Shown: positions 1 through 64,000 of the stretch, piece by piece
How positions within the stretch are numbered: position 1 is the first letter of the stretch
How the letters are laid out: each line of letters begins with the position of its first letter
Virus record (IMG/VR): IMGVR_UViG_3300037466_000868
DNA: 64,000 nucleotides
Origin: an uncultured virus (IMG/VR IMGVR_UViG_3300037466_000868)
Taxonomy: Duplodnaviria > Heunggongvirae > Uroviricota > Caudoviricetes
Reading direction: 5' to 3' (one strand)
Position numbers and translations under genes: made by a program
Notes under the pieces: model-generated
What the model was told of the DNA's origin: nothing
What the model saw: only the letters and a program-made list of their open reading frames with translations
The model's database searches: none

Positions 1-125
1 GCGGCATCGATCATTTCGCCAAGCGATTGCATCGTGCCGACATCGACGACGGACGCTTCGATCATTTCGCCGCGAATAAAATCACGGCAGATTTTCAACG
101 CTTCTCTCACGCTCGGGGCGGTCAT
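1..125 (-). CDS. Hypothetical early-left protein (partial, runs off window)
   Basis: ATG at 125 overlaps the stop of the 122-379 ORF; MTAPSVREALKICRDFIRGEMIE... open to position 1. Confidence 0.6.
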   Translation of the reverse strand, partial: MTAPSVREALKICRDFIRGEMIEASVVDVGTMQSLGEMIDA

Positions 126-379
126 GGGCGGGGCTCCATCTTTGATCGTCCAAGCGCAATTGCGCGTGACATTGCCTCAGCGGCAGTTGCACCATCTGCA
201 CTTTCGAAGATGTAAGCCTTTGTGCCCATGCGCTCGCCGTTGCAGACGTATGCTTCGAACGGTCGTCGCCGCAAATGTTTGGGCAATTCGTCGCGCTGAT
301 ACCAGTGCGGCGTGTGGCCGACGTGATATCGCCAACCGTCTGGCAACTGCAAAAATGCGTCGTCAATCCCCGCCATCAC
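122..379 (-). CDS. Hypothetical phage protein
   Basis: Start/stop-coupled with neighbours in the leftward operon. Confidence 0.65.
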   Translation of the reverse strand: MMAGIDDAFLQLPDGWRYHVGHTPHWYQRDELPKHLRRRPFEAYVCNGERMGTKAYIFESADGATAAEAMSRAIALGRSKMEPRP

Positions 380-1401
380 CGCACCACCTTGAACTTGGCG
401 GGAATGGCGCGGGCAAGATCGTCGACTTGGCGATCCGTCAGTTCCAGATCGTTATCGTCGGCCCAATCGACAATGATACCGGCCACCTCATCCACGCTCA
501 CCGCCTCTACAGCCTCTACAGCCTGCGGGGCAGGAGGTGACGGGCGATAGTACGACTTACCACCTGGGTTGCGGCCATTGTCGGCAGCCTCTGCGGCTTC
601 TTCCTCTGTTTCGAAGAAGTAATTCTTGCCGCCGTCAGATTGGTTCGCCGCCGCGAGGGCATTGCGGGCGCGTGTTATCGGCTCCGGTTCTTTGTACGGA
701 ACAAAGCCGCCCTCATCATCGGCCCACTTCATCCCGCAACCGTCGCAGATCGTCCAGATAGCCCCGCCACGATGGGTTTCTTCGTGGGTGCATTCGTTGC
801 GCTCGACATAGCCTAGCAGCCCACCCAGCGCCTCCCGCAAGCCAACGCTGGCGGTGGGGGCGGGAGGCGTAGCGGTGTAGAGGGCCTGCTTTACGATGTT
901 GCGCTGTTCGGCAAGCCAGTCGGGGTCGGGATTGTACACCCAACGGTCGTTCCAGCCAGGTTGCTGCCAGCGCCACGCAACCGGCGCACCCTTCCCCGGC
1001 TCCACAACCGGCGCAGAACGGATGCGGGATTCGTAATCGGCTTGCGCTGCGGCTTTGGCGTCATCCAGTGCTAAAAATTCTTGTCCGAAATCGTCATCTC
1101 CGCCCATCGATTGTTCATCGAGCAACCAATATGATGCGGTGTCGGAATCGAACCGGATGTAGTATTGGCATTTTTTCGTCACGTTACCGTGATACGACTC
1201 TCCGTCCGGACCATCTGGTTGCACCCACTCCAACGGTCGAACCGCTACCACCTCGCCAGCCTTCACCGACGCGGCGCGGAGGGCGGATGCACATTCGCGC
1301 AGGACTGCGCCGACGCTGCTTACGTGCCCGCTTTGGTCGTGTCCGCTCGCTGCTTCTTCGGCCTGTTCCGCCAGCCGCTTGTAGTCGTTTTCACTGCTCA
1401 T
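376..1401 (-). CDS. Hypothetical mosaic early-left protein (ead/ea22-like style)
   Basis: Start MSSENDY at 1401 coupled to upstream stop; VRPLEW...AKAAAQADYESRIRSA and PVAWRW segments typical of such proteins. Confidence 0.7.
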   Translation of the reverse strand: MSSENDYKRLAEQAEEAASGHDQSGHVSSVGAVLRECASALRAASVKAGEVVAVRPLEWVQPDGPDGESYHGNVTKKCQYYIRFDSDTASYWLLDEQSMGGDDDFGQEFLALDDAKAAAQADYESRIRSAPVVEPGKGAPVAWRWQQPGWNDRWVYNPDPDWLAEQRNIVKQALYTATPPAPTASVGLREALGGLLGYVERNECTHEETHRGGAIWTICDGCGMKWADDEGGFVPYKEPEPITRARNALAAANQSDGGKNYFFETEEEAAEAADNGRNPGGKSYYRPSPPAPQAVEAVEAVSVDEVAGIIVDWADDNDLELTDRQVDDLARAIPAKFKVVR

Positions 1402-1670
1402 CACCCCAAAACCTCCCGCAACACCTGTAGATCCCGTTCGTATTCGTCGATCTCCGCCAACCTTGCTGGCGGCTCCAGGTGCTTGCGCGCCTGCCATGCG
1501 CTAAGGAGTTGGTCTGCGAATTGTTGCCGGGTAGGCACCACACGTGCAGGCACCACGACAAAGTCGTGACGCTCGGGCCGATGGCGCGTGGTGTGAGGCT
1601 GGCCTGTAACAGCCGTGGCGCGCTCAGATGCGGCAAGCGCAAGGCCGTGGGTGGAATAGTGCTGATTCAT
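1401..1670 (-). CDS. Hypothetical phage protein
   Basis: MNQHYSTHG start overlapping upstream stop. Confidence 0.6.
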   Translation of the reverse strand: MNQHYSTHGLALAASERATAVTGQPHTTRHRPERHDFVVVPARVVPTRQQFADQLLSAWQARKHLEPPARLAEIDEYERDLQVLREVLG

Positions 1671-1858
1671 GGCAACTGCTCCACGTCCCGAGGAGCAGGC
1701 GTGACGTACCAAGCCTCGTAATTCACCAAGCCGCGCTTGCCGATGTAGTTCTCAAGTGCTGTGGCGGTTATCACAGCCTCGCCGCGCAGCACTTGCCGTC
1801 TCGCAAGTGCTTTCTCGCCGGACGTTCGCGCAATCCACTCTGCTAAGGGACGGCTCAT
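1667..1858 (-). CDS. Hypothetical phage protein
   Basis: MSRPLAEW start coupled to upstream stop. Confidence 0.55.
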   Translation of the reverse strand: MSRPLAEWIARTSGEKALARRQVLRGEAVITATALENYIGKRGLVNYEAWYVTPAPRDVEQLP

Positions 1859-2211
1859 CACGGTTGCTCCACTTGCGAGGAGCAACGGGCGAGGGCGGCA
1901 TGGGCCGTGAGGTACATAAGTTTTGCGTCGCCGCCGTTGGGTAAGTCAGTGCGATTCCAGATCGCCTCGATCGTACGGAGCGCTTCCAGCAACTCCGGTG
2001 CCGCCGCGATCAGGCGGGCATTGGCTTCCGCTGCCTCGCCTTGATGATTGATGGGGAAACTCGTCCCGCCGTTGCGAACGGAAGCCGCCAATGGATTGCT
2101 CATGGTGTAGCAATCGCAAACGTCGCCGCCCCACGGGGCCACTACGTATGGCCCATGGTGTTCGGTGCCCGGCACATATTCCCACGGACCTTGCGTATGC
2201 TGTGCCATCAC
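1858..2211 (-). CDS. Conserved phage hypothetical protein (HTxGPW...ANARLIAAAPELLEAL type)
   Basis: Recognisable motif of a common small phage family. Confidence 0.8.
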   Translation of the reverse strand: MMAQHTQGPWEYVPGTEHHGPYVVAPWGGDVCDCYTMSNPLAASVRNGGTSFPINHQGEAAEANARLIAAAPELLEALRTIEAIWNRTDLPNGGDAKLMYLTAHAALARCSSQVEQP

Positions 2212-2618
2212 GCAGCCTCCTTCACAGCCAAGCCACGCACCGCACCCATGCCAACACGACCCGCGCGCCGCATTTCGTAATGCACGTCGAGTGCAAGCGC
2301 GGCGAACTCGGCTTCATCGTCGGTAACGATACCAACCGGCTCGCACCACAGGTCGTAGCGCCACGCGCCGGCCTTCAAGGCGCGCAGGTATTTCGGGCCG
2401 AAGGTGTAGGCTCTCAAAAAATTGCGGATGTCATCGGCGCAAAGGCCGGTGTTGGCGCCGATCAGGTCGGCCTTGATGTGGCAGCACAGCGGCTGCTTGG
2501 GCTGGCCGCTGTAACGGATGGCCGGAAATAAATCGGCCAGGTACGCGCGATGCTCACGATAGAGCGGCCAGTTGGTGGTGTTCTGGATGTGTTGGCGGGT
2601 GATGGAGATGGAGGACAT
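2208..2618 (-). CDS. ProQ/FinO-domain RNA chaperone
   Basis: LADLFP...PL..HI..DL...LRAYT....YL.AL..GAWRYDL..EPVG.VT..EAEFA matches the FinO/ProQ pattern; GAGGAG RBS before ATG 2618. Confidence 0.85.
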   Translation of the reverse strand: MSSISITRQHIQNTTNWPLYREHRAYLADLFPAIRYSGQPKQPLCCHIKADLIGANTGLCADDIRNFLRAYTFGPKYLRALKAGAWRYDLWCEPVGIVTDDEAEFAALALDVHYEMRRAGRVGMGAVRGLAVKEAA

Positions 2619-2649
2619 TTGCGGGGGCTCCTCAACTGCGATGAGGAGC

Positions 2650-2702
2650 ATACTATGCGATTATCGCACAATAGTCAACACGATTTTCTATAATCGCACA
2701 AT
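2650..2702 (-). promoter_or_regulatory. pL-like promoter with two operator-like sites
   Basis: Minus strand TTGACT (2678-2673)-N17-TAGTAT (2655-2650); TATGCGATTATCGCACAA and TTTTCTATAATCGCACAA. Confidence 0.75.
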
Positions 2703-2953
2703 TACAAGTGATAGTTGAAAAGTTAACGGCATTATGGAATAAGGCCGTGGGCTTAAGAACCCGGACTGAAGATACCGAGATGCTTGATAAGGCATCTCGC
2801 AGATCGCTGGATTTCCAACGGAAACTGGCGTGGGGCGCGCTCTGGCGAGCGCACCAACCTGGCTCAATTTGGCCGGGAGGGTTGCGTTATGTCCAGAGGG
2901 GAAACCCTTAAAGGCGCACCGCCTGTATCTTCAGCAGGTTCTTAACTCCCGGC

Positions 2954-3337
2954 TTGCCGGCCGAACCCGGCAACGCGGAGGACCGACGAATCATTATGTG
3001 CCGTTCAAAGTGCAACTCCAGTAAGCCTTGCCTGCCACTTATACGACGACTCCGCAAAGAAGCCGCCGACCAAATCGAGAAGTTGATAGCGTTCCTCGAC
3101 TTAACAGAACCCGATGATGATCTAGAACCAAGCCTTGGCTGGGCGGAGTTTTCTGACATACACCCAGCGGCAGCCACCAGCTTGGATTTGGAACTGGACG
3201 ACGTTGACGCCGAATATTCGCTTGGTTGGTCTAACGAAGGCAAGCAAAGCGGCAACTCGTGGTACTCGCCGCCCGCGCTCGGGGACGCCGAGGACGGCGA
3301 GTTTGAGTGGCCTTTTTCGTTGGCTACTGCGCGGTGA
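2954..3337 (+). CDS. Hypothetical acidic protein (EPSLGW-type repeats), start uncertain
   Basis: IEKLIAFLD...DDLEPSLGW and EYSLGW; convergent with the repressor. Confidence 0.6.
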   Translation: MPAEPGNAEDRRIIMCRSKCNSSKPCLPLIRRLRKEAADQIEKLIAFLDLTEPDDDLEPSLGWAEFSDIHPAAATSLDLELDDVDAEYSLGWSNEGKQSGNSWYSPPALGDAEDGEFEWPFSLATAR

Positions 3338-4064
3338 TTCGCCCCGCAATACGCCCAAGTACATGCAGCTCGTCTAGCTCCATGAACTGCGTCTCTCGAT
3401 GCGCCGGATTGTCGGAGATGATCTTGGCGGACGGTGGGTCGCTCTTGAAAATGTATTCCAGCCGCTTTACGCGCGGCGCGCTGTGGCCGTCGCTGATAAG
3501 ATAAAGCCCGTCCTCGCCCAACTCATTTACGGTTAGGTCAACAATCACTTTGTCACCATGACGGAGGGTAGGGTCCATTGAGTCGCCGCGGACTTCAACA
3601 ACGATAGACCCGCGCGGCGACACCTTTATGAAGTTTTGCAGGTAGCCGTCCGGGAAATTCCACTCTGCCACCACCTTGTGCCCAGAGTAGCTTTCGCCGC
3701 CTCTCTTAATTTGCACAACTTCGCCGACCGCGCCTTCTCCGGCACCGGCATAGACGTCTAGCTCGGGGATGGCCCCACGCTGACGCGGCTCGTAGTTCTC
3801 GCGGGAATATCCGCGATTCGAATCATTCTCTTCTGCGCGACTGATGGCGGCTATCGGGACCGGCAGCAATTCTATGGGCGTTTTGAATATCTCGATGCAC
3901 TTAACATACTCATCGAGCTTCAGCCCCCGACCACCACTGATGATCTTATTGACTCCGCTAGGGCCGATACCAAGCTCGCGCCCCAACTCGGTCTGGTTGA
4001 TACCTGTGCGATCCAGCTCAGATTTGAGCCAATTTTGAAAAACTGCCATGTGCATAAACTCCAT
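3324..4064 (-). CDS. CI-like phage repressor (XRE HTH plus S24 peptidase)
   Basis: N-terminal HTH (QTELGRELGIGPSGVNKI); AG cleavage-like site; VRGDSM Ser and VKRL Lys dyad. Confidence 0.93.
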   Translation of the reverse strand: MEFMHMAVFQNWLKSELDRTGINQTELGRELGIGPSGVNKIISGGRGLKLDEYVKCIEIFKTPIELLPVPIAAISRAEENDSNRGYSRENYEPRQRGAIPELDVYAGAGEGAVGEVVQIKRGGESYSGHKVVAEWNFPDGYLQNFIKVSPRGSIVVEVRGDSMDPTLRHGDKVIVDLTVNELGEDGLYLISDGHSAPRVKRLEYIFKSDPPSAKIISDNPAHRETQFMELDELHVLGRIAGRITAQ

Positions 4065-4089
4065 TTACTCGAACTCTGGAATAATTGCC

Positions 4090-4141
4090 TGTTCTAATAT
4101 CGCACAATTAACTTGACAACTATTCTTTTTTAGCACAATAT
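4090..4141 (+). promoter_or_regulatory. pR-like promoter with two operator-like sites
   Basis: TTGACA at 4113-4118 flanked by TGTTCTAATATCGCACAA and TATTCTTTTTTAGCACAA. Confidence 0.75.
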
Positions 4142-4193
4142 GCGCCCATGGTTAAGCGACTCATACCGAAGTCGACAACCGGGGGAACTAAGA

Positions 4194-4394
4194 ATGAGCG
4201 ATTCAGTGGAGCGGGGCCATTCCGCGCAGCCGCAGTTTTTTGAAGTGTCGTGCTTTCCGGTCGGGGGTGGCGAGGCAATCACAGCACCTCCGATCCCGAC
4301 CGAAACCCGGGTGATGACTGAACTCGGTTGGGGCGGGTCGATGACGTGCAAGCGCGTGCCGGTGACTCTCGCATACAGCGGGACGATGCAGTGA
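4194..4394 (+). CDS. Small hypothetical protein (not Cro-like)
   Basis: ATG after a G-rich RBS; first ORF downstream of pR. Confidence 0.4.
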   Translation: MSDSVERGHSAQPQFFEVSCFPVGGGEAITAPPIPTETRVMTELGWGGSMTCKRVPVTLAYSGTMQ

Positions 4395-4507
4395 GCGAGA
4401 CCATCCAGTCTACCCGCCTTTCAGAGCGCCTGCACATCGCAGAGCAGCTAATCGAATCTGTAAAGCGTGAATCATCAACCAGTGAAAGCGAAGCGAAGGA
4501 AAGCGAA

Positions 4508-5584
4508 ATGAGCCTGACCATTGAACGTGAAACGGAGCGTAAACCCATGTTTGGAGCAATCAAGCGAGCTGTTCTGGGAATGCCGACGACGAATACTCAT
4601 GTGTCTTCGAAGAAGATCGAGCGCATCGCGGAGACGCCGCATCAGAAGGTATTTCGCTTTATCGCCGAACGCAGGATCGATGAGGCGACCGCGATTGCTG
4701 CACGTCTGATCAATGCTGGCGACGTGGATGGATTCTTTATCTACGGCGGCACGAACAAATATCGGCGAGCGGAGGATTGGTATTCCGACCGAGTGGCGGC
4801 AACACGACGCGGCCAAAGCATCAGCGAAATTGAAAATCTGACGCCAGAAATGGCCCAAGTTATCATTCGCGGCAATGAGAGCAATCGCCGCGTCAAGGTG
4901 CGCAATCTTCGCAACCTGGTGCGAGACATTCTAGCCGGCGCGTGGGACTATAATGGCGAGACGATCAAGGTGTCCAAGGACGGCCTGCTGAACGACGGCC
5001 AGAATCGCTCATTTTCTGTGTTACTGGCTGGCGAAGCTATCCGCACGCTTGTCGTATTCGGCCTTGATCGCGAATCCCGCCGCACTGTTGATATTGGCGA
5101 GAAACGCACAGCCGCAGACCGCGCCGGGATGCGCGGCGTGAAGGATCATATCGTTGTAACCGCCATCGCTGCGCTTGCCTTTGAACTCGACAACGGCCGG
5201 CAAGGCACCGCTGCGGAGATCGATGCTTATCTCGGTGACCACGCCGAAGATATTTACGCGGCCAATGGAGCCACAGGCTCTAGCATCAAGGGTGTAGGCC
5301 CATCCATTACTGGAACAACGGCACTTTATCTAATGCGGCTTGGCGCAGATTCGGCAAGTGTCAAAAAGTTCTTCAAGATCGTCCGCGACAATGAAAACAC
5401 GTCGTCCGGCGATGCGGCTCGAACAGTGCATCGTGCCCTGTTCCCGAACGCGGGCCATAAACCACCATTGCGCATGAAGAAACTGGAGTGGGTTAGCACC
5501 CTTTCCCATCACTACATTTTATGGAAGCGCAAGAAGACAACGCACCAAGTTGTCATTGGCAAAGAACTGCCGGAGTCAATTTGA
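4508..5584 (+). CDS. ParB-like / DGQ(H/N)R-motif protein
   Basis: LTPEMA...N..NR...G.W...GE.I...G.L.DGQNR pattern; AAGGA RBS. Confidence 0.7.
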   Translation: MSLTIERETERKPMFGAIKRAVLGMPTTNTHVSSKKIERIAETPHQKVFRFIAERRIDEATAIAARLINAGDVDGFFIYGGTNKYRRAEDWYSDRVAATRRGQSISEIENLTPEMAQVIIRGNESNRRVKVRNLRNLVRDILAGAWDYNGETIKVSKDGLLNDGQNRSFSVLLAGEAIRTLVVFGLDRESRRTVDIGEKRTAADRAGMRGVKDHIVVTAIAALAFELDNGRQGTAAEIDAYLGDHAEDIYAANGATGSSIKGVGPSITGTTALYLMRLGADSASVKKFFKIVRDNENTSSGDAARTVHRALFPNAGHKPPLRMKKLEWVSTLSHHYILWKRKKTTHQVVIGKELPESI

Positions 5585-5585
5585 T

Positions 5586-6425
5586 ATGGAGCGTCGGTGG
5601 GTTGACATAGATACCATCCATATAGGTTCGCGCCTCCGCGAACCTGACATGGCCAAGGTTGCCGAACTCGCGAAAAGCATCTCCGAAATTGGCTTGCTCA
5701 ACCCGCCGGCCGTCCGCTTTGTCGACAAGATGATGATCAACGGCGCTGAAGAATACAACGCTGCTGTCCTTATCGTGGGTCATCATCGTCTTCTTGCCAT
5801 GAAGCGCCTTGGCAAGGAATCAATTGAGTGCGACGTATATAACGTCGATCCGCTCCGCGCTGAACTTATGGAGATTGACGAGAATCTTCAGCGCGCAGAG
5901 CTGTCTCCCGCCGAAGAGGCGTTACACATTAAGCGGCGTAAAGAAATTTGGGATGAGGTGCAGGCGGAAAAGGTGAATGAGACAGGTCGCCAAAATTTGG
6001 CGGGCAGTCTATCAGATGGCCGGCGGAAAGGGCCGCAACATGAAAAGAAGTTCGCCACTGAGCTTGCGGAAGTAACAGGCGACGCATCAAGCGGACTGCG
6101 GCAGAAAATCGCTCGCGCCAGAGAACTCGGCACCGACCTCCACAAGATCGCGGGCACCAGTCTTGATAAGGGCGTCGAAATGGATGCGCTTATCAAGATG
6201 AAGGAGCCCGAGCGCAAAAAGATCATCGAGCGCGCTGCCAAAGGCGAGCAAGTTTCAGCGCGTCCGCAACCAAAGCAATTCCAGCCGAAGACCGATGCGG
6301 AGCGTCTTGCTTATGATTTGCACCGATGGATCGGGACGAATCGAACGATTGAGTTTTCGAACCGCTTGCGAGCATTGAGCCAAACAGACTTCCACGCGGC
6401 GATCAAGAGAGTGGTCGAAGCCTAG
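5586..6425 (+). CDS. ParB/Srx N-terminal domain protein
   Basis: LAKSISEIGLLNP...LIVGHHRLLA...EIDENLQRAELS. Confidence 0.85.
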   Translation: MERRWVDIDTIHIGSRLREPDMAKVAELAKSISEIGLLNPPAVRFVDKMMINGAEEYNAAVLIVGHHRLLAMKRLGKESIECDVYNVDPLRAELMEIDENLQRAELSPAEEALHIKRRKEIWDEVQAEKVNETGRQNLAGSLSDGRRKGPQHEKKFATELAEVTGDASSGLRQKIARARELGTDLHKIAGTSLDKGVEMDALIKMKEPERKKIIERAAKGEQVSARPQPKQFQPKTDAERLAYDLHRWIGTNRTIEFSNRLRALSQTDFHAAIKRVVEA

Positions 6426-6589
6426 CCGCCTAACTGCACGCCAGTGCAGTAGGCATCCACATCAACCAGCATCCAACTAACGCCGTCTAGGCGGCGCACG
6501 TCACCACTATGCCAACCCCGCGGCCCCACACCCGCGGCAAACTGCGGCCATGTGCTTACGCGCAGCGCCGCCTTTTATTCGGAGCGACG

Positions 6590-6904
6590 ATGACACCAGA
6601 AGAACGCGCCCTGTATAGCACGACGCTTTACCTCATCGGTGATGAGGTGGAGATCGCCGGCACCGGAATCTACGGCGAAGTAACGGAGATCCACATCTCT
6701 GCCGGTAGCGAAGATCGCTACACGGTTTTCTATATCGACAACGCTGGAAACCCACAAGAGCGCGAGTGGAAGGCGAGCGCATTGGACCCTGTCGACGATG
6801 ACTCGCCCGAGAGTAACGTCGTTGATTATCCGGGCCGTCATGCCGCCAGCGCCAAAGAGCGCACGCGCGCTATTGCTGAAGCCCGTCACGCGACCAAACA
6901 CTAG
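6590..6904 (+). CDS. Hypothetical protein (SH3/KOW-like)
   Basis: GGAG RBS; IGDEV...GEV pattern. Confidence 0.65.
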   Translation: MTPEERALYSTTLYLIGDEVEIAGTGIYGEVTEIHISAGSEDRYTVFYIDNAGNPQEREWKASALDPVDDDSPESNVVDYPGRHAASAKERTRAIAEARHATKH

Positions 6905-6912
6905 GAGCGACC

Positions 6913-7797
6913 ATGTACGGATTTGGATGGAACGACGACAAGCCTGCAACGCATCCGCGCTATCGGGTTGGTGATCGGGTGCGGCACAAGACGGTGCATG
7001 CGACGGGTACTGGTACGGTTGAAGAACTGAAGCCGCAATCCCATTACCTTGTGCGGTGGAGTTCTGCATATCAACTTTGCACCGACCCGGAAGACGTATT
7101 GTTGCCCGCCTTCCGCCCCGGCGACCGGGTCAAACTGAACAGACACTACGGCGCTCGCGCGTGCGGTGAGCGCGGCACAGTGTCCAGCGTGCTTGGCGAT
7201 GCGGTGTGCGTGCGGATGGATGACGCGTCGCTGTGGGGCACAGTGACTGCGGCTCTGCCGGCTGAAGTGCTGGATTGGGAGCGGGACGAAGGCGAGCAAC
7301 ACGCGACGAGCGCGCGCGTGCCGTGGCAGGACGACAAGCCACAGCCGAAGTTTAAGGCGGGTGATGTGGTCACGTACAAGACCGACAAAACCGTATGCCG
7401 TACAATCAGCCGCTACAAAAAAATGTATGACCGCGACGCGTATGAGTACGTGGATGGCGGCTTCGATTACGAGGAAAGCCTCGAACTCGTAACCGCTGCT
7501 CCCTGTCCGCAGGACAATGAGCAGCAAACGTGGAAACTGAGAACAGCAGACGGATTACTTGAGTTTAGTTCTGCCGGCCTCACCATCCACGATCCCCAAC
7601 CCTGCATCGTCGCGCGCGTCAAAACCAACGGGCAACCCATGCCCGCCGCCTTGCCGCACGTTCACGCTTCCGTCGCCGCTGCCACAACCGAAGCCGAGCG
7701 GCTCGCGCGCAACAACCCCGGCCAGGAATTCGCCGTGTACCAGCGCGTGGTGGGGCGCAAGGCCGAACAGCACATTGAGATGAAGGAGGTGGCTTAA
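6913..7797 (+). CDS. Hypothetical protein with repeated (Y/F)xxGDxV SH3-like modules
   Basis: YRVGDRV, FRPGDRV and FKAGDVV repeats; AGGAG RBS. Confidence 0.75.
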   Translation: MYGFGWNDDKPATHPRYRVGDRVRHKTVHATGTGTVEELKPQSHYLVRWSSAYQLCTDPEDVLLPAFRPGDRVKLNRHYGARACGERGTVSSVLGDAVCVRMDDASLWGTVTAALPAEVLDWERDEGEQHATSARVPWQDDKPQPKFKAGDVVTYKTDKTVCRTISRYKKMYDRDAYEYVDGGFDYEESLELVTAAPCPQDNEQQTWKLRTADGLLEFSSAGLTIHDPQPCIVARVKTNGQPMPAALPHVHASVAAATTEAERLARNNPGQEFAVYQRVVGRKAEQHIEMKEVA

Positions 7798-7798
7798 C

Positions 7799-8044
7799 AT
7801 GGTCGGTACTTTGCATCGGTTGCCCACTGCTGCTCCGCAGCAGACCGGCAACGCCATCACCCTGCAACGCGCCTTGGCCACTGGCGCTAACCCGGCCAGC
7901 CTCCGCGCTGTCGCGGACTGGAACGAGCGCAAGTCTTACGACGAGCGGCGCCGCAAGGCGCGTCACCGGCACAAGGCGCAGGCTGTGGCGCTTAGTGCCG
8001 TGGTGCGGGAGTTGGAGCGCGGGCAGATGAGGGAGGCGGCGTGA
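7799..8044 (+). CDS. Hypothetical protein
   Basis: GGAGG RBS; coupled operon. Confidence 0.6.
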   Translation: MVGTLHRLPTAAPQQTGNAITLQRALATGANPASLRAVADWNERKSYDERRRKARHRHKAQAVALSAVVRELERGQMREAA

Positions 8045-8262
8045 TGGCGGATTACGAGACCGATATCGTGCATGTTGTTTGGAACAACAAACTAGGTTCG
8101 AAGATCACCGTATCCCCTGACGGTGATGGGCTCGGACTGATTGAAGTGCGGCACAGTGACCACGAAGAATCACTCGTCATGACCCCGGAGGAGGCGCGAT
8201 TAGTCGCCGAGGCAATGCTCGCGTGCGCCGAAGATATCGGTCCAGTGGGGGCAGAGTTATGA
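8044..8262 (+). CDS. Hypothetical protein
   Basis: TGATG coupling. Confidence 0.65.
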   Translation: MADYETDIVHVVWNNKLGSKITVSPDGDGLGLIEVRHSDHEESLVMTPEEARLVAEAMLACAEDIGPVGAEL

Positions 8263-8441
8263 CCATCTGGCCGCAGATTACCTACCTTGCACTTACGTGC
8301 ATGGCGGCCGGCGTCGCCATCGCCAACTACGGCGAAGCCAAGGTGAGCCGCTACGATTGGACGGACTTCGTATCGTCCGGAATCGTTTTGGCCATTCTCT
8401 ACTACGGCGGCTTCTTCGTGCCTCTCGACTTCGCGCCATGA
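8259..8441 (+). CDS. Small membrane protein (2 TM)
   Basis: MTIWPQITYL...; hydrophobic; ATGA coupling. Confidence 0.65.
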   Translation: MTIWPQITYLALTCMAAGVAIANYGEAKVSRYDWTDFVSSGIVLAILYYGGFFVPLDFAP

Positions 8442-8712
8442 CCGCAACCGGCCACCTCGACCCGCTGCACATATTGCTACTAGCCTTCGCGCTAGTAGCA
8501 ATCGCGACCACGCCGCTGCACTGGCGGTAGTACGAACATGAGGCCCGTTACACCGCAGGGGACGCCCATACGTGGGCGCGCGCCGTGGTCCAAGTGGTGT
8601 CTAAGCTAAAGGTGTCCTCTCGCTGCATTAGCCCCGGCGACGGTGCAGCGGCATTTTCTACAGCGTGAGCGGCCCTTTGCCGCGCGCTATCTTTCATTAG
8701 GAAACAAACCTA

Positions 8713-9507
8713 ATGGCGATTTCTTGGGACGAACTTAAAGACACTCGCGACACCGACCCTCCGCTGTGTACGTTTTACGGCGGGGCAAAGACGGGCAAGA
8801 CGACTCTGGCGTCAGAATTTCCTGCTCCCCTTTACGTAAGAACTGGTGACGGCGAGCGCGCTCCGTCCGGCGTCGTGATGAAGTCGCTCGGTGTGTCGGA
8901 AACCTACGCCGACATTCTCGACCAGATGGCCTACATGGCCGAAGCGGAGCACGACCGCCGCACCTTTGTGCTTGACGCGCTCGATGGGCTAGAGCTGCTT
9001 ATCCGCGCCGAGGCGTGTCATCGCAACGGCTGGGCCAACATCGAAGAGCCTGGATATGGCAAGGGATATGCCGCAGAGCAGGCCATCTGGCACGAGTTCA
9101 TTAAGGAGTGCCTGAAACTCAAGAAGGCTGGCTTCTATGTAGTGCTGCTGGGCCACGTCAAGGTAAAGACCGAGCCGGGCGTCACGACCGACAGCTATCC
9201 TCGCTACCGGTTGAACCTTCGCGATGATGCCGGCAGCGCGATTGCTGACGCATCGGATCTGATCGGTTTCGTCCACCAGCGCATTTCCATCAAGAAGGAA
9301 GACGCTGGATTCAAGAAGACGAACAACCGCGGCGAGGGCGCCGGCGAGATCAATATCGCGGTGCAGGAGCGGCCGGGATATATCGCCGGGAACCGCTATG
9401 AAATCACGAAGCCGACCTTGCCGTTCAAGAAGGGTGCCGGTTTTGCCGCCCTGAGCGAATACTTCCCGGCGCAGCCGGACGATGAGCAGGAGCCGACCGA
9501 CGAGTGA
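8713..9507 (+). CDS. Sak4-like AAA ATPase (phage recombination protein)
   Basis: YGGAKTGKTT Walker A; LDALD; GYGKGY; followed by DUF669 SSB. Confidence 0.88.
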   Translation: MAISWDELKDTRDTDPPLCTFYGGAKTGKTTLASEFPAPLYVRTGDGERAPSGVVMKSLGVSETYADILDQMAYMAEAEHDRRTFVLDALDGLELLIRAEACHRNGWANIEEPGYGKGYAAEQAIWHEFIKECLKLKKAGFYVVLLGHVKVKTEPGVTTDSYPRYRLNLRDDAGSAIADASDLIGFVHQRISIKKEDAGFKKTNNRGEGAGEINIAVQERPGYIAGNRYEITKPTLPFKKGAGFAALSEYFPAQPDDEQEPTDE

Positions 9508-10244
9508 GTGAACGTAAGTGCTACAGGTGTGGTCTAGACAAACCTGCATCTGAGTTTTCCAAGAAATCGTCTGCGCGAGATGGTTTGAGTGGAATTTGCA
9601 AACCCTGCAAACGCGCTGACGATGCCGAATACAGGAAGAACAATCAGGAGAAGTTGAGGGCGTCATACCACAAGATGATTCAGGAGCGGCCGACATTCTG
9701 GGCTGATTATTACGCAAGGCATCGAGCCAAAGAATTGATTCGCGTCGCTGAATGGTCAAGGGCAAATCCCGATAAGAAGCGGGAAATGTATCGAGACTGG
9801 TACGAGTCTAACCCGGAATATCACAACGAGTGGCGTCGTAAAAACATTGATAAATGCAGGGAGAGGCAGAGACGGGCTTATGCCAAAAAGCAAGCAACAC
9901 CGCGAGGGAGGCTAGAAAACTCCATCCGGTCTGGAGTTCATAAGGGATTGATTAAAGGGTCTAAGGCGTCCCGTAAAACGTTCGAACTTCTGGGCTACTC
10001 GGTTGACCAACTAATGCGCCATTTGGCGAATCGTTTCCAGCCAGGAATGAGCTTCGACAATTACGGAGAGTGGCACGTTGATCACATTATACCGCTGGCG
10101 GCTCACAACTACGAAACGCCAGACGACCAGGACTTCAAAAGGGCTTGGGCGCTAAAGAACCTGCAGCCTTTATGGGAACCGGACAATCTTAGTAAGAGCG
10201 ACAAACTGGAAAAAGAATTCCAACCCTCTCTTGCTTTGCACTAA
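9504..10244 (+). CDS. HNH homing-type endonuclease with N-terminal Zn finger
   Basis: CYRC...CKPC; WHVDHIIPL...NLQPLW..DNLSK. Confidence 0.88.
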   Translation: MSERKCYRCGLDKPASEFSKKSSARDGLSGICKPCKRADDAEYRKNNQEKLRASYHKMIQERPTFWADYYARHRAKELIRVAEWSRANPDKKREMYRDWYESNPEYHNEWRRKNIDKCRERQRRAYAKKQATPRGRLENSIRSGVHKGLIKGSKASRKTFELLGYSVDQLMRHLANRFQPGMSFDNYGEWHVDHIIPLAAHNYETPDDQDFKRAWALKNLQPLWEPDNLSKSDKLEKEFQPSLALH

Positions 10245-10311
10245 GCACGATCGGCCCTTTAGCCGAGTGCACCGCTCCAAAGGAGCAACCCGCAAGCCAA
10301 CGGGAATGTAA

Positions 10312-10905
10312 ATGGCAAGCATTGGTAAGTTTAACGCAACTGAACACGACACTGAGCAACGCGACTACGAAAACCTCCCGGATGGCATTTATGCGTTGGA
10401 GGTTACGCAGTCGGAAGTCGCCGCCACCAGCAAGGGCGACGGCACCATCCTTAAATTGCGCTACGGTGTGATTGAGCCGGAAGAATACAAAGGCCGGTTG
10501 ATTTTCGGGAACATCACGCTCGAAAACCCGAACGCCCAGGCGCAGGAAATCGGCCAAAAGCAGCTTGCTTCACTGTGCCGCGCAATCGGCCTGTCTGAGA
10601 TCGAGGACAGCGAGGAGCTTCATTTCCAGCGTTTTGTTGGCAAGGTTGGCTTGTCGAAAGAGCGCAAGGTTGGCGACAAGGTGTATTCGCCGCGCAACGA
10701 GGTGAAGCGGTTCTATTTCCCCGACGCCGACGACATGCCGGAAATCGGCATCACGGCGCCGAAGGCTGCGAACGACAACGCGCGCGGTGCAGCACCCGCC
10801 AACGACAACCGGCCTGCGAGCGGTGACGCGCGCACGACTGGCAACGGTGGAGCGGCTGCATCTGCAGGCGGTAAGGCCCGCCCGTGGGGGAAGCGCGCGG
10901 CGTAG
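10312..10905 (+). CDS. DUF669 family putative single-stranded DNA-binding protein
   Basis: LPDGIY...G..L.L...V..PEEYKGR.IF...L..LCRAIG; PW near C-terminus. Confidence 0.85.
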   Translation: MASIGKFNATEHDTEQRDYENLPDGIYALEVTQSEVAATSKGDGTILKLRYGVIEPEEYKGRLIFGNITLENPNAQAQEIGQKQLASLCRAIGLSEIEDSEELHFQRFVGKVGLSKERKVGDKVYSPRNEVKRFYFPDADDMPEIGITAPKAANDNARGAAPANDNRPASGDARTTGNGGAAASAGGKARPWGKRAA

Positions 10906-10913
10906 GGCAACAC

Positions 10914-10942
10914 ACTACTGGTGCGCAGCGCGCACCAGTAGT
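10914..10942 (+). other. Perfect 13-bp hairpin (processing or stability element)
   Basis: ACTACTGGTGCGC-AGC-GCGCACCAGTAGT; no U tract. Confidence 0.6.
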
Positions 10943-10967
10943 TACCAACCCAACATTGGAGAACGAT

Positions 10968-11192
10968 ATGACGCGAGATGAGGCGCGACGGCGGGTGCGC
11001 GAGCGGCGTGTACTTGGCTTTAATGAGGGCGACAATCTGGTTGAGGCGTTGGAAGCGCTTGGACTGCTGAAACTGGAAGGGGCGGAGTCCGATAACGAGA
11101 AACTGAGCCGGGCCCTATCAATCCGTGGCGTTGACTCCGAACTGGTATTCGGAGCGATGGCGTCTGCCGGCCTCAAGGTTGTCCGCGCATGA
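10968..11192 (+). CDS. Hypothetical protein
   Basis: GGAG RBS, ATG 10968. Confidence 0.6.
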   Translation: MTRDEARRRVRERRVLGFNEGDNLVEALEALGLLKLEGAESDNEKLSRALSIRGVDSELVFGAMASAGLKVVRA

Positions 11193-11368
11193 TGATCGTC
11201 TACCACATCTACATTGATCGGGACGGCGTTGAAAAGTGGATCGCGCTTGGCTTGCTTGGCGATGAGCAGGCGCAACTGCTCGGGCAAGCCTTTCCCGATA
11301 TCACCCGAATTGAAACCTGGCTTGGGCACGAAGTTTACAAGGCCAAGCGCAAGCGGACGGTGCATTGA
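11189..11368 (+). CDS. Hypothetical protein (59 aa, not in the ORF track)
   Basis: MMIVYHIYIDRDG...TVH; coupled at both ends. Confidence 0.6.
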   Translation: MMIVYHIYIDRDGVEKWIALGLLGDEQAQLLGQAFPDITRIETWLGHEVYKAKRKRTVH

Positions 11369-11985
11369 TGACCGCAGCAAACGACAACTTCGTCCCATTC
11401 CAGAAGATTCCGCGCCTCAAGCGTGGCTGCATCATCACGGAGAAAATCGACGGCACCAACGCGCAGGTTGTGGTGCGCTCCACGGCCGAACTATCGCCGG
11501 CCGAGGATGTACCGTGGCATGCCAACGTCGTGGTGAAGGATGGCCAGTCGTGGATGGTTTCGGCCGGGTCGCGCACGCGCTGGATTTCACCAGACAACGA
11601 CAACTTCGGCTTTGCCGCATGGGTGAAGCAGAACGCCGAGCAACTGGTTGACCTTGGACCGGGCCAGCACTTTGGCGAATGGTGGGGCGTTGGCATCCAG
11701 CGCGGCTACGGCCTGCATGAGCGTCGGTTCTCGCTGTTTAACAGCGGACGGTGGTCTAGCGAACGGCCCGCGTGCTGCAGCGTTGTGCCGGTGCTCTACG
11801 CGGGCGATTTCACCACGGACACGGTCGACGAAGTGATGGACGTGCTCAAGGGCGCGGGCAGCCACGCAGCGCCAGGATTCATGAAGCCTGAAGGCTTGGT
11901 CGTGTTCATGACTGCGGCGCGGCACCTCTACAAGGTCCTCGCAGAGAATGATGAGTTGCCGAAGGGCGTGAAGGAGGCCGCATAA
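11368..11985 (+). CDS. Minimal RNA ligase-family nucleotidyltransferase (Rnl2-like core)
   Basis: EKIDGTN motif I; GEWWG; FSLFN; EGLVV motif IV; terminal K. Confidence 0.85.
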   Translation: MTAANDNFVPFQKIPRLKRGCIITEKIDGTNAQVVVRSTAELSPAEDVPWHANVVVKDGQSWMVSAGSRTRWISPDNDNFGFAAWVKQNAEQLVDLGPGQHFGEWWGVGIQRGYGLHERRFSLFNSGRWSSERPACCSVVPVLYAGDFTTDTVDEVMDVLKGAGSHAAPGFMKPEGLVVFMTAARHLYKVLAENDELPKGVKEAA

Positions 11986-12533
11986 TGTCTATCGCCACAC
12001 AAACAACTACTGCACGCGCACCGCGCGGCAGTAGTAACCCACTGCTCGACGTGCAGCTTATCGAGTTGGAATTAGCCGACCTGATTGCAAGCTATCCCGA
12101 ACTGGCCGACGACGAAGACCTCCGCGCCGACATGGTTGAGGGCAGCACGGCGGCCTATGACGTGCTGGATCGCATTTTGACGCAAATGCGCGAGGCGGAA
12201 GCGGATGGCGTCGGCATTGCTACTCGTGTTGGTCGGCTAGAGGCGCGTAAGGAAGCGGCCGACAAGCGCGCCAGAGCCATGCGCCGATTCGCTTTGCGTA
12301 TCATGACGGCCGGCGACCTTAAGTCTGTGAAGTTGCCCGAAGGCACGCTGTCGCGTGTGAAGGGGCGGGAAAGCGTGGAGGTGTTTGACGAAGATGCGCT
12401 GCCTGAATGGGCGTTCTCAGTGAAGGTTGATCGCAAGCCGAACAAGACTGCGATCAAGCAGGCGCTTGAGGCCGGTATCGCGTTGCAAGGCGCGAGCGTG
12501 AAGATTGGCGATGAAACGTTGCAGGTGCGGTGA
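11985..12533 (+). CDS. Siphovirus Gp157-like protein
   Basis: Coiled coil; PNKTAIKQALEAG..L.GA. Confidence 0.8.
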   Translation: MSIATQTTTARAPRGSSNPLLDVQLIELELADLIASYPELADDEDLRADMVEGSTAAYDVLDRILTQMREAEADGVGIATRVGRLEARKEAADKRARAMRRFALRIMTAGDLKSVKLPEGTLSRVKGRESVEVFDEDALPEWAFSVKVDRKPNKTAIKQALEAGIALQGASVKIGDETLQVR

Positions 12534-12913
12534 TGGAAAACACAGAGAAGGTGGCGCATTTCGCGCCACCGCTCGATGGTCCGACCGACGAACAAGTGCG
12601 CGCCGCTGAGGCAGTGTTGGAGCAGCGCGAGCAAGCACTTGCGGAGCAGACGCGTGGCACCTTGGTTAAATGCACGTCTCAGGTGGCTACTGGCAAAGGC
12701 TGTGGCGCCATGCATGCGATCAAAGACCTAACCTACATCCAAACGCACTGGTACACGCCGCCTCATGGCTGCACTGGCGGCGACTATTGGAACCAAGGTG
12801 AAGGCCAGTTCATCTGTCCGAGTTGCGGGCACCGCAATCGGCTATACGCCGCGCCCGAAATTGAAAAGATGAAGCGACACTTCAAGTCAGTCGAAGACAC
12901 CTACAAAGATTAA
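12533..12913 (+). CDS. Hypothetical Zn-finger protein
   Basis: QTHWY.PP.GCTGGDYW; CPSC. Confidence 0.7.
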   Translation: MENTEKVAHFAPPLDGPTDEQVRAAEAVLEQREQALAEQTRGTLVKCTSQVATGKGCGAMHAIKDLTYIQTHWYTPPHGCTGGDYWNQGEGQFICPSCGHRNRLYAAPEIEKMKRHFKSVEDTYKD

Positions 12914-12925
12914 GGAGCCCACCAC

Positions 12926-13975
12926 ATGCTCACCATCTCACGCGCCGATTTGGCGCGCACCCTTTCGCACGTCTCCAAAGTGGTGGAATCGCGCAACACC
13001 ATTCCTATCCTAGCCAACGTGCTGTTGCACGCCGGGGACGGCAAGCTGACCGTAACTGGTACGGATCTGGATATAAGCTACAGCGCCACGGCACCGTGCG
13101 ACGGCGAAATCAGCACAACCGTCGACGCCAAGCGTCTTAGTGACATCGCGCGCCGCCTGACTGGCGATACGGTGACGCTGGACCTCAAGGACGACAAACT
13201 TATCATCAAGTCCGGCCGGTCGCGGTTCACGCTGCCGACCTTGCCGGTTGAGAACTTCCCCAACCTTGACGCTGGCACGCCTGACGTCACCTTTAGCTTG
13301 GACTTCGCTGCGCTGGTTGCGCCGGTTAAATTCGCCATCTCGTCAGAACAAACGCGGTTCTACCTCTGCGGCGTCCACCTGCACAGCACTGCGGAAGGTG
13401 GCATTCGCGCTGTCGCAACGGACGGGCACCGGCTGGCGCACAACACCGCGTCAGGCATGCCCGCGATCCCGACCGTTATCATCCCCGCCAAGACGGTGGG
13501 TATTGTGCCGGCCGGCGTGGTGGGCGTCGGCCTATCGCAGAACAAGGTGCGGTTCGCAACGGCGGACACCATCATCGTGTCCAAGCTGATCGATGCGACG
13601 TTCCCGGACTATCAGCGCGTCATTCCGCAAGGCAACGACAAGACCGTGACGGTTGATCGCAAGGACCTGGCCAACGCCGTTGCGCGCGTGAGTGCGGTTG
13701 TCACCGAGCGCGGGCGCGCAGCAAAGTTTACGGTCGCGGGCGACAACATTGCTATCGACGTCAACGCAACAGACGGCACGGCGCACGAAGACGTTGAAGC
13801 AGAATACAGCGGCGAGCCTGTCGAGATTGGGTTCAACTGTAGCTACGCGACAGACGTGCTCGCGGCGATCCCCGGCGACGAGGTACGCATTAGCCTGGCC
13901 AGCGGTGAAACGCCTGCGATCTTCCAAGGTGACGGCTACGTGTTGGCGCTGTGCATGCCGATGCGGGTGATGTGA
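12926..13975 (+). CDS. dnaN: DNA polymerase III beta sliding clamp homologue
   Basis: RNTIPILANVLL; TRFYLCGV; VATDGHRLA; SKLIDATFPDYQRVIP; C-terminal MPMRV. Confidence 0.95.
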   Translation: MLTISRADLARTLSHVSKVVESRNTIPILANVLLHAGDGKLTVTGTDLDISYSATAPCDGEISTTVDAKRLSDIARRLTGDTVTLDLKDDKLIIKSGRSRFTLPTLPVENFPNLDAGTPDVTFSLDFAALVAPVKFAISSEQTRFYLCGVHLHSTAEGGIRAVATDGHRLAHNTASGMPAIPTVIIPAKTVGIVPAGVVGVGLSQNKVRFATADTIIVSKLIDATFPDYQRVIPQGNDKTVTVDRKDLANAVARVSAVVTERGRAAKFTVAGDNIAIDVNATDGTAHEDVEAEYSGEPVEIGFNCSYATDVLAAIPGDEVRISLASGETPAIFQGDGYVLALCMPMRVM

Positions 13976-14268
13976 TGGCGTGGCCCCCGGAAGATGGATA
14001 CCCGTACATGCCGGCTAACGGCACGGAAGGGATGATATTCCAAGAAGGTTGGTGCGCGCACTGCGCGAGGGATGCTGAGTTCCGCCAGTCATATGAGGAG
14101 ACTGGCGGGAATCCAACCTGTAGCGGCTGCCAGATTTACGCAGCGGCATTCTTTGGCGAACAGCCGAAAGAGTGGTTCTGGCGCAAGGGCCAGCCTCACT
14201 GCTCCGCATACACCGAAGACCCGAGTTGTCCGGTGCGCTGTCCAGATACTTTGGAGATGTTTCCGTGA
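13975..14268 (+). CDS. Cys-rich hypothetical protein
   Basis: PANGTEG..F...WC..C pattern. Confidence 0.7.
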   Translation: MAWPPEDGYPYMPANGTEGMIFQEGWCAHCARDAEFRQSYEETGGNPTCSGCQIYAAAFFGEQPKEWFWRKGQPHCSAYTEDPSCPVRCPDTLEMFP

Positions 14269-14546
14269 GTGAAACCCCAAGCAACAGACGCCGCAAAGGC
14301 CGTGAAGCCTATTACCGCGGCGGCAACGCCAACGAACTGAATCCATATCGCGATCCGTACAAAATGTGTGACTGGCGGGAGGGCTGGGATCGTGCACAGC
14401 GTGAGGACGAAATCAAGGAAAGCGAAGAGCGCGAACTAGAGCGTAAGCGCAGCGAGCCCATCGCGTGGGCGATTGACGCGGCACGGACGGACGATGACAT
14501 AAAAGAAATCCTGCGACGTATCGCCGAGCATGTGGGGATGGAGTGA
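14265..14546 (+). CDS. Hypothetical protein
   Basis: GTGA coupling; G..AY..G...NPY...W..GW. Confidence 0.6.
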   Translation: MSETPSNRRRKGREAYYRGGNANELNPYRDPYKMCDWREGWDRAQREDEIKESEERELERKRSEPIAWAIDAARTDDDIKEILRRIAEHVGME

Positions 14547-14749
14547 TGGACGACAAAACATACGACACCGTATGCGCCATCACGGGCGAACTGCTGACCA
14601 AACTCGATAGGGCCGAAACCATGTACGAGGAAGTTGCCGACGCGCTTGGCATCAAGCCGTGCATCTATACGGAACAGCACCCCGCCATACTTGCCCGCGC
14701 TCGTGCGTGCAAGGCGGCGTATGACGTTGTTACTAAGGAGGTGGTGTGA
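14546..14749 (+). CDS. Hypothetical protein
   Basis: Coupled ORF. Confidence 0.6.
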   Translation: MDDKTYDTVCAITGELLTKLDRAETMYEEVADALGIKPCIYTEQHPAILARARACKAAYDVVTKEVV

Positions 14750-14994
14750 TGGTCGACTGTGATTTCCATTATTTCAAGGCGAGCGGCAAGTGGAAGTATA
14801 GCGGAGAAGGTCGGTTTCCGCGCCCAACTGGCGAAGGTTGGTACGAAGTAGACCGCGACGCAATCATTCGCGAAAACGGCGGAATGCCTGGAATCATTTC
14901 CCGAGCGGAGGACATGGTCGTCGTTGTCGCTCCGCGCGACAACTGCGACGTGCAGACGGCGTATCCGCGCATGTTGCTGCCTGAGGTCGCGTAA
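14749..14994 (+). CDS. Hypothetical protein
   Basis: GGAGG RBS; YFKASGKWKY motif. Confidence 0.65.
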   Translation: MVDCDFHYFKASGKWKYSGEGRFPRPTGEGWYEVDRDAIIRENGGMPGIISRAEDMVVVVAPRDNCDVQTAYPRMLLPEVA

Positions 14995-14996
14995 CC

Positions 14997-15950
14997 GTGG
15001 CACCACTCCCCAAGCCAGGCTCTCCAACGGTCCGCGCCATCTATCGCGCCTACGAGGAAGCCAACAAGCATTACGACTCGCTGGGCATCAGCGTCGGCGA
15101 GATCGGAACCGAATGCGATCGCGCCCTCTGGTACAACCTGCGTTGGGCAAGCGCGCCTGAGCAAATCGACGGGCGCAAGTTGTCAATCTTCCGCACGGGC
15201 GACCGTTGGGAAGAAGTGATGGTGTCGGACCTTGAACGCATTGGCGTCGAGGTGTGGGGGCAGCAAGACAAGATCAGGCTTGTCGCGGGCCATGTTCGCG
15301 GGAAGCGTGACGGCGCGGCACTTGGGGTTCCCGAAGCGCCCAAGACGGAGCACTTGTGCGAATTCAAATCGAGCAACGATAAGGGATTCAAGGAGATCGT
15401 CAAGAAAGGTTGCAAGATTGCGAAGCCGCTGCATTACGGCCAGTGCCAGATTGGCATGGAGTATTTCGGGCTAACCCGCTGCTTGTACATGGTGACGAAC
15501 AAAAATGACGACGCGAGATACGTTGAAAGAATCCCGCACGACGCAGAATACTGCATCCGCCAACTCGCGCGGGCCGAGCGCATCATTAAATCGCCTGCGC
15601 CGCCTTCGCGCCTGTCGGATGATCCGGAGTTCTTCGGGTGCAGATTCTGCAAACACTATGACGTGTGCCACGGAAAGGCATGGCCGCGCATTACTTGCCG
15701 ATCCTGCCTCCACGCCACCCCAGAAATGACGGGTGATGCGCATTGGTCCTGCGCACGCTGGGCCAAGCCGTTGAGCGTTGAAGAGCAGAAGGCGGCGTGT
15801 CCTGCACATCTTTATGTACCGGGAATGGTTCCAGGTGCGCAAACGGACGCGGACGAAGATGCGGAGACTGTCACCTACACTCTGTGGAACGGCAAGACGT
15901 GGGTCGACGGCGCGGCGAACGATAACGAGAAGCAAGGAGAGGCGGCGTGA
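14997..15950 (+). CDS. Cas4-like PD-(D/E)XK exonuclease with Cys cluster
   Basis: C.RALWY; DG; EFKS; Q.Q..M; CRFC....C. Confidence 0.85.
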   Translation: MAPLPKPGSPTVRAIYRAYEEANKHYDSLGISVGEIGTECDRALWYNLRWASAPEQIDGRKLSIFRTGDRWEEVMVSDLERIGVEVWGQQDKIRLVAGHVRGKRDGAALGVPEAPKTEHLCEFKSSNDKGFKEIVKKGCKIAKPLHYGQCQIGMEYFGLTRCLYMVTNKNDDARYVERIPHDAEYCIRQLARAERIIKSPAPPSRLSDDPEFFGCRFCKHYDVCHGKAWPRITCRSCLHATPEMTGDAHWSCARWAKPLSVEEQKAACPAHLYVPGMVPGAQTDADEDAETVTYTLWNGKTWVDGAANDNEKQGEAA

Positions 15951-16894
15951 AAGTCATTTTCGATCTTGACGGCACGATTGCGGACATCAGCCATCGAACG
16001 CATTTTGTACGCGGCGGCAACAAGGACTGGGAATCGTTCTTTGCCGGCTGTACAGCGGACTCGCCTAACTGGCCTGTAGTGCGGGCGTTTGAGGCGCACC
16101 GCGATGCCGGGCATGACGTTGAGATTTGGTCTGCGCGCAGTGACATCGTGCGCCACGAGACCGAGGCGTGGCTGGAGGTGGCCGCAGGCATCGATCCCAC
16201 CTACCTGACGCGCATGCGCTCTGCCGGCGATAACACGCCTGACGTTGAGTTGAAGCGCTATTGGCTCAATCAGCTGCACGAGAGCGAGCGCCCTGACATT
16301 GTTTACGATGACCGTCAGCGCGTCGTGGACATGTGGCGCGAGGAGGGGATTGCCTGCTTCCAGGTTACAGAGAACTGGGAAGCGCCTGCGACGATAGGCG
16401 CAGTAGCAGAACCGCTGTTGACGTTGCTGGTCGGCCCTAGCGGGGCTGGCAAATCCACCTATGCCGCGCGGTATCCTGCCGATTGGGTGTTGTCGTCTGA
16501 TGCCTTGCGCGCCTCATATACAGGCGACTTCCGCGACCAGTCCCGCAACGACGACGTGTTCACTGCACTGCATCGCTTGGCCAAGGCTCGCATGGATTGC
16601 GGCCTGCCCGTGGTTATCGATGCCACCAACCTGCGGCGCCGTGACAGGCTGGCGATTGTAAGCCTAGCGCCGTCTGGTTCTGGTGTTGAGTATGTGGTGG
16701 TTGACCGACCGCTGCACGACAAACTGGCAAGTGCCGGTTGGCGCTCAGAGGTGCAGATCAAGGGCAAGTCGCTCGTTGAAACCCACCACGAGCGCTTCCA
16801 GTCTTGCTTGCGAGACATTTTGAAGGGCGACGGCCTGCCGCAAGTGCGAGTTACGGATATGCGCGAAACCGAAAGCATGAGGGTGGCGGCATGA
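15947..16894 (+). CDS. Polynucleotide phosphatase-kinase (HAD domain plus P-loop kinase)
   Basis: FDLDGT; DDR..VVDMWR..G..C.QV; GPSGAGKST; DATN. Confidence 0.9.
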   Translation: MKVIFDLDGTIADISHRTHFVRGGNKDWESFFAGCTADSPNWPVVRAFEAHRDAGHDVEIWSARSDIVRHETEAWLEVAAGIDPTYLTRMRSAGDNTPDVELKRYWLNQLHESERPDIVYDDRQRVVDMWREEGIACFQVTENWEAPATIGAVAEPLLTLLVGPSGAGKSTYAARYPADWVLSSDALRASYTGDFRDQSRNDDVFTALHRLAKARMDCGLPVVIDATNLRRRDRLAIVSLAPSGSGVEYVVVDRPLHDKLASAGWRSEVQIKGKSLVETHHERFQSCLRDILKGDGLPQVRVTDMRETESMRVAA

Positions 16895-18045
16895 CTATGA
16901 CGTACACCCCCGCGCGCATCGAGCACATCGATGAAGTGTTGCCGCACGTTGAAGGCAGGCAAGACTTCGCCGTGCATCACAAGGAAGGCTATTCGGTTAT
17001 CGACTACCACTTCGCATTGCCGGACAGCTTTGACAACCCTTACCGTCTCGAATGCCGCGGACTCAAGTTCGGGACGGATGGGCGCGTCTTGGCGCGTCCG
17101 TTCCAAAAGTTCTTCAACGTCGGCGAGAGGCCGGACGCAACTGCGGAGAACCTAGACCTATCCCGCCCGCACACCGTCATGGAGAAGCTGGACGGCTCCA
17201 TGATCCATCCAGCCATTGTCAACGACGAAGTTGTGTTCATGACACGCATGGGCCGCACCGATGTGGCACGGAAGGCGGAGCGGCATTTGACGCCGAAAGT
17301 GGCAGAACAGTGTCGAACTTGGCTTGAGTGCAACGTTACGCCAATATTTGAGTTTACCGCACCAGACAACCGTATTGTGATTCAGTACCCGGAGTCTGGC
17401 CTTACCTTGCTTGCGCTGCGCGGGACGGTCACTGGCACTTATGCCTGGCACGCGACAACGGACGTAACTGCTGGCGCTATGGGCGTTTCCGCCGTCCCTA
17501 TCCACGAAATGTCAGACGACCCGAAATTGTTCCTGCACCACGCCCGCGCCGTCAAAGGCATGGAGGGATTCGTTATCCGCTTCGCGGACGGTTTCATGGT
17601 CAAGGCCAAGGGCGAGGACTACGTCCTAAAGCACAAAGCCAAGGAATCCGTTCTACAGGAAAAGAACGTGCTTGCGCTTATCGTTCGCGATGAGTTGGAC
17701 GATGTTCTTCCGCTACTGGACGCCGTCGACCGCGCCAACGTGGAGCGATATCGCAAAGATGTGCTGGCCGGTATCACGGAAGCCGAGGACATCCTTGCTC
17801 GCCTTGTGTCGTGCGGCAAAGACGCAGATCAGAAAACGTTCGCTACCGTGTTACTCGCTGACGTCATCCCACAAGTGCGGTCGCTGGCCTTTCAGGTGCG
17901 AGCCGGTGCCGTTCCACGCGACGCCATTATTGCTTCAATCATCAAATCGTCCACCAGCGCAAGCGGTGTCGACCATGTACGCCCGCTATTCGGCGCGAAG
18001 TTCCATGCGGCCAACGATAACGGGAGCGTGGCCAATGCAGCCTAA
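16891..18045 (+). CDS. T4 Rnl1-family RNA ligase
   Basis: ECRGL.F; RPFQKFFNVGE; EKLDGS; FEF; EGFVI; KAK. Confidence 0.92.
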   Translation: MTMTYTPARIEHIDEVLPHVEGRQDFAVHHKEGYSVIDYHFALPDSFDNPYRLECRGLKFGTDGRVLARPFQKFFNVGERPDATAENLDLSRPHTVMEKLDGSMIHPAIVNDEVVFMTRMGRTDVARKAERHLTPKVAEQCRTWLECNVTPIFEFTAPDNRIVIQYPESGLTLLALRGTVTGTYAWHATTDVTAGAMGVSAVPIHEMSDDPKLFLHHARAVKGMEGFVIRFADGFMVKAKGEDYVLKHKAKESVLQEKNVLALIVRDELDDVLPLLDAVDRANVERYRKDVLAGITEAEDILARLVSCGKDADQKTFATVLLADVIPQVRSLAFQVRAGAVPRDAIIASIIKSSTSASGVDHVRPLFGAKFHAANDNGSVANAA

Positions 18046-18634
18046 AGCAGCCAACGACAACACCCCACAGCCACAGCCCACCGCGCGCCCGGCATGGTTC
18101 GACGTGCGCCTAATGCAATACGAGCCTCTGATGCGCAACATGGCGTACAAGTATCGGGGCTGGCTTGACGCGGACGACGTCTACCAGGAGGCGGTTCTGA
18201 CCGTCCTGCGGCGGTGGGCGTCCTACCGCGGTGGCGCCGACTCGCCAGGGTTTGGCACGTGGCTTACCTACCAAGTGCGTGAGGCGGCACAGCGATGCCG
18301 CAGCGTAGACAGCAAGGAGCGGCACTTTGACTCGCTCGACGACGTCGACCGCGCAACGGCGTCTGCACCAAGCCATGAACTAAGCATCGACGCCGAGTTG
18401 ATGCTTAGGAAATGCTCGTCCGCACAGCGCGACGTCATCACCATGGCTGCGGCGGGCTATGACTATTCAGAGATTGGCTCTGCGCACGACGTAACCAAGC
18501 AGGCCGTGCAGTTGCGCATTATTGCCGGACGCAATCGCGTTCGTAGCGGGTTGCGACAAGCGAACGTCATTGCAGGTTTGGTAGCGATGCAGCGGGCGGC
18601 GAATGATAACGAGCCAAAGAAGCGGGCGGCGTGA
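18035..18634 (+). CDS. ECF-like sigma-70 family factor
   Basis: Region 2 (ADDVYQE...F.TWL) and region 4 HTH (YSEIG....VTKQAV). Confidence 0.85.
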   Translation: MQPKAANDNTPQPQPTARPAWFDVRLMQYEPLMRNMAYKYRGWLDADDVYQEAVLTVLRRWASYRGGADSPGFGTWLTYQVREAAQRCRSVDSKERHFDSLDDVDRATASAPSHELSIDAELMLRKCSSAQRDVITMAAAGYDYSEIGSAHDVTKQAVQLRIIAGRNRVRSGLRQANVIAGLVAMQRAANDNEPKKRAA

Positions 18635-18979
18635 ATGCGCCTAGTAGTGACTGGTGGTCGTGACTATAGCGACACAGCCGGCGCGTTCGCCGCGCTCGAC
18701 GCACTACACGCGCGCCGACCGATAGCCGTCCTTATCCAAGGTGAGGCGCGCGGGCTAGATGCCAGAGCTAAGAACTGGGCATTTAGGCGCGGCACCAAGT
18801 GCGATGGATACAAAGCGGACTGGGATAGATACGACAGGGCGGCTGGCGGTATCCGCAATCAGCAAATGATTGACGAGGGAAAGCCAGATTATGCGTTGGT
18901 GTTTCCCGGCGGGCGAGGGACAGCGGATATGCGCTCAAGGTTGGTCGTGGCAGGTATTCCGTTCGAAGAGGTTAAGTGA
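18635..18979 (+). CDS. SLOG-family (DUF2493/YspA-like) protein
   Basis: VTGGRDY; G.ARG.D; ADW..Y..AAG.IRNQQM; FPGGRGT. Confidence 0.85.
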   Translation: MRLVVTGGRDYSDTAGAFAALDALHARRPIAVLIQGEARGLDARAKNWAFRRGTKCDGYKADWDRYDRAAGGIRNQQMIDEGKPDYALVFPGGRGTADMRSRLVVAGIPFEEVK

Positions 18980-20671
18980 ATGCTGCAGCTTAGGGATTAC
19001 CAACGCGCTGCGCTGGACGCATTATACGACTATTGGGACAAGGACGGAGGGTCGCCACTGCTTGTGCTGCCCACTGGCGCGGGCAAGTCGTTGGTGATTG
19101 CCACGCTGATGCAGGAATTGCTCGCAAACTACCCTGATATGCGCATCTTGAATGTTACGCATGTGCGGGAACTTTTAACGCAAAATTACAAGGAGCTAAT
19201 CGGAATCTGGCCGTTCGCGCCCGCGGGCTTGTTTAGCGCTGGCCTTGGGCAAGCGGATGCACATGCACAGATCATCTTCGGTGGGGTACAGACCATCGCC
19301 AATAAAACCAAGCGCATTGGCCATATCGACTTGGTTTTGGTCGACGAGGCGCACCTCGTCCCCCGCAAATCGGAGACGCAGTACGGCAAGTTGTTTGCCG
19401 GACTACGCGCTATCAATCCGGATATGCGGATTGCGGGTTTGACCGCTACGCCATTCCGACTTGGCGAAGGCATGTTGACGGACGGCGAGGGCGCGATGTT
19501 CGACGACATCGCGTTTGAAAAGCCCGTGGGCGAGCTTATAGACGAGGGTTACCTATGCCGCCCGGTATCGAAGGGAATGGACACAGCCTACGATCTGGAC
19601 GGTGTAGGCAAGGTTGGCGGCGACTACAACCAAGGCAAGCTACAGGCCGCCGTTGACAAGGAAGCGGTGACGCGGTCGGCAATCGACGAGGTTGTGAAGT
19701 ACGGCGCCAGCCGCAAGGCGTGGCTGCTGTTCTGTGCTGGGGTGCAACACGCTTACAATATGCGCGATGAAATCCGTTCGCGCGGCATCTCGTGCGAAAC
19801 CGTTGCAGGCGACACGCCTGCCTCAGAGCGGGACCGCATCCTTGCGGACTTCAAGGCCGGCAAGATACGCGCCGTTACCAACAATAGCGTGCTGACGACA
19901 GGGTTTAATCATCCCGGCGTGGATCTGTTGGCACTTTGCCGGCCGACTCTGTCGACAAGCCTGTACGTGCAAATGATCGGGCGCGGTTTGCGTAATGCAC
20001 CGGGTAAGGAAAACTGCCTTGTGCTGGACTTCGCAGGTTGCGTGCGTAAGCACGGGCCTATTGATTGCGTGCGCGTGAAGGAGCCGGGCAAGGGTGAAGG
20101 CGAGGCGCCAGTCAAGCAATGTCCCGAATGCGAGTCTCTGGTGCATGCGTCGGCTAAGGTATGTCCCGATTGCGGGCATGAGTTTCCGCCGAGCGAAGAA
20201 CCGAAACACGCCGCTCAAGCGGACATTACACCGGTATTAAGCACCGCCCCGCCCGTCTGGCACGCGGTGACGGGACGGACGTTTAGGGAGCACCCACCGA
20301 GGCCTGGCAAGCCGCCGAGCGTGCGCGTCGATTATAGGCTTGGCTTGAATGTGCAGCGTGATTTCCTGTGCCCTGCACATGGTGGCGGGGCGGCTGCGAA
20401 GGCTTGCCGGTACTGGCGGGACCACAAAGGTCGGCTACCCTATCCAAAAACTGTAACTGAATGGCTGGACAGGGCGGAAGAGCTTCACATCACAACAGAG
20501 ATAAGCACCGCACCAAGCAAGTCCAATCCGAAGTACATCAACGTAGTTGGCTGGCGCGCCGGCTCTACGCAAGTTGAGCCAGCCAACGACAATGCACCGC
20601 AGGCCGCCAACGACAATTGGAAGCCGCTGATGGCGGCGGGTGAGAGTTGGGACGAGGAGATACCGTTTTGA
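18980..20671 (+). CDS. SF2 helicase (RadD/YejH-like) with Zn finger
   Basis: LRDYQ; PTGAGKS; DEAH; TAT; QMIGRGLR; CPEC/CPDC. Confidence 0.93.
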   Translation: MLQLRDYQRAALDALYDYWDKDGGSPLLVLPTGAGKSLVIATLMQELLANYPDMRILNVTHVRELLTQNYKELIGIWPFAPAGLFSAGLGQADAHAQIIFGGVQTIANKTKRIGHIDLVLVDEAHLVPRKSETQYGKLFAGLRAINPDMRIAGLTATPFRLGEGMLTDGEGAMFDDIAFEKPVGELIDEGYLCRPVSKGMDTAYDLDGVGKVGGDYNQGKLQAAVDKEAVTRSAIDEVVKYGASRKAWLLFCAGVQHAYNMRDEIRSRGISCETVAGDTPASERDRILADFKAGKIRAVTNNSVLTTGFNHPGVDLLALCRPTLSTSLYVQMIGRGLRNAPGKENCLVLDFAGCVRKHGPIDCVRVKEPGKGEGEAPVKQCPECESLVHASAKVCPDCGHEFPPSEEPKHAAQADITPVLSTAPPVWHAVTGRTFREHPPRPGKPPSVRVDYRLGLNVQRDFLCPAHGGGAAAKACRYWRDHKGRLPYPKTVTEWLDRAEELHITTEISTAPSKSNPKYINVVGWRAGSTQVEPANDNAPQAANDNWKPLMAAGESWDEEIPF

Positions 20672-21648
20672 GCGACGATAATTGCCAACTGATACAAGGC
20701 GACTGCTTAGACGTGCTGCCGACGCTTTCGCCCGGCAGCGTGGATTTGATCCTGTGCGATTTACCGTATGGGACAATGGCGGGCGCGGCACTGGACGGAT
20801 GGAAGGATTCCGACACGTCGTGGGATGTGGCGATCGATCCAGATGTTCTGTTTCCGCAATACGAACGTCTGCTGCGGATGAACGGAGCTTGCATAGTTTT
20901 TAGTCAGGAACCGTACACATCGCGCTTAATCACAGAGGCCCATGGCAACCTGCCTTTTAGCTATCGCATGATGTGGTTTAAGGACCACTTCGCTAACGCC
21001 TTGGTCGCCAAGAAAGCGCCTGTTTCATATTTCGAGGACATCGTGGTGTTCTTTAAGAAGTATGACACTCTGGCCCAGCACCCGCTACGGGCATATTCAC
21101 TGTTGGTTCTTGGCCATTGCGGGGGAAATCTCAAGGCTATAAACGCTAGACTTGGTCACCGACGCGCTGAACATTTCTTCTATGTCGAGTCCACTCAGTT
21201 TGGACTATGCACCGAGGCAACTTACGATCAACTGTGCGCATCCTACGATATCAACATACAGCCGTGGTTCAAACCATACGCCGATCTAGTTGATATCGAC
21301 CGCCGCTTTTGCCGCCGCTTTAACCTGCCACCGGGACAAAAATACGTCTCCAACGTGCTGCAGTTCAAAAAAGACTACGACGGCTTTCATCCCACCCAAA
21401 AGCCCGTCGCATTGATGGAATACCTTATTCGTACCTACACCAACGAAGGCGACACCGTCCTCGACAACTGCATGGGCAGCGGCACCACAGGAGTCGCGGC
21501 CGTTAAAACAGGCCGCCGCTTCATCGGCATCGAGCGCGACGAGAATTACTTCTCCATTGCGCGCAAGCGCATTGGTGAAGCGGTGCCTGCAGCACAGCCC
21601 GTTGCGGCCAACGACAATCTACCCGCTGTGGATCTATTCGCAGCTTAA
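20668..21648 (+). CDS. DNA N6-adenine/N4-cytosine methyltransferase (beta class)
   Basis: DLPY; HPTQKP; NCMGSGTTG. Confidence 0.93.
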   Translation: MSDDNCQLIQGDCLDVLPTLSPGSVDLILCDLPYGTMAGAALDGWKDSDTSWDVAIDPDVLFPQYERLLRMNGACIVFSQEPYTSRLITEAHGNLPFSYRMMWFKDHFANALVAKKAPVSYFEDIVVFFKKYDTLAQHPLRAYSLLVLGHCGGNLKAINARLGHRRAEHFFYVESTQFGLCTEATYDQLCASYDINIQPWFKPYADLVDIDRRFCRRFNLPPGQKYVSNVLQFKKDYDGFHPTQKPVALMEYLIRTYTNEGDTVLDNCMGSGTTGVAAVKTGRRFIGIERDENYFSIARKRIGEAVPAAQPVAANDNLPAVDLFAA

Positions 21649-21719
21649 GCTGTTGCTACGCGCAACAGCCGTGCGCCGAAAGGCGAGGTAAAGCGTGCAA
21701 CTCCCATAGTGGAGCGCAC

Positions 21720-21950
21720 ATGAATAAACAGAGCAGACGCGCCAGCCTGACAGAGGCGGGCGCTAACGTGCTGATAGGCTATTGCGTAGCAATAGCTGCA
21801 CAAGTCGTCATCTTCCCTTTGTTCGGAATCTACATCGGCGCGGGTGAGCATGCCTTGATCGGGCTGCTGTTCACGCTTGTGTCGTTGGCGCGCAGCTACG
21901 TGCTGCGGCGCGTTTTTGAAACTTTGAGGGTGCGGGGGATTTTGGGGTGA
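21720..21950 (+). CDS. Small membrane protein
   Basis: Two hydrophobic helices; RSY.LRR.F; GGAG RBS. Confidence 0.75.
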   Translation: MNKQSRRASLTEAGANVLIGYCVAIAAQVVIFPLFGIYIGAGEHALIGLLFTLVSLARSYVLRRVFETLRVRGILG

Positions 21951-23401
21951 GCAACTATACCAAGCAACAATTCCTAGACGGCAAAGTCACGCTTTATGGT
22001 GGCGACAACCGCGACGTGCTGCGCGATCTGCCGGACAATAGCATTGATAGCATTGTCACGGATCCTCCGTATGCTCTTGTGAGCATCGTAAAGCGGTTTG
22101 GCGGCGCTCAAGCCAAACCAACTAAGGACGGCGACGTTTATTCGCGCGCTTCCAGCGGCTTCATGGGCAAGCAATGGGATACAGGCGAGGTAGCGTTTAG
22201 CGAGGTGTTCTGGGCCGAGTGCCTGCGCGTCCTTAAGCCCGGCGGCCACGTTGCGGCGTTCAGTGGAACGCGCACCTATCACCGCATGGCGTGTGCAATC
22301 GAGGACGCGGGCTTTGAAATTCGCGACCAGTTGGCTTGGTGCTACGGCAGCGGATTTCCGAAAAGTCATAACGTAGGAAAGGCTATCGACAAGCATCTAG
22401 GTGCCGAGCGCGATAAGGTGCGCGTTGACAATCCGCGCATTGCTAACATGCCTACCGCTAACACTGGCGCTGGTCGCCCGTGGCTGGATGCGGCGTTAGA
22501 GCGCGGCTATCACGAGAAGGCTGGCGACGAACCCGCCACTCCGCAGCCTGCGGAGTGGCGGGGCTGGGGCACCGCGCTCAAGCCAAGCTGGGAGCCAATC
22601 TGTCTCGCGCGCAAACCGCTTATCGGTACCGTAGCGCAGAACGTGCTGGAGCATGGCACGGGGGCGCTGAATATTGACGCAACGAGAGTTGGCGACGATG
22701 GAGGGACCGCCACTGTCGCTGGTGACCGTTACAACACCACAGTGCATGCATTTGGCGGCGGCCTTGGCGCTCAAGGTGGCTATATTGCGCAACTCGATAA
22801 GGGCCGCTGGCCCGCCAACATCGTGCACGATGGTAGCGAAGAGGTCGTGGCGTGTTTTCCGTCCGAAAGCGGCGGGGCCAAAATCGCAAAGGCAGGCAGC
22901 GCTAGTGGCGGCATATGGGGCGCGTCTACCGGCAAGCCGGCCGGGACGACCTATGCTGACTCCGGATCAGCCGCCCGTTTCTTCTACACCGCAAAAGCCG
23001 ACAAGCAAGACCGCATGGGCAGCAAGCACCCAACGGTTAAGCCAGTCGACTTGATGCAGTGGCTCTGCCGGTTGATTACGCGGCCAGGAGGCACGGTGCT
23101 CGATCCTTTCGCTGGCAGCGGCAGTACCGGAGAGGCAGCTTGGCGCGAAGGCTTTAGCGCCATCCTTTGCGAGCGCGAGGAAGAATATCAGACCGACATC
23201 GCCGAGCGCCTGCGGCTAGCAAGCGCCGGGCCGATGGAGCGTAAAGCGCGGGCAATTAAGCAGGTTGATACACTAGGGCCGTTGTTTGGCGACAACGACA
23301 ATACTCCGGCTGGGGGGGGGCAGACAGATATACGGAAAGTTCGCGGATCAATCGCCGGACTATCGGGCCAGTCGGACTCAAGTGGTGAAGCGGTAGCATG
23401 A
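21947..23401 (+). CDS. Second DNA N6/N4 methyltransferase (beta class)
   Basis: DPPY; HPTVKP; DPFAGSGST. Confidence 0.93.
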   Translation: MSNYTKQQFLDGKVTLYGGDNRDVLRDLPDNSIDSIVTDPPYALVSIVKRFGGAQAKPTKDGDVYSRASSGFMGKQWDTGEVAFSEVFWAECLRVLKPGGHVAAFSGTRTYHRMACAIEDAGFEIRDQLAWCYGSGFPKSHNVGKAIDKHLGAERDKVRVDNPRIANMPTANTGAGRPWLDAALERGYHEKAGDEPATPQPAEWRGWGTALKPSWEPICLARKPLIGTVAQNVLEHGTGALNIDATRVGDDGGTATVAGDRYNTTVHAFGGGLGAQGGYIAQLDKGRWPANIVHDGSEEVVACFPSESGGAKIAKAGSASGGIWGASTGKPAGTTYADSGSAARFFYTAKADKQDRMGSKHPTVKPVDLMQWLCRLITRPGGTVLDPFAGSGSTGEAAWREGFSAILCEREEEYQTDIAERLRLASAGPMERKARAIKQVDTLGPLFGDNDNTPAGGGQTDIRKVRGSIAGLSGQSDSSGEAVA

Positions 23402-23769
23402 CAATCCTCGCCAATGAACTTGTCGGCACCTGCTTCATCTGCAAACGCCGGCATGACAATCTCGGGTACAGCCCTGACGAACGCAGATCGCCAATCAAAT
23501 GGCTCTGCTTGGAATGTCTCGACGACACGCACAACGGTGTCAGATCCAAACTACCAAAGGTCTACCACATGCCTAAACGACAACTGGACGACTACGAGCG
23601 CCGCGCGCTTGAGGATGGCGGGAATGCGGGCGGCTCGTACTTAGACGAGTTGGGTAAGACGGATTTGGCAGAACTGGAGCCCGACGAATGGGCCGCGTTT
23701 CTTAGCCGTGTGCTGACCGGCTACGCCGACAGCATGCGGGAGATGGTGAGCAGGGAGGTGCCTTTCTGA
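23398..23769 (+). CDS. Primase-associated hypothetical protein (DUF6511-like)
   Basis: CxxC pairs; G..YL..LGKTDLA.L...EW; C-terminal VPF. Confidence 0.7.
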   Translation: MTILANELVGTCFICKRRHDNLGYSPDERRSPIKWLCLECLDDTHNGVRSKLPKVYHMPKRQLDDYERRALEDGGNAGGSYLDELGKTDLAELEPDEWAAFLSRVLTGYADSMREMVSREVPF

Positions 23770-23990
23770 TGACAACCACCACCCACCAGTTGCCCGCTGC
23801 TGCGCGTAGCGCAACAGTTGGCAACCATATGGAGCAGACTGTTGCCGACCTTATTACCAAGGCAAGCGGGGCATATTGCAGCCCTACCAGTGCAGCGTGG
23901 TTTATCGCCAGCCTCCGCGCCAACGGCTACGTCATCAAGCGCGCTGTGCCGCCGTGCAGGGGGTATGAGGTGGATTGTAACAAAACGTGA
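23769..23990 (+). CDS. Hypothetical protein
   Basis: TGATG coupling. Confidence 0.5.
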   Translation: MTTTTHQLPAAARSATVGNHMEQTVADLITKASGAYCSPTSAAWFIASLRANGYVIKRAVPPCRGYEVDCNKT

Positions 23991-23993
23991 GGA

Positions 23994-24031
23994 TAGGACG
24001 TATTGACCTATAGGACGGAATGACCTATATT
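23994..24031 (+). promoter_or_regulatory. Promoter overlapped by tandem 17-bp operator-like repeats
   Basis: TAGGACG-NNN-TGACCTA twice; TTGACC-N17-TATATT. Confidence 0.75.
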
Positions 24032-24056
24032 GGCTTCATCAACAAAGGAGCCGAGC

Positions 24057-24296
24057 ATGAACGTCGACACAGCCAAGACAATCGCCGAGCAAATGGGTTT
24101 CATTGTCACCCAAAAGACAGAGCATGATATTTTCGAGCGAATGGACGTGGAGGTTTATAAGATTGACCGCATCGGGCCGCCCGCCATGTTGAAGCATTAC
24201 GTGCCGTCGCCGTTTAACGACCGCCTTGTTTCTGGTCCTAGTTTGGCGTTGGTCGAGTGGGTTGGGCGTCTTTGTGAACACAGCGCAGCCGCATGA
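24057..24296 (+). CDS. Hypothetical protein
   Basis: AAGGAG RBS directly after the promoter. Confidence 0.7.
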   Translation: MNVDTAKTIAEQMGFIVTQKTEHDIFERMDVEVYKIDRIGPPAMLKHYVPSPFNDRLVSGPSLALVEWVGRLCEHSAAA

Positions 24297-24496
24297 CACC
24301 AGCCCAATTCCAGACAGCAATTAACCGCCTTGGGCTGTCTCAGGTCAGGGCGGCAAAGCTGTTTGGCTTTGAACCTCGCAGCGCCCGAAGGTGGGCCGCA
24401 AGCGATAGCGCAGTCCCCGAACCGGTAGCCATCCTTTTGCGGTTGCTGTTGGCGGGCAAGATTACGATTGAGGATGTAGAGAAGTTTAGAAGGTGA
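24293..24496 (+). CDS. XRE-family HTH protein
   Basis: LGLSQVRAAKLFG...RSARRW. Confidence 0.85.
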   Translation: MTPAQFQTAINRLGLSQVRAAKLFGFEPRSARRWAASDSAVPEPVAILLRLLLAGKITIEDVEKFRR

Positions 24497-24498
24497 CT

Positions 24499-25008
24499 AT
24501 GCAATATAACATCAAGGCTATTCCCACGACATACGCTGGCGTGAATTTCCGGAGCCGTCTTGAGGCGCGCTGGGCTGCGTTCTTCGACCTATGTGGGTGG
24601 AAGTGGGAATACGAACCGTTCGATCTTGAAGGATGGGCGCCGGATTTTCTTCTGAAGTCGCCGTGTTGCGATGTGCTGGCAGAAGTGAAGCATATCGATC
24701 TTGACGAGGTTCTTTACAAAACAGGAGACACTTTCAAAAAGGCCGAAAGGTATTGGACCAAGTATCAGGTAATGCTGCTTGGAGGGAAACCGACGTTGCG
24801 GACGCAGGGTATCGGACGCGTTATGGACCCACCGAGACATGCGAAATACGAATGGATAGACGTCTATAATTATTTCACTGTTGCCGGAGCGGAAGAGAGG
24901 TGGGTGGAGGCCGGCAATACCACTCAGTGGATTGCACCAGAAGCAAAGGAATTGAGTGTCCGCGAGATGATTGAGAACGGCTTGCGTCGGGCGAGGAGCG
25001 CCGCATGA
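24499..25008 (+). CDS. PD-(D/E)XK nuclease-like protein
   Basis: FRSRLEARWA.FFD; YEP; PDF; EVK. Confidence 0.8.
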   Translation: MQYNIKAIPTTYAGVNFRSRLEARWAAFFDLCGWKWEYEPFDLEGWAPDFLLKSPCCDVLAEVKHIDLDEVLYKTGDTFKKAERYWTKYQVMLLGGKPTLRTQGIGRVMDPPRHAKYEWIDVYNYFTVAGAEERWVEAGNTTQWIAPEAKELSVREMIENGLRRARSAA

Positions 25009-27353
25009 AATCCCCCTACGCCCAACTCGGCGCCCGTCTTGTCGACAACGGTTACTCCGCGGTGCCGTGCCAGCCTGGCACGAAGGTGCCTGGCCTGCAT
25101 ACGTTCGGCGAGTGGTGGCCACTGACCCGCTGGGACAACTACTGCGATCGGCTACCTACGCATCACGAAACCGGCGTTTGGGAGAAATGGCCCGATGCCG
25201 GCGTGTGCGTCGTACTGGACCACACTATCAAGGTTATAGACATCGATACCGACGACATGGCGTTGCGTGACGCCATCTTGGCGGCAATTCCGCAGTCGCC
25301 AGTAGCAAAGCGCGGCAAGAAGGGCATGTCACTTTTCTACCGCGGCTCTGCGGCCATTGAGGCGCGCTCTTTTAACGTACCCGGCCACGGACGCGTTATC
25401 GACCTGCTGGCGCATGGCAAGCAGACAGTTATCCCACCGACGCTGCATCCAGAAACCAAGCAGCCATATGCATGGCTTGATGCGGATGAGACGTTGGAAA
25501 CCACGCCGCCAGACAAGCTGCCCGAACTGCCGGATGATATTGTCGCCACGCTAGAGACGGTTCTGTCCGAGTTTGGCTACCAGCAGCCAGTGGCCCGCGA
25601 CCCGGTGCAGGGCGATGCCGACACCGCATGGCGCGAGGTGAACAACCTTGCGCTTGCTCGGCTCGACCAGTGGGTGCCTCACCTTGGCTTGCCGCGGCTT
25701 AAACGCAGCGGCCATGGTTATCGTGCTGTCGCGATTTATCGCCCGTCAGGAAGCGGTAAGCCGACGCACAAGCGCAACCTGCATTTGGCGATACACCAAG
25801 ACGGTATTGTAGATTGGGGCGATAACGACACACGCTACACGCCTATTAGCCTTGTGATGAACGTTCTGCCGTGTGCGTTCCCGGAGGCGTTCGATTGGCT
25901 GCGGGATAAGTTGGGTCTGATGGCCCGACCCATGTCTCCTGAAAGCATTCAGTCCATCATCAAAAATGGATACGCTAAGCATGGTTTGCGGGTCGTGACA
26001 CAAGAGCAGGCCGTAACTCACGCGGACGCGTTGCCTCCCGCACCAGAACCAACCGACGCGGGACTGTCTGCGGATCTGACACACGTTCCGGGCCTGGTTG
26101 GTGACGTCACCAAGTGGATTCTGGACACCGCGCGCAATCCGTCGCCAACCTTGGCGCTTGGGTCGGCGTTGGCGTTTGTCGGTGCTTTGGCCGGGCGTCG
26201 GTACGAAGGCCCCACCGGCCTACGCACCAATATATATGTTGTTGGTCTGGCAGGATCTGGGTTCGGTAAGGACCATGCGCGGGCAGCGGTGAAGGCGCTC
26301 GCGGCCAAAGCCAACGTGATCGGCAAGTTCTTTGGCGGGGAGCAGATCATGTCCAGCTCGGCATTACGCAACCGCGTGAAAAAAAACCCGTCGCTGGTCT
26401 ACATGATCGACGAGTTCGGCGGTTTTCTACGCAAGATCACCAACGCGCGTGCTGGCAACCACGAGAAGGAAATCGCGGACGACTTGCTGAAATTCACCGG
26501 ATCGGCTGCTTCCATCTTCATGGGCGCGGACTATGCCGACAAGCTGGCGGAGCCGATATTCAACCCGAATGTTTGCCTATACGGAACCAGCACGCCAGAG
26601 ACGTTCTGGAAGTCGCTGGGCAGCACCAATATCGCAGACGGGTTTCTGCCGCGGTTTGTGGTTCTCGATGCTGGCCCCGAGAGACCGAAGCCGCGCGACC
26701 CGGCCAAACGTACAGACGCCCCGCCCAAAGCGTTATTGGACGGCGTGCAGGCCGTTGTGGTGCACAAGAATGGCGGCAAGCTGAACGGCATGACAGCGGA
26801 CGGCACGACATCCTGCGTGCCGCTACAGTGCCCTTATGGGTCAGGCGCCAAGGTTGTCTTTGACGACTTCGCCAACGAGATGTTCGCGCGGATGGACTCT
26901 GCCGCGGCGGAGTGCGAGCCGATCTACGCTCGTGTGGCGGAGAACGCTGGCAGGTTGGCACTTATCGTGGCGGTTGGATGTAATCCGGAGGCGCCCGTAA
27001 TTACCTCTGACATCATGCGGTGGGCATGCGCCGTGGCGCTGGCGAGTGCTGAGATGTTGATGGCCCAGGCCGAGGACCGCGTGGCCGACAACGACCGCCA
27101 GGCCGAGTACAAGAGGGTGAGGGCGATCGTAGCGGAAGCGGGTCGCAAGGGGACCACCAAAAATGAGATCGCGCGGCGGTTAAAAGGCGTCATGGACAAG
27201 CGCCGCATGGACGACATTGTCGACTTGCTTGCAATGGCTGGTGAGGTGGTAGAGGCGAAGATCACGGGGGCGAAGGGCGGTCGTCCGGCCTTCAAGATAT
27301 GGACGGCCGGACTAGAGCCTGCGCCAGAACCGGAGAAAAAAGAGGCGGCATAA
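25005..27353 (+). CDS. Bifunctional primase/polymerase fused to DUF3987 ATPase domain
   Basis: IDID; V.PP..HP; GSGFGK; IDEFG; DGFLPRF. Confidence 0.88.
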   Translation: MKSPYAQLGARLVDNGYSAVPCQPGTKVPGLHTFGEWWPLTRWDNYCDRLPTHHETGVWEKWPDAGVCVVLDHTIKVIDIDTDDMALRDAILAAIPQSPVAKRGKKGMSLFYRGSAAIEARSFNVPGHGRVIDLLAHGKQTVIPPTLHPETKQPYAWLDADETLETTPPDKLPELPDDIVATLETVLSEFGYQQPVARDPVQGDADTAWREVNNLALARLDQWVPHLGLPRLKRSGHGYRAVAIYRPSGSGKPTHKRNLHLAIHQDGIVDWGDNDTRYTPISLVMNVLPCAFPEAFDWLRDKLGLMARPMSPESIQSIIKNGYAKHGLRVVTQEQAVTHADALPPAPEPTDAGLSADLTHVPGLVGDVTKWILDTARNPSPTLALGSALAFVGALAGRRYEGPTGLRTNIYVVGLAGSGFGKDHARAAVKALAAKANVIGKFFGGEQIMSSSALRNRVKKNPSLVYMIDEFGGFLRKITNARAGNHEKEIADDLLKFTGSAASIFMGADYADKLAEPIFNPNVCLYGTSTPETFWKSLGSTNIADGFLPRFVVLDAGPERPKPRDPAKRTDAPPKALLDGVQAVVVHKNGGKLNGMTADGTTSCVPLQCPYGSGAKVVFDDFANEMFARMDSAAAECEPIYARVAENAGRLALIVAVGCNPEAPVITSDIMRWACAVALASAEMLMAQAEDRVADNDRQAEYKRVRAIVAEAGRKGTTKNEIARRLKGVMDKRRMDDIVDLLAMAGEVVEAKITGAKGGRPAFKIWTAGLEPAPEPEKKEAA

Positions 27354-27360
27354 ACTACGG

Positions 27361-27389
27361 AACCCGGCCACAGAGCCGGGTTTTTCTTT
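27361..27389 (+). terminator. Rho-independent terminator
   Basis: AACCCGGC-N6-GCCGGGTT followed by T run. Confidence 0.9.
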
Positions 27390-27399
27390 GCCAGGTTAG

Positions 27400-27630
27400 C
27401 GCTGAGGTTTTGGGGTTAAGGCGGATAGATTGGGGAGGTTAAGGCGGATGAATTGTGGCAACTTTGTGAAACCTATTTTGTGATTCCCTATATATATCAA
27501 TATTATAGTAGGTTTTAGGTTTTCTATGTGTTGGTGGGTACCCCCCCCTATTTGGGGTGTGATTCAGGGGGTACCCTATATAAAGAGTCAAAACCCAAAA
27601 CCTGTTTGGGCCGAATTTGCCAACCGGAAC
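27400..27630. other. Putative replication origin region
   Basis: AT-rich tract; GGTTTT repeats facing AAAACC repeats; GGTACCCCC...GGGGGTACC inverted repeat; directly after primase. Confidence 0.5.
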
Positions 27631-27819
27631 CTACCGCCGCCGCCCCTTCCGCTCGGCGTCAAGGCCAGCCTCCACCAGGCGGCGGATGGCTTCGGACAGG
27701 TTGGGGAGGTCGGCCTGCTTGCGGCGCCAATCGTCCACCCGCTGCACCCAACTTTCAGGCGCAACGATGTTGAGGCGGCGGGGCGTCGCGTCGGGATCTG
27801 GGTCGAGGCGGGCGGGCAA
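27631..27819 (-). CDS. Ribbon-helix-helix DNA-binding protein
   Basis: VDDWRRKQ.DLP..SEAIRRLVE.GL. Confidence 0.8.
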   Translation of the reverse strand: MPARLDPDPDATPRRLNIVAPESWVQRVDDWRRKQADLPNLSEAIRRLVEAGLDAERKGRRR

Positions 27820-27938
27820 GGGCGGTCCTTTGGCGGGCGGGCGATTCGTAAAATTCTTTTAGCACGGCCCTTGCGGTTATGGGAATCATCTGTATAATAC
27901 AGATTATAGGTTGATGTATGGAACTGGAGACGACGCGA

Positions 27939-28148
27939 ATGGAACACCTCGACGCCCTTGAACTTCGGCTTTCCCATGAGCGCGGTTATCTTGCCGCGGC
28001 TAAAACCACCCAAGAGCGGGAATTGCGCGCGGTCTGGATTGCGCAGATCGAGAGGGAAATCTCCTGCGAGCGCACCCGCCTTGGAATGCCCGGCCCATCC
28101 ACTTGCAACCTTAGCGACGACGAACTTCTGGATGAATTGTTCGCCTAG
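27939..28148 (+). CDS. Small hypothetical protein with its own promoter and terminator
   Basis: TTGCGG...TATAAT (27871-27898); GGAG RBS; hairpins 28157-28231. Confidence 0.7.
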   Translation: MEHLDALELRLSHERGYLAAAKTTQERELRAVWIAQIEREISCERTRLGMPGPSTCNLSDDELLDELFA

Positions 28149-28298
28149 CCGTAACCCAACCCCGCCTCGTTAGTGGCGGGTTCCATCTTTGCTCTACAGC
28201 GCCGCCGGTATGCCCACCGCGCGGCGTTTTTGCTGTGCGCCCGCCACCCGCCAATTTATTTTTATATCTCCCGCGACCAGCCCTCTTACTTGGGCGAC

Positions 28299-28745
28299 AT
28301 GGGATTCAAAACGACCAAACTTAAGAACGGCACGCGGGTGGTGCGGCGGACGGACACCGTGCCCGAATGGCGTTTACAAAGCGCACAGGTACGCGCCCTG
28401 CGCGCTATGCCGGAATTCGGGCGGCGGTTCACGCTGGCAGGCGACCAGAACGCGGCACGGCGTGGCGTGCAGACCGCCACCATTGCCAAGGCCACAGGTA
28501 TGACGCCGGGCGAACACGACTTACGCCTGTATCTCGAAGGCGGGCGGCTCGGCCTAATCGAAAACAAAACCGAGAAGGGCCGTCTAAGCCCCGAACAAAA
28601 GGACAGGCACGCGTTGTTGTATCGGCTGGGGTTCACATACCAGACCGTCATAAGGGCCGCCACGGAGGCCGACGCTGCCGCACAGGCGGTGTCTGTGGTG
28701 CGGGGGTGGCTGGCGGGGAATGATAATCAGAAAGTGGAGGGGTGA
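28299..28745 (+). CDS. VRR-NUC domain nuclease
   Basis: E..LQ; GM.PG..DL; IENK...GRLS.EQK. Confidence 0.85.
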   Translation: MGFKTTKLKNGTRVVRRTDTVPEWRLQSAQVRALRAMPEFGRRFTLAGDQNAARRGVQTATIAKATGMTPGEHDLRLYLEGGRLGLIENKTEKGRLSPEQKDRHALLYRLGFTYQTVIRAATEADAAAQAVSVVRGWLAGNDNQKVEG

Positions 28746-28746
28746 C

Positions 28747-28935
28747 GTGGACAAAGAGCGCGAATGTTACGACTGCAAATACGCATGTTGCGACCCAGAC
28801 GGCCCGTATTGTGGACATCCTGAATCATTCAAGCAAACGGGTTTTGGCCGCGGGTTCAACATGATGCGAAACGCCAAAATGCACCCGGAGACGGCAGTGT
28901 GTGGGGCGGAAGGCGACCTTTGGGAGGCCAAGTAG
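28747..28935 (+). CDS. Small Cys-rich protein
   Basis: CxxC...C...CG.EG.LWE; GGAGG RBS. Confidence 0.6.
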   Translation: MDKERECYDCKYACCDPDGPYCGHPESFKQTGFGRGFNMMRNAKMHPETAVCGAEGDLWEAK

Positions 28936-29289
28936 ATGGGACCACTAAACCAACTTGCTACGGATTGTCATGCAGCCAACCAGCATTGGTGGCATGATCC
29001 AAGAACTGGCGAGCGACTAAACCGCAACAAAGGCGAAATGTTAATGCTGATGGTCTCGGAAATCAGCGAGGCCATGGAAGGCGAGCGTAAGAATTTGATG
29101 GATGACCACCTGCCACACCGAAAAATGGCCGAGGTTGAGTTGGCTGACGTGCTTATCCGGTTGTTCGATTATGCCGGTGCTTATGGGTACGACCTTGATG
29201 GCGCCGTGGCGGAAAAGCGCGCCTATAACGCCACGCGAGCGGACCACAAGGCGGAAGCGCGGCTGGCTCCCGGTGGAAAGGCGTTCTAG
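28936..29289 (+). CDS. MazG-like NTP pyrophosphohydrolase-fold protein
   Basis: SEISEAME; ELADV.IR..D; K..YN..R. Confidence 0.82.
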   Translation: MGPLNQLATDCHAANQHWWHDPRTGERLNRNKGEMLMLMVSEISEAMEGERKNLMDDHLPHRKMAEVELADVLIRLFDYAGAYGYDLDGAVAEKRAYNATRADHKAEARLAPGGKAF

Positions 29290-29807
29290 TGATCGCCGCT
29301 AACGATAACCACCGCGCAACGCCGCCTGTCGTGACGTCATTGCGCCGATCGAGGGACTTTAAGACTCTGGATAGCGTTCGGAAGTGGATGCATCACGACG
29401 GCGAGCCGATTACCGCGGCAAATGACAACAGCCTGCCGGATGGCTTCCAGATCGAATGTTACATGGAGTCCATGAGTGCGGAGGAGCTTATCGCGGCGTA
29501 TGGGGCTGGCACTTACCACGTCGGAATGCACGAGGAGAAGTTTCGGCGTCCGCGAGGCCCCAAGACGGCGATGCCGGTAGCAGAGCACGAGGATGCACAA
29601 GGTGAGATGACGAGATATCTAGATCGTGAGGAATTGCGCCGCACGCTCGGCGATAATGCGGTTGTGCTGGATATGGCTTGTGATGGAAGCACGTATCGGG
29701 AAATTGGCGAATATCTTGGTTTTGAAGGCTCAACCGACACCAAGGAGCGTGCCGGTAAGCGGGCAGTAAAGGAGGCGGCTAAATTATTTTGGGAGATTGC
29801 GGCCTGA
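29289..29807 (+). CDS. Putative late transcriptional regulator (C-terminal sigma4-like HTH)
   Basis: VLDMA..G.TYREIG..LG; last early gene before the late region. Confidence 0.55.
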   Translation: MIAANDNHRATPPVVTSLRRSRDFKTLDSVRKWMHHDGEPITAANDNSLPDGFQIECYMESMSAEELIAAYGAGTYHVGMHEEKFRRPRGPKTAMPVAEHEDAQGEMTRYLDREELRRTLGDNAVVLDMACDGSTYREIGEYLGFEGSTDTKERAGKRAVKEAAKLFWEIAA

Positions 29808-29937
29808 TCTGCGGTTCAGGCCCATTCTCGTTGCCTATATAGTAGGGGGATATTTTCCCCCACTATTTTACTTGCCGCCTTTCGTTGTGCGGCCCCCGTG
29901 CTGGCCCCGGCCACCGGGGTTATTTGCAGAGGCCGTC

Positions 29938-30096
29938 ATGGTCCACTCCCGCAAGCCAGCCGATATCATTCGTGACGAGCTGTGGGACCACGATGACCCG
30001 GACACGGCGGCTTATGACATTGTCGCGGCGTTAGAGGATGCGGGCTGGCATTTTGTGTTTATGCCGGATCAGGCAGTACAGGACCAACTTAGCTAG
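29938..30096 (+). CDS. Small acidic hypothetical protein
   Basis: GAGG RBS, ATG 29938. Confidence 0.5.
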   Translation: MVHSRKPADIIRDELWDHDDPDTAAYDIVAALEDAGWHFVFMPDQAVQDQLS

Positions 30097-30158
30097 GCTG
30101 CGGGCGCTGGACAGATAGTTACCCAGGCGCGTCCTAGTTTTTTCTTTTCGGTATACCC

Positions 30159-30365
30159 ATGCTCAAAATCTTCTTCGTTGTTATGCTGCTGTCGCCCGGT
30201 ATGACGCAGCCGTTTGTGAAGCGCGAGCCCGTCGACACGTATGCTGCCTGCCTTGAGCAGGTTGCCAAGATCGAGGCTAAGGCCGTGGAGCTTAACGCCC
30301 GCGGCGAAGGCTTCAAGGTTCTGGCGGGTTGTGAGTGGAATTCGGATAAGAGTGATCCGGCCTGA
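30159..30365 (+). CDS. Small secreted or membrane protein
   Basis: N-terminal hydrophobic segment, two Cys. Confidence 0.6.
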   Translation: MLKIFFVVMLLSPGMTQPFVKREPVDTYAACLEQVAKIEAKAVELNARGEGFKVLAGCEWNSDKSDPA

Positions 30366-30670
30366 CTACGGACCCGCGCAGCGCCCAAGCCAAGCAGTAC
30401 CGCAAGTGGTACAGCACGGCACGCTGGTCTCGCACTAGAGAAGCGCAGCTAACGCTGCAGCCGTTGTGTGAGCGGTGCTTAGCGATGGGTGTAGTCGAGG
30501 AGGCTACCGTTGTTCACCATGCACACGGTGGCCACGGTGGTGACGAAGAGAAGTTCTGGTCCGGGCCATTCGAGTCCTTGTGCAAGCCGCACCATGATAG
30601 CGAAGGCCAGCGCGAGGACTTGGGGCAGGCGGTGGTTACTTTCGGCGCTGATGGGTGGCCGGTTGACTGA
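30362..30670 (+). CDS. Packaging-associated HNH endonuclease (HK97 gp74-like); probable CTG start
   Basis: WYST.RW...R...L...PLC..C; VVHH; LCKPHHD; upstream of terS. Confidence 0.85.
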   Translation: MTTDPRSAQAKQYRKWYSTARWSRTREAQLTLQPLCERCLAMGVVEEATVVHHAHGGHGGDEEKFWSGPFESLCKPHHDSEGQREDLGQAVVTFGADGWPVD

Positions 30671-30799
30671 TGTGTAAGACGTGCATCAAACTGCGTAAGG
30701 CGGCGTTTGCCGCGATTCGGACGGTGCTTCCAGCGCGTTCTGATGCAACCCACGATGGTGCGGAGCACAAAGAACGGGTCGCGAACGCGAAATAGCCGG

Positions 30800-31000
30800 C
30801 TGTGTGATGTGACGTCACATCACAATGGAACTTTGTGCAACGCAGCATGAATGGTGCACCGCACGCGCAATAATATTTCAAATGGTGCACCGCTTCCGAA
30901 AGAATATTGCGCGAAATAATATTTCGCCGGGGGTGGGTCAAAAGTCATAATATTTCGCCCCTAGCTACCGGCGGCCCCCAAGAATACACGCATCTGCAAT
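30800..31000. promoter_or_regulatory. Putative cos/packaging region
   Basis: ATAATATTTC x3, AATGGTGCACCGC x2, GGGGGTGGGTCAAAA, 22-bp palindrome; lies between HNH and terS. Confidence 0.65.
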
Positions 31001-31020
31001 TCAGAATATGAGGCTAAATC

Positions 31021-31395
31021 GTGGCCCGGCCGCGAATTCCACGCGCCAAAGCCGCGGTTGAGGCTAGAGACAAGATCAACGCTGGCCGCTTCAAGAACCG
31101 CAAGGAGCCGCGGTCGCCGGGCGAACTTGGCGATCCACCCGAATGGATGGGCGGCGAGCAGCGGGCGGCCTGGAGGATTTTTCAGCGTGAAATTCCATGG
31201 CTGACGGAATCGCACCGCGGACTTGTTGAGATTGCCACGATTATCAGGGCGCGCCTTGCGTCCGGTGAGGAAGTCGGAGTTCAAGCGCTCAATCTGCTGC
31301 GTCAATGCCTTGGCCAGATGGGCGCGACCCCATCCGATGCAAGTAAGGTGACGTTGCCAGAAGATGACGAGGAAGACGACGACATCCTCGATTGA
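31021..31395 (+). CDS. Terminase small subunit
   Basis: PP.W; G.TP..ASKV; position before terL. Confidence 0.85.
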   Translation: MARPRIPRAKAAVEARDKINAGRFKNRKEPRSPGELGDPPEWMGGEQRAAWRIFQREIPWLTESHRGLVEIATIIRARLASGEEVGVQALNLLRQCLGQMGATPSDASKVTLPEDDEEDDDILD

Positions 31396-33253
31396 GGCGG
31401 CAACGCCAGCGCTAGACCGCGTGTCGGCATATGCGCGTGCTGTTCTTGACGGCAAGATTGTAGCGGGACCGCATGTCAGAAATTCTTGCCGTAGGCATTT
31501 CGACGATTTGGCCCGCGGTGCCGAGCGTGGATTATATTGGGACGATGCTGCGGCACTTCGCGTATTTCGGTTTTTCGAAGAGAAGCTGAAACTTAGTGAA
31601 GGGCAGTTTGAGGGCGTTCCGTTCAAACTGCATCCGTCGCAAGCGTTTAAGGCCGGCAGCCTATTCGGGTGGAAGCGTGCAGACGGCACCCGCCGCTTCC
31701 GCCGTGCTTACGTTGAGGAAGGCAAGGGAAACGGTAAGTCTCCTTTCGCTGGTGGCGTCGGTCTTTATGGCCTGATAGCTGACAACGAGGCTGGCGCACA
31801 GATCTACGCGGCCGGCGCGCGCAAGGAGCAGGCCGGCATTCTATTCGCAGACGCCGTGAAAATGATGCGTAAGTCGCCCGATTTAGCGCGGCGCATCAAA
31901 CCCAGCGGCGGTCTCGGCAAGGAATACAACCTTGCGCACTTAAAGTCGCAATCCTTCTTCCGGCCGATTTCGAAAGAGGCCGGTAAGACTGGCTCGGGGC
32001 CGCGGCCCAGCATGGCGTTGTGCGATGAGGTGCATGAGCACCCAGACCGCACCACGATGGAGATGCTGGAGGCTGGCTTTAAGTTTCGACGCCAGCCGTT
32101 GTTGTTCATGATTACGAATTCCGGGTCGGATCGTAATTCGGTTTGCTGGGAAGAGCATCAGCACGCGGTGAGAGTTGCCGCCGGCACAATGACGCCGGAT
32201 GAAGACTTCACTTATGTTGGCGAACCTATCGACGACGCGACCTTTTCGTATGTGTGCGCGCTCGATAAAGACGACGATCCGATGGAGGATCCGTCGTGCT
32301 GGCCCAAGGCAAACCCGCTGCTTGGCACCATTCTGACGAATGAGTATCTGGCCGGCGAAGTAAAGAAGGCCAAAGACATCCCCGGCAAGTTGAACGGGGT
32401 GCTTCGATTAAATTTCTGCGTCTGGACCGATGCAGACAAGGCGTGGATGCCTCGCGCCACTGTCGAAAAGGTCATGGCGGATTTCGCGCCGGAAGAACAT
32501 GAGGGCAAGCCGGCCTTCCTCGGTGTTGACCTTTCCGGATCGAAGGATATTACCGCCGTTGCGGTCGTTGTGCCGACCGGCGTTAAGACGATGTTTCGCG
32601 AAGATGGGACGTCGACCGACTTGCCGACGTTTGATGCGTGGGTCGAGGCATGGACACCGGGCGATACGCTTGCAGAACGCGCCAAGGCCGATAACGCCCC
32701 TTACGAGGTTTGGGTGCGCGATGGTTGGTTAAACGCTCCGCCGGGGCCGCGCATTCGGTACGATTTCGTTGCGGCACGCGTTGCCGAGCTTGATCAGCTA
32801 TTGGACATTCAGGCGGTTGCTTATGACCGCTACGTCTACAGCAAGTTCAAGGAAGAATGCGAAGCAATCGGCCTTGAACTAAACCACGTTGCGCATCCGC
32901 AGGGCGGTAAGGTTAGGGCGCGGCCCGAGCCCGAGAAGGTCGAGGCGGCTAAGGCCGCCGGGCTTGAGCCACCGCAAGGGCTATGGATGCCAGGCTCTGT
33001 TATCGAGCTTGAGAATGCGATTATCGATGGTCGCATTCGGATGCGTAGCAGCCCGGTTCTGATGACGGCCCTTATGGGCGCCACGTTCGACCGCGATCCG
33101 AACGACAACCGATGGTTCGTGAAGCAAAAGGCGAGCGTGCGAATTGACGCTGCCGTGGCCTTGGCTATGGCGATAGGCGCTGCGGTGGATACGCCGGTTG
33201 ATACCGGCGACGTCCAAGACTTTGTCGACAACATGGTTGTCGTTACCTGGTAG
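31364..33253 (+). CDS. Terminase large subunit
   Basis: GKGNGKS; DEVHEH; GVDLS...D; RIDAAVA. Confidence 0.97.
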   Translation: MTRKTTTSSIEAATPALDRVSAYARAVLDGKIVAGPHVRNSCRRHFDDLARGAERGLYWDDAAALRVFRFFEEKLKLSEGQFEGVPFKLHPSQAFKAGSLFGWKRADGTRRFRRAYVEEGKGNGKSPFAGGVGLYGLIADNEAGAQIYAAGARKEQAGILFADAVKMMRKSPDLARRIKPSGGLGKEYNLAHLKSQSFFRPISKEAGKTGSGPRPSMALCDEVHEHPDRTTMEMLEAGFKFRRQPLLFMITNSGSDRNSVCWEEHQHAVRVAAGTMTPDEDFTYVGEPIDDATFSYVCALDKDDDPMEDPSCWPKANPLLGTILTNEYLAGEVKKAKDIPGKLNGVLRLNFCVWTDADKAWMPRATVEKVMADFAPEEHEGKPAFLGVDLSGSKDITAVAVVVPTGVKTMFREDGTSTDLPTFDAWVEAWTPGDTLAERAKADNAPYEVWVRDGWLNAPPGPRIRYDFVAARVAELDQLLDIQAVAYDRYVYSKFKEECEAIGLELNHVAHPQGGKVRARPEPEKVEAAKAAGLEPPQGLWMPGSVIELENAIIDGRIRMRSSPVLMTALMGATFDRDPNDNRWFVKQKASVRIDAAVALAMAIGAAVDTPVDTGDVQDFVDNMVVVTW

Positions 33254-33259
33254 TATAAT

Positions 33260-34549
33260 TTGGCCTGGTGGAATAGCTGGATCGGCAAGCCGATCGACTT
33301 GAATGCGTCTAGCGTGCCGTTTTGGCGCGGCTTCTTCGGCGCGTCCACCACGTCCGGCGAGGTTGTTACGGTTGAAAAGGCGCTTGGCCTTGATGCGTTT
33401 TGGGCGTGCGCGAGCCTGATTCAGGATGCAATTGGCACGTTGCCGTGCGTTTTGTATGATGCGAGCGGCGTCAAGCCTGCCACTGGCGATGATCTTTACG
33501 GATTGCTGCACGACTTGCCGAATGCGGATGATACCGCGTCGGAATTCTGGTCGATGGTGGCGCTTTGTCTTTGCACGGACGGTAATTTCTTCGCTGAAAA
33601 GAAGTATGTCGGCGGCAAACTGGTTGCGCTGAATCCGCTGCATCCGCAAGCCGTTGAAATCAAGCGCGACGATCGCAATAGCCGCTATTACGAGTACAAT
33701 GAGACTTATGGCGTCGGCAAGAAGTCCGGTATTCGTAAGATCAGCGAAGACAAGATGTTCCACGTCCGCGGAAAGCGGATGCCCGAATGCGATCGGGGTA
33801 TTTCTCCTGTAGGAGTCCTGCGCAATATTCTCGGCTCGGCCATGGCCGGCGAGAAGGCGGGCGCCAAGGTCTACAAGGGCGGCCTGATTTCAACGACGCT
33901 TTTGACGTCGGATCAGGTCTTAAAGGCAGATCAGCGCACGCAATTAGCGGCGTCCCTCAAGGGCGTTGTTGGCGCGGAAAATGCCGGTGGTGTTGCCGTC
34001 CTTGAGGCAGGCCTGACGCCGCATACCATTTCGGTAAAGCCTGTTGACGCGCAGATGTTGGAGTCGCGTCAGTACGCGGTGGAGCAGATTTGCCGGATAT
34101 TCGGTGTCCCGCCCGTCATGATTGGCCACGCGGCCAACGGCACGACGACTTGGGGCAGCGGCATCGAGCAGTTGATCCTGCAATTCAGCAAGACGTGCTT
34201 GCGTCCGATGTTGCAGCGTATCGAAGATGCGATTTATCGGGACATTTTCACGCCAGAACAACGCAAGAAGTTCTCAGTGAAGTTCAATATGGACGCGTTC
34301 CTCGAAGGGGACAGCGTCGCTCGCGCGAATTTTCTCACGAAGATGTCCGATAGCGGAATTTACACCAAGGACGAGGCGCGCGCATACGAGAATAAGCCGC
34401 CGATTCCGGGCGGTGCGCACGCGATCGTCAACGGGACGATGCAACGGCTGGACAAGATAGGCGGAGCGCCGCCCGTGCAGCCACAGGCCGCGCCACAGCC
34501 AGCGAATACCAACGAGCCGGTGCCTGCAGCGCCGAAGAAAGCCGCGTAG
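33260..34549 (+). CDS. HK97-family portal protein
   Basis: GN.F; G.SP; ICRIFGVPP; DEARAYEN.PP. Confidence 0.96.
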   Translation: MAWWNSWIGKPIDLNASSVPFWRGFFGASTTSGEVVTVEKALGLDAFWACASLIQDAIGTLPCVLYDASGVKPATGDDLYGLLHDLPNADDTASEFWSMVALCLCTDGNFFAEKKYVGGKLVALNPLHPQAVEIKRDDRNSRYYEYNETYGVGKKSGIRKISEDKMFHVRGKRMPECDRGISPVGVLRNILGSAMAGEKAGAKVYKGGLISTTLLTSDQVLKADQRTQLAASLKGVVGAENAGGVAVLEAGLTPHTISVKPVDAQMLESRQYAVEQICRIFGVPPVMIGHAANGTTTWGSGIEQLILQFSKTCLRPMLQRIEDAIYRDIFTPEQRKKFSVKFNMDAFLEGDSVARANFLTKMSDSGIYTKDEARAYENKPPIPGGAHAIVNGTMQRLDKIGGAPPVQPQAAPQPANTNEPVPAAPKKAA

Positions 34550-34592
34550 CACGCGGCGTTGTGCAGCGGACGCGCTGCTTTTGGGAAAATAG

Positions 34593-35708
34593 ATGAAATT
34601 TGAGCACATCCTTTCGGCGTTTGTAGCCGAACCGTGGGCAATTCAGCGTGAAAAGCTGGGTCTGCTTGCTGATTTGCTGGTTGCGCGCGCCGAAGGCGAA
34701 AAGTTGGTGTCGTCTGAGATGGCTGCGGCCATTTCCGATGCGCGAGCGGCAGAAGTCGCGGATGTGGATGGCAAGGTCGCTGTAATCCCTGTTTACGGCG
34801 TTCTTTCGCAGAAAATGGACCTTATGTCCGCTATTTCTGGCGGCACTTCTTATGCTGGCATCCGCGGTAGTTTGCATCGGGCGCTCTCGAATGAGGATGT
34901 GAAGGCCGTTGTGCTCGATATCGACAGTCCCGGCGGCACTGTGCCCGGCACTGATGAGTTGGCGACGGAAATTCGAGCCATCCGCGGCGGTGAAAAGCCC
35001 ATTATTGCGCAGGTGAATAGCCTTGCTGCCAGTGCGGCTTATTGGATTGCCTCTGCGGCCGACGAAATCGTAGTGACGCCATCGGGGCGAGCTGGATCGA
35101 TCGGTGTTTATACCGCGCACGATGACGTTTCCGCGGCGCTAGAGAAGCGCGGCATCAAGCGAACGTACATTTCGGCCGGCAAGCATAAGGTTGAGGGTAA
35201 CGAAACCGAGCCCTTGAGCAAAGACACGCTTGCCCATGTGCAGGATGGCGTAAACCGCAGCTATCAGCGGTTTGTCGCCGCTGTTGCGGAAGGCCGCGGC
35301 ACCACAGCCGGCAAAGTCGAGGACGGTTACGGTCAGGGCCGCGTGTATTACGCCGAGTCCTTGATGGACCGCGGCATGGTCGACCGCATTGCCACGCTTG
35401 AGCAGACGCTAGAGCGCTTTGGCGCGGAGACGCAGCCTGCCTATGTGCGGCGCGTGAAGGCAGAAAACCAGGCGCGTGAGGCTGCTGCGCAATCGTTGTG
35501 CGCGAAGATCCGCGCTGGCGAAAAGATTTCAGTTCGTGAGTGGGAGAATGGCCTCAAGGGACTTGCTGGCCTTTCCAACTCAGAGGCAGAGCGGGCCGCT
35601 CGGCTCTACCTCAAAGATGGTCAGGGGGAACCTGACGGCGATGCGGATGCTGCGGCGTTGGCCGCGATTGACCGCGTTTTGGCTGATGCCAAGGCGTTCC
35701 GCGCCTAA
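34593..35708 (+). CDS. S49-family prohead protease
   Basis: IDSPGG; AASAAYWIAS; GSIGV. Confidence 0.93.
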   Translation: MKFEHILSAFVAEPWAIQREKLGLLADLLVARAEGEKLVSSEMAAAISDARAAEVADVDGKVAVIPVYGVLSQKMDLMSAISGGTSYAGIRGSLHRALSNEDVKAVVLDIDSPGGTVPGTDELATEIRAIRGGEKPIIAQVNSLAASAAYWIASAADEIVVTPSGRAGSIGVYTAHDDVSAALEKRGIKRTYISAGKHKVEGNETEPLSKDTLAHVQDGVNRSYQRFVAAVAEGRGTTAGKVEDGYGQGRVYYAESLMDRGMVDRIATLEQTLERFGAETQPAYVRRVKAENQAREAAAQSLCAKIRAGEKISVREWENGLKGLAGLSNSEAERAARLYLKDGQGEPDGDADAAALAAIDRVLADAKAFRA

Positions 35709-35742
35709 CAGCGCATTTCCCCTGTCTAAATAGGATATCTCA

Positions 35743-36966
35743 ATGTCTGAATCCAATGTACTTGCCGACAAGATCGGTGAACTTGGTACTTCGCTGGCCT
35801 CCATCAAGGAGCAGGTCGGCAATCTTGGTGCGGATTTCACCGAAAAGCTGAAGGCAAACGGCGAAGTTTCCGCCGACCTGAAGGAAAAGACCGACAAGGC
35901 CCTGTCTGAGCTTGGCGAAGTCGTGACTCGCGTTGGTGAGCTTGAAAAGCGTGCCGCGCGAGAGAAGGACGTTGCGGACCACGGCGCGGCCATGGACCTT
36001 GGCGACCACCTGGTTGCGTCGGAGCAGTTCAAGAGCACCGATATGTCGGGCAGTTGGCGCGGCGCGATCCGCGTTGGCGTTGAGCGTGCCGATATTACTT
36101 CGGCCAATGGCACCGTTGGCGCTGGCCGCTCGGCTGGTACGTCGCTGGTTCCTGGCGCTCGCGTTCCGGGCATCGTTGCGCCGCCGAATCGCCAGTTCAC
36201 CATTCGCGACCTGCTTGCTCCGGGCCAGACTTCGGCCAGTTCGGTTGAGTACGTCAAGGAAACCGGGTTTACCAACAACGCTCGGCCGGTGACGGAAACC
36301 ACGACCAAGCCGAAATCGGACATCACCTTTAACATGGTGACGACTCCGGTTCGCACGCTGGCCCACATCTTCAAGGCGTCCCGCCAGATCCTTGACGACG
36401 CGCCCGGCATTGCCTCGTACATCAATGCGCGTGGCACCTATGGCCTGAAGTACAAGGAAGAAGTCCAGCTTCTGACCGGCGACGGCACCAACCAGAACCT
36501 GAACGGCCTCGTGCCGCAGGCTACTGCGTTCGCGCCGGAGTTCAATGCGACTGACGAGCAGGCCATTGATCGCGTTCGTCTCGCCCTTCTGCAGGTGGTT
36601 CTTGCGGAGTACCCGGCGAGCGGCATCGTTCTCAATCCGATCGATTGGGCGCGCATCGAGCTGACCAAGGATGGCGACAAGCGCTACATCGTTGGTAATG
36701 CGCTGTCGCCGATTGGCCCGACCCTTTGGAATCTGCCGGTTGTACAGACCCAGGCGATGACCGCGGGCGAGTTCCTTGTCGGTGCGTTCAACCTGGGTGC
36801 GCAGATTTTCGACCGCATGGGCGTTGAGGTTCTTCTGTCGACCGAAAACTCGGATGACTTCGAGAAGAACATGGCGACCATCCGCGTTGAGGAGCGCCTT
36901 GCCTTGGCGGTGTATCGGCCCGAAGCGTTCGTTACGGGCGACATCGATACCCTGACCAGCGCCTGA
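35743..36966 (+). CDS. HK97-fold major capsid protein
   Basis: N-terminal coiled delta domain; L.GDG; NP.DW; F.KN...IR.EERL...V.RPEAF. Confidence 0.97.
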   Translation: MSESNVLADKIGELGTSLASIKEQVGNLGADFTEKLKANGEVSADLKEKTDKALSELGEVVTRVGELEKRAAREKDVADHGAAMDLGDHLVASEQFKSTDMSGSWRGAIRVGVERADITSANGTVGAGRSAGTSLVPGARVPGIVAPPNRQFTIRDLLAPGQTSASSVEYVKETGFTNNARPVTETTTKPKSDITFNMVTTPVRTLAHIFKASRQILDDAPGIASYINARGTYGLKYKEEVQLLTGDGTNQNLNGLVPQATAFAPEFNATDEQAIDRVRLALLQVVLAEYPASGIVLNPIDWARIELTKDGDKRYIVGNALSPIGPTLWNLPVVQTQAMTAGEFLVGAFNLGAQIFDRMGVEVLLSTENSDDFEKNMATIRVEERLALAVYRPEAFVTGDIDTLTSA

Positions 36967-36974
36967 TAACTAAC

Positions 36975-37000
36975 GTGGTGGGCGCCTCGGTGCCCACCAC
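36975..37000 (+). terminator. Hairpin after the capsid gene (weak terminator or stabiliser)
   Basis: GTGGTGGGC...GCCCACCAC; no U tract. Confidence 0.5.
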
Positions 37001-37016
37001 ACCACTATGGTGATTG

Positions 37017-37412
37017 ATGCTAATTCGCGCACTTAAGACGACGACCGGCCGCCCAAAAGGCACTGTTCACGAAGTGGACGACTCTACCGGTAAAGAACTT
37101 GTGGCCATGGGCTACGCTGTCGAGGAGTTGCCGCTTGCTAAACAGGAGGCCGCGCCTGTCGCCGCGAATGACAACCGCCCTTTAGCTGCGGGCGACGACC
37201 AGACTGGTTCCCCGACTGGCGCGGATGCACCGCAGTCATCGTCGCAGGCGGACCAAGTGCTGCTACAGCAGGAGTTGAGCGGGCCAGAGGCCGCGCAAGA
37301 GTCCTCTCCATCAACAACGGATATAAACTCGCCACATGGGCAGATGTCCTCTATGCCTGCGACCACGACTGGTGGAAAGCGCAAGCGGGGGCGCCCGAGT
37401 TCAAAGGGCTAA
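37017..37412 (+). CDS. Small post-capsid protein (zero-frame product) with low-complexity tail
   Basis: G...EV....G..LV..GYA domain, then an S/T/Q-rich tail. Confidence 0.75.
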   Translation: MLIRALKTTTGRPKGTVHEVDDSTGKELVAMGYAVEELPLAKQEAAPVAANDNRPLAAGDDQTGSPTGADAPQSSSQADQVLLQQELSGPEAAQESSPSTTDINSPHGQMSSMPATTTGGKRKRGRPSSKG

Positions 37413-37828
37413 AGGTTAGCCAAGACGGTTATGCGCCCGATCCGGCATGGGGGCTGCGGCTTGTAACCTTAGTACGAAATTGCGACCGCCTACTATTCAA
37501 CCGCTTTAGCGAACTTGGATGGGGCGGAAACGGCGGATTTCACGCGCTTAATCTTGCCCTTCAGTTTGGCGCACGGAGCGTTGTTCTGGTTGGTTACGAC
37601 ATGCGGGTTGATTTGGGTGTGCATTGGCACGGCAAGCATCCCGCAGGCATGAATAATCCCAGCGACGTCAATACCCGCCGATGGCGGCAAGTTTTGGATG
37701 CGCAAGCCCCGCTGTTACGCGATATGGGCGTCTCTGTTGTAAACGCCTCGCCGACTAGCGCGCTTGAGGCTTATCCCAAAATGACGCTGGAGGCGGCGTT
37801 GCAAGGTGAAGTGAATGCCGCTGCTTGA
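37172..37828 (+). CDS. Maf/DUF115 (sialyltransferase-fold)-like glycosyltransferase domain, probably expressed by -1 frameshift from the 37017 ORF
   Basis: Stop-free frame with AVIVAGGPS, ADVLYACD..WW, GGNGGFHALNLA, VVLVGYDM, HWHG, VVNAS; no ATG/GTG/TTG before 37601. Confidence 0.75.
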   Translation, partial: QPPFSCGRRPDWFPDWRGCTAVIVAGGPSAATAGVERARGRARVLSINNGYKLATWADVLYACDHDWWKAQAGAPEFKGLKVSQDGYAPDPAWGLRLVTLVRNCDRLLFNRFSELGWGGNGGFHALNLALQFGARSVVLVGYDMRVDLGVHWHGKHPAGMNNPSDVNTRRWRQVLDAQAPLLRDMGVSVVNASPTSALEAYPKMTLEAALQGEVNAAA

Positions 37829-38159
37829 TACCAGCCTTGTAAAGAAACATCTACGCGTCGACAGCGCCGACGAGGATGACGTGATTGCGGCGTATCAGGC
37901 CGCAGCCGAGGCCAGTGTTTGCGAATATATCGATCGCGACGTGTATGTGTCGGGCGATAGTCCGGTGTCGACGGACGAATATGCCATTGAGATCGAGCCG
38001 CCCATTACTGCGGCAATCCTGTTGCTGATTGGCGACCTCTACGCTAACCGAGAGCCTGATTACAAACTGGGCGGTGATGCCGTGTTACCCCGCGCTGTGC
38101 GTGCCTTGCTGGCTCCGTATCGGGTTTGGCGTGTCGTGAGCGAGGGCGCTTGTGACTGA
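37815..38159 (+). CDS. Head-tail connector (HK97 gp6-like)
   Basis: VKKHLRVD..DED; AILLLIG.LYANRE; LL.PYR. Confidence 0.93.
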   Translation: MPLLDTSLVKKHLRVDSADEDDVIAAYQAAAEASVCEYIDRDVYVSGDSPVSTDEYAIEIEPPITAAILLLIGDLYANREPDYKLGGDAVLPRAVRALLAPYRVWRVVSEGACD

Positions 38160-39105
38160 ACCCAAGCGCGAATTGCTTTTGCAGGGTATGCACGGGTTAG
38201 GAGACAATCTCCATCAACGTGCCGTCATCCTGCAATTAATGCAGCGCTACGACGTCACGCTGGAGTCGTCGTGGGTTGCGCCGTATTACGATTTAATCGC
38301 GGACGGCCTTAAGGTCGTTCACAAACCGACCACGCTGCGGACCCAGGCCAAGAACGCCAAGCGTGAGGCCGGTTTATTCCATAAGCGTGCCCCGCAGAAC
38401 ACGCGCAAGCGTAAGGTTTGGTACGCGCCGCGAGAAGTAAGAGCCTGCGGCGGCGTTCTGGCCGCCATGTGCCGCAACTGTGATGTGTCTTACGATAAGG
38501 CCGACTTCCGGCTTCCTGTAAAGCCTGAGTGGATTGCGGCGGCGCGTGAGGCGGTGCCAACAGACAAGCCCATCTTGGTCTACCGGCCTTTGGTTGAACG
38601 GACCGAATGGAACGGATGCGCGGCACGAAATCCAGACGTAGACGCATACGACGTCCTATTCCAGAGCATCCGCGATCGCTTTTATGTTGTGTCTATTGCC
38701 GATCTAGTGCCGAAAGTCGAGTGGATTACCAGTCACGCTGTTTTGGCGGATAAGGCATTTCATGCTGGCGAACTTCCTTTTGAGACTTTGGCTGGTCTCT
38801 TTCATATTGCGGCGCTCGCGTTCACCGCGCCAGGCTTCGCGGTAATCCTTGCGCAGGCTGTTGGCTGCCCGGTTGCCGCAGTATTCGGCTCATATGAGGC
38901 CAGTTACAGTTTTAGCGGCGGGGCGCGTTATTCGCCGTATCTGGGCATAGATCCGATTACGCCATGCGACGATTTCAAGCACGATAACACCGAGGACAAG
39001 ACGATTGACGTCCCGCAAGCCAAATCCCGCCTTGCTTTATTCGCCGGCGACGCGATCGAGCGTCACCATCAACGCGCCGAAGGCAAACCTGCAAGGGCTG
39101 CCTGA
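38152..39105 (+). CDS. GT-B fold glycosyltransferase (GT9-like)
   Basis: GLGD N-terminal motif; LA.AVG.P..A.FG C-terminal motif. Confidence 0.7.
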   Translation: MTEPKRELLLQGMHGLGDNLHQRAVILQLMQRYDVTLESSWVAPYYDLIADGLKVVHKPTTLRTQAKNAKREAGLFHKRAPQNTRKRKVWYAPREVRACGGVLAAMCRNCDVSYDKADFRLPVKPEWIAAAREAVPTDKPILVYRPLVERTEWNGCAARNPDVDAYDVLFQSIRDRFYVVSIADLVPKVEWITSHAVLADKAFHAGELPFETLAGLFHIAALAFTAPGFAVILAQAVGCPVAAVFGSYEASYSFSGGARYSPYLGIDPITPCDDFKHDNTEDKTIDVPQAKSRLALFAGDAIERHHQRAEGKPARAA

Positions 39106-39619
39106 GCGTTATATCCATCCCGGCGAATTAGATGTTCTGGCGCACCTGATGCAAGGCGCGCGCGTTGTGGCGGAATTCGGCTGCAACAATGGTCGCACGG
39201 CAGCGGCGATGCTGCGAAATGTGCCGACGATTGAGCGATATGTCGGCGTCGACGTCAAGCCGGGTTATTCGTTCGCGTGCAAGGTGCAGGCGCGAGAGAT
39301 GCCTGCGGTGCCGGGCGATCTGGCGTTGGACGACACGCGGTTTGAACTTGTGCTGCGTAAGCGCGGCACGTTCGATTTAACAGCTGCGGATTTGCCAACC
39401 TGCGACGCGGTGTTTATCGATGGCGACCATTCTGAGGCGGCTGTTCTCTGGGATAGGGGGCTTGCTTTGTCTGTTGTTCGCCCTGGCGGGCTTATTGTTT
39501 ATCACGACGATAATGGCCTCGATTGCGTTGATGTTAGCCTGGTTCTGGATGTTCTCGCAGACGGTGGAGCGGATATCCGGCATGTTGCTGGGACGTGGTT
39601 GGCGTTTGAGCGGGTGTAG
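39005..39619 (+). CDS. Class I SAM-dependent methyltransferase (Methyltransf_24-like)
   Basis: EFGCNNGRT; GVD; FIDGDH; PGG.I.YHD. Confidence 0.88.
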   Translation: MTSRKPNPALLYSPATRSSVTINAPKANLQGLPERYIHPGELDVLAHLMQGARVVAEFGCNNGRTAAAMLRNVPTIERYVGVDVKPGYSFACKVQAREMPAVPGDLALDDTRFELVLRKRGTFDLTAADLPTCDAVFIDGDHSEAAVLWDRGLALSVVRPGGLIVYHDDNGLDCVDVSLVLDVLADGGADIRHVAGTWLAFERV

Positions 39620-39625
39620 TCCCAA

Positions 39626-40156
39626 GTGAAACGCATCCTTGGCCCCGACAAAGAACAAGTCATTATAGACCAGATCAAGAGCGTCTTAGGCGTTCGCGGT
39701 GCTGTTGCTGAGTGCGGCGTTTATTGTGGTTCCACACTTCACGCGATGGCGTTAGCCGCGCCGGACAAGGCGGTTTACGGCTTCGATACGTTCGAAGGCT
39801 TGCCCGCAGAGATGCACTCGGACAACGAGCCGCACAAGGTTGGCGACTTCGCGGATACCAGCATCGACGCAGTTGCTGCCGACATGCCGCCTAACGTGAC
39901 GTTGATGCAGGGCGTGTTCCCGGCCTCTGCCGCCGCGCTAGACAACACCAAATTCGCCTTCGTTCATCTGGATTTTGACTTCTACGAATCGACGCGGGCC
40001 GCCCTTGAGTGGCTTTTGCCGCGAATGTCGGACGGTGGCAAGATCGTATTTGACGACTACGAGTGGGACCATTGCCCCGGCGTTAAGCGCGCCATTGATG
40101 AGTTCGGATTGTCGGTAAAGCGTACTGTTCCGTTTCAGGTGGTGTGGACGAAATGA
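39626..40156 (+). CDS. TylF/MycF-family O-methyltransferase
   Basis: ECGVY.G; FDTFEGLP; G.F; HLD.D.YES; GG.I.FDDY. Confidence 0.9.
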   Translation: MKRILGPDKEQVIIDQIKSVLGVRGAVAECGVYCGSTLHAMALAAPDKAVYGFDTFEGLPAEMHSDNEPHKVGDFADTSIDAVAADMPPNVTLMQGVFPASAAALDNTKFAFVHLDFDFYESTRAALEWLLPRMSDGGKIVFDDYEWDHCPGVKRAIDEFGLSVKRTVPFQVVWTK

Positions 40157-40491
40157 AAGCCGGCACCCTCAACAAACGCGCCCGGTTTGAGTCGCAAGTC
40201 GCGGTCAGCGACGGCGCGGGCGGCTCCACTTTATCGTGGCAGGAATACGTCACGGTATGGGCGCAACTGTCGCCAGAGCGCGCGCGAGAGAAAATCCAAC
40301 AGGGCCGCATCGCTGATAATCAGGCTGGAGTGTTGCGCGTGCGGTCCAGCACAGCAACTCGACTGATCGATGCAACGTATCGCGTTGTGGTGGATGGGGT
40401 CACGTACAACGTGCGCGGCGCGGCGAATCCAGATCAACGAAACGATATGGTTGAGTTCGTCGTAGAGACGGACGGGACGCAGGCGGGCTGA
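40153..40491 (+). CDS. Head closure (stopper) protein
   Basis: AG.L..R; DG.GG; TVWA. Confidence 0.9.
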   Translation: MKAGTLNKRARFESQVAVSDGAGGSTLSWQEYVTVWAQLSPERAREKIQQGRIADNQAGVLRVRSSTATRLIDATYRVVVDGVTYNVRGAANPDQRNDMVEFVVETDGTQAG

Positions 40492-40991
40492 TGGCCATAC
40501 GCGCGCGGTTCACGCCGCAGAGCCGGGCCGCGGTGACAAAGCGTCTACGCGAGTTGGTTCCTAACGCTGAAGCGCAGATTGCCAGGGCGCAGGAAGAGTC
40601 CGCAAAAGAACTAGCTGAGGCGATTAAGGCCCGCGCGCCGCGTAAGAGCGGACGCTACGCGGAGAGTATCGAGGCTGGGAAGCTGGCTGGTCGCAATGAC
40701 GGTCGCAAGCCTATCGGGATGCAGGAGACCAAAGACCCGAACGCATGGGGCATCTTCGCTAGTTATTTGTGGAGATTTATCGAGTTCGGCACTCGCCCGC
40801 ACACCATCAAGGCGAAGCGCGTTTCGGATTTGGTGTTTTACGCCAACGGGCAAAAGATCGTAACGCCGCAGGTGTCGCACCCCGGCACGACTAAACAGCC
40901 ACACATCTTTCCAACGTATCGCCAGTACAAGAAGCGTATCCGACGCCGCATGTTGCGCGCCATTCGGAACGCTATCAACGGCAAAAAGTAA
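40491..40991 (+). CDS. HK97 gp10-like tail completion protein
   Basis: AP..SG; F.EFGT; QP...P. Confidence 0.88.
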   Translation: MAIRARFTPQSRAAVTKRLRELVPNAEAQIARAQEESAKELAEAIKARAPRKSGRYAESIEAGKLAGRNDGRKPIGMQETKDPNAWGIFASYLWRFIEFGTRPHTIKAKRVSDLVFYANGQKIVTPQVSHPGTTKQPHIFPTYRQYKKRIRRRMLRAIRNAINGKK

Positions 40992-41005
40992 CAGCATCGG
41001 GCATA

Positions 41006-41413
41006 ATGTCAGACGGCTCTTTCGAACTTCAAGCGGCGGTTTATACCACGCTGAACGGTCTGACGCCGACCTTAGCGGCTGGTGGTGTTCACGCGCCTGC
41101 CGCACAGGACACGCCGCTTCCGTATGTTGAGGTTGGCGACGCCGACTCTTTGGCGGCTGACGCGCAAGGTCGGCAAGGCGTCACAGAGACGCTAACCATT
41201 CACGTTTGGACGGCGGCAGGTTCTTTCGGGCCAGCAAAGCAAATCATTTCCAGAATTCGCGACGCTCTTCATCAGAAGAAATTGACTGTCTCTGGTCGGT
41301 CGTATGCGTCGTCGATCGTTAGCAACACCAGAATCTTCACCGATGAAGACAGCACGTCAATTCACGGTGTCGTTTCACTGACAGTCAATCATTTCGGGCA
41401 AGAGGTTTCCTGA
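41006..41413 (+). CDS. Tail terminator (DUF3168)
   Basis: LQ.AV...L; PYV..G; IHVW; HGV. Confidence 0.88.
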   Translation: MSDGSFELQAAVYTTLNGLTPTLAAGGVHAPAAQDTPLPYVEVGDADSLAADAQGRQGVTETLTIHVWTAAGSFGPAKQIISRIRDALHQKKLTVSGRSYASSIVSNTRIFTDEDSTSIHGVVSLTVNHFGQEVS

Positions 41414-41847
41414 TGGCGCAGCAAGACGCAAAAGAACTAGTTATCAAGCGTGGTGACGGGGCCTCCCCGGAAGTGTTTTCCTTCGTTTGCGGCATTCGCA
41501 CTCGCACGTTCTCCATGTCGAATGCGTCGATTGACACGACCGTTCCGAATTGTGAAGATCCGTCGCTTCCGATTGTAGCAACCGCGCGGCCTGGCCGACA
41601 GACCATCACGTTCTCTGGCGACGGCCTGTTCGATAGCAACGCGGCGGGCAAGGCTATTGCCGACGACGCGCGCGAGCAGAACATCGAAACGAACTATCAG
41701 GTGATCGTGCCTGGTTACGGAACTTTCGAAGGGCCGTTCTTCATTTCCGACTTTCAATGGAATGGAGATATGGAAGACCCGCTTGCCTTCTCGGCGACGT
41801 GGACTCCGCTTGATGCTTCTCAACTGACCTTCACGCCGGCAGCGTAA
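41413..41847 (+). CDS. Major tail tube protein
   Basis: GDG..PE.F..VCG; SGDG; P..G...GPF. Confidence 0.88.
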   Translation: MAQQDAKELVIKRGDGASPEVFSFVCGIRTRTFSMSNASIDTTVPNCEDPSLPIVATARPGRQTITFSGDGLFDSNAAGKAIADDAREQNIETNYQVIVPGYGTFEGPFFISDFQWNGDMEDPLAFSATWTPLDASQLTFTPAA

Positions 41848-42221
41848 TGTCGTTGTCATATAATGCAGAGCGGGGCGAAGTCCCGCTTTCGGTCGGCGAT
41901 GTCGAGTTGGTCATCGCCGCTGAGATGAGGGGACTTGCCGCGCTGTCAACGCGGCTCAGCAATCCTGGCTTTTCCGATATGTACGCAAGGCTTGCGAGCG
42001 CCGAAATCAACGCCACGATGGCTGCGGTTGAGTGCCTGACCGTGAAGGGTGATGGCGCAAAAGCTGCTACCGACATGACGCTGGCCGATCTTCCACGCTG
42101 CACTGAGGCCATTGCCAAGGCAATCGCGCATCACGCGGAGAAGGCGTCAAAAAACGAGGAAGCCGCCAAGACGGAGACGACCGGATCCCTTGGCGGCGCT
42201 GGCTCGGGTTCGCAACCGTAA
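41847..42221 (+). CDS. Tail assembly chaperone (G)
   Basis: N..RGEV; between tail tube and tape measure. Confidence 0.82.
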   Translation: MSLSYNAERGEVPLSVGDVELVIAAEMRGLAALSTRLSNPGFSDMYARLASAEINATMAAVECLTVKGDGAKAATDMTLADLPRCTEAIAKAIAHHAEKASKNEEAAKTETTGSLGGAGSGSQP

Positions 42222-42373
42222 GGCTACGTTGGTCTCCGGTTGAGTTCTGGTCGTCGACCATGACGGAATTTACCGCAGCGACAGACTTTTGGCTTGAAGC
42301 CAACGGTGTGAAGACTGGCGGAAACGCCCCGAGCCGTGAAAGGCTGGACAAACTCAAGCGGATGTATGGTTAG
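42149..42373 (+). CDS. Tail assembly chaperone -1 frame extension (GT)
   Basis: A AAA AAC slippery site 42149-42155; -1 frame has L.WSP.EFW..T..E. Confidence 0.82.
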   Translation, partial: KKRGSRQDGDDRIPWRRWLGFATVRLRWSPVEFWSSTMTEFTAATDFWLEANGVKTGGNAPSRERLDKLKRMYG

Positions 42374-42684
42374 CGGGAACACTTCTGGAGTTCGGCGGTG
42401 AATTTATCGCCAGACTCCAGAAAGCCATTTAGAGCAGCGGCCAAGGCTGCGCGCTTCGCCTCGAATTGTACCAAGGCCGGCGCGGCGTCACTACCAGCCA
42501 ATTCAAGCGTTGCCTTTGGCGTGTGAGCGCCAAGTTTGTCGATGGCGAGTTTTGTCTCTGCCGCGGACATTAAAATTCCTCTGGTGGGCGCCTGAAGCGC
42601 GCCACAGAACGCTTGGTCCGGTGCTGCATTTACCGCCGATATCCCAAGCAGTAGCGCGCCAATAGCGCCCAAAATCCTCAACAC
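42370..42684 (-). CDS. Antisense secreted protein (moron-like)
   Basis: Signal peptide ending AVNA; two Cys; opposite strand inside the tail operon. Confidence 0.7.
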   Translation of the reverse strand: MLRILGAIGALLLGISAVNAAPDQAFCGALQAPTRGILMSAAETKLAIDKLGAHTPKATLELAGSDAAPALVQFEAKRAALAAALNGFLESGDKFTAELQKCSR

Positions 42685-42705
42685 GTTAAGCCTCCAGCGG
42701 TACGA

Positions 42706-44775
42706 ATGGCCGATAACGAACAGCTAGTATTATCCATCTCGGCCGACACCCGAGCGATGCAGCGTCAGCTTGACAAGCTGGTGCAGTCGCTTGGCGACGT
42801 AGATACTAGCGCGGGACAGGCATTTGTAAAAGCCCCTCCGAAGATTGATGCGGTGACGAAATCGCTTGGGGCCGCCAAGTTTCAGACCGCAAACCTTGCC
42901 GCGCAGTTTCAGGATATCGCGGTTTCCTTGCAGGGCGGTCAGTCGCCTTTCACGGTGGCGCTTCAGCAGGGTACTCAGATCAGCCAGGTTCTAGGGCAAG
43001 CTGGTGCCGGTGGCGTTGTTAAACTGCTTGGCACCGCGTTTGCCTCTTTAGTCTCGCCAGTATCGCTGGCCACGATTGGTATTATTGCGCTTGGCGGTGC
43101 GGCCGTTTCTTACGGTCTGAAGGCTATCGGAGCCGTTGATGATCTCGACGAGCGCATCAAAAAGCATACTGAGTTAGTTAAGTCGCTAAAGGAAGTTTAT
43201 GGCGACGCGGCCAAGGGTATTGACACGTCGACGAAAGAGAGCGCGGAAGTTCTTCGCGCCCTCTTAAGTATCTCGACTGACAAACTCCAGAAAGACTTTA
43301 AGAAACTTGCACTGTCTGCCGCAGCCCCCGGCCAGCAGATGGCGCAGTTCGTTGACGACTTCGGCCGCATTATCGAGACGGGCGCAGACAAGTTCGCGCC
43401 ATTTCGTAAAGCAATTGATGATTTTAACGCTTCGGTTCGATCTGGAAAACCAGACGTACAGGCGTTTCGCGATTCGATTTCGGAAACTGTTAACAGCAGT
43501 CCCGATCAAAAGGTCCGCGCGCTCGGCGGGGAGTTGCTTGACGCCAGCAAGAATGCTGGTGAGTTGGCAAACTCTCTGCGTGCCGTTGGCGACGCTGGTA
43601 AGGGCCTAGACGCTGCGGCGCTGGCTGCCGCCGCAATCAATAAGAATTTCGCCGACGCGCTAAAGACGCTCGGCGGAACTGTTTCGAAGAATCTCGACGA
43701 CAGAGAGAAGATCGAGCAAAACTATAAGAAGGTGATGCAATCCGCCAATAGCGACGACAAACAAATGATCGCTATGGCGGAGCGCGACAATCAGCTCGCA
43801 ATCCTGTCGTACAATGAGCGCAAGAAGGCGGCGGAGCAGGCCGGTAAAGCCGCCGAGTCTGCAGCGAAGCGGTTCCAAGGACAGCTTGACTCAGTATCCA
43901 AGCGGAATGCGCAATTGTTCGGCGCGCAGAGCGGCATTGGGCAGGGCGTAGAACAGCTCGTTAAACTTGAGACGCAGTACCGGCTCACTGAGGCGGCCCA
44001 ACAGGCATTCGGCAAGGTTACGCCAGAGATTGCCGCTAAGATTGATGCAGTGGCTGCTGCGGCAGGACGTGCGGCGGATGCTCTCGCTAAGGCGAAGTTG
44101 CAATCCGATATCGGATTCGAGCGTTCGCAGATTGGCTTGTCCCCGGCAGAGCAGAGCGCCAACTCTCGTCTGCGCTCTGTTTTCGGCGACGACGTCAATT
44201 CCGCCCAAGCGCAGTTCTACAAGCAACAGTTGCTCGTCAACGACGCGTTGCGCCAATACAGCGACATAGGCAAAGACGCCACCAAGGGGTTCATTTCCGA
44301 CATTCTGGCGGGCAAGTCCGCGCTGGAAAGCCTGGGTGGCGCGCTGGAAAAGATCGGCAACAAGCTGATCGACATGGCCGTTGATGGGCTGTGGGGCAAG
44401 GCGTTCGGTGGAAGCGGTGGGTTGCTGTCGCTGCTTGGTGGCGGTGGGAGCGGGGCGTCCAGCCTCATGCAGGTTGGCAATCAATTTTTCCCGAAGTTTG
44501 CCAACGGCACGAACTTTGCGCCGGGCGGACTTGCATTGGTCGGTGAACGTGGCCCCGAGTTGGTGAATCTGCCGCGGGGGGCGTCTGTCACGCCTAACAA
44601 CGAACTTATGGGCATGGGTGGTGTGAACGCTCCCGTTTCCATTTCCATTGACGCACGTGGCGCAGACGCGGCGGGGCTGGCGCGGTTGCAGGCCGAGATC
44701 GCACGCCTGCGCGCGGAGTTGCCGTCGACGATCACGGCGACGGTCAAAAAGAAGCAGTACGGGGGCGTGTTGTAA
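42706..44775 (+). CDS. Tape measure protein
   Basis: NLAAQFQDI...GQSP..V..QQG.QI; Ala-rich; FA.G...VGERGPE. Confidence 0.95.
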   Translation: MADNEQLVLSISADTRAMQRQLDKLVQSLGDVDTSAGQAFVKAPPKIDAVTKSLGAAKFQTANLAAQFQDIAVSLQGGQSPFTVALQQGTQISQVLGQAGAGGVVKLLGTAFASLVSPVSLATIGIIALGGAAVSYGLKAIGAVDDLDERIKKHTELVKSLKEVYGDAAKGIDTSTKESAEVLRALLSISTDKLQKDFKKLALSAAAPGQQMAQFVDDFGRIIETGADKFAPFRKAIDDFNASVRSGKPDVQAFRDSISETVNSSPDQKVRALGGELLDASKNAGELANSLRAVGDAGKGLDAAALAAAAINKNFADALKTLGGTVSKNLDDREKIEQNYKKVMQSANSDDKQMIAMAERDNQLAILSYNERKKAAEQAGKAAESAAKRFQGQLDSVSKRNAQLFGAQSGIGQGVEQLVKLETQYRLTEAAQQAFGKVTPEIAAKIDAVAAAAGRAADALAKAKLQSDIGFERSQIGLSPAEQSANSRLRSVFGDDVNSAQAQFYKQQLLVNDALRQYSDIGKDATKGFISDILAGKSALESLGGALEKIGNKLIDMAVDGLWGKAFGGSGGLLSLLGGGGSGASSLMQVGNQFFPKFANGTNFAPGGLALVGERGPELVNLPRGASVTPNNELMGMGGVNAPVSISIDARGADAAGLARLQAEIARLRAELPSTITATVKKKQYGGVL

Positions 44776-45360
44776 ATGGCCGTCGTTGATCTGTTGTCGG
44801 GCTTTCCGGGTTGGTCGACAACCTTCGAATTACTTTGGCGGCAAGAAACCAGCCGCGCCGCAGGCGGGCGCACCTACGTCAAAGATTTGGGCGATCCGCT
44901 GTGGACCGCCACGTATCAGACGCGCTTGCTGACAATCAATGAGTTGGATTACTGGCGCGCTAAACTTGACGCGCTGGAGAATGGCGCAGGCACTTTCTAC
45001 GGTCGTTCGCTGTCACGGTGTCGCCCGATCAAGCATCCAGGCTCGTCGACGCTGCCGGAAGGCGCGTTGTCCGGCATTGGCTCTGACCGCAAGACTCTCA
45101 CGATTGCCGATCTGGCAGGCGTCACCCTTTCAGTTGGCGACATGCTTCAAATCGGCACGGCTGATTTACACCGCGTCGTGGTGGCGGGCAGCAGCGTTGA
45201 GGTCCGCCCGACATTGTGGCCCGGCGTTACGACGGGCGCGGCGGTGGTTATCAGCAATCCGTCCTGCATCATGGCGATTGTGCCGGGCAGCATACAGTCC
45301 CAAGCCGCGCCCGATACGGGCGACGGCACTGTGACGTTTCAGGCGATGGAGGCGAGGTGA
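44776..45360 (+). CDS. Distal tail protein-like
   Basis: Position after TMP; G.PLW; L.VGD; P.L. Confidence 0.7.
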   Translation: MAVVDLLSGFPGWSTTFELLWRQETSRAAGGRTYVKDLGDPLWTATYQTRLLTINELDYWRAKLDALENGAGTFYGRSLSRCRPIKHPGSSTLPEGALSGIGSDRKTLTIADLAGVTLSVGDMLQIGTADLHRVVVAGSSVEVRPTLWPGVTTGAAVVISNPSCIMAIVPGSIQSQAAPDTGDGTVTFQAMEAR

Positions 45361-45545
45361 TGAGCGAAGTAAGGCCGGCATTTGAAGTTGTGATGGTCGA
45401 GGGTGCGCCACGTATCGCGCTGCGCGATGGGCTGGATTGGAATGAAGTGTTTGAGTGGATCGCGAGCCTAGAAACTCGAATGACAATTATCGAAGGCGAG
45501 TGTCAGGTTAATTCGTTCACTATCGCTAATCTCGCTGCGGAATAA
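45360..45545 (+). CDS. Small hypothetical protein
   Basis: Coupled at both ends. Confidence 0.5.
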   Translation: MSEVRPAFEVVMVEGAPRIALRDGLDWNEVFEWIASLETRMTIIEGECQVNSFTIANLAAE

Positions 45546-46165
45546 TGCGCTCCTTCTCCTCCACCCTCCAAAACGCGCTGCTCAACCGCACAATCGTTTT
45601 CCGCGATTTCTTGTGGTTGATCCCGCGCGATATGTCGACTGGCAATCCCGCGCCTTACGGCTTCTGGTCTGGCGCGGGCAACATCTCGGCGCAGGTCATC
45701 AACCCACTGTCCGGCAGTGCCGTCACGCGCAACTTCGAAGGCGCTGGCGCACTGATCTCCATCAGCGATATCCCTGCGGTGTCGACGCTGGAGCCGCAGG
45801 AAGTCTCAATCCACATTTCGCAATTAAACGACGATGCTCAGGCGGTTGTCCGTGGTTACGATCTGAAGCAGGGCCGCGTTGAGATTTACTCCGGCTATTT
45901 CGATCCGGTCAGCCGCGCATTGCTTGAGCCCGCCTTTTGCCGATTCCAAGGCTTCGTCGACTTCGTTGACGTTCACACGCCGAAAGAAGGCGATGACGGT
46001 TATATCGACCTGACTTGCACGTCGCATAGCTCTGAACTGCGTCGCACTAATCCTGACACGCGCTCGCACGACTCTCAGCAACTGCGCTCACCGGGTGACG
46101 CCTTCTTCAAGGACGTCGTGGCCGTTTCGGATTGGAACATCTTCTGGGGTCAGAAGCAGGGATGA
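45545..46165 (+). CDS. Tail tip/hub-associated protein
   Basis: FW.G.G; F.GF.D; S...Q....PGD.F; WG. Confidence 0.75.
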   Translation: MRSFSSTLQNALLNRTIVFRDFLWLIPRDMSTGNPAPYGFWSGAGNISAQVINPLSGSAVTRNFEGAGALISISDIPAVSTLEPQEVSIHISQLNDDAQAVVRGYDLKQGRVEIYSGYFDPVSRALLEPAFCRFQGFVDFVDVHTPKEGDDGYIDLTCTSHSSELRRTNPDTRSHDSQQLRSPGDAFFKDVVAVSDWNIFWGQKQG

Positions 46166-46581
46166 TCCGCCGAGCTACGCGGGACGACATCCCGGCCATG
46201 CTGGTGTCGTTGCGGAAGCATCACGCCACTCATGCGTTCGCGTGGTCGTTCGATCGCGTCCGCCTGTCGGCTGTCTGCGCGCACGCCATAGAGTCCGACG
46301 AGTGGCTGGCGCTGGTCGGTGACCGCGCGCTGCTCCTAGCGCGCTGGTTCGATTGCGAATTTGGATCGGGCCGCCATGCGATCGAACGGGCGCTGTGGGC
46401 TGAGCGCGGTCAGGGGGCGTCACTGATCGCCGAATACGAACAATGGGCACGTGACGCGGGATGCGTTGACGCCGCCCTGTCGTCGATGCGTCGACCTGAC
46501 GCCTTCGCCCGTCTCTACGGGCGGCTCGGCTACCGGATGGCCGAGACCACCTTCGTCAAGCCTCTGCGCGCAACCGCGTAG
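46162..46581 (+). CDS. GNAT-fold protein
   Basis: MIRRAT.DD; G..L...YE.WA...G; LY.RLGY...E. Confidence 0.75.
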   Translation: MIRRATRDDIPAMLVSLRKHHATHAFAWSFDRVRLSAVCAHAIESDEWLALVGDRALLLARWFDCEFGSGRHAIERALWAERGQGASLIAEYEQWARDAGCVDAALSSMRRPDAFARLYGRLGYRMAETTFVKPLRATA

Positions 46582-46615
46582 CGCATTCGCAATCAATCTC
46601 ACGGGTAATCGATAA

Positions 46616-49189
46616 GTGCCAATCTTTAGCGGCATCATCGCGGCTGCGTCGGCGGCGATATCGTCTTTCTTCACCGTTGCCGGCATTGCCACGGCCGCGT
46701 TGCAGATGGCGGCCGGTATCGGGCTGTCGTACATCGCCGCCGCGATCAAGGGAAAGCCGACGCAGGAAAAGGTCGGCATCCAGGGCAAGTTGGCAGGCGG
46801 CGGCGATACGCCCCGCTCGATCATGCTGGGCCTCTACAACACCGCCGGATCGCTGGTCTATCGCAACACCTATGGGCAATCGGGCGAGACGCCGAATGCA
46901 TTTTATGTGGAGGTGAGGGCGCTAGACGACCTTCCCGATGGTGGAATAATCGACGTCTGGGTGGATGGTGAAAAGGTCGATCTTGTTGCCGGCGACTACG
47001 GCTTGACCTCCACCAAGCACATCAAATACGGAACCAAATGGGGCGATCTCCAGCATCTGTGGTTCCAGTTTTATGACGGGACGCAGACGACGGCGGACTC
47101 GCGCCTCGTAAGCTGGTTTGGCGGCTCGGCTCGTCCGTGGGGCAGCGATCGTATCGGTAAAGGCGTTCCATACGTCATCATCACGGCGTTGCGTGACGAT
47201 CTCGAAACCGAGAATCCGCTCTTCAACGGATTCCCGAACTGCAAATTCACGCGGGCAGGCGTTCCGCTTTACGACCCGTCTAAAGATGACGCGGTCGGCG
47301 GTTCGGGCGCGCATCGCTACGACGATCCTTCGACTTGGGGGGGCGACGGCGACGATCTGCCAGTCGTCCAGATTTATAACATCCTGCGAGGGTTCACCTA
47401 CAACGGGCAATGGCTGTATGGTTTGCAGGCTGCAAGCCCGGCGATCTTGCCGGCCGCGAACTGGATTGCGGCCATCAATAAGTGCCGCGCACTGGCGGAC
47501 GGCCCGGATGGATCGGAGGCGCAGTATCGTTCGGGCATTCAGGTTAACGTCAACGTCGCGCCGGCCGACGCGATCGAATCCCTGCTCAAGACCTGCAACG
47601 GCCGCCTGACGGAGGTTGGCGGCGTCTACACCATCCACGTCGGCGAGCCCGATACGCCTGTTCTGTCGTTCTCGGATGCTGATATCCTTTCGACCGAGGA
47701 GCAATCCCACCAGCCGTTCCGCTCGCTCGCCGACAGCATTAACGGCGTCGTCGCCAAATATCCCGAGCCGCTTGAGGGCTGGAACGTCAAGACGTCGCCG
47801 GTCACGAAGAACCCAGCGCAGATCGTTCGCGATGGTGGTCGCGAACTGTTCGCGGACGTCGACCTTTCGGCTTGTCCGTATCACGGTCAGGTGCAGCGTC
47901 TTCTTAAGAGCGCGATGCTGGAAGCGCTTCGTGAGCGCCGACATACCATCGTGCTGCCGCCTTGGGCGCAGGTGCTTGAGCCGGGTGACATCGTCCAGTG
48001 GTCGAGCGAGCGCAACGGGTACGTCGAAAAGTGGTTCCGCATCGACGGCATGGCCTATAAGGCCAACCTTGATGTCATGCTACAGATCACGGAAGTTGAT
48101 CCGTCCGATTACGATTGGGACCAATCGGCGGACTACGTCGCGCCCGTTTTCTCGCCGATGGAGATCATTCGGCCGGCGCCGCAGCCGATGGTTACGTGGA
48201 ATGCGGAGGGTATGGTTGAAACTGCGCCAGACGGGCGTAGACGTGTCTACGTTCTGCTGACTTGGGACGGCAATAAGCGGGACATTAACGGTGTCTCGTA
48301 CCAGATCGCCAAGACGGCCGACGAAAGCACCGTAATCCTGCGCGAGAACAGCGATGGCGCGGATATCGGCTCGATCAAGGTCTACTCGCAAGGGATGCTG
48401 CCGGGAACGACTGTTTACGCGCGGGGCCGGTACATCCCGACGTCGCCGCGCGCGACTGATTGGTCAGACTGGCGGCCCGCCTTCCTGCCTGATGTACGTT
48501 GGGGTGTTCTTGATTTTAACGAGTCGCTTAAGGCCGAGATCAACGAATTAAACCAGAAGGCCGAGGACGCCTTCAATTATTCTGACGCGCTAATCACGTC
48601 GATCTCCGACAATCAGGACTCTGCGGACTGGTTGAGTCGAGATGAGAACCGTAGCCAATTGCAGGCGGTCAGTGGGCGGCTTCAGTCCAACATCACGCAC
48701 GTCGAAACCGTCGCGGCGAGTGCGACGGCGGCGTTGGCCGAAACTGTCGATACCGTATCGGCTTCGGTTGACGATAACACGGCTGCGATCACGACGACAC
48801 AGACCGCCGTTGGCAACATCGAAGGACAACTAGCGCTCTCGTACAGCGTCAAACTGGACGTTAACGGCTATATCATCGGCTATCAGCAGACCAACGGAGG
48901 CCCAGGTACAGGCACGACGATATTTACGACCGACTTCTTCCAGATCGTGGGGACAGGTGCGTCACCGAAAAAACCATTCACAGTCGGAACAGTGAACGGC
49001 GCGACGTCGATTGGCATCAATGCCGATAACGTGCTGATCGACGCGAGTGTGAAGGTGCGCCACTTGGACGTGGCGGAGTTGAGTGCGATTGCAGCGAACA
49101 TCGGACTCGTGACGGCTGGAAAAATCCAGAGCACAGATGGGAAAACATTCTGGGATCTGGATAACGGCTATATGCTGGGTTCTGACTGA
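46616..49189 (+). CDS. Tail tip / central fibre protein (J-like C-terminus)
   Basis: YDP.KD; LEPGD; C-terminal coiled coil and VKLD.NG...G. Confidence 0.88.
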   Translation: MPIFSGIIAAASAAISSFFTVAGIATAALQMAAGIGLSYIAAAIKGKPTQEKVGIQGKLAGGGDTPRSIMLGLYNTAGSLVYRNTYGQSGETPNAFYVEVRALDDLPDGGIIDVWVDGEKVDLVAGDYGLTSTKHIKYGTKWGDLQHLWFQFYDGTQTTADSRLVSWFGGSARPWGSDRIGKGVPYVIITALRDDLETENPLFNGFPNCKFTRAGVPLYDPSKDDAVGGSGAHRYDDPSTWGGDGDDLPVVQIYNILRGFTYNGQWLYGLQAASPAILPAANWIAAINKCRALADGPDGSEAQYRSGIQVNVNVAPADAIESLLKTCNGRLTEVGGVYTIHVGEPDTPVLSFSDADILSTEEQSHQPFRSLADSINGVVAKYPEPLEGWNVKTSPVTKNPAQIVRDGGRELFADVDLSACPYHGQVQRLLKSAMLEALRERRHTIVLPPWAQVLEPGDIVQWSSERNGYVEKWFRIDGMAYKANLDVMLQITEVDPSDYDWDQSADYVAPVFSPMEIIRPAPQPMVTWNAEGMVETAPDGRRRVYVLLTWDGNKRDINGVSYQIAKTADESTVILRENSDGADIGSIKVYSQGMLPGTTVYARGRYIPTSPRATDWSDWRPAFLPDVRWGVLDFNESLKAEINELNQKAEDAFNYSDALITSISDNQDSADWLSRDENRSQLQAVSGRLQSNITHVETVAASATAALAETVDTVSASVDDNTAAITTTQTAVGNIEGQLALSYSVKLDVNGYIIGYQQTNGGPGTGTTIFTTDFFQIVGTGASPKKPFTVGTVNGATSIGINADNVLIDASVKVRHLDVAELSAIAANIGLVTAGKIQSTDGKTFWDLDNGYMLGSD

Positions 49190-49629
49190 TGGCACGCGTT
49201 GCCTATGGAAACGTGCCCGGTCTTGGCCAGGTGCTTCGCGTATCAAAGCCGCCATACGACGTCGTTGGTGAAGCCTACGGTTCTGCAAACATCTCGTTCG
49301 ATTCGCGCCTGCCTTACCTCGGTGCGGCGGTTTCGAGCGGTTTGATCCAATGCGGGGGAGCACCCGTTTACTTTGATACTCTGCCTTACGTGCCGCTGGT
49401 TCAGATCAAGCGGTGGGACGGAAGCTATCTGCAAGGTTCTGACGGCACTTTCAGGATGCCAGATCCGAGTGGATTGATCGCTGACGGACGAACGTGGATT
49501 CCCGCCATCGGAATCGTCACATCGTCAAGCCTTAGCGTGGTTGCTTATACGAACCCGTTCTATTCGACGACGAGTTACTACAACCCGAACGGAACTTATT
49601 ACCACTACATCGTCTGGGCGATAGGCTGA
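49189..49629 (+). CDS. Minor tail protein
   Basis: VSKPPYDV...FDS. Confidence 0.7.
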   Translation: MARVAYGNVPGLGQVLRVSKPPYDVVGEAYGSANISFDSRLPYLGAAVSSGLIQCGGAPVYFDTLPYVPLVQIKRWDGSYLQGSDGTFRMPDPSGLIADGRTWIPAIGIVTSSSLSVVAYTNPFYSTTSYYNPNGTYYHYIVWAIG

Positions 49630-50078
49630 TGACTTGGCAGACGCAGTTTGGTAAGCGCGGATCGGTTTTCGGCTGTTGGATCGCGAAGCCGGGCTATGAC
49701 GTCACCACGACGTCCAGCGGCAACATGCTTTTCGACACGTCGAAACTCGGAATGCAGCCATTACAATCTGGCCCGGTCCTACTCTATGGGCATGGTGAGG
49801 GTGGCACCGGTAACATTATCAAGACAGTCTCTCTGTCGGTCGGCGGGGCATCACGGCTCGCTGTTGGATTTGAGATATCTTACCAATTCCTGGCGGCGAT
49901 CCCGTCGCCATTTACCACAGAGCAGGTTTACGACGGGATGACGCAGCTTGACGATCTTCAGGCGGTCGTGTCGGGCGGCTCTCTCTATCTGAATTACGTT
50001 AATCCACCACGCAGTTGGTCTGACACGTACACCATCGACATTTGGGCGTTCTACTCCGTGCTCAGAGCGAGGTACTGA
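49629..50078 (+). CDS. Minor tail protein
   Basis: IAKPGYDV...FDT. Confidence 0.7.
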   Translation: MTWQTQFGKRGSVFGCWIAKPGYDVTTTSSGNMLFDTSKLGMQPLQSGPVLLYGHGEGGTGNIIKTVSLSVGGASRLAVGFEISYQFLAAIPSPFTTEQVYDGMTQLDDLQAVVSGGSLYLNYVNPPRSWSDTYTIDIWAFYSVLRARY

Positions 50079-50677
50079 TGTCTACAGACCGTTGGATACT
50101 GTTCAAGCATCCCGTCACTGGCGTCCAAGGGTTCTTTGTTTCCAATCCTGGCGTTGATGTTAAGAGCGCTGGGGCATTGGACCTTGCTTTCTCCACGGAT
50201 GTAGCAATTCCACGCCTCGTGGCCTTCGGCAGCGTCGTCGCATACCCACTAAGCGGTTGGGCTCCAAACGACACCGACATCCCCCAGATTCCCGGCGCTA
50301 AGGCGACAACGACGTCAGTTTATTATGGGTCGACGGTCGCGGCACCATATGTCGCAGCAATCGCAAGCGCGTCGTCGTGGCCGGTGCCAACTTACGATAT
50401 GGCTGCTCAACTGAGTTATCTGAACAATGCTTGGCACACCTACATCTGCGAGAGGCCGAAGGACCAGACGGGCAATACGGCGAATACCGATCCGACTTAC
50501 GGTTCACACGGTATCCGGCGATCAACTCGAACGGCACCAAACCTTCAAAAAGGCGATACGGATTTCACGTTCGCGTCGGCTCGCTTCGTTCCGCGCATAT
50601 TCTCGGATCACGTCGAGTTCATCACCAATTGCTACAACCCCGTGACCATCAAGTATCTCATCTTGGAGCCTCGATAA
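50078..50677 (+). CDS. Minor tail protein
   Basis: VSNPGVDV...FST. Confidence 0.7.
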   Translation: MSTDRWILFKHPVTGVQGFFVSNPGVDVKSAGALDLAFSTDVAIPRLVAFGSVVAYPLSGWAPNDTDIPQIPGAKATTTSVYYGSTVAAPYVAAIASASSWPVPTYDMAAQLSYLNNAWHTYICERPKDQTGNTANTDPTYGSHGIRRSTRTAPNLQKGDTDFTFASARFVPRIFSDHVEFITNCYNPVTIKYLILEPR

Positions 50678-51096
50678 TGTACGTCGTCTATAATGATACA
50701 GGCGCGATCACTCAAACGATTCTCGGGCCAGATGAAAGTTATGGTCCGACCGTGCTAGATGCTCACAACCAAAAATGGCTATTCGTATCACAGCGTTCGA
50801 TGATCGATCCGCATCAGTTTTATGTAGATACCGCAACGAAGACGTTGATCGAAAAGCGGCCCATGGCGCTCACGGTCGATAAGGTTGAGATCGCAGCGGA
50901 CGGGAACGATGTCGCGACGGTTGGCGGCATCCCCGAAGGGGCGGCTATCTCGATCCTATGCGAAGGCAAGCCGCAGTTTGCCAACGTCATCGGTAAGGAG
51001 ACGCTGGAAATTACGTCGATGTCACCCGCAACATACTTCGTGTCGGCTACCTGCGTCGGCTACCTGCCGGCCAGCCTGACTGTGGTGGCTAAATGA
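50677..51096 (+). CDS. Tail-associated hypothetical protein
   Basis: MYVVYNDTGAI start, coupled. Confidence 0.65.
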   Translation: MYVVYNDTGAITQTILGPDESYGPTVLDAHNQKWLFVSQRSMIDPHQFYVDTATKTLIEKRPMALTVDKVEIAADGNDVATVGGIPEGAAISILCEGKPQFANVIGKETLEITSMSPATYFVSATCVGYLPASLTVVAK

Positions 51097-51446
51097 GAGT
51101 TGCACTCGATCCGTTCCCGCAGCGGAAGACGGATGCCATCGCCGCGGTTAACGCGCATTTCGTAGCGCTGGGCGCTTCGGTGGCAATGCAGGAATCCGCA
51201 TGGACGCGCAAGCGCCAAATAGCGCAGGCGGTGAAGGCTGGCGGCTTCGGCAGCGCATTGGCGCAAGAGGCCGCTTTGCGCGGCATGACTGTGCCGGCGC
51301 TTGCAGACCTGATCCTCTCCAAACCTGACCCGGCAACATTCGCCGACGCGCGCGAGCTCCAGCGTCAGACGACGCTTTTGGCGATCGACGCCGCCAAAAC
51401 TCCAGCTGATCTTGACGCAATCTTGGCGTCATTGCCGCGGGCTTAG
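51093..51446 (+). CDS. Tail fibre assembly-like protein
   Basis: L..EA..RG.T...LA..I; IDAA.T..DL. Confidence 0.65.
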   Translation: MRVALDPFPQRKTDAIAAVNAHFVALGASVAMQESAWTRKRQIAQAVKAGGFGSALAQEAALRGMTVPALADLILSKPDPATFADARELQRQTTLLAIDAAKTPADLDAILASLPRA

Positions 51447-51549
51447 TCGTCCGCCTTAGCCGCTCATCCGCAAACCAACAACCAATAACCATCGCCGCCG
51501 CGTGCCGCGCACGCGGTCTGCTGCGCATATCGACGGGGCACGCTTGTAA

Positions 51550-54363
51550 ATGACCGACTTTCCTTCCTACGCCTACGGCACTGTTACGATTGAGGCCGGC
51601 GGCACCGTCATCACCGGAACGGACACAAACTGGTCAGGCGTGAATGCCCGTGCCGGCGATGATTTTAAGGTGTACGGTCATACGGTCGATATAGTCGATG
51701 TGATCGACGAAACGCATCTAAAAATCGACGCTTGGCCTTACGATGCTGTCACCGATGCGGAATACAAGATCATCCAGCGGTCGCCGCTGCGGTTTGTTGG
51801 CGGTGTCGCGCGCGCCGATCTGACGACGTTGCTTTCTACGCTCAAGGCCAAAGGGCTACTCTGGTATCTGCCGGACGGATTGACCGAGCCTAACGATGCC
51901 AAGCCACCACTGACAGCGGATGAAAATCAAGGCATTCTCGACATCACCACGAAGCAGTTATGGGTGATGCAGGGCGGCGCGTGGGTGTCGGCTGGATCAT
52001 TCTCTGGGTTCGGCAGTCCGCAAGACTACAATGCTGGCACGACTTACCATCCGCTCGACATCGTCATCAAGGACGGCACCGTCTATGTTGTCAAAGCCAC
52101 AACGACTGGCAATGCGCCGCCAAATGCAACTTACTACGGCGTAATTGCGCCTGCTGGCGTGGCCGCTACCGTTGACGTTGGAGCCACGACGACGCTTGCT
52201 CCAGGTGCCAGCGCAACAGTCACTCCGTCCGGCACGTCGAATGCGCGAATCCTCAACTTCGGCATTCCCACCGGTAAGGGCTACGGTGGCACGTCAACGA
52301 CGTCAATGACGATCGGTACGGGCAACCAGGCGTTAGACCTTCAAGCGGGGCTTGCCTTCGTGGTTGGCGACCGCGTTCATATCGGCGCTGTCGGCAATGA
52401 ATTGAACTGGATGGAGGGGTTTGTCACCGCATATAGCGGCACGTCAATGACGGTTGCTGTCAGCGACGTTGGCGGTTCTGGCACGTATACCTCATGGGGC
52501 ATCGGCCTTACTGGTAAGCCTGGCGCGGGCGACGGTGATATGAAGGGTGCGAATAACCTTTCCGACCTGTCTGACATTCCGGTCGCGCGCGCTAACCTTT
52601 TGGGACGCGCTATTCCTCTAATCACCGATTTCGGAGATGTCGACGATAGCGGTACGGAAGATGCGGCATCCGCCTTCCGATGGGCGCGTGACGAGTTGCC
52701 GAACGGTTCGACGGTTTGCATCCCGAACGGGGAATGGTTACTTGATAGCATCGCCAGTGGCGAGGCTGATATCATCCCTTTCACGGGTGGCAACGGAAAT
52801 AAATCAATCTCTTTTGAAGGTATGGGCTGGCAGATCAAAACAGGCACTGTTCCGGGTCAACCTTACGCCAAACCGACCGGCTCGATTCTGAAAATTGGTT
52901 CGTCTATTCCTGATACAGCCAATGTATTCCGATGGGCCGGTACCGATCATCTGGATCGGTTGTCTTTTCGGAATTTCGCGATCATTCCGTATAACGGCGC
53001 GCTGGGTACACCGAAAGGGAAGAACGGAATTTTCATTGACGCCACAGGTAACGATGATTTTCTCGTTTCTCATTTGTCGTGCGAGAATGTCTATATCGAC
53101 AATATGGCTACAGGGGTGTCGTTTCGGTCTAAAGCGGAGTTGACAAGTAACAGCGGAGGCTTGGCTTACTCTGTCATCCGTGACAGCCGCCTAATGTGTA
53201 TCGCGCTCGAATACGTTGGCGACAGTATGAAGGTCGAGCATAACGTCATCGGCTACAATTGCACTTCCGACAATCCTGGCATTTACGCCCACAACATTAC
53301 CGGCGCCGCTGGATTCACGGAACGCGATAACAATATTGCCAACACATATGGGCCTCTGGTCGTCTTCGATGGCGGCACTTCTCCAGTATTCGATAATGAA
53401 GAACTCGAATATGGGAACGGTTTAGTAAACCGCCACGGGACTCTTCTACATCTGCGCGGCGGGGCCTCCATCATCTATGGTGCTACTGTTCTTGGTGGAA
53501 CACATTCACAGAACAATACACGCAGCAAAATTCGTCCCTTATTGATCGATAACGCGGCCCACACGAAGATCATTGCGCCTCGTATCAACCAAGGCGCTTA
53601 TTGTTTTGTCGACAATGTCACCCTCGGGTTGGCAATTTCAATTGCATCGCCATGCGTTGTGACGTGGCCCTATCACGGATTTGACGCGGGGGACCAATTC
53701 TCGATATCCACCACAGGGGTGCTACCAACAGGGCTTCCAGCGGGCACCTACTACGTCAAGACCGTTATTGACCAGAATACGTTCACTGTGAGCGCGACGG
53801 TTGGTGGGGCGGCGATCAACACGTCCGGTACGCAGTCCGGCGCTCATACCGCCGTCGTGCCCCAAGCAAAACATATAGTCGTGGGGGCCACGGCTGTTAG
53901 CACCAGGATTTTCGAGCCGACCGCGATGGATGGCGGTACGCTATACACCAACCCCGACAGTTATCTATCTGACAAAGGAACAGACACGCGCGTTGTTAAT
54001 AGCGTCGAGGGTGTCTGGACGCCCACCGTAACACCGTCATCCGGAGCGCTTGGTGCGTACACGGCGGTCGGAAAATTCATCAACGACGGCAAATGGACCC
54101 GATGGGAAGCGTCAATCACCATTACAGATAACGGCACCGCTCCTGCGGCTGGTACTGCCGCTGGTTCGATGGGAGTTTCTCTCCCTTATGCAACGGGCGT
54201 TATCAGTACGGCCTCCGGGGCTGAAACCACCATAAGCGGATTAGCGGTTAAAGGTTTTCAATATTCCCCTGGCGCAATAATGAATGTCAATCGATACGAT
54301 AATTCGTATCCAGGCGGGACAGGTGCTGTCATCTTGTTGAGTGGACAATACCTGCGGGCGTAG
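51550..54363 (+). CDS. Tail fibre/tailspike with predicted beta-helix domain
   Basis: GTV.....G...TGT.T.W anchor; DFG...G..D...AF...V.IP.G entry motif; G.WTP C-terminal module. Confidence 0.85.
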   Translation: MTDFPSYAYGTVTIEAGGTVITGTDTNWSGVNARAGDDFKVYGHTVDIVDVIDETHLKIDAWPYDAVTDAEYKIIQRSPLRFVGGVARADLTTLLSTLKAKGLLWYLPDGLTEPNDAKPPLTADENQGILDITTKQLWVMQGGAWVSAGSFSGFGSPQDYNAGTTYHPLDIVIKDGTVYVVKATTTGNAPPNATYYGVIAPAGVAATVDVGATTTLAPGASATVTPSGTSNARILNFGIPTGKGYGGTSTTSMTIGTGNQALDLQAGLAFVVGDRVHIGAVGNELNWMEGFVTAYSGTSMTVAVSDVGGSGTYTSWGIGLTGKPGAGDGDMKGANNLSDLSDIPVARANLLGRAIPLITDFGDVDDSGTEDAASAFRWARDELPNGSTVCIPNGEWLLDSIASGEADIIPFTGGNGNKSISFEGMGWQIKTGTVPGQPYAKPTGSILKIGSSIPDTANVFRWAGTDHLDRLSFRNFAIIPYNGALGTPKGKNGIFIDATGNDDFLVSHLSCENVYIDNMATGVSFRSKAELTSNSGGLAYSVIRDSRLMCIALEYVGDSMKVEHNVIGYNCTSDNPGIYAHNITGAAGFTERDNNIANTYGPLVVFDGGTSPVFDNEELEYGNGLVNRHGTLLHLRGGASIIYGATVLGGTHSQNNTRSKIRPLLIDNAAHTKIIAPRINQGAYCFVDNVTLGLAISIASPCVVTWPYHGFDAGDQFSISTTGVLPTGLPAGTYYVKTVIDQNTFTVSATVGGAAINTSGTQSGAHTAVVPQAKHIVVGATAVSTRIFEPTAMDGGTLYTNPDSYLSDKGTDTRVVNSVEGVWTPTVTPSSGALGAYTAVGKFINDGKWTRWEASITITDNGTAPAAGTAAGSMGVSLPYATGVISTASGAETTISGLAVKGFQYSPGAIMNVNRYDNSYPGGTGAVILLSGQYLRA

Positions 54364-54385
54364 CCACTCGCCTTTCCGAGCCGCG

Positions 54386-55693
54386 CTACTTCTCGCACTT
54401 CCCGAGCGGGCGACGGTCCTTTCTCTCGAAAACTGGTATTTGTTCGATAGTGGAGGCCGGGGAGATCAGGGAGGCTGTCGGCTGGACTGATATCGTGTTC
54501 AGGCGTGGGTTGACGTTGACGGCAAGTGGGCATCCATCGCGCGCGCAGATTGTGTTGTAGGTACGTTCAAATCCATATCCCTCATCGCCCATAAGTTTCG
54601 CCTGCAAAATCGTATGATACGGCAGGAAGGGGAAGTAATCCGGCTTGTGTAACTGGACGCCAAGGCCGGCGATTCCAGCGATACCAACGCCTGCGACGAC
54701 CGCTTGCCGAACTCGCAATCGGTAGATGGACAGCACGTCAGCACGCAAAGCGGCGGCGGTCTGCCAAGGCAGCGCCACAGCCATGATCCGCGTCCAGAAT
54801 GTAGGATAGTGCGATAGCATCAGATGCGCGGCGAGCATGTAAAGTGTCAGAGCGAATCCTATTTTAATAAAGGGGTCGTCATTGCGCTGCTTAAAGAGTG
54901 CGGTGAGGATGATGCTATGCCAAACGATGAGAACCATCGCGCTAATTGAGGCGTTGACCGGCAGATACGTCAGATGGAAGCATAGCTTGTACCGCAGCCA
55001 ATCGGGGGAGAACGGCATAACCGCGCGAATGACCGTGTGAAACAAATTGAGGCCGGTTAGGAGCGAGGCAGCGAATGACGCGACAAAAATCGCTAAGGCA
55101 AACGCGATTATTTTGCCGCTAAATCGTACCCTGTTGATCAGCCACAGCGGCGCGAACATTGCCGACGAGACTTGAATACCAAGAGCGGCAATCATAGGGG
55201 TTGCGCCAGTGAACGTTTTTCGGTTTGCAACAAAGAGTAACCCCAGCAAGACGAATGAACTCGCAAACGCCTGTCGGGTGGTATTCATTTGGACGGTGAC
55301 AACCGCAACGCAGAAGTAGACCAGCCACACGATCGGTTGGGAATTAGGACAAATTCGCTGAACGACGAAGTAGATTGCCCAAACGTTAAAGACGGCGATC
55401 ACGGCAAAGAGGATGTCTACCGACCCGCCGAGGGATTTCGTTAGAATATTAAGCCAAAGAAAAAGCGGCTCAACCTGGAGAACTGGCGCGGGTGGTTGAT
55501 AGCCGAAATGCCATTCCCGTAGATGCGAAAACAACGAGTCGTAGGCGAGCCAATCGTATCCGAGATGGTATCTTAATCCGACAAAAAGCCCAACGATCAC
55601 CGTAGAAGCTATCGCCGCCCACTTTGTGGGGCTGTGCATCGATATCAGGGCCAAAATTAACAGCGCAACGGCAACGACGAGATAAGCAAACAT
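54386..55693 (-). CDS. EpsG/Wzy-like polytopic membrane protein (polysaccharide polymerase or GT-C like)
   Basis: GLRY.LG.DW..Y; EP.F; RQ..A; many TM segments; antisense to late operon. Confidence 0.85.
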   Translation of the reverse strand: MFAYLVVAVALLILALISMHSPTKWAAIASTVIVGLFVGLRYHLGYDWLAYDSLFSHLREWHFGYQPPAPVLQVEPLFLWLNILTKSLGGSVDILFAVIAVFNVWAIYFVVQRICPNSQPIVWLVYFCVAVVTVQMNTTRQAFASSFVLLGLLFVANRKTFTGATPMIAALGIQVSSAMFAPLWLINRVRFSGKIIAFALAIFVASFAASLLTGLNLFHTVIRAVMPFSPDWLRYKLCFHLTYLPVNASISAMVLIVWHSIILTALFKQRNDDPFIKIGFALTLYMLAAHLMLSHYPTFWTRIMAVALPWQTAAALRADVLSIYRLRVRQAVVAGVGIAGIAGLGVQLHKPDYFPFLPYHTILQAKLMGDEGYGFERTYNTICARDGCPLAVNVNPRLNTISVQPTASLISPASTIEQIPVFERKDRRPLGKCEK

Positions 55694-55860
55694 TTTCGAA
55701 TATTCCTGCGCGCGAACCGGCCGCCGCAGCGCTCACTACCACACCTCAAAAGATCAATCCACTACGTTCACAACCACAATGTCCGCCCACCAACCTCCAA
55801 TTCAGAGGACGAGAACCTATGGCCGATGGCGTCCGCGAGCCGACCGAACAAGGAGACCCT

Positions 55861-56088
55861 ATGCCAGAACCGCCCAAAATCCGCCTAATCCCCCGCTGGC
55901 GCACCGAATTAACCAGATTGTGGTCCATGCGGGTGGCCTATTTCTGGATGGCGATGGGGGCTGTGGCTGCCCTATGGATGGGGCTGGCCGGTAGCATACC
56001 AACGCCAATCTTTTTCGGCGTTGGCTTCTTGGTCATCTTTTCGTTCAGCGTTGCCCGTTTTCTTAAGCAACCGGGCACCGACGCATGA
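55861..56088 (+). CDS. Putative holin
   Basis: Two TM helices; W...WSMR; ARF.KQ; directly upstream of endolysin. Confidence 0.72.
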   Translation: MPEPPKIRLIPRWRTELTRLWSMRVAYFWMAMGAVAALWMGLAGSIPTPIFFGVGFLVIFSFSVARFLKQPGTDA

Positions 56089-56561
56089 GGCCGAATGCCA
56101 AAAAAGGCGCTGGCCTTGCGGCTGGCGTGGCACTTGCCGCGGCGTTGTTCGTGATGCCGTGGGAAGGTCTGTACACGAAGCCTTACCGGGATATCGTCGG
56201 CGTGGTGACGGTCTGCTACGGCGAGACGGAGAACGTCCAGAATCGCCGCTATACGCCGCAGGAGTGTCGCGATCTGTTGGCGAAGAAACTGCCCCGTTAC
56301 TACGCGGAGATATCGTCATGTTGGGGGCCTCAGATTGAGACCAAACTAACCGACAACATGCGCGTGGCGTTCGTGTCGGGCGCATACAACTTCGGCTCGG
56401 GCGCGTTCTGCAATTCCAGCATGGTCCGGGCGTTGAAGGCTGGCGACTTTCGCGGAGCTTGCCACGCGCTACGGCTTTACAATCGGGCAGGCGGCAAGGT
56501 GGTGCGTGGGCTGGATAACCGGCGCAAAGCCGAGGAGCGTCTGTGCCTCACCGGCCTCTAG
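56085..56561 (+). CDS. GH24 lysozyme endolysin (SAR-like N-terminus)
   Basis: EG....PY.D..GV.TVCYG.T; YN.G; GL.NRR..E. Confidence 0.95.
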   Translation: MRPNAKKGAGLAAGVALAAALFVMPWEGLYTKPYRDIVGVVTVCYGETENVQNRRYTPQECRDLLAKKLPRYYAEISSCWGPQIETKLTDNMRVAFVSGAYNFGSGAFCNSSMVRALKAGDFRGACHALRLYNRAGGKVVRGLDNRRKAEERLCLTGL

Positions 56562-56608
56562 CACCGTAACAACCGGCGCATCGCGCCACCCCGCAAGTGG
56601 AGGCGCGC

Positions 56609-56686
56609 ATGGTGTTGGGGCCTATCGGGCTGGCTGCGGCCATCATCATAATCATCGTTATCATTGCATCGTGGGGGCCGCGTTAG
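56609..56686 (+). CDS. 25-aa hydrophobic peptide
   Basis: GGAGG RBS; MVLGPIGLAAAIIIIIVIIASWGPR. Confidence 0.55.
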   Translation: MVLGPIGLAAAIIIIIVIIASWGPR

Positions 56687-57072
56687 TGTGGTTGCTGTCG
56701 TACTTGGGCGCGAACTTTGCGCTTGTGTTGGTTGTCGTGCTTGCCGTTGTGGCGCTGGGCGCGGTGGCGTGGTTCGCGAAGAACTGGAAAGTGGCGGTTG
56801 CGGCGGCCTGTGTGCTGGCGGCGGGGCTGGCCTATCAGCAAGTCGACAAGACGGCATATCAGCGGCGCGTAAGCGAGGAAGCCGCGGCGCGCGTTGCCGT
56901 GCTGCAAGGCCGGCTGGATACGCTACAGGCCGTGAACACCGCCGATGCTGAACGGGCCTTAGCGGCCAATGCCAGAATTGCAGAGATGGAAGCGCTGGCC
57001 GCCGAGACGCCGGCCAATAACAACCAGTGCTTGCCGGAAGATGCGGCCAAGCGGGTGGGGGATATTCGATGA
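56686..57072 (+). CDS. Putative i-spanin
   Basis: N-terminal TM, coiled coil, C-terminal Cys. Confidence 0.7.
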   Translation: MWLLSYLGANFALVLVVVLAVVALGAVAWFAKNWKVAVAAACVLAAGLAYQQVDKTAYQRRVSEEAAARVAVLQGRLDTLQAVNTADAERALAANARIAEMEALAAETPANNNQCLPEDAAKRVGDIR

Positions 57073-57341
57073 AGTACACTGTAACTGCCGCTGCGCTAGT
57101 GGCGGGCCTGATGCTTGCCGGTTGCCAGCCTCCCGGCACCACCTCCGGCCAGTTGCCCACCGTCCCGGCCGATATTCAGGCGTGCTTCCGGCAAGGCCCG
57201 GTGAAGGTGCCGCCCAAGGCCCTGACCGTGGCCGAGGTTGAGTCCCTCTGGAAACAGGACCGGGTTCGCTCGGCCGTCATGCATGCTTGCGGGCAGCGCT
57301 TCTTAGCCTGGTACGGCGATCTGCAGAAGAGGTGGCGGTGA
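57069..57341 (+). CDS. Putative o-spanin lipoprotein
   Basis: Lipobox LAGC; Pro-rich. Confidence 0.75.
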   Translation: MKYTVTAAALVAGLMLAGCQPPGTTSGQLPTVPADIQACFRQGPVKVPPKALTVAEVESLWKQDRVRSAVMHACGQRFLAWYGDLQKRWR

Positions 57342-57532
57342 TGACGCCACAGACAGAGGAGGCGATGTCTCGCATTCGCGCCTGTAAGACTTACGAAGAA
57401 AGGCAGGCGATGGCGCGGCAAATCTACAAAGAGCGAAACCCACCCCTTACGGCATTCGATAAATTCATGAATTTCGCGGTGTTTTTCGGCCCCATCGTTA
57501 TCGGTGTGGCCATCGCTTTGGTGATTTTGTGA
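57341..57532 (+). CDS. Small membrane protein
   Basis: C-terminal TM; coupled. Confidence 0.6.
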   Translation: MTPQTEEAMSRIRACKTYEERQAMARQIYKERNPPLTAFDKFMNFAVFFGPIVIGVAIALVIL

Positions 57533-57822
57533 TGGGTGTCTTTGAATGGGGCGCCGTAGCCGCCCTGGTGGCCGTGGGCGGCATTGTCTGGAGGCTGGCG
57601 TGGCGGCTATCCTCCAACACGGAACGCATCACGGCGGCGGAAACCTTGGCTACGGCGGCATCCGCGCGGACTGTAGAACTGACTCGCGCGCTTGCCGAGC
57701 ACAAGGAACACGTCGCAGCAGAATATGTGAGCCGTGGGGCGTTGAAGGAGATTACCGACGCGATCAACCGGTTGGGTGATCGGCTCGATAATCTTTTCAT
57801 CCACATGATGCCCAAGCCATGA
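57532..57822 (+). CDS. Membrane-anchored coiled-coil protein
   Basis: N-terminal TM; HVA.EYV...RLD. Confidence 0.7.
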   Translation: MGVFEWGAVAALVAVGGIVWRLAWRLSSNTERITAAETLATAASARTVELTRALAEHKEHVAAEYVSRGALKEITDAINRLGDRLDNLFIHMMPKP

Positions 57823-57952
57823 TCGAGACCGCGCTGGAAGTCGCCATGGCGCTGGGCGCACTGGCCCTGTTCGCCATGGCTTTAGGGCTGGCCTTGGACA
57901 ACCACGCGGCGCGGTTGGACCCTAGCACGCCATATTATGTCGCAGCGCAAAA

Positions 57953-57979
57953 GGCCCCGTAAGTCGGGGCCAAATTTTT
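57953..57979 (+). terminator. Rho-independent terminator
   Basis: GGCCCCG-N5-CGGGGCC followed by AAATTTTT. Confidence 0.65.
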
Positions 57980-58037
57980 CTATAGCTGTTGCGTTTTGCC
58001 GCCTTAGCTATCTGCGTATTCCAACCAATGAGGCCAC

Positions 58038-59312
58038 ATGCCTACTCCTCCGGTATCAAACGAAGACCTTGCGGCCACGGTAGCCGCCTATGAGGCCAGC
58101 GGGCGCAATCAATCCGCCACGGCCAGGGTGCTAGGGTTGGCGCGGGAAACCGTGCAGTCGCGGCTTAGGCGGGCCTCTGAGCGGGGTCTGCTGCTGGGGC
58201 ATCCGGCGGCGATGCCGGGGTTTGCCATAAAGAGCGTAGCGGCCAAGGTTGGCGATGCTTGGGTTAAGCAAACCAAGGAACCGGGCGAGGTCTACGCGCC
58301 GATTGAGGGACACGCCATCAAGGGCGAGTCCGCTCTGGTGGATGCCGAAGGGCGCGTTATCCAGAAGTGGATTAAAACCAAAGAGGACGCCGACGACACG
58401 ATTGCGCTATCCGCCGCAATCCATGACGAGTTTTCGCAATACAAGGGGTACGCCAAACTAGTGCGCCCGCCGAAGGAAACCTACGCCGACCTCTGCAACT
58501 ACTACCCTGTCGTCGATCCGCACATTGGGATGCTTTCTAACGGCAAGGAGACCGGCGAATCCAACGACTTGAAGATTGGCGTTAGTCGCGTCGGCGGGAC
58601 ATTGCAGCGGCTTATCGGGGACTCACCTCCCGCAGACACTGGCGTAATCATCAACACCGGAGACTTCTTCCACGCAGACGATCAGCGCAACGTCACGCCA
58701 GCATCAAACCATCAACTTGACGTTGATGGACGCAGCCACAAAGTCAAGTGGGCCGGAATTAACATGCTGCGCACCACGATTGATCTGGCCCTACAGCGGC
58801 ACAAGAGGGTTATCGTCAAAAACCTGAAGGGCAACCACGACCCGGAATCAGCCATGTGGCTGAATATTTCTCTTGGGTTGTTCTACTCAAATGAAGAGCG
58901 CGTCGAGATCGACACGGAAGACGCGAATAATGATCACTTCTTCCATCTGTTCGGCGTGAACTATACCGGGGCCACGCACGGTCACACGATGAAGCCTGAC
59001 CGCATGTATGTGATGATGGCGGAAGATAACCCTGAATACTGGAATGCGTCGCTCTACCGTTGGTGCATCTTCGGCCACATTCATCACGAGACGAAGAAGC
59101 AGATCGGCTCGCTAATATGCGAGTCATTCAGCCAGCCTGTGCCGCGCGATTCATTCGCTCACAGCCACGGTTATAGGTCGGGCAGCGCCATGCAGTCGGT
59201 GACGCTGCATAAGCAGGACGGCGAAAGCGGGCGGGTTATCAAACGCTTCCCGCCGTCGCGTGGGTTGCCGGTTGCGGCGAATGATAATGAGCAAAAGCGG
59301 AGGGCGGCGTGA
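58038..59312 (+). CDS. HTH plus calcineurin-like metallophosphoesterase
   Basis: N-terminal HTH; DPH, GD, GNHD, HGH and GHIH motifs. Confidence 0.88.
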   Translation: MPTPPVSNEDLAATVAAYEASGRNQSATARVLGLARETVQSRLRRASERGLLLGHPAAMPGFAIKSVAAKVGDAWVKQTKEPGEVYAPIEGHAIKGESALVDAEGRVIQKWIKTKEDADDTIALSAAIHDEFSQYKGYAKLVRPPKETYADLCNYYPVVDPHIGMLSNGKETGESNDLKIGVSRVGGTLQRLIGDSPPADTGVIINTGDFFHADDQRNVTPASNHQLDVDGRSHKVKWAGINMLRTTIDLALQRHKRVIVKNLKGNHDPESAMWLNISLGLFYSNEERVEIDTEDANNDHFFHLFGVNYTGATHGHTMKPDRMYVMMAEDNPEYWNASLYRWCIFGHIHHETKKQIGSLICESFSQPVPRDSFAHSHGYRSGSAMQSVTLHKQDGESGRVIKRFPPSRGLPVAANDNEQKRRAA

Positions 59313-59575
59313 GTAAACCGGCAGAAGTTATTATCATCAAGGAAGGTGTATTGGAGTCGTGGCTTAACGATGCCGGCACGTTTGTTATGTTCGCGACTCT
59401 TATCGGTATTGGCGTCCTTATCGGTAGCCCTGCCATGCAATGGGTTGGTGGAATCATTGGCTTCATTGCCATCGGCACGCGCCCAACGCTACACCGGAAG
59501 CGGATGACGATCGCGGAAGCTCGTGCAAAGCTGGACTCGTTTGACGCCGCACCCACGCAAGTAGGTGCGGCATGA
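59309..59575 (+). CDS. Small membrane protein
   Basis: Two TM helices. Confidence 0.65.
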   Translation: MSKPAEVIIIKEGVLESWLNDAGTFVMFATLIGIGVLIGSPAMQWVGGIIGFIAIGTRPTLHRKRMTIAEARAKLDSFDAAPTQVGAA

Positions 59576-59781
59576 CACCCACCAAATTCGACGGCTTCAA
59601 TGCCGTTTACCGCGGCACCGCAGAACTTCCCTGTGAAGACCTCCCTGCCAAGCGCACCGACAAGACGGTTGTTACGCGCTGGTTGCCGTCTGCGGAGGAG
59701 ATACAGCGCATGGCGCGCGGTGGTGCTGTTGAGTTGACGATCTTCGGCGGGCAGCCGCCGGTTGCTATGAGGGTGGTGTGA
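59572..59781 (+). CDS. Hypothetical protein
   Basis: C..LP; W.P..EE; QPPV. Confidence 0.7.
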   Translation: MTPTKFDGFNAVYRGTAELPCEDLPAKRTDKTVVTRWLPSAEEIQRMARGGAVELTIFGGQPPVAMRVV

Positions 59782-59984
59782 TGCTGACAAAGCCGATGAC
59801 AAGCAACCCCGAGCTAGACGCGCTTATTGAACGCGCTGTCGCTGCGTACAATAAGATGACGCCGCAGCAAAAGCGCGAGATGCACGAGGCGCAGCGGCGT
59901 TCGTGGGTGATCGGCAACATGCTGTTGGATCATCCTGATATGTCGCGTGAGTATGCGGAGAACATTTACGATAGGGTGGTGTGA
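59781..59984 (+). CDS. Hypothetical protein
   Basis: MTP..K.E...QRRSW..GN. Confidence 0.65.
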   Translation: MLTKPMTSNPELDALIERAVAAYNKMTPQQKREMHEAQRRSWVIGNMLLDHPDMSREYAENIYDRVV

Positions 59985-60126
59985 TGGCGATAGGCAACAT
60001 AAAGCGAAAGTGGTTGCGCCGCACGGTTGTTGTTATTGTTTCGCCTGTGGCGTTCGTTGTGCACATCCTTGTCGGCCTGGCACAGGGATGCGTTGATGCC
60101 GCAGAAGACGTGCGCAGCGCTTGGTG

Positions 60127-60492
60127 ATGACCGCGCTCCAACTAACCCCCGCCGTCCTCGCAGCGGCTTACGACTATCTAGCAGCCTGCGAACCTTTCTG
60201 CCGTTGGAACCTACCCGACTCCGAAGACATCAAGTTTCGAGTCATCAAGTCGCGCAAGGTATTCGCGCAGTATGTGTGGGACGGCACCCACGCAATTGAG
60301 GTGTCGTCCGGCACGGTAGGGCAAACGGATACGTTGATGCAGACCATGGCACATGAGCTAACGCACCTGCACCTGCGGCTTACCGGGATGGAAAGCCGCA
60401 GCGATAATCCGAACGTGCATAACGGCGCGTTCCGGAAGTTGGCGGCGAAGGTCTGTGCGACACACGGCTGGGATTTGAAGGCGTTTTATTGA
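60127..60492 (+). CDS. SprT-like zinc metalloprotease
   Basis: HELTH (HExxH) plus H.G.F. Confidence 0.75.
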   Translation: MTALQLTPAVLAAAYDYLAACEPFCRWNLPDSEDIKFRVIKSRKVFAQYVWDGTHAIEVSSGTVGQTDTLMQTMAHELTHLHLRLTGMESRSDNPNVHNGAFRKLAAKVCATHGWDLKAFY

Positions 60493-60499
60493 GGGGAAA

Positions 60500-60697
60500 A
60501 TGACATTCAAAGAAATCCCATTTGAAGACGATGCCGATGAAGTCCAAACATGGAAGGGGCTTGCGTTATCGGCTATAAGCGATCTGAGGCGATATGCGCA
60601 CGATGATCTTCCGCACCGCCGAATGGTCTCTGTCGAGGCTTATGAAGCCGACGCCATACGACTTCACTCCGCTACGCAAGTTGCGGAGGCGGCGTGA
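60500..60697 (+). CDS. Hypothetical protein
   Basis: GAGG RBS. Confidence 0.55.
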   Translation: MTFKEIPFEDDADEVQTWKGLALSAISDLRRYAHDDLPHRRMVSVEAYEADAIRLHSATQVAEAA

Positions 60698-60839
60698 TGA
60701 GAGCGGCGTTCCTGGCGAACCTTGCTCTTACATTCCAGCGGGCTGTGTCAGTTGGGCCGCCGCACAGGATAGATGGCAGAATGCGGGAACGAGCGTGGCT
60801 TTGGTTTTCTGAGGCTCAACAGATGGGGCTAGTATTGCA

Positions 60840-61127
60840 ATGACCTACCACAACCCCGGCGACCCCGTCGTTTTCGTCGACGACACCAACCTTGGCACGC
60901 TCGGCTACGGCGACGAGGTGTATCCCAAGCTCGGCAATACCTACACCGTGCGCGATGTTGTGCTTGACCACTTCGGCGTGGAAGGGCTCTTGCTGATGGA
61001 GATCCGCAACGATCGTCTGCCGTATCGCGTTGGCGCCGAGATTGTGGACACGGAAAAGAGCTTCGCGTCGTGGCGATTCAGGCCGGTTGTGCGCGGTGAG
61101 AGCAAGAAAGATATGGAGGCGGTGTGA
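60840..61127 (+). CDS. Hypothetical protein
   Basis: GD.VV..D; G..YTVR; RFRPV. Confidence 0.7.
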   Translation: MTYHNPGDPVVFVDDTNLGTLGYGDEVYPKLGNTYTVRDVVLDHFGVEGLLLMEIRNDRLPYRVGAEIVDTEKSFASWRFRPVVRGESKKDMEAV

Positions 61128-61606
61128 GTATTAGAATCATGGATACAACGGCGCGTGAGACGTGTGACGCGGTTTCTGCTTATCGCGAAGCCCCCGCGAA
61201 GTCGCACAGCGACACCGCGCCTTGCGAAATCCTTCCAACCTCCGAATGGTCGCCAACTATTGGCCAGCCGGAGGCGGCCAATAGTAACGTCGTGGGGCTG
61301 GCGGGCCAGTACGTTCTATTGCGCACCATCCTCGACGCCGCCTTCAACCACGCCGCAACCGGCAAGGGCAAGGAGCGTCACGCGCGGGACTTGCCTTTCG
61401 ATAAGCAGCCGATGCTTGAAACCACCCGCCTTGTCGGACCAGGATTCCCGCTCGGACAGGCCATCAAGAAGGCCGGCGAGGCGGCTGGCATGATCGATCG
61501 GTCGGAATACGACGCCGCAGAGGCTGAGTGCCTTGGGGCGATCAACTATCTGGCTGGTGCGGTGGCTTGGATGAGGGAGCGAAAATCTGCTAAGGTGGCT
61601 GCATGA
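61124..61606 (+). CDS. Conserved phage hypothetical protein
   Basis: GKGKERHA...F..QP; GQA.KK; LGAINY. Confidence 0.75.
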   Translation: MSIRIMDTTARETCDAVSAYREAPAKSHSDTAPCEILPTSEWSPTIGQPEAANSNVVGLAGQYVLLRTILDAAFNHAATGKGKERHARDLPFDKQPMLETTRLVGPGFPLGQAIKKAGEAAGMIDRSEYDAAEAECLGAINYLAGAVAWMRERKSAKVAA

Positions 61607-61833
61607 CAGATTGGCAGACTATAGACTCAGCGCCCAAGGATGGCACCGCCATACGAGCGTGCCGCGTGGTAGATGGCAAGCCGATGTTTGATGGTAAGGC
61701 CGCTTGGCGCACCGTTACGCTACCAGAGACGTTTGTCGCCGGAATGTTGGTTCATGAAGAGACGGTCACTGGATGGATGCGTATAGATGAGGATAAGCGC
61801 GCCCCTGAACCGACGCATTGGATGCCAGAATGA
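61603..61833 (+). CDS. DUF551-like protein
   Basis: WQ.I.SAPKDGT...PTHWMP. Confidence 0.8.
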   Translation: MTDWQTIDSAPKDGTAIRACRVVDGKPMFDGKAAWRTVTLPETFVAGMLVHEETVTGWMRIDEDKRAPEPTHWMPE

Positions 61834-62003
61834 ACATCAAGGGCGATACTGTCGAGATGACGGAGAACGAACTTCAGGAACTCATGCGCCAGCGTGATAA
61901 TTATTCTGGAAACATTTCTCTCAATCTAGAGTCTGTTGGCGAGACCTACCAAGGGCGTAGGGTCGTCATTTCGCCGGCCTCTACGCAAGTTGAGGCGGGC
62001 TAG
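61830..62003 (+). CDS. Hypothetical protein
   Basis: ATGA coupling. Confidence 0.5.
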   Translation: MNIKGDTVEMTENELQELMRQRDNYSGNISLNLESVGETYQGRRVVISPASTQVEAG

Positions 62004-62151
62004 GCTGCCGCCACTCATCACCACACCAGCGCTCCATAAATGACACGTTGGCGCGTCATACGGGCCAGATATGAAGCGTATACGCGACAGCGTATGATTC
62101 ATGGATATACGCTTTTGCGTATTGAAATTCACAACGAGTGAATGTTTTTCA

Positions 62152-62187
62152 GGCCCGCCCCTTCGAAAGTTGGGGTGGGTTTTCTTT
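62152..62187 (+). terminator. Rho-independent terminator at the convergence point
   Basis: GGCCCGCCCC...GGGGTGGGTT followed by TTCTTT. Confidence 0.75.
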
Positions 62188-62503
62188 ACCGCGCACCCAC
62201 TCCCATCGGAACCTTCGGCCAGACCGCCCTTACGTCGACCCAGCCAACCGCGCCGCATTTCGTGCAGCGAAGGTGCGCAGATATATCGGCCCACGTCCAA
62301 TCCGGCAGATTCGCGATTCGTAGTTCTGCGCTGTGGCCGCACCGCTGACCCGATCCGCCAACGCAATAAACCAGAATCGACTTCACGTCCCCGCGGCGAT
62401 CGGGCTTACCCGGCCAATATCGCAGGAAGTCGGCGGGCTTTTTGCGCCATGGTTTGCGTTGCTGGAGGCGGTGCATGGCGAGAACGTAATGCGAACGCGC
62501 CAA
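62186..62503 (-). CDS. Zn-binding hypothetical protein downstream of the integrase
   Basis: C...CGH and LRCTKCG motifs. Confidence 0.6.
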   Translation of the reverse strand: MARSHYVLAMHRLQQRKPWRKKPADFLRYWPGKPDRRGDVKSILVYCVGGSGQRCGHSAELRIANLPDWTWADISAHLRCTKCGAVGWVDVRAVWPKVPMGVGAR

Positions 62504-62506
62504 GTG

Positions 62507-63841
62507 TCAACGCTGCGCCAATATCCTGTCCAGTTCCGCGCCCAGAATATCCGCGACGGCGCGCTTTTCAGGCAGCATATCGTATTTGTCATAGACGGCG
62601 GTTACGTCGCCATTCAGATGGTCAAGCATTGCCTTGACATCTTCGCGCTTGGCGCCAGCTCGGCGGGCGAGGGTGGCAGCGGTACGGCGCAAGTCATGCG
62701 CCGTGAAGTGCTCCATCCCTAAAAACTCGCGAATGCCAACGCGGTTTTGCTTCTTGCCGTCCACGACCTTGCCGTTCCGCTTTCCATTTAATGCTTGGGA
62801 TATCGACGCCCGCGAAATCGACGTGCTTCCGGTCGAGTCGAATTTTGACGGAAACAGCACTTTAGAATCAGCACCCTCTAGGGCCTCAGATACAACCGCA
62901 CAGGCCCGTTTTGACAGCGGCACCAAGACGGCACGGTCCTTTTTCACTCGGCCTGGCGGCATGTCGTATAGCGCCTCTGGCGTGTCTAGGCCGGTAACCT
63001 CGCCAACTTCGGCACCAGCGGCCTGATAGGGGCGTACCATGGTGGTTAGAATGAACCGGATGGCGAGGCGCGTAGGCTTGTCCGCCGGCACGCCTTCCGC
63101 GTCGAGGCCGCGCCAGAGCCTTCGTATTTCGTCGTCGGTGAGGACACGATCGCGTTTGCGTTCTTTGCCGCCGCGGCGGTCTAGTTCCGCAACGGGGTTG
63201 GTGGCGACATACTTGCGGCCGGGCTGCTTTGCCCATTTGAACAGCGTGTGAAGGATGGACTGCGTGCGGTTTGCGCTCACGGGGGCAGACTCCGCAATTA
63301 CGTCCAGCAGTTCAGCAACGTCATCGTCTGCAACCGACGAGGCCGGCAGGCCGCCCCATTCTTCGCGCGGGCGCTTGAGATATTGAACGTCGTTTTTCCA
63401 AGATCGTTTGTTCGGATGTGGTATGTCTGGCCACTTGCCGGTCTCGTTAAATGCTGTAACGGCGGCCTCGCCTCCGGCGCCGATCACGTATTCCGCGACG
63501 TATAGATCCGCGAGGCGGTTGAACGTTAGTTCCTCATCGTCAGCCACGCGCCGTCGTTCCTGCCGCTGTAGACGACGCGGGTCTTCATCAGCTGCTATTG
63601 TTTCGCGGTGCTGCGCAACTTTCCTGCGCGCGCCAGATAGGTCGAGGCCAGGATATCGTCCAAGGTTCAGGGTTATCGCCTTGGACAGGATTGGCGACCA
63701 ATATTTAAACGCGAACGTTTTCACAGCGCCCTTGGTGACGCGGAGATACAAACCGGGGCAGGAGGTGTCCGGCAATTCTACGCGGGCCTTATCTGGTGGG
63801 CACCGCGCGGCCTTTACCGAACTATCCGTTAGCTTTGGCAT
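62507..63841 (-). CDS. int: Tyrosine integrase with arm-binding domain
   Basis: PGL.LRV...G.K.F arm domain; catalytic R, HDLRR, H and Y. Confidence 0.96.
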   Translation of the reverse strand: MPKLTDSSVKAARCPPDKARVELPDTSCPGLYLRVTKGAVKTFAFKYWSPILSKAITLNLGRYPGLDLSGARRKVAQHRETIAADEDPRRLQRQERRRVADDEELTFNRLADLYVAEYVIGAGGEAAVTAFNETGKWPDIPHPNKRSWKNDVQYLKRPREEWGGLPASSVADDDVAELLDVIAESAPVSANRTQSILHTLFKWAKQPGRKYVATNPVAELDRRGGKERKRDRVLTDDEIRRLWRGLDAEGVPADKPTRLAIRFILTTMVRPYQAAGAEVGEVTGLDTPEALYDMPPGRVKKDRAVLVPLSKRACAVVSEALEGADSKVLFPSKFDSTGSTSISRASISQALNGKRNGKVVDGKKQNRVGIREFLGMEHFTAHDLRRTAATLARRAGAKREDVKAMLDHLNGDVTAVYDKYDMLPEKRAVADILGAELDRILAQR

Positions 63842-64000
63842 GGTTGCGCTCTAGTCTTGCAAATCTCATATATCGCCTTGCCCAAGGGCAGGGAAACTGG
63901 TTGATAGCACTAGAGCACGCTAGACGGCAATAGATGTCAAACCGAATAAAAACAATGACTTGCGTAGTTTAAGATTGTCCAGCAATGTCATCTACGGCAC

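What the first reader, a model, noticed from the sequence alone, without database searches (positions are those of the whole stretch)
10765..59312. Genome-wide hard-coded tmRNA (ssrA)-like tags: 12 AANDN motifs in 10 unrelated phage proteins
Seen: exact AANDN occurs in SSB (10765), small RNA ligase (11374, AANDNF), Cas4-like nuclease (15912), Rnl1 (18007), sigma factor (18047, 18596), helicase (~20603), MTase 1 (21604), the 29289 regulator (29295, 29415), the post-capsid protein (37161) and the metallophosphoesterase (59274). Variants PANDN (twice), AGNDN and GDNDN also occur. Five proteins end in a full tag-like sequence: AANDNEKQGEAA*, AANDNGSVANAA*, AANDNEPKKRAA*, AANDNLPAVDLFAA*, AANDNEQKRRAA*. 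Codons vary (GCG/GCC/GCA/GCT, AAC/AAT, GAC/GAT), so selection appears to act on the peptide. Known: the Caulobacter ssrA tag is AANDNFAEEFAVAA; its N-terminal part binds the SspB adaptor and the terminal AA is recognised by ClpX. Inference: the phage programs protein turnover through host SspB/ClpXP, and the N-terminal or internal copies may tether or titrate SspB.
Basis: partly seen in the sequence, partly recalled or inferred. Interest (0 to 1): 0.88.

Follow-up and report, generated by a model that had tools for sequence, protein, structure and literature searches.

The report
Phage proteins copy host ssrA tag
A temperate phage of Rhizobium-type bacteria has written the first five residues of its hosts' "destroy-me" (tmRNA/ssrA) tag, usually together with the tag's Ala-Ala ending, into the floppy ends of ten unrelated non-virion proteins, which probably hands their lifetime to the host SspB-ClpXP protease, although no binding or degradation has been measured.

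Summary
AANDN occurs 12 times in the reading frame of 10 genes, where 0.02 is expected, and it is by far the most over-represented peptide word of this proteome. Selection is on the peptide: third codon positions vary only within the synonymous sets. In IMG/VR, AANDN-x5-AA-stop gave at least 123 loci, the wobble variant AANDK-x5-AA-stop gave 0, and the scramble AADNN gave 2.

The copies lie outside the catalytic domains, in N- or C-terminal tails. One tail was modelled and is unstructured. Eight of 10 carriers end in Ala-Ala against 13 of 90 non-carriers. The motif equals the head of the Agrobacterium and Caulobacter tmRNA tags.

Sinorhizobium phage NV1.1.1 and 13 of 17 metagenomic relatives show the same pattern, and the motif comes and goes like an indel on orthologous tails.

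The most likely reading is a portable short linear motif that recruits host SspB, with a weak Ala-Ala ClpX degron. SspB binding is inferred only, and the single complex prediction gave no verdict. Part of the Ala-Ala excess comes from overlap with the next gene's ribosome site and start codon.

This scan has already reported the same phenomenon on at least seven other genomes. I found no paper describing it. The nearest published case is the ssrA-like tag on the mycobacteriophage BPs repressor.

The parts
10765..10809 (+). AANDN (10765-10779) and PANDN (10795-10809) in the C-terminal tail of the DUF669/SSB-like protein (gene 10312-10905, ends KRAA)
   Evidence: The Pfam DUF669 domain covers residues 15-126 of 197, so the motifs at 152-166 lie outside it. 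The tail is conserved in orthologues.
11374..11388 (+). AANDN(F) at residues 3-7 of the small RNA ligase (gene 11368-11985, ends KEAA)
   Evidence: The Pfam RNA_ligase domain covers residues 22-179 of 205.
15912..15950 (+). Full tag-like C-terminus AANDNEKQGEAA-stop of the Cas4-domain exonuclease (gene 14997-15950). The last codons overlap the GGAG ribosome site and GTG start of the next gene.
   Evidence: phrog_1990 covers residues 8-279 of 317. In the AF2 model the last strand is 301-304 and residues 308-317 have pLDDT below 50. The motif is present or absent like an indel among orthologues.
18007..18045 (+). Full tag-like C-terminus AANDNGSVANAA-stop of Rnl1-type RNA ligase (gene 16897-18045)
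   Evidence: Pfam RNA_lig_T4_1 covers residues 52-252 of 382. Orthologues in L015 and L006 keep AANDN.
18047..18061 (+). AANDN at residues 5-9 of the sigma factor (gene 18035-18634, overlapping the Rnl1 end by 11 bases)
   Evidence: Sigma70_r2 covers residues 27-85 of 199. The N-terminal M-x-P-A-N-D-N is kept in 10 of 11 relatives listed.
18596..18634 (+). Full tag-like C-terminus AANDNEPKKRAA-stop of the same sigma factor
20579..20617 (+). PANDN (20579-20593) and AANDN (20603-20617) in the helicase tail (gene 18980-20671, ends WDEEIPF and not AA)
   Evidence: The Pfam domains end by residue 404 of 563. Orthologues keep NDNWKPL, but the residue before NDN varies among A, G, S and D.
21604..21648 (+). 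Tag-like C-terminus AANDNLPAVDLFAA-stop of DNA methyltransferase 1 (gene 20668-21648); 71 bases to the next called gene
   Evidence: N6_N4_Mtase covers residues 25-299 of 326. Relatives end ANDN..[QS]ADLF..AA.
29295..29429 (+). Two AANDN copies (29295-29309 and 29415-29429) near the N-terminus of an unknown protein (gene 29289-29807, ends EIAA)
   Evidence: No Pfam or PHROG hit. Orthologues in L004 and L020 carry both copies.
37161..37175 (+). AANDN in a low-complexity protein just after the capsid gene (gene 37017-37412, does not end in AA). This is the only copy inside the virion block.
   Evidence: No Pfam or PHROG hit.
59274..59312 (+). Full tag-like C-terminus AANDNEQKRRAA-stop of the DNA-repair exonuclease/metallophosphoesterase-like protein (gene 58038-59312). 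It overlaps the GGAGG site and GTG start of the next gene.
   Evidence: phrog_704 covers residues 15-402 of 424. The NV1.1.1 orthologue ends AANDNVPVEQKRVA.
23288..23302 (+). Variant GDNDN in the tail of methyltransferase 2 (gene 21947-23401)
   Evidence: The L007 orthologue keeps it.
28713..28727 (+). Variant AGNDN eight residues from the C-terminus of gene 28173-28745; relatives read AANDN here
   Evidence: L012, L014, L004 and L020 read W-L-A-A-N-D-N at the same place.
4859..4873 (-). 13th DNA-level copy, antisense to gene 4391-5584. Not in a called gene, probably chance.

Best explanation
[A/P]-A-N-D-N is a short linear peptide motif that this phage lineage places in unstructured N- or C-terminal tails and linkers of unrelated, mostly non-virion proteins. 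These include SSB, two RNA ligases, a Cas4 exonuclease, a sigma factor, a helicase, a methyltransferase and a repair exonuclease.

The motif copies the head of the host's tmRNA (ssrA) tag, which is the part read by the adaptor SspB. Most carriers also end in Ala-Ala, the part read by ClpX. That Ala-Ala usually follows a polar residue, so it is probably a weak degron on its own.

Proposed mechanism: host SspB binds the ANDN head and tethers the protein to ClpX, which then engages the Ala-Ala end and feeds the protein to ClpP. This would make the carriers short-lived in an adaptor-dependent way. It could act as a timer for early and middle functions, or as a clean-up of leaky lytic proteins in lysogens.

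Shown here: the enrichment, the peptide-level selection, the placement in tails, the link with Ala-Ala, the identity to published tag heads, and the recurrence in relatives and across viral contigs. Inferred: SspB binding, ClpXP degradation and the biological purpose.
For: - **Enrichment.** 11 AANDN against 0.018 expected; it is the top k-mer outlier. At DNA level there are 13 matches against 0.04.
- **Peptide, not DNA, within the window.** Third positions vary exactly within the synonymous sets. Twelve of 13 DNA matches are in the frame of a called gene; P = 1.7e-5 if a co-oriented DNA site fell in frames at random.
- **Peptide, not DNA, elsewhere.** In NV1.1.1 the 3 minus-strand copies lie in annotated minus-strand genes. 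AANDK, which differs by one wobble base, gave 0, and the scramble AADNN gave 2 loci with 1 distinct peptide.
- **Tail placement.** All 8 carriers with a Pfam or PHROG domain have the motif outside the domain. The AF2 model of the Cas4 exonuclease has pLDDT below 50 for residues 308-317, after the last strand at 301-304. Of 105 non-identical contexts, 22 are N-terminal, 62 C-terminal and 21 internal.
- **Link to Ala-Ala.** Window: 8 of 10 carriers against 13 of 90 non-carriers, P = 3.8e-5. Eleven sources pooled: 50 of 86 against 81 of 373, odds ratio 5, P = 1.3e-10. The spacer is 5 residues (10 cases) or 7 (7 cases) and never under 5.
- **Match to native tags.** The A. tumefaciens tag is ANDNNAKEYALAA (Table 1 of PMC12493166). 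With the Ala that tmRNA itself adds, both begin AANDN and have a 7-residue spacer.
- **Published modularity of the tag.** The tag has an SspB-binding motif plus ClpX-bound C-terminal residues. The DAS+4 design shows that a weak C-terminus plus an SspB site gives adaptor-dependent degradation (review PMC8138137, passages). Terminal Ala-Ala is the dominant ClpXP determinant but is not sufficient when polar residues precede it (bioRxiv 10.1101/2024.01.29.576913, sections 15-16). In Caulobacter a hard-coded ssrA tag destabilised a protein, and deleting sspB slowed this (PMC9393093, passage).
- **Other native heads.** AANDD (35 loci) and AANDE (15 loci) are also above the scramble control.
- **Distribution in the genome.** 11 of 12 copies lie outside the virion block, which holds 38% of residues; P = 0.026.
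Against: - No binding or degradation was measured or successfully modelled.
- The host and its SspB were not identified here. PF04386 was seen only in the tool's control genomes E. coli and Caulobacter.
- The motif has an extended consensus of its own that native tags lack: Pro two residues after ANDN in 48 of 105 contexts and Pro three residues before in 28 of 105. This could point to another receptor.
- 36 of 86 carriers, and 23 of 54 tail motifs, do not end in Ala-Ala. The helicase ends in IPF instead.
- Helicase orthologues keep NDN but vary the preceding residue among A, G, S and D.
- Part of the Ala-Ala signal is a coding constraint. 13 of the 21 Ala-Ala enders in the window abut or overlap the next start. 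76 of 110 IMG/VR sites have an NTGA overlap. Glu, from the GGAG site, is the commonest residue before Ala-Ala, in 35 of 131 cases.
- 4 of 28 virion proteins, including the portal and tail tube, also end in Ala-Ala.
- One of 13 DNA-level copies is not in a gene frame.
Confidence: 0.55

Rival explanations
1. The motif binds SspB, but its main purpose is not to destroy the carrier. The many copies would act as decoys that saturate SspB and so reprogramme host ClpXP or trans-translation quality control. Alternatively, dimeric SspB would serve as a scaffold that brings phage DNA and RNA enzymes together.
For: Some carriers lack Ala-Ala (2 of 10 in the window, 36 of 86 pooled). Several proteins carry two copies: SSB, helicase, sigma factor and gene 29289. 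Most carriers are nucleic-acid enzymes that could work together.
Against: Ala-Ala is strongly tied to carriers (odds ratio 5). The spacer never falls below 5 residues. Both points fit delivery to ClpX better than pure titration. No abundance data exist.
Confidence: 0.12
2. The motif docks onto a hub other than SspB, and the resemblance to the tag head is coincidental or secondary. Candidates are the phage's own beta sliding clamp (12926-13975), a host replisome or RNA polymerase component, or an unrecognised phage protein.
For: The extended consensus P-x-[A/P]-A-N-D-N-x-P is not that of native tags. Carriers are mostly DNA and RNA enzymes, and the phage encodes a clamp. The tails also hold other docking-type motifs: an SSB-tip-like D-[IV]-P-F on the helicase and a clamp-motif-like [QS]-A-D-L-F on the methyltransferases.
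Against: The top outlier pentapeptide is exactly identical to the tag head. It is tied to C-terminal Ala-Ala at a tag-like distance. In six-frame translations of L004, L005 and L014, an AANDN directly precedes a sequence resembling the clamp's N-terminus, although my gene calls start the clamp downstream of it. Carriers include a sigma factor and RNA ligases. Pfam found no adaptor-like phage protein among the 98 window proteins scanned. The heads AANDD and AANDE of other native tags are also enriched.
Confidence: 0.2
3. The repeat is a DNA or RNA element that merely happens to translate as AANDN. It could be a protein-binding site, a gene-boundary recombination linker or an RNA signal.
For: Copies cluster at gene ends, where boundary sequences would lie. 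One copy sits in a non-coding frame on the minus strand.
Against: Only 10 of 15 bases are fixed, and the variable ones are exactly the synonymous positions. Twelve of 13 copies are in the gene's frame. Copies follow gene orientation in NV1.1.1. AAY to AAR at one wobble base takes the IMG/VR count from at least 123 to 0.
Confidence: 0.02
4. It is a by-product of composition, translational coupling or shared ancestry of the tails.
For: Ala-Ala endings often overlap the next gene's ribosome site and start. Control phages of similar GC content already show 6-15% Ala-Ala endings.
Against: Composition-preserving shuffles give 0.02 copies. The composition-matched scramble, with the same Ala-Ala-stop requirement, gave 2 loci against at least 123. 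N-terminal and internal copies cannot come from coupling. Carriers belong to different Pfam and PHROG families. Spacers are diverse, with 99 distinct peptides among 123 loci.
Confidence: 0.03

Closest known systems
Native tmRNA (ssrA) tag read by SspB and ClpXP, alphaproteobacterial version
   Same: The head is identical: AANDN, counting the Ala that tmRNA itself adds. The Ala-Ala C-terminus is the same. The spacer is similar in length: 5-7 residues here against 7 in the A. tumefaciens tag (PMC12493166 Table 1) and in the Caulobacter tag. Both sit on an unstructured end.
   Different: Here the sequence is written in the gene, not added by trans-translation. It is also used at N-termini and in linkers, far from the Ala-Ala end. 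The middle of the tag is not copied. Pro is frequent two residues after the head. The residue before Ala-Ala is usually polar rather than Leu or Val.
Hard-coded ssrA-like C-terminal tags of mycobacteriophage BPs repressor gp33 and integrase (integration-dependent immunity; PMC4557955, abstract and passages read)
   Same: A temperate phage encodes a tag-like C-terminus that makes its own protein unstable, and an Ala substitution near the end stabilises it.
   Different: BPs tags one or two regulators, and integration removes the tag. Only the extreme C-terminal degron is copied. That actinobacteria lack SspB, so no adaptor-binding head is involved, is my recollection. Here ten or more enzymes carry the adaptor-binding head, and the repressor and integrase of this phage carry no tag.
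Engineered DAS+4 adaptor-dependent degron (McGinness et al. 2006, as described in review PMC8138137, passages read)
   Same: The logic is the same: a weakened ClpX-binding end plus an intact SspB-binding head, separated by extra spacer, giving degradation that depends on SspB.
   Different: DAS+4 is man-made, whereas this would be a natural counterpart. Adaptor dependence is not shown here.
RseA(1-108), a natural SspB-delivered ClpXP substrate ending in VAA (PMC8138137 Table 1)
   Same: It is a genome-encoded protein with an Ala-Ala end and a separate SspB-binding stretch.
   Different: It is a host protein whose degron is exposed by cleavage, and its SspB-binding sequence is unrelated to the tag head.

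Membership tests
tmRNA (ssrA) tag | Added co-translationally by tmRNA to stalled chains | tested here: not met
   The sequences are in frame inside ordinary genes that end at their own stop codons. ARAGORN found no tmRNA gene in the window.
tmRNA (ssrA) tag | Head identical to the host tag's N-terminal (adaptor-binding) residues | tested here: met
   AANDN was compared with the published A. tumefaciens tag and the Caulobacter tag string. The window's own host tag could not be fetched.
tmRNA (ssrA) tag | C-terminal Ala-Ala with free carboxylate | tested here: met
   8 of 10 carriers end in AA, 5 of them with ANDN 5-7 residues upstream. 2 of 10 do not.
SspB substrate | Binds the substrate-binding domain of SspB | not testable with these tools
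   No alphaproteobacterial SspB sequence was obtainable. The one complex job, with a stand-in, gave no verdict.
ClpXP substrate | ClpX- and ClpP-dependent instability in vivo or in vitro | not testable with these tools
   Needs experiments.
Short linear motif (SLiM) | Short, in a disordered region, recurring in unrelated proteins, gained and lost on orthologues | tested here: met
   The motif lies outside the domain in 8 of 8 carriers with a domain hit. pLDDT is below 50 in the one tail modelled. The carriers belong to 10 proteins of different families. In Cas4 orthologues the motif is present in 7 of 17 listed rows, independent of overall identity.
BPs-type integration-dependent ssrA-like tag | Tag on the repressor or integrase, removed by integration within the gene | tested here: not met
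   The repressor (3324-4049) and integrase (62507-63547) end in TAQ and AQR and carry no ANDN.

The most novel reading that the evidence does not exclude
Phages of proteobacteria use a portable, host-matched 'adaptor code'. They hard-code the SspB-binding head of the host's tmRNA tag (ANDN in alphaproteobacterial hosts, possibly ANDD and ANDE elsewhere) as a movable five-residue cassette on protein ends. Combined with a deliberately weak Ala-Ala degron, this puts whole sets of non-virion proteins under adaptor-gated ClpXP control. That would be a natural counterpart of the engineered DAS+4 degron and the first proteome-scale degron mimicry described in a bacterial virus. It would serve as a developmental timer or as a safety catch for lysogeny.
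Probability: 0.35. Interest if true: 0.85.

Novelty: new variant of a known kind. Interest (0 to 1): 0.72.

Why it matters
If the tails really bind SspB, protein turnover by a host adaptor would be a designed layer of phage gene regulation affecting a tenth or more of the proteome, not one or two regulators. It would supply natural, short, adaptor-dependent degrons for alphaproteobacteria such as rhizobia and Caulobacter. It would also show host-motif mimicry of the eukaryotic-virus kind in phages. It predicts that sspB and clpX are host factors shaping burst size or lysogeny frequency. Finally, the motif gives a simple sequence signature: at least 123 IMG/VR loci for one fixed spacing alone.

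Tried and rejected
**Complex prediction.** I sent E. coli SspB residues 1-120 (a Swiss-Prot reference, used as a stand-in) with the last 40 residues of the exonuclease. The verdict was 'no answer' (scores 0.10 and 0.11 against a mark of 0.34), and the controls were not run. This is neither for nor against binding.

**Getting an alphaproteobacterial SspB or the host's own tag.**
- No whole genome is held for the window.
- The single genome-contig scan, using the helicase, found only a 38%-identical relative in an Isosphaeraceae MAG.
- The Caulobacter SspB references were not held.
- Lessner et al. 2007 (PMC1797230) is not in the library.
- I did not see the Chien et al. 2007 structure paper. 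Which tag residues alphaproteobacterial SspB contacts is therefore not documented here.

**Relatives.** Megablast of the early region against the phage collection found nothing. The closest named relative, NV1.1.1, was found by the more sensitive blastn at 69% identity.

**DNA-level element or gene-boundary recombination linker.** Rejected on wobble variation, frame and the AANDK control.

**Ala-Ala as a pure coupling artefact.** Rejected as the whole explanation: 8 of 47 uncoupled genes still end in AA, and the link with ANDN is strong. It is kept as a partial explanation.

**Phage-encoded receptor.** Pfam found no SspB-, ClpX- or adaptor-like domain in the 98 proteins scanned.

**Minus-strand copy at 4859.** It sits in a 151-codon open frame with no canonical start, antisense to a PHROG-supported gene, so I treat it as chance.

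**Literature.** Nine searches found no paper on ANDN or SspB-head motifs encoded in phage proteins.

**Rows left out.** The pooled test dropped the near-duplicate loci L005, L012, L013 and L016. My gene caller produced nothing for L019, which has 39% GC.

Full report
**What the window is.** The 64-kb window is essentially a temperate tailed-phage genome. It holds:
- an S24/HTH repressor (3324-4049, minus strand) and a tyrosine integrase (62507-63547, minus strand);
- a long plus-strand early block (AAA_24, DUF669/SSB, Gp157, beta clamp, PNKP, two RNA ligases, sigma factor, helicase, two methyltransferases, primase-polymerase);
- a structural block from 31021 to 54363;
- lysis genes.

Its closest named relative is Sinorhizobium phage NV1.1.1, at 69% nucleotide identity over the terminase-capsid genes. 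The terminase also matches Rhizobium phages. No whole genome is held for the window, and the window has no tRNA or tmRNA gene.

- The degenerate DNA pattern has 13 matches, against a mean of 0.04 in 100 dinucleotide shuffles.
- In my 100 called proteins (19,059 residues), AANDN occurs 11 times against 0.018 expected, ANDN 13 against 0.15 and NDN 17 against 1.3.
- No other 3-, 4- or 5-mer comes close, and 2000 within-protein shuffles never gave more than one AANDN.
- The twelfth copy (29295) lies just upstream of the start my caller picked. Orthologues in L004 and L020 carry both copies, so the gene most likely starts at the GTG at 29289.
- The variants PANDN (twice), AGNDN and GDNDN, and the five full tag-like C-termini, are as quoted.

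**It is a peptide signal, not a DNA signal.**
- At the twelve sites both Ala codons use all four third bases, while the Asn and Asp codons vary only between C and T. That is exactly the synonymous sets.
- Twelve of 13 DNA-level copies are in the frame of a called gene. P is 1.7e-5 even if a site co-oriented with transcription fell in frames at random.
- The thirteenth copy (4859-4873, minus strand) is antisense to a PHROG-supported gene and has no canonical start upstream. I treat it as chance.
- In NV1.1.1, three of the 20 ANDN copies are on the minus strand, and each lies in an annotated minus-strand gene near its N- or C-terminus.

The strongest control came from scans of 2.9 million IMG/VR contigs with a fixed x5 spacer, Ala-Ala and a TAA/TGA stop:

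| Head | Loci found | Distinct peptides |
|---|---|---|
| AADNN (composition-matched scramble) | 2 | 1 |
| AANDK (one wobble base different) | 0 | 0 |

Of 110 distinct AANDN sites, 106 have an open frame over the 20 upstream codons.

**Where the motif sits.**
- In all eight carriers with a Pfam or PHROG domain, the motif lies outside the domain, in an N- or C-terminal extension.
- An AlphaFold2 model of the Cas4-domain exonuclease was built from 12 orthologues (mean pLDDT 76). It ends its last strand at residues 301-304, and residues 308-317, which hold the tag, have pLDDT below 50.
- Across 105 non-identical ANDN contexts from the window, NV1.1.1 and the metagenomic relatives, 22 are within the first 25 residues, 62 within the last 40, and 21 are internal.
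- The wider consensus is P-x-[A 60 / P 31]-A-N-D-N-x-[P 48].
- In the window, 11 of 12 copies lie outside the virion block, which holds 38% of the residues (P = 0.026).

**The Ala-Ala ending.**
- 21 of 100 proteins end in Ala-Ala, where 1.4 is expected from composition.
- 8 of 10 ANDN carriers do so, against 13 of 90 non-carriers (P = 3.8e-5).
- Pooled over 11 ANDN-positive sources (459 distinct proteins; near-duplicate loci L005, L012, L013 and L016 dropped), the figures are 50 of 86 against 81 of 373 (odds ratio 5, P = 1.3e-10).
- 12 of 19 carriers with an N-terminal motif also end in Ala-Ala.
- Of 54 motifs within the last 30 residues, 31 are followed by a terminal Ala-Ala. The spacer is most often 5 (10 cases) or 7 (7 cases) residues and never under 5.

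This signal is not clean:
- 13 of the 21 Ala-Ala enders abut or overlap the next gene's start.
- 76 of 110 IMG/VR sites have an NTGA overlap.
- The commonest residue before Ala-Ala is Glu, from the GGAG ribosome site (35 of 131).
- Control phages show 6-15% Ala-Ala endings: RHph_Y3_1 7 of 56, Shpa 4 of 60, L003 2 of 32 and L008 2 of 13.
- On the other side, 8 of 47 uncoupled genes in the window still end in Ala-Ala, and the scramble control carried the same Ala-Ala-stop requirement.

**Relatives.**
- The helicase found 17 IMG/VR loci. Thirteen carry 3-15 ANDN copies per 10-22 kb, always on the coding strand.
- Four viral loci (L008, L009, L010, L019) and the only genome hit, an Isosphaeraceae MAG (L003), carry none.
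- Pseudomonas phage PMG1, which shares the capsid type, has none. Paracoccus phage Shpa has none. Rhizobium phage RHph_Y3_1 has two.
- On orthologous tails the motif behaves like an indel. Cas4 exonucleases read W-[VT]-D-G-[AANDN]-x5-7-AA in 7 of the 17 rows listed (window, NV1.1.1, L006, L011, L013, L015 among them). They read W-V-D-G-x-x-K-x-x-x-AA, without the motif, in closer relatives such as L020 (79% identical) and L017.
- This pattern suggests repeated gain or loss, but I built no tree.

**What it most likely is.**
- The top outlier pentapeptide equals the start of alphaproteobacterial tmRNA tags once the Ala carried by tmRNA is counted.
- The A. tumefaciens tag is listed in Table 1 of PMC12493166.
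- S. meliloti is reported to have a 12-residue tag (PMC10117765, passages), but its letters were not in the text I saw.
[quoted passage not shown] It says SspB is found in certain proteobacteria, including Caulobacter. It also describes the DAS+4 design, in which a weakened end plus an intact SspB site gives strictly adaptor-dependent degradation.
- Beardslee and Schmitz (bioRxiv 10.1101/2024.01.29.576913, sections 15 and 16) found terminal Ala-Ala in 91% of their top 100 degrons. It was not sufficient: tags with Gly, Ser, Pro, His or short polar residues before it were poor.
- The phage endings are mostly of that poor kind (E, R, K, N or G before Ala-Ala).
- In Caulobacter a hard-coded ssrA tag made a protein so unstable that sspB had to be deleted (PMC9393093, passage).

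Put together, the best reading is a natural adaptor-dependent degron. The ANDN head tethers the protein to SspB, and the weak Ala-Ala end is then engaged by ClpX. Every step after the sequence resemblance is inference.

**A first look at host matching.** With the same spacing and ending, the heads of other native tags were also above the scramble: AANDD gave 35 loci (22 distinct peptides) and AANDE gave 15 (12 distinct). According to PMC12493166 Table 1, P. aeruginosa uses ANDD and E. coli uses ANDE. Asp and Glu are commoner than Asn, so some of this excess is composition. I ran only one scramble and one wobble control, and the hosts of the contigs are unknown.

**What speaks against the reading, or is open.**
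- No binding was measured. The one complex prediction, with an E. coli SspB stand-in, returned no verdict and counts for nothing.
- I could not obtain an alphaproteobacterial SspB or the host's own tag.
- The frequent Pro two residues after the head and three before it is foreign to native tags.
- Helicase orthologues keep NDN but vary the preceding residue.
- 36 of 86 carriers lack Ala-Ala.
- A different receptor therefore remains possible. The phage's own beta clamp is the obvious candidate, since most carriers are DNA enzymes.
- Against the clamp: the exact identity to the tag head, the Ala-Ala link, carriers such as the sigma factor and RNA ligases, and an AANDN directly upstream of the clamp-like N-terminus in six-frame translations of L004, L005 and L014. 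My gene calls start those clamps downstream of that motif, so this last point is weak.

**Novelty.**
- Hard-coded ssrA-like C-terminal tags are published for single phage regulators: the mycobacteriophage BPs repressor and integrase (PMC4557955, abstract and passages).
- I found nothing in nine literature searches on phage proteins that carry the adaptor-binding head, or that do so across many proteins.
- Supplements were closed and most subscription journals are not held.
- Earlier agents of this scan reported the same motif on at least seven other genomes. Those are unchecked notes, not independent evidence.
- This window adds another clear case, the wobble and scramble controls across IMG/VR, the indel-like behaviour on orthologues, and the quantified coupling confound.

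Noticed in passing
window 20650-20671 (helicase C-terminus); also L003, L008 and other helicase orthologues: The helicase ends in W-D-E-E-I-P-F. An acidic D/E-[IV]-P-F tip is kept in 17 of the 20 helicase rows listed, including the ANDN-free L008 and the Isosphaeraceae relative. From memory it resembles the C-terminal tip of bacterial SSB, which would suggest docking onto SSB-binding partners. The small DUF6511 protein (23398-23769) also ends R-E-V-P-F.
   Followed up: partly
window 21619-21648 and 12926-13975; L011-L018 methyltransferase tails: Methyltransferase tails end in [QS]-A-D-L-F-(x0-2)-A-A in relatives and A-V-D-L-F-A-A in the window. From memory this resembles the bacterial beta-clamp-binding motif. 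The phage encodes its own beta clamp with all three Pfam domains. A clamp-tethered phage DNA methyltransferase would be worth testing.
   Followed up: no
window 11368-11985, 15947-16894, 16897-18045: An RNA repair set: polynucleotide kinase-phosphatase (HAD_PNKP plus AAA_33), an Rnl1-type ligase and a second small RNA ligase. This is the T4-style kit for healing cleaved tRNAs, here in a temperate rhizobiophage.
   Followed up: no
window 4859-4873 (minus strand): A 13th exact DNA-level copy of the AANDN pattern lies codon-for-codon antisense to gene 4391-5584. It sits in a 151-codon open frame with no ATG, GTG or TTG upstream of it. About 0.04 such copies are expected by chance per window.
   Followed up: partly
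window 10870-10905 and SSB orthologues in L004-L018: DUF669/SSB-like proteins share a conserved extreme C-terminus, S/A-R-P-W-G-K/R-K/R-(A-A), downstream of the ANDN motif. ANDN-free relatives keep R-P-W-G or K-P-W. The E. coli RseA(1-108) degron listed in PMC8138137 Table 1 also contains R-P-W. This may be coincidence.
   Followed up: no
window 54386-55693 (minus strand) and 2208-2618 (minus strand): An EpsG-family membrane protein, which is O-antigen/exopolysaccharide polymerase-like and a likely lysogenic-conversion gene, sits between the tail and lysis genes. A ProQ/FinO-family RNA-binding protein sits in the leftward operon.
   Followed up: no
L008:1973-2533: In the ANDN-free relative L008, the SSB tail reads P-A-N-T-N where the others read P-A-N-D-N. 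If its host's tag head differs in the same way, this would be a natural co-variation test.
   Followed up: no
IMG/VR loci L149-L198: C-termini of the form AANDD-x5-AA (35 loci) and AANDE-x5-AA (15 loci) are more frequent than the scramble control (2 loci). This hints that phages of other proteobacteria hard-code their hosts' tag heads too.
   Followed up: partly

Follow-up and report, generated by a model that had tools for sequence, protein, structure and literature searches.

The gene that follows the major capsid protein gene in a 64,000-nucleotide stretch of metagenomic DNA from an uncultured member of the Caudoviricetes (called the window below) probably gives rise to two proteins, a short one and, through -1 frameshifting, a fusion to a transferase-like enzyme whose own frame lacks an initiation codon. 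We estimate the probability of this reading, which derives from sequence comparison, at about 80%. Translation from the ATG at 37017 would yield the small post-capsid protein; in some passes, tRNA-Pro on CCU and tRNA-Leu on UUA would slip one base back onto CCC UUU (37178-84), and the -1 frame would then be read to 37828. In the resulting 270-aa fusion a short linker would join a small N-terminal beta-beta-alpha-beta domain to a transferase domain of the CstII/Maf/MptE-like type, and frameshifting would be the transferase's sole route to expression. A -1 shift at C CCT TTA, joining a post-capsid domain of about 55 aa to a start-less DUF115/Cst/Maf-like transferase, had been proposed in an earlier note on this DNA; the proposal finds support in a conserved two-frame layout, in heptamers that are in phase, in purifying selection that switches frame and in natural in-frame fusions. 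The features concerned are as follows.

35743..36966, + strand: gene of the HK97-type major capsid protein (MCP), Pfam Phage_capsid E 1e-60, directly upstream of the small ORF
37017..37412, + strand: zero-frame ORF (Z), 131 aa, with a small domain (about residues 1-45), a linker ...KQEAAPVAANDNRPL and a tail, overlapping with the transferase frame, that shows no constraint
37169..37171, + strand: TGA closing the -1 frame two codons 5' of the heptamer, the 5' limit for a shift
37178..37184, + strand: candidate slippery heptamer C CCT TTA (X XXY YYZ), the proposed site of the -1 shift
37184..37828, + strand: transferase part (T) in the -1 frame, 214 codons and a stop, phrog_4603 E 2.9e-45, the frame being open from 37172
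37815..38159, + strand: gp6-like head-tail connector gene, Pfam Phage_connect_1 E 4.2e-8, overlapping the transferase stop
38152..40156, + strand: accessory block in the head module, coding for a phrog_6804 protein of 317 aa and for two SAM methyltransferases
39005-39619 and 39626-40156, + strand: the two SAM methyltransferase genes of the accessory block

What the earlier note had read from the letters of the locus stands. The -1 frame is open from 37172 to 37828 and reads QPPFSCGRRPDWFPDWRGCTAVIVAGGPS...HWHG..., it is preceded by the in-frame TGA at 37169-37171, and it contains no ATG, GTG or TTG before 37601, where its first start codon lies. CCCTTTA at 37178-37184 is correctly phased, as C CCT TTA, in the ORF that begins with ATG 37017 (a TTG at 37014 being an alternative start), and it comes just after the AANDN codons: the zero frame reads ...AANDNRPL and continues to 37412. 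Simultaneous slippage would give a product of 56 + 214 codons, with ...NDNRPL/SCGRRPDW as the computed junction. By a simple estimate (9 positions x 1/256), the chance that an in-phase heptamer falls in the obligatory 27-nt shift stretch is about 3-4%. Most homologues begin, as M(K/R)PDWFPDW, with the conserved N-terminus to which residues 10-29 of the T frame (PDWFPDW...GGPS) correspond. Codon usage at the site is unremarkable, CCT making up 46 of the 256 Pro codons and TTA 29 of the 422 Leu codons in 13 phage genes.

Conservation in related phages was one of the checks that the earlier note had called for, and the two-frame layout does recur, in 59 of 142 distinct loci. A total of 378 homologues of T were found at E ≤ 0.001; the set of loci numbered 174 (173 fetched plus the window), and removal of duplicates left the 142. 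The small domain was detected by HMM and its frame relation to T was assigned from the HMM match. This assignment was used because asking which frame has an ORF that bridges the opening of T (30 Z only, 28 both, 14 neither, 1 Y only) is non-discriminating, off-frames being long in G+C-rich DNA. In 71 of the 174 loci the small domain lies upstream with T in its -1 frame, and 69 of the 71 have no start within 30 codons; in none of the 174 is T in the +1 frame of the small domain. Of the remainder, 76 have an own start and no small domain, 18 have neither a detected small domain nor a start, 8 have too little upstream sequence and 1 is fused in frame. When only distinct loci are counted, 65 have an own start, 16 belong to the class with no detected small domain and no start, 1 is fused and 1 lies at a contig edge; in most of the 16, the Z frame likewise contains a small ORF that has diverged. 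In 49 distinct related loci the gene immediately upstream encodes a homologous MCP, and 41 of these loci show the -1 layout. The two parts also occur as natural in-frame fusions (P0004, P0007, P0012, P0014 and P0026, and locus L064). In a quick maximum-likelihood tree of 139 transferases the -1 layout fills several deep clades, and the tree has 14 layout changes (at least 3 forced), a number as low as which was reached in 0 of 500 shuffles. The pair pmgO/pmgP of P1, considered as a possible split gene, was rejected, because pmgO is a homologue of full length that has a start codon itself.

At the site, purifying selection passes from the Z frame to the T frame. When the window is compared with six close relatives, the differences by codon position are 74/60/173 for Z upstream of the site, 81/75/140 for T in the overlap and 193/97/418 for T downstream. 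Since the third-position bias in the overlap follows T, and Z shows such a bias upstream of the site only, the tail of Z is without visible constraint. These counts bear on the idea that the gene is simply broken, i.e. that a 1-nt indel in an ancestral fusion or own-start gene, or an assembly error, has put the two parts out of frame and the transferase is not made. Such an origin would fit the in-frame fusions and own-start forms of relatives, and two loci (L005 and L010) do look broken inside the gene. However, T keeps its third-position bias and is intact over 214 codons, the -1 relation is seen again and again, in 59 distinct loci whose protein identity goes as low as about 45%, and a +1 relation in none, and the change of frame always takes place at a slippery motif just before PDWFPDW. 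The layout is moreover found in isolated phages. As to an indel error, against which the earlier note had advised a check, none is listed in the contigs of four runs, a check at the level of contigs; one contig spans 36900-37226 without a difference from the window, and a co-occurring variant among the contigs carries CCCTTTT. We therefore regard a broken gene as extremely improbable.

Conservation of the heptamer itself is phase-specific. An in-phase X XXY YYZ is present in 37 of the 59 loci with the -1 layout and in 2 and 0 of them in the other phases; counted as motifs within 14 codons of the anchor, there are 38 in phase against 2 and 0 out of phase, the same count giving 4/2/5 by phase in the 65 own-start loci. 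CCCTTT followed by A, C, G or T stands at this position and in this phase in 27 of the 59, and in none of the 65 own-start loci. The Z position of the heptamer varies (G 10, C 9, T 5, A 4), as does the flanking sequence, which includes a 3-nt indel between the window and its relative L001, and in three loci (L013, L106 and L110) a T-frame stop directly abuts CCC TTT. Part of the conservation of CCC TTY could reflect coding constraint, because the dipeptide PF ahead of PDWFPDW is also found in some own-start homologues (P0072 and P0090). In classical cases of -1 frameshifting the zero frame ends soon after the site; here, by contrast, it continues for 77 codons in the window and for 17-83 in relatives.

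In 22 of the 59 loci the perfect heptamer is absent; most of these retain just C CCT, followed by TCN, ACN or CNN, and three others (L111-113) carry T CCT TTT. Recoding at the same place could be of another kind: slippage of the P site alone on C CCU, a shift by +2, or one that occurs a few codons away. A T-phased CCCT is found in 45 of the 59 loci and CCCTTT in just 27, the rest having CCCTTC, CCCTAC, CCCTCN or a CCU in the A site (AAACCCT in 6, GGGCCCT/G in 3). The window, however, has the canonical heptamer, and all the variants, which sequence alone does not separate, would yield the same fusion but for one junction residue. We consider this possibility unlikely. Transcriptional slippage was rejected, as homopolymer runs at the site never exceed 3. 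Tandem slippage at the heptamer is the reading that we retain, and we infer that the shift is ribosomal.

Isolated, viable phages with the layout include Tetraselmis viridis virus S20, where C CCT TTG is directly adjoined by four stops of the T frame, and five phages of the D3-like group, which have C CCA AAG; in D3 itself the layout corresponds to orf6.5/orf7. An independent start of the transferase, at a non-canonical or overlooked codon in the overlap, with the small ORF as a separate gene, finds some support in the D3-like phages: 8 codons before the heptamer their T frame contains a GTG/TTG, itself preceded at 3 nt by a weak GAGG, and the PMG1 record takes this GTG/TTG as the start of the transferase. 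Most homologues elsewhere also have a start of their own. In our reading, the D3 GTG/TTG stems from a zero-frame Leu codon CTN followed by TG, so that three of the four synonymous choices look start-like. In the window the corresponding codons (CAA CCG CCC TTT AGC TGC GGG CGA CGA) include no ATG, GTG, TTG, CTG, ATT, ATC or ATA, 57 of the 59 distinct loci have no ATG, GTG or TTG within 30 codons, and independent initiation leaves the phase-specific heptamers unexplained. It appears to us very unlikely, and expression by frameshifting remains the preferred reading. Our search of the literature found no publication on this frameshift; the D3 capsid paper (PMC12749128) mentions neither gp7, orf7 or gp6.5 nor a frameshift, a sialyltransferase or glycosylation terms, and the available part of the review by Atkins et al. 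(PMC5009743) has no mention of a CCCUUU site, of phage D3 or of a glycosyltransferase.

As a stimulatory element we counted a hairpin or pseudoknot 5-9 nt downstream, or an SD-like sequence upstream. The earlier note had pointed to GC-rich pairing potential downstream; the region 37185-37290 does fold, at -39.2 kcal/mol, but shuffled sequences fold equally well (z = 0.55, with 140 of 200 shuffles at least as good). Folding z-scores are no different between loci with the -1 layout and own-start loci (-0.71 versus -0.49, p = 0.25), and the hairpins predicted downstream of the site differ between relatives. The PDWFPDW codons form a small hairpin, but its distance from the heptamer is not constant and ranges between 2 and 14 nt. 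A 1-2-1'-2' pairing (CTGCGG/CCGCAG + GCGACGA/TCGTCGC) spotted by eye was discarded, being lost in the closest relatives. The window fold, the hairpins of relatives and the comparison of z-scores thus revealed no conserved stimulatory RNA structure. An SD-like GGAGG or AGGAG is present in 24 of 45 loci, mostly 20-24 nt upstream, and absent in 21; the SD-like element of dnaX lies 10-14 nt upstream.

Profile and structure searches of the -1 frame, also suggested by the earlier note, place the predicted fold of T beside those of CstII, Maf and MptE. The model (pLDDT 93.8) matched 13 PDB chains in Foldseek at E ≤ 0.001 with TMq of 0.43-0.59, led by CstII, Maf, Cst-I, SteA and MptE HPPK; the values are E 3.3e-5 and TMq 0.49 for CstII (1ro7), TMq 0.59 for Maf (5mu5) and E 1e-3 for MptE HPPK (8sd5). 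CstII/Cst-I (GT42), Maf and MptE (PF01973, MptE-like/DUF115) are thus the best structural matches of the model, but sequence identity of T to CstII, Maf and MptE is just 11-16%, and Maf (632 aa) is far larger than the T domain. The GxGPS and LxGxD-type motifs that the earlier note had singled out are borne out as conserved columns, T having GGPS and LVGYD...HWHG; invariant or nearly so are G27, P28, L139, G141, D143, W152, H153 and H156. The label of the phrog_4603 family is alpha-2,3-sialyltransferase. The PF01973 match falls below the curated threshold (E 0.0089, 16.3 bits versus a cut-off of 34.6), several homologues of T carry a precomputed PF01973 match, and NCBIfam gave nothing useful for the transferase or for its 317-aa neighbour. 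According to the model, T has a CstII/Maf/MptE-like fold, and its role as a transferase is putative.

As for the other end of the proposed fusion, the N-terminal 54 aa of Z match phrog_2616 (E 2.7e-5). Pfam groups small phage proteins of this kind under DUF7302 and DUF7210; the match of the window to DUF7302 (PF23976) is below the curated threshold (E 0.0087, 16.9 bits versus a cut-off of 24.9), and 18 of 45 relatives match this family at E ≤ 1, the best at 2.3e-5. The small domain is modelled as a beta-beta-alpha-beta module. The earlier note had described it as capsid-associated, and at the level of modelling this is supported: the complex with MCP residues 125-407 scores 0.67, and the best of three controls 0.00. 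The mark is reached by 116 of 157 solved complexes and by 2 of 215 mismatched pairs, a calibration that holds just roughly because the alignments were self-made. Three runs agree in 100% of the contacts, with a pLDDT of at least 82 for the partner, and the predicted interface comprises chain residues 117-134, 216, 219 and 274, i.e. about 241-258, 340, 343 and 398 of the MCP. The lambda FI gene lies between the capsid gene E and FII, so that it sits just after the MCP gene, as the small domain does here. The C-terminal domain of gpFI (2lsm) superimposes on the model with Z 4.1 and an rmsd of 0.8 over 37 residues, a Z in the uninformative range of the tool, and the bL9 N-domain and the GINS B-domain score above it; furthermore, gpFI carries its domain C-terminally and without enzyme fusion, whereas the small domain here is N-terminal to the enzyme. 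The title of Murialdo and Tzamtzis 1997 (cited in PMC3224144) points to a genetic connection of FI with the coat protein. The passages of PMC10721106 that were consulted deal with gpFII rather than gpFI. From the complex model, the small domain probably docks on the MCP, and the enzyme would therefore be brought to the capsid protein, procapsids or heads.

Several known systems resemble the one proposed. Lambda-like phages reportedly make their tail assembly chaperones G and GT by a -1 frameshift, and the likeness extends to a conserved shift at X XXY YYZ in a phage structural operon and to short and C-terminally extended products that share an N-terminal domain, the extension being start-less. 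In the window, however, the site belongs to the head module, with the capsid gene on one side and the connector gene on the other, and the extension is not part of a chaperone but an enzyme fold of 214 residues. The zero frame also does not end soon after the site, and among relatives the extension is found both standing alone and fused in frame. A further heptamer of the window, A AAA AAC at 42149, seems to be its own tail G/GT-type frameshift site. Gene 10A/10B of T7 is likewise said to produce two capsid proteins by frameshifting, and Ig-like domains are reportedly added to phage structural proteins in the same way. As proposed here, a -1 shift in a head gene adds a sub-stoichiometric C-terminal module in these cases, but their zero-frame product is the capsid protein itself and not a small accessory domain, and what is added is a short tail or binding domain, not a putative transferase. 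Glycosylation of virions has reportedly been described in mycobacteriophages, where transferases encoded by the phage within or close to the structural module presumably modify proteins of capsid and tail, as we propose here; those enzymes belong to other families and are not known to involve a frameshift, and the transferase of the window is a putative one.

The enzyme, perhaps together with the phrog_6804 protein and the two methyltransferases, may modify a virion protein, probably by glycosylation. The accessory block is possibly part of the same modification pathway; phages D3 and PAJU2 have homologous neighbours, as the notes in their own records indicate. A wider reading, which we offer tentatively and consider rather doubtful as a whole, is that a large family of HK97-like temperate phages of alpha- and gammaproteobacteria, the long-studied D3 included, relies on a second, unannotated programmed -1 shift that ties a CstII/Maf-like transferase to a domain docking on the capsid, and so builds a methylated capsid glycan. 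The efficiency of slippage would then set the ratio of enzyme delivered to assembling heads, and the adjacent phrog_6804 protein and sugar-type O-methyltransferases would join in building the glycan. On this reading the transferase may also stay in the virion, as homologues with an own start carry the annotation 'structural protein' in PAJU2 and in Klebsiella phage Eowyn.

If this is true, it would be a second widespread recoding event in phage structural operons beside the tail G/GT shift, and one that expresses an enzyme rather than a chaperone. It would explain the truncated, overlapping or missing transferase gene between capsid and connector genes in the records of D3-like phages and of many prophages; gene callers miss the N-terminus of the enzyme, including its GGPS motif, and annotation pipelines would therefore need a rule. 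With own-start, frameshifted and fused forms giving way to one another on the tree, the family would also be a natural case in which to study when a frameshift is favoured over a fusion. For Gram-negative phages, finally, the arrangement would amount to a concrete route of capsid modification, in which an enzyme is carried by a docking domain and slippage sets the stoichiometry.

On the + strand of the window, whose DNA is present in rhizosphere and soil metagenome runs, ORF and profile searches revealed the head module of an HK97-like phage:

31364-33253, + strand, large terminase
33260-34549, + strand, portal
34593-35708, + strand, S49 protease
35743-36966, + strand, major capsid protein (MCP)
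37017-37828, + strand, small ORF and -1-frame transferase region
37815-38159, + strand, gp6-like connector
38152-39105, + strand, 317-aa phrog_6804 protein, without Pfam or NCBIfam match
39005-39619 and 39626-40156, + strand, two SAM methyltransferases (Methyltransf_24; TylF, E 2.6e-19)
40144-40491, + strand, head completion protein
40491-40991, + strand, HK97 gp10-like protein

The small ORF, which starts at ATG 37017 (or TTG 37014) and runs to 37412, begins MLIRALKTTTGRPKGTVHEVDDSTGKELVAMGYAVEELPLAKQEAAPVAANDNRPL. The earlier note had described a transferase encoded in its -1 frame and reachable by slippage, and all its statements on the sequence were correct: the -1 frame is open from 37172 to 37828 and closed upstream by a TGA (37169-37171), it contains no ATG, GTG or TTG before 37601, and CCCTTTA (37178-37184) is phased in the zero frame as C CCT TTA. 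Near-cognate starts are absent too from the nine -1-frame codons between the TGA and PDWFPDW, a conserved motif near the transferase N-terminus. The computed product of tandem slippage is 270 aa long (56 + 214 codons). The note's interpretation, a frameshift fusion, is supported by the conserved layout, the phased heptamers and a switch of selection; judging from sequence comparison and modelling, the region most likely represents a conserved programmed -1 frameshift that would express a putative capsid-targeted transferase fusion.

As far as contig and tree data allow, an assembly artefact or gene decay can be excluded. Contigs from four runs have no indel, and one contig, covering 36900-37226, does not differ from the window; a co-occurring variant reads CCCTTTT. 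Locus L014, 100% identical to the window across the transferase frame, may not be independent.

The two-frame arrangement recurs in relatives. We fetched 173 loci (from genomes 11, IMG/VR 80, metagenomes 80, phage records 2); tblastn gave the position of the transferase frame, and an iterated HMM, run over the three upstream frames, that of the small domain. With the window included, 69 of 174 loci pair an upstream small domain with a transferase in its -1 frame that lacks a start within 30 codons, and two more have this relation with a start-like codon (together the -1 layout); one locus has an in-frame fusion and none a +1 relation; 76 had an own start and no small domain, 18 neither a detected small domain nor a start, and eight too little upstream sequence. 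The 142 distinct loci comprise 59 with the -1 layout, 65 own-start, 16 undetected without start (most of which, inspected by eye, show the -1 relation to a diverged small ORF), one fused and one at a contig edge. The small domain thus never precedes a separately initiated transferase: it is linked to it by frameshift or fused. Proteins in which a small domain of the same family is fused in frame to the transferase are P0004, P0007, P0012, P0014 and P0026. Mapped on a quick maximum-likelihood tree built from 139 transferases, the -1 layout occupies several deep clades. The tree requires 14 changes of layout, of which supported branches force at least three, and none of 500 shuffles gave so low a number; this indicates that the layout has persisted over long times and has repeatedly given way to own-start forms. 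One locus, L032 (around 1440-1545), has no small domain: a 14-codon zero-frame ORF, MTLAEVAKPRAADP, is followed by the transferase in -1 at GAC CCT ACG, and protein P0069 carries this N-terminus within a single frame; L032 may be either a frameshift without docking domain or a broken copy.

The slippery site itself is conserved, X XXY YYZ being in phase in 37 of the 59 -1-layout loci. Within 14 codons of PDWFPDW, such motifs are distributed among the three phases as 38:2:0 in these loci, against 4:2:5 in the 65 own-start loci; in the transferase phase, CCCTTT occurs in 27/59 versus 0/65 and CCCT in 45/59 versus 7/65. The base following CCCTTT is variable (G 10, C 9, T 5, A 4), and the other in-phase heptamers are AAACCCT (6), GGGCCCT/G (3) and CCCAAAG (phage D3). 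At three loci (L013, L106, L110) a transferase-frame stop adjoins CCC TTT, which pins the shift to it. Compared with L001, an 85% identical relative, the window differs in the flanks by substitutions and a 3-nt indel, with CCCTTT and the frame relation kept. A perfect heptamer is absent from 22 of the 59 loci, most of which keep C CCT followed by TCN, ACN or CNN; this suggests that slippage there is weaker and perhaps confined to the P site, or that it takes place at another site close by.

Codon-position differences between the window and six close relatives indicate where the constraint changes. At positions 1/2/3 they number 74/60/173 for the small domain in the zero frame, and in the transferase frame 81/75/140 for the overlap and 193/97/418 downstream. 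Zero-frame third positions are transferase-frame first positions, and differences are not enriched there in the overlap; the coding constraint therefore changes frame at the site, leaving the 77-codon zero-frame tail unconstrained. Its stop falls, as read from the sequence, within the conserved GLK codons of the transferase, and lies 17-83 codons past the site in relatives.

No stimulatory element is established by folding and SD-motif comparisons. Shuffled versions of the window's downstream sequence fold just as well, the predicted hairpins vary from relative to relative, and folding z-scores do not differ between -1-layout and own-start loci (p = 0.25). Of 45 loci, 21 have no SD-like motif; in the others it is mostly located 20-24 nt before the site. 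An AGGAGG-like motif (37140-37147 in the window), which many loci have some 20-30 nt before the slip site, coincides with codons of the linker's conserved K-Q-E-A-A; the SD stimulator of dnaX-type sites sits closer, and the spacing here is too far. The PDWFPDW codons (CCAGACTGGTTCCCCGACTGG, 37199-37219) fold into a small imperfect hairpin, CCAG being the reverse complement of CTGG; since its spacing from the heptamer ranges between 2 and 14 nt in close relatives, we do not count it as a stimulator.

Cultured phages have similar arrangements. Tetraselmis viridis virus S20 has the -1 layout with C CCT TTG and a truncated 'sialyltransferase' in its record. Some loci, among them L013 (4494-5078), L095 (2738-3316) and L118 (2154-2759), have another transferase paralogue a few genes downstream, which the S20 record labels as a second 'sialyltransferase'. 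In Pseudomonas phage D3 (orf6.5 and a truncated orf7) and in four further D3-like phages (together L012 and L176-L179) the in-phase heptamer is C CCA AAG, which lies 13 codons ahead of the transferase's GPS motif; their transferase may, alternatively, be independently initiated, since a GTG or TTG lies in its frame 8 codons upstream of the heptamer. This one stretch is annotated four ways: in D3 as an orf7 truncated to 152 aa, in PMG1 as an overlapping gene of 198 aa that starts at GTG, in phPA-G and U7 as a 134-aa fragment, and in phi1 not at all. P1 PmgO is an own-start homologue; two others, PAJU2 ORF010 (L174) and one of Klebsiella phage Eowyn (H85), are labelled 'structural protein', which hints that the transferase can be a virion component.

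As to the enzyme, P0001, the window's -1 product, matches phrog_4603 (labelled alpha-2,3-sialyltransferase; E 2.9e-45), matches Pfam MptE-like below threshold only, and has 378 homologues at E <= 0.001. Its AlphaFold model (26-sequence alignment) has a pLDDT of 93.8, and the best PDB matches, CstII (1ro7; E 3.3e-5, TMq 0.49), Maf (5mu5; TMq 0.59), Cst-I, SteA and archaeal MptE HPPK, bear out the Cst/Maf type proposed earlier. Most proteins among the 120 matches listed begin with M(K/R)PDWFPDW and therefore have their own start. The closest relatives (P0018, P0054, P0068; 84-88% identity) are annotated as truncated 119-131-aa pieces, as is expected of a gene caller that finds no start.

The small domain is the putative capsid-docking module. 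Residues 1-54 match phrog_2616 (E 2.7e-5) and, weakly, DUF7302 (window E 0.0087; 18 of 45 relatives at E <= 1, best 2.3e-5). The beta-beta-alpha-beta model (pLDDT 71.7) resembles the GINS B-domain (Z 5.5), the bL9 N-domain (Z 5.3) and the lambda gpFI C-domain (Z 4.1; rmsd 0.8 over 37 residues), values at which likeness may be only a common arrangement. Docking is supported by the predicted complex of residues 1-45 (45-row alignment) with MCP residues 125-407 (38-row alignment), which scored 0.67 against 0.00 for the best of three controls, with 100% contact agreement between runs and partner pLDDT >= 82. Among 157 solved complexes 116 score this high, and among 215 mismatched pairs 2 do; these counts apply only approximately, since the alignments were self-made. 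A docking role fits the position of the small gene after the capsid gene, which is that of lambda FI. The layout goes with the post-capsid position: a homologous MCP ends just upstream in 49 distinct loci, of which 41 show the -1 layout, six lack a start, one carries a fusion and one an own start.

Programmed -1 frameshifting is well known in phage structural operons (G/GT, T7 10A/10B). Full-text literature searches found no paper on this head-module case, and term look-ups found no mention of it in the 2025 D3 capsid paper (PMC12749128) or in the part consulted of a 2016 frameshifting review (PMC5009743).

Between the connector and head-completion genes lies an accessory block of three genes (38152-40156); the matches of its methyltransferases include a weak one to a 'putative sugar O-methyltransferase', and D3 orf12/orf13 are, by the records' own notes, similar to PAJU2 gp11/gp12 of the same block. 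The phrog_6804 protein and the TylF-type methyltransferases suggest, by inference only, a glycan-modification pathway. Further downstream, a 124-aa ORF (region 41847-42372) upstream of the tape-measure gene (42706-44775) contains an in-phase A AAA AAC at 42149, past which the -1 frame is open to about 42370. This looks like a canonical G/GT tail-assembly-chaperone site, and with the head-module site, the window phage would use two programmed -1 shifts.
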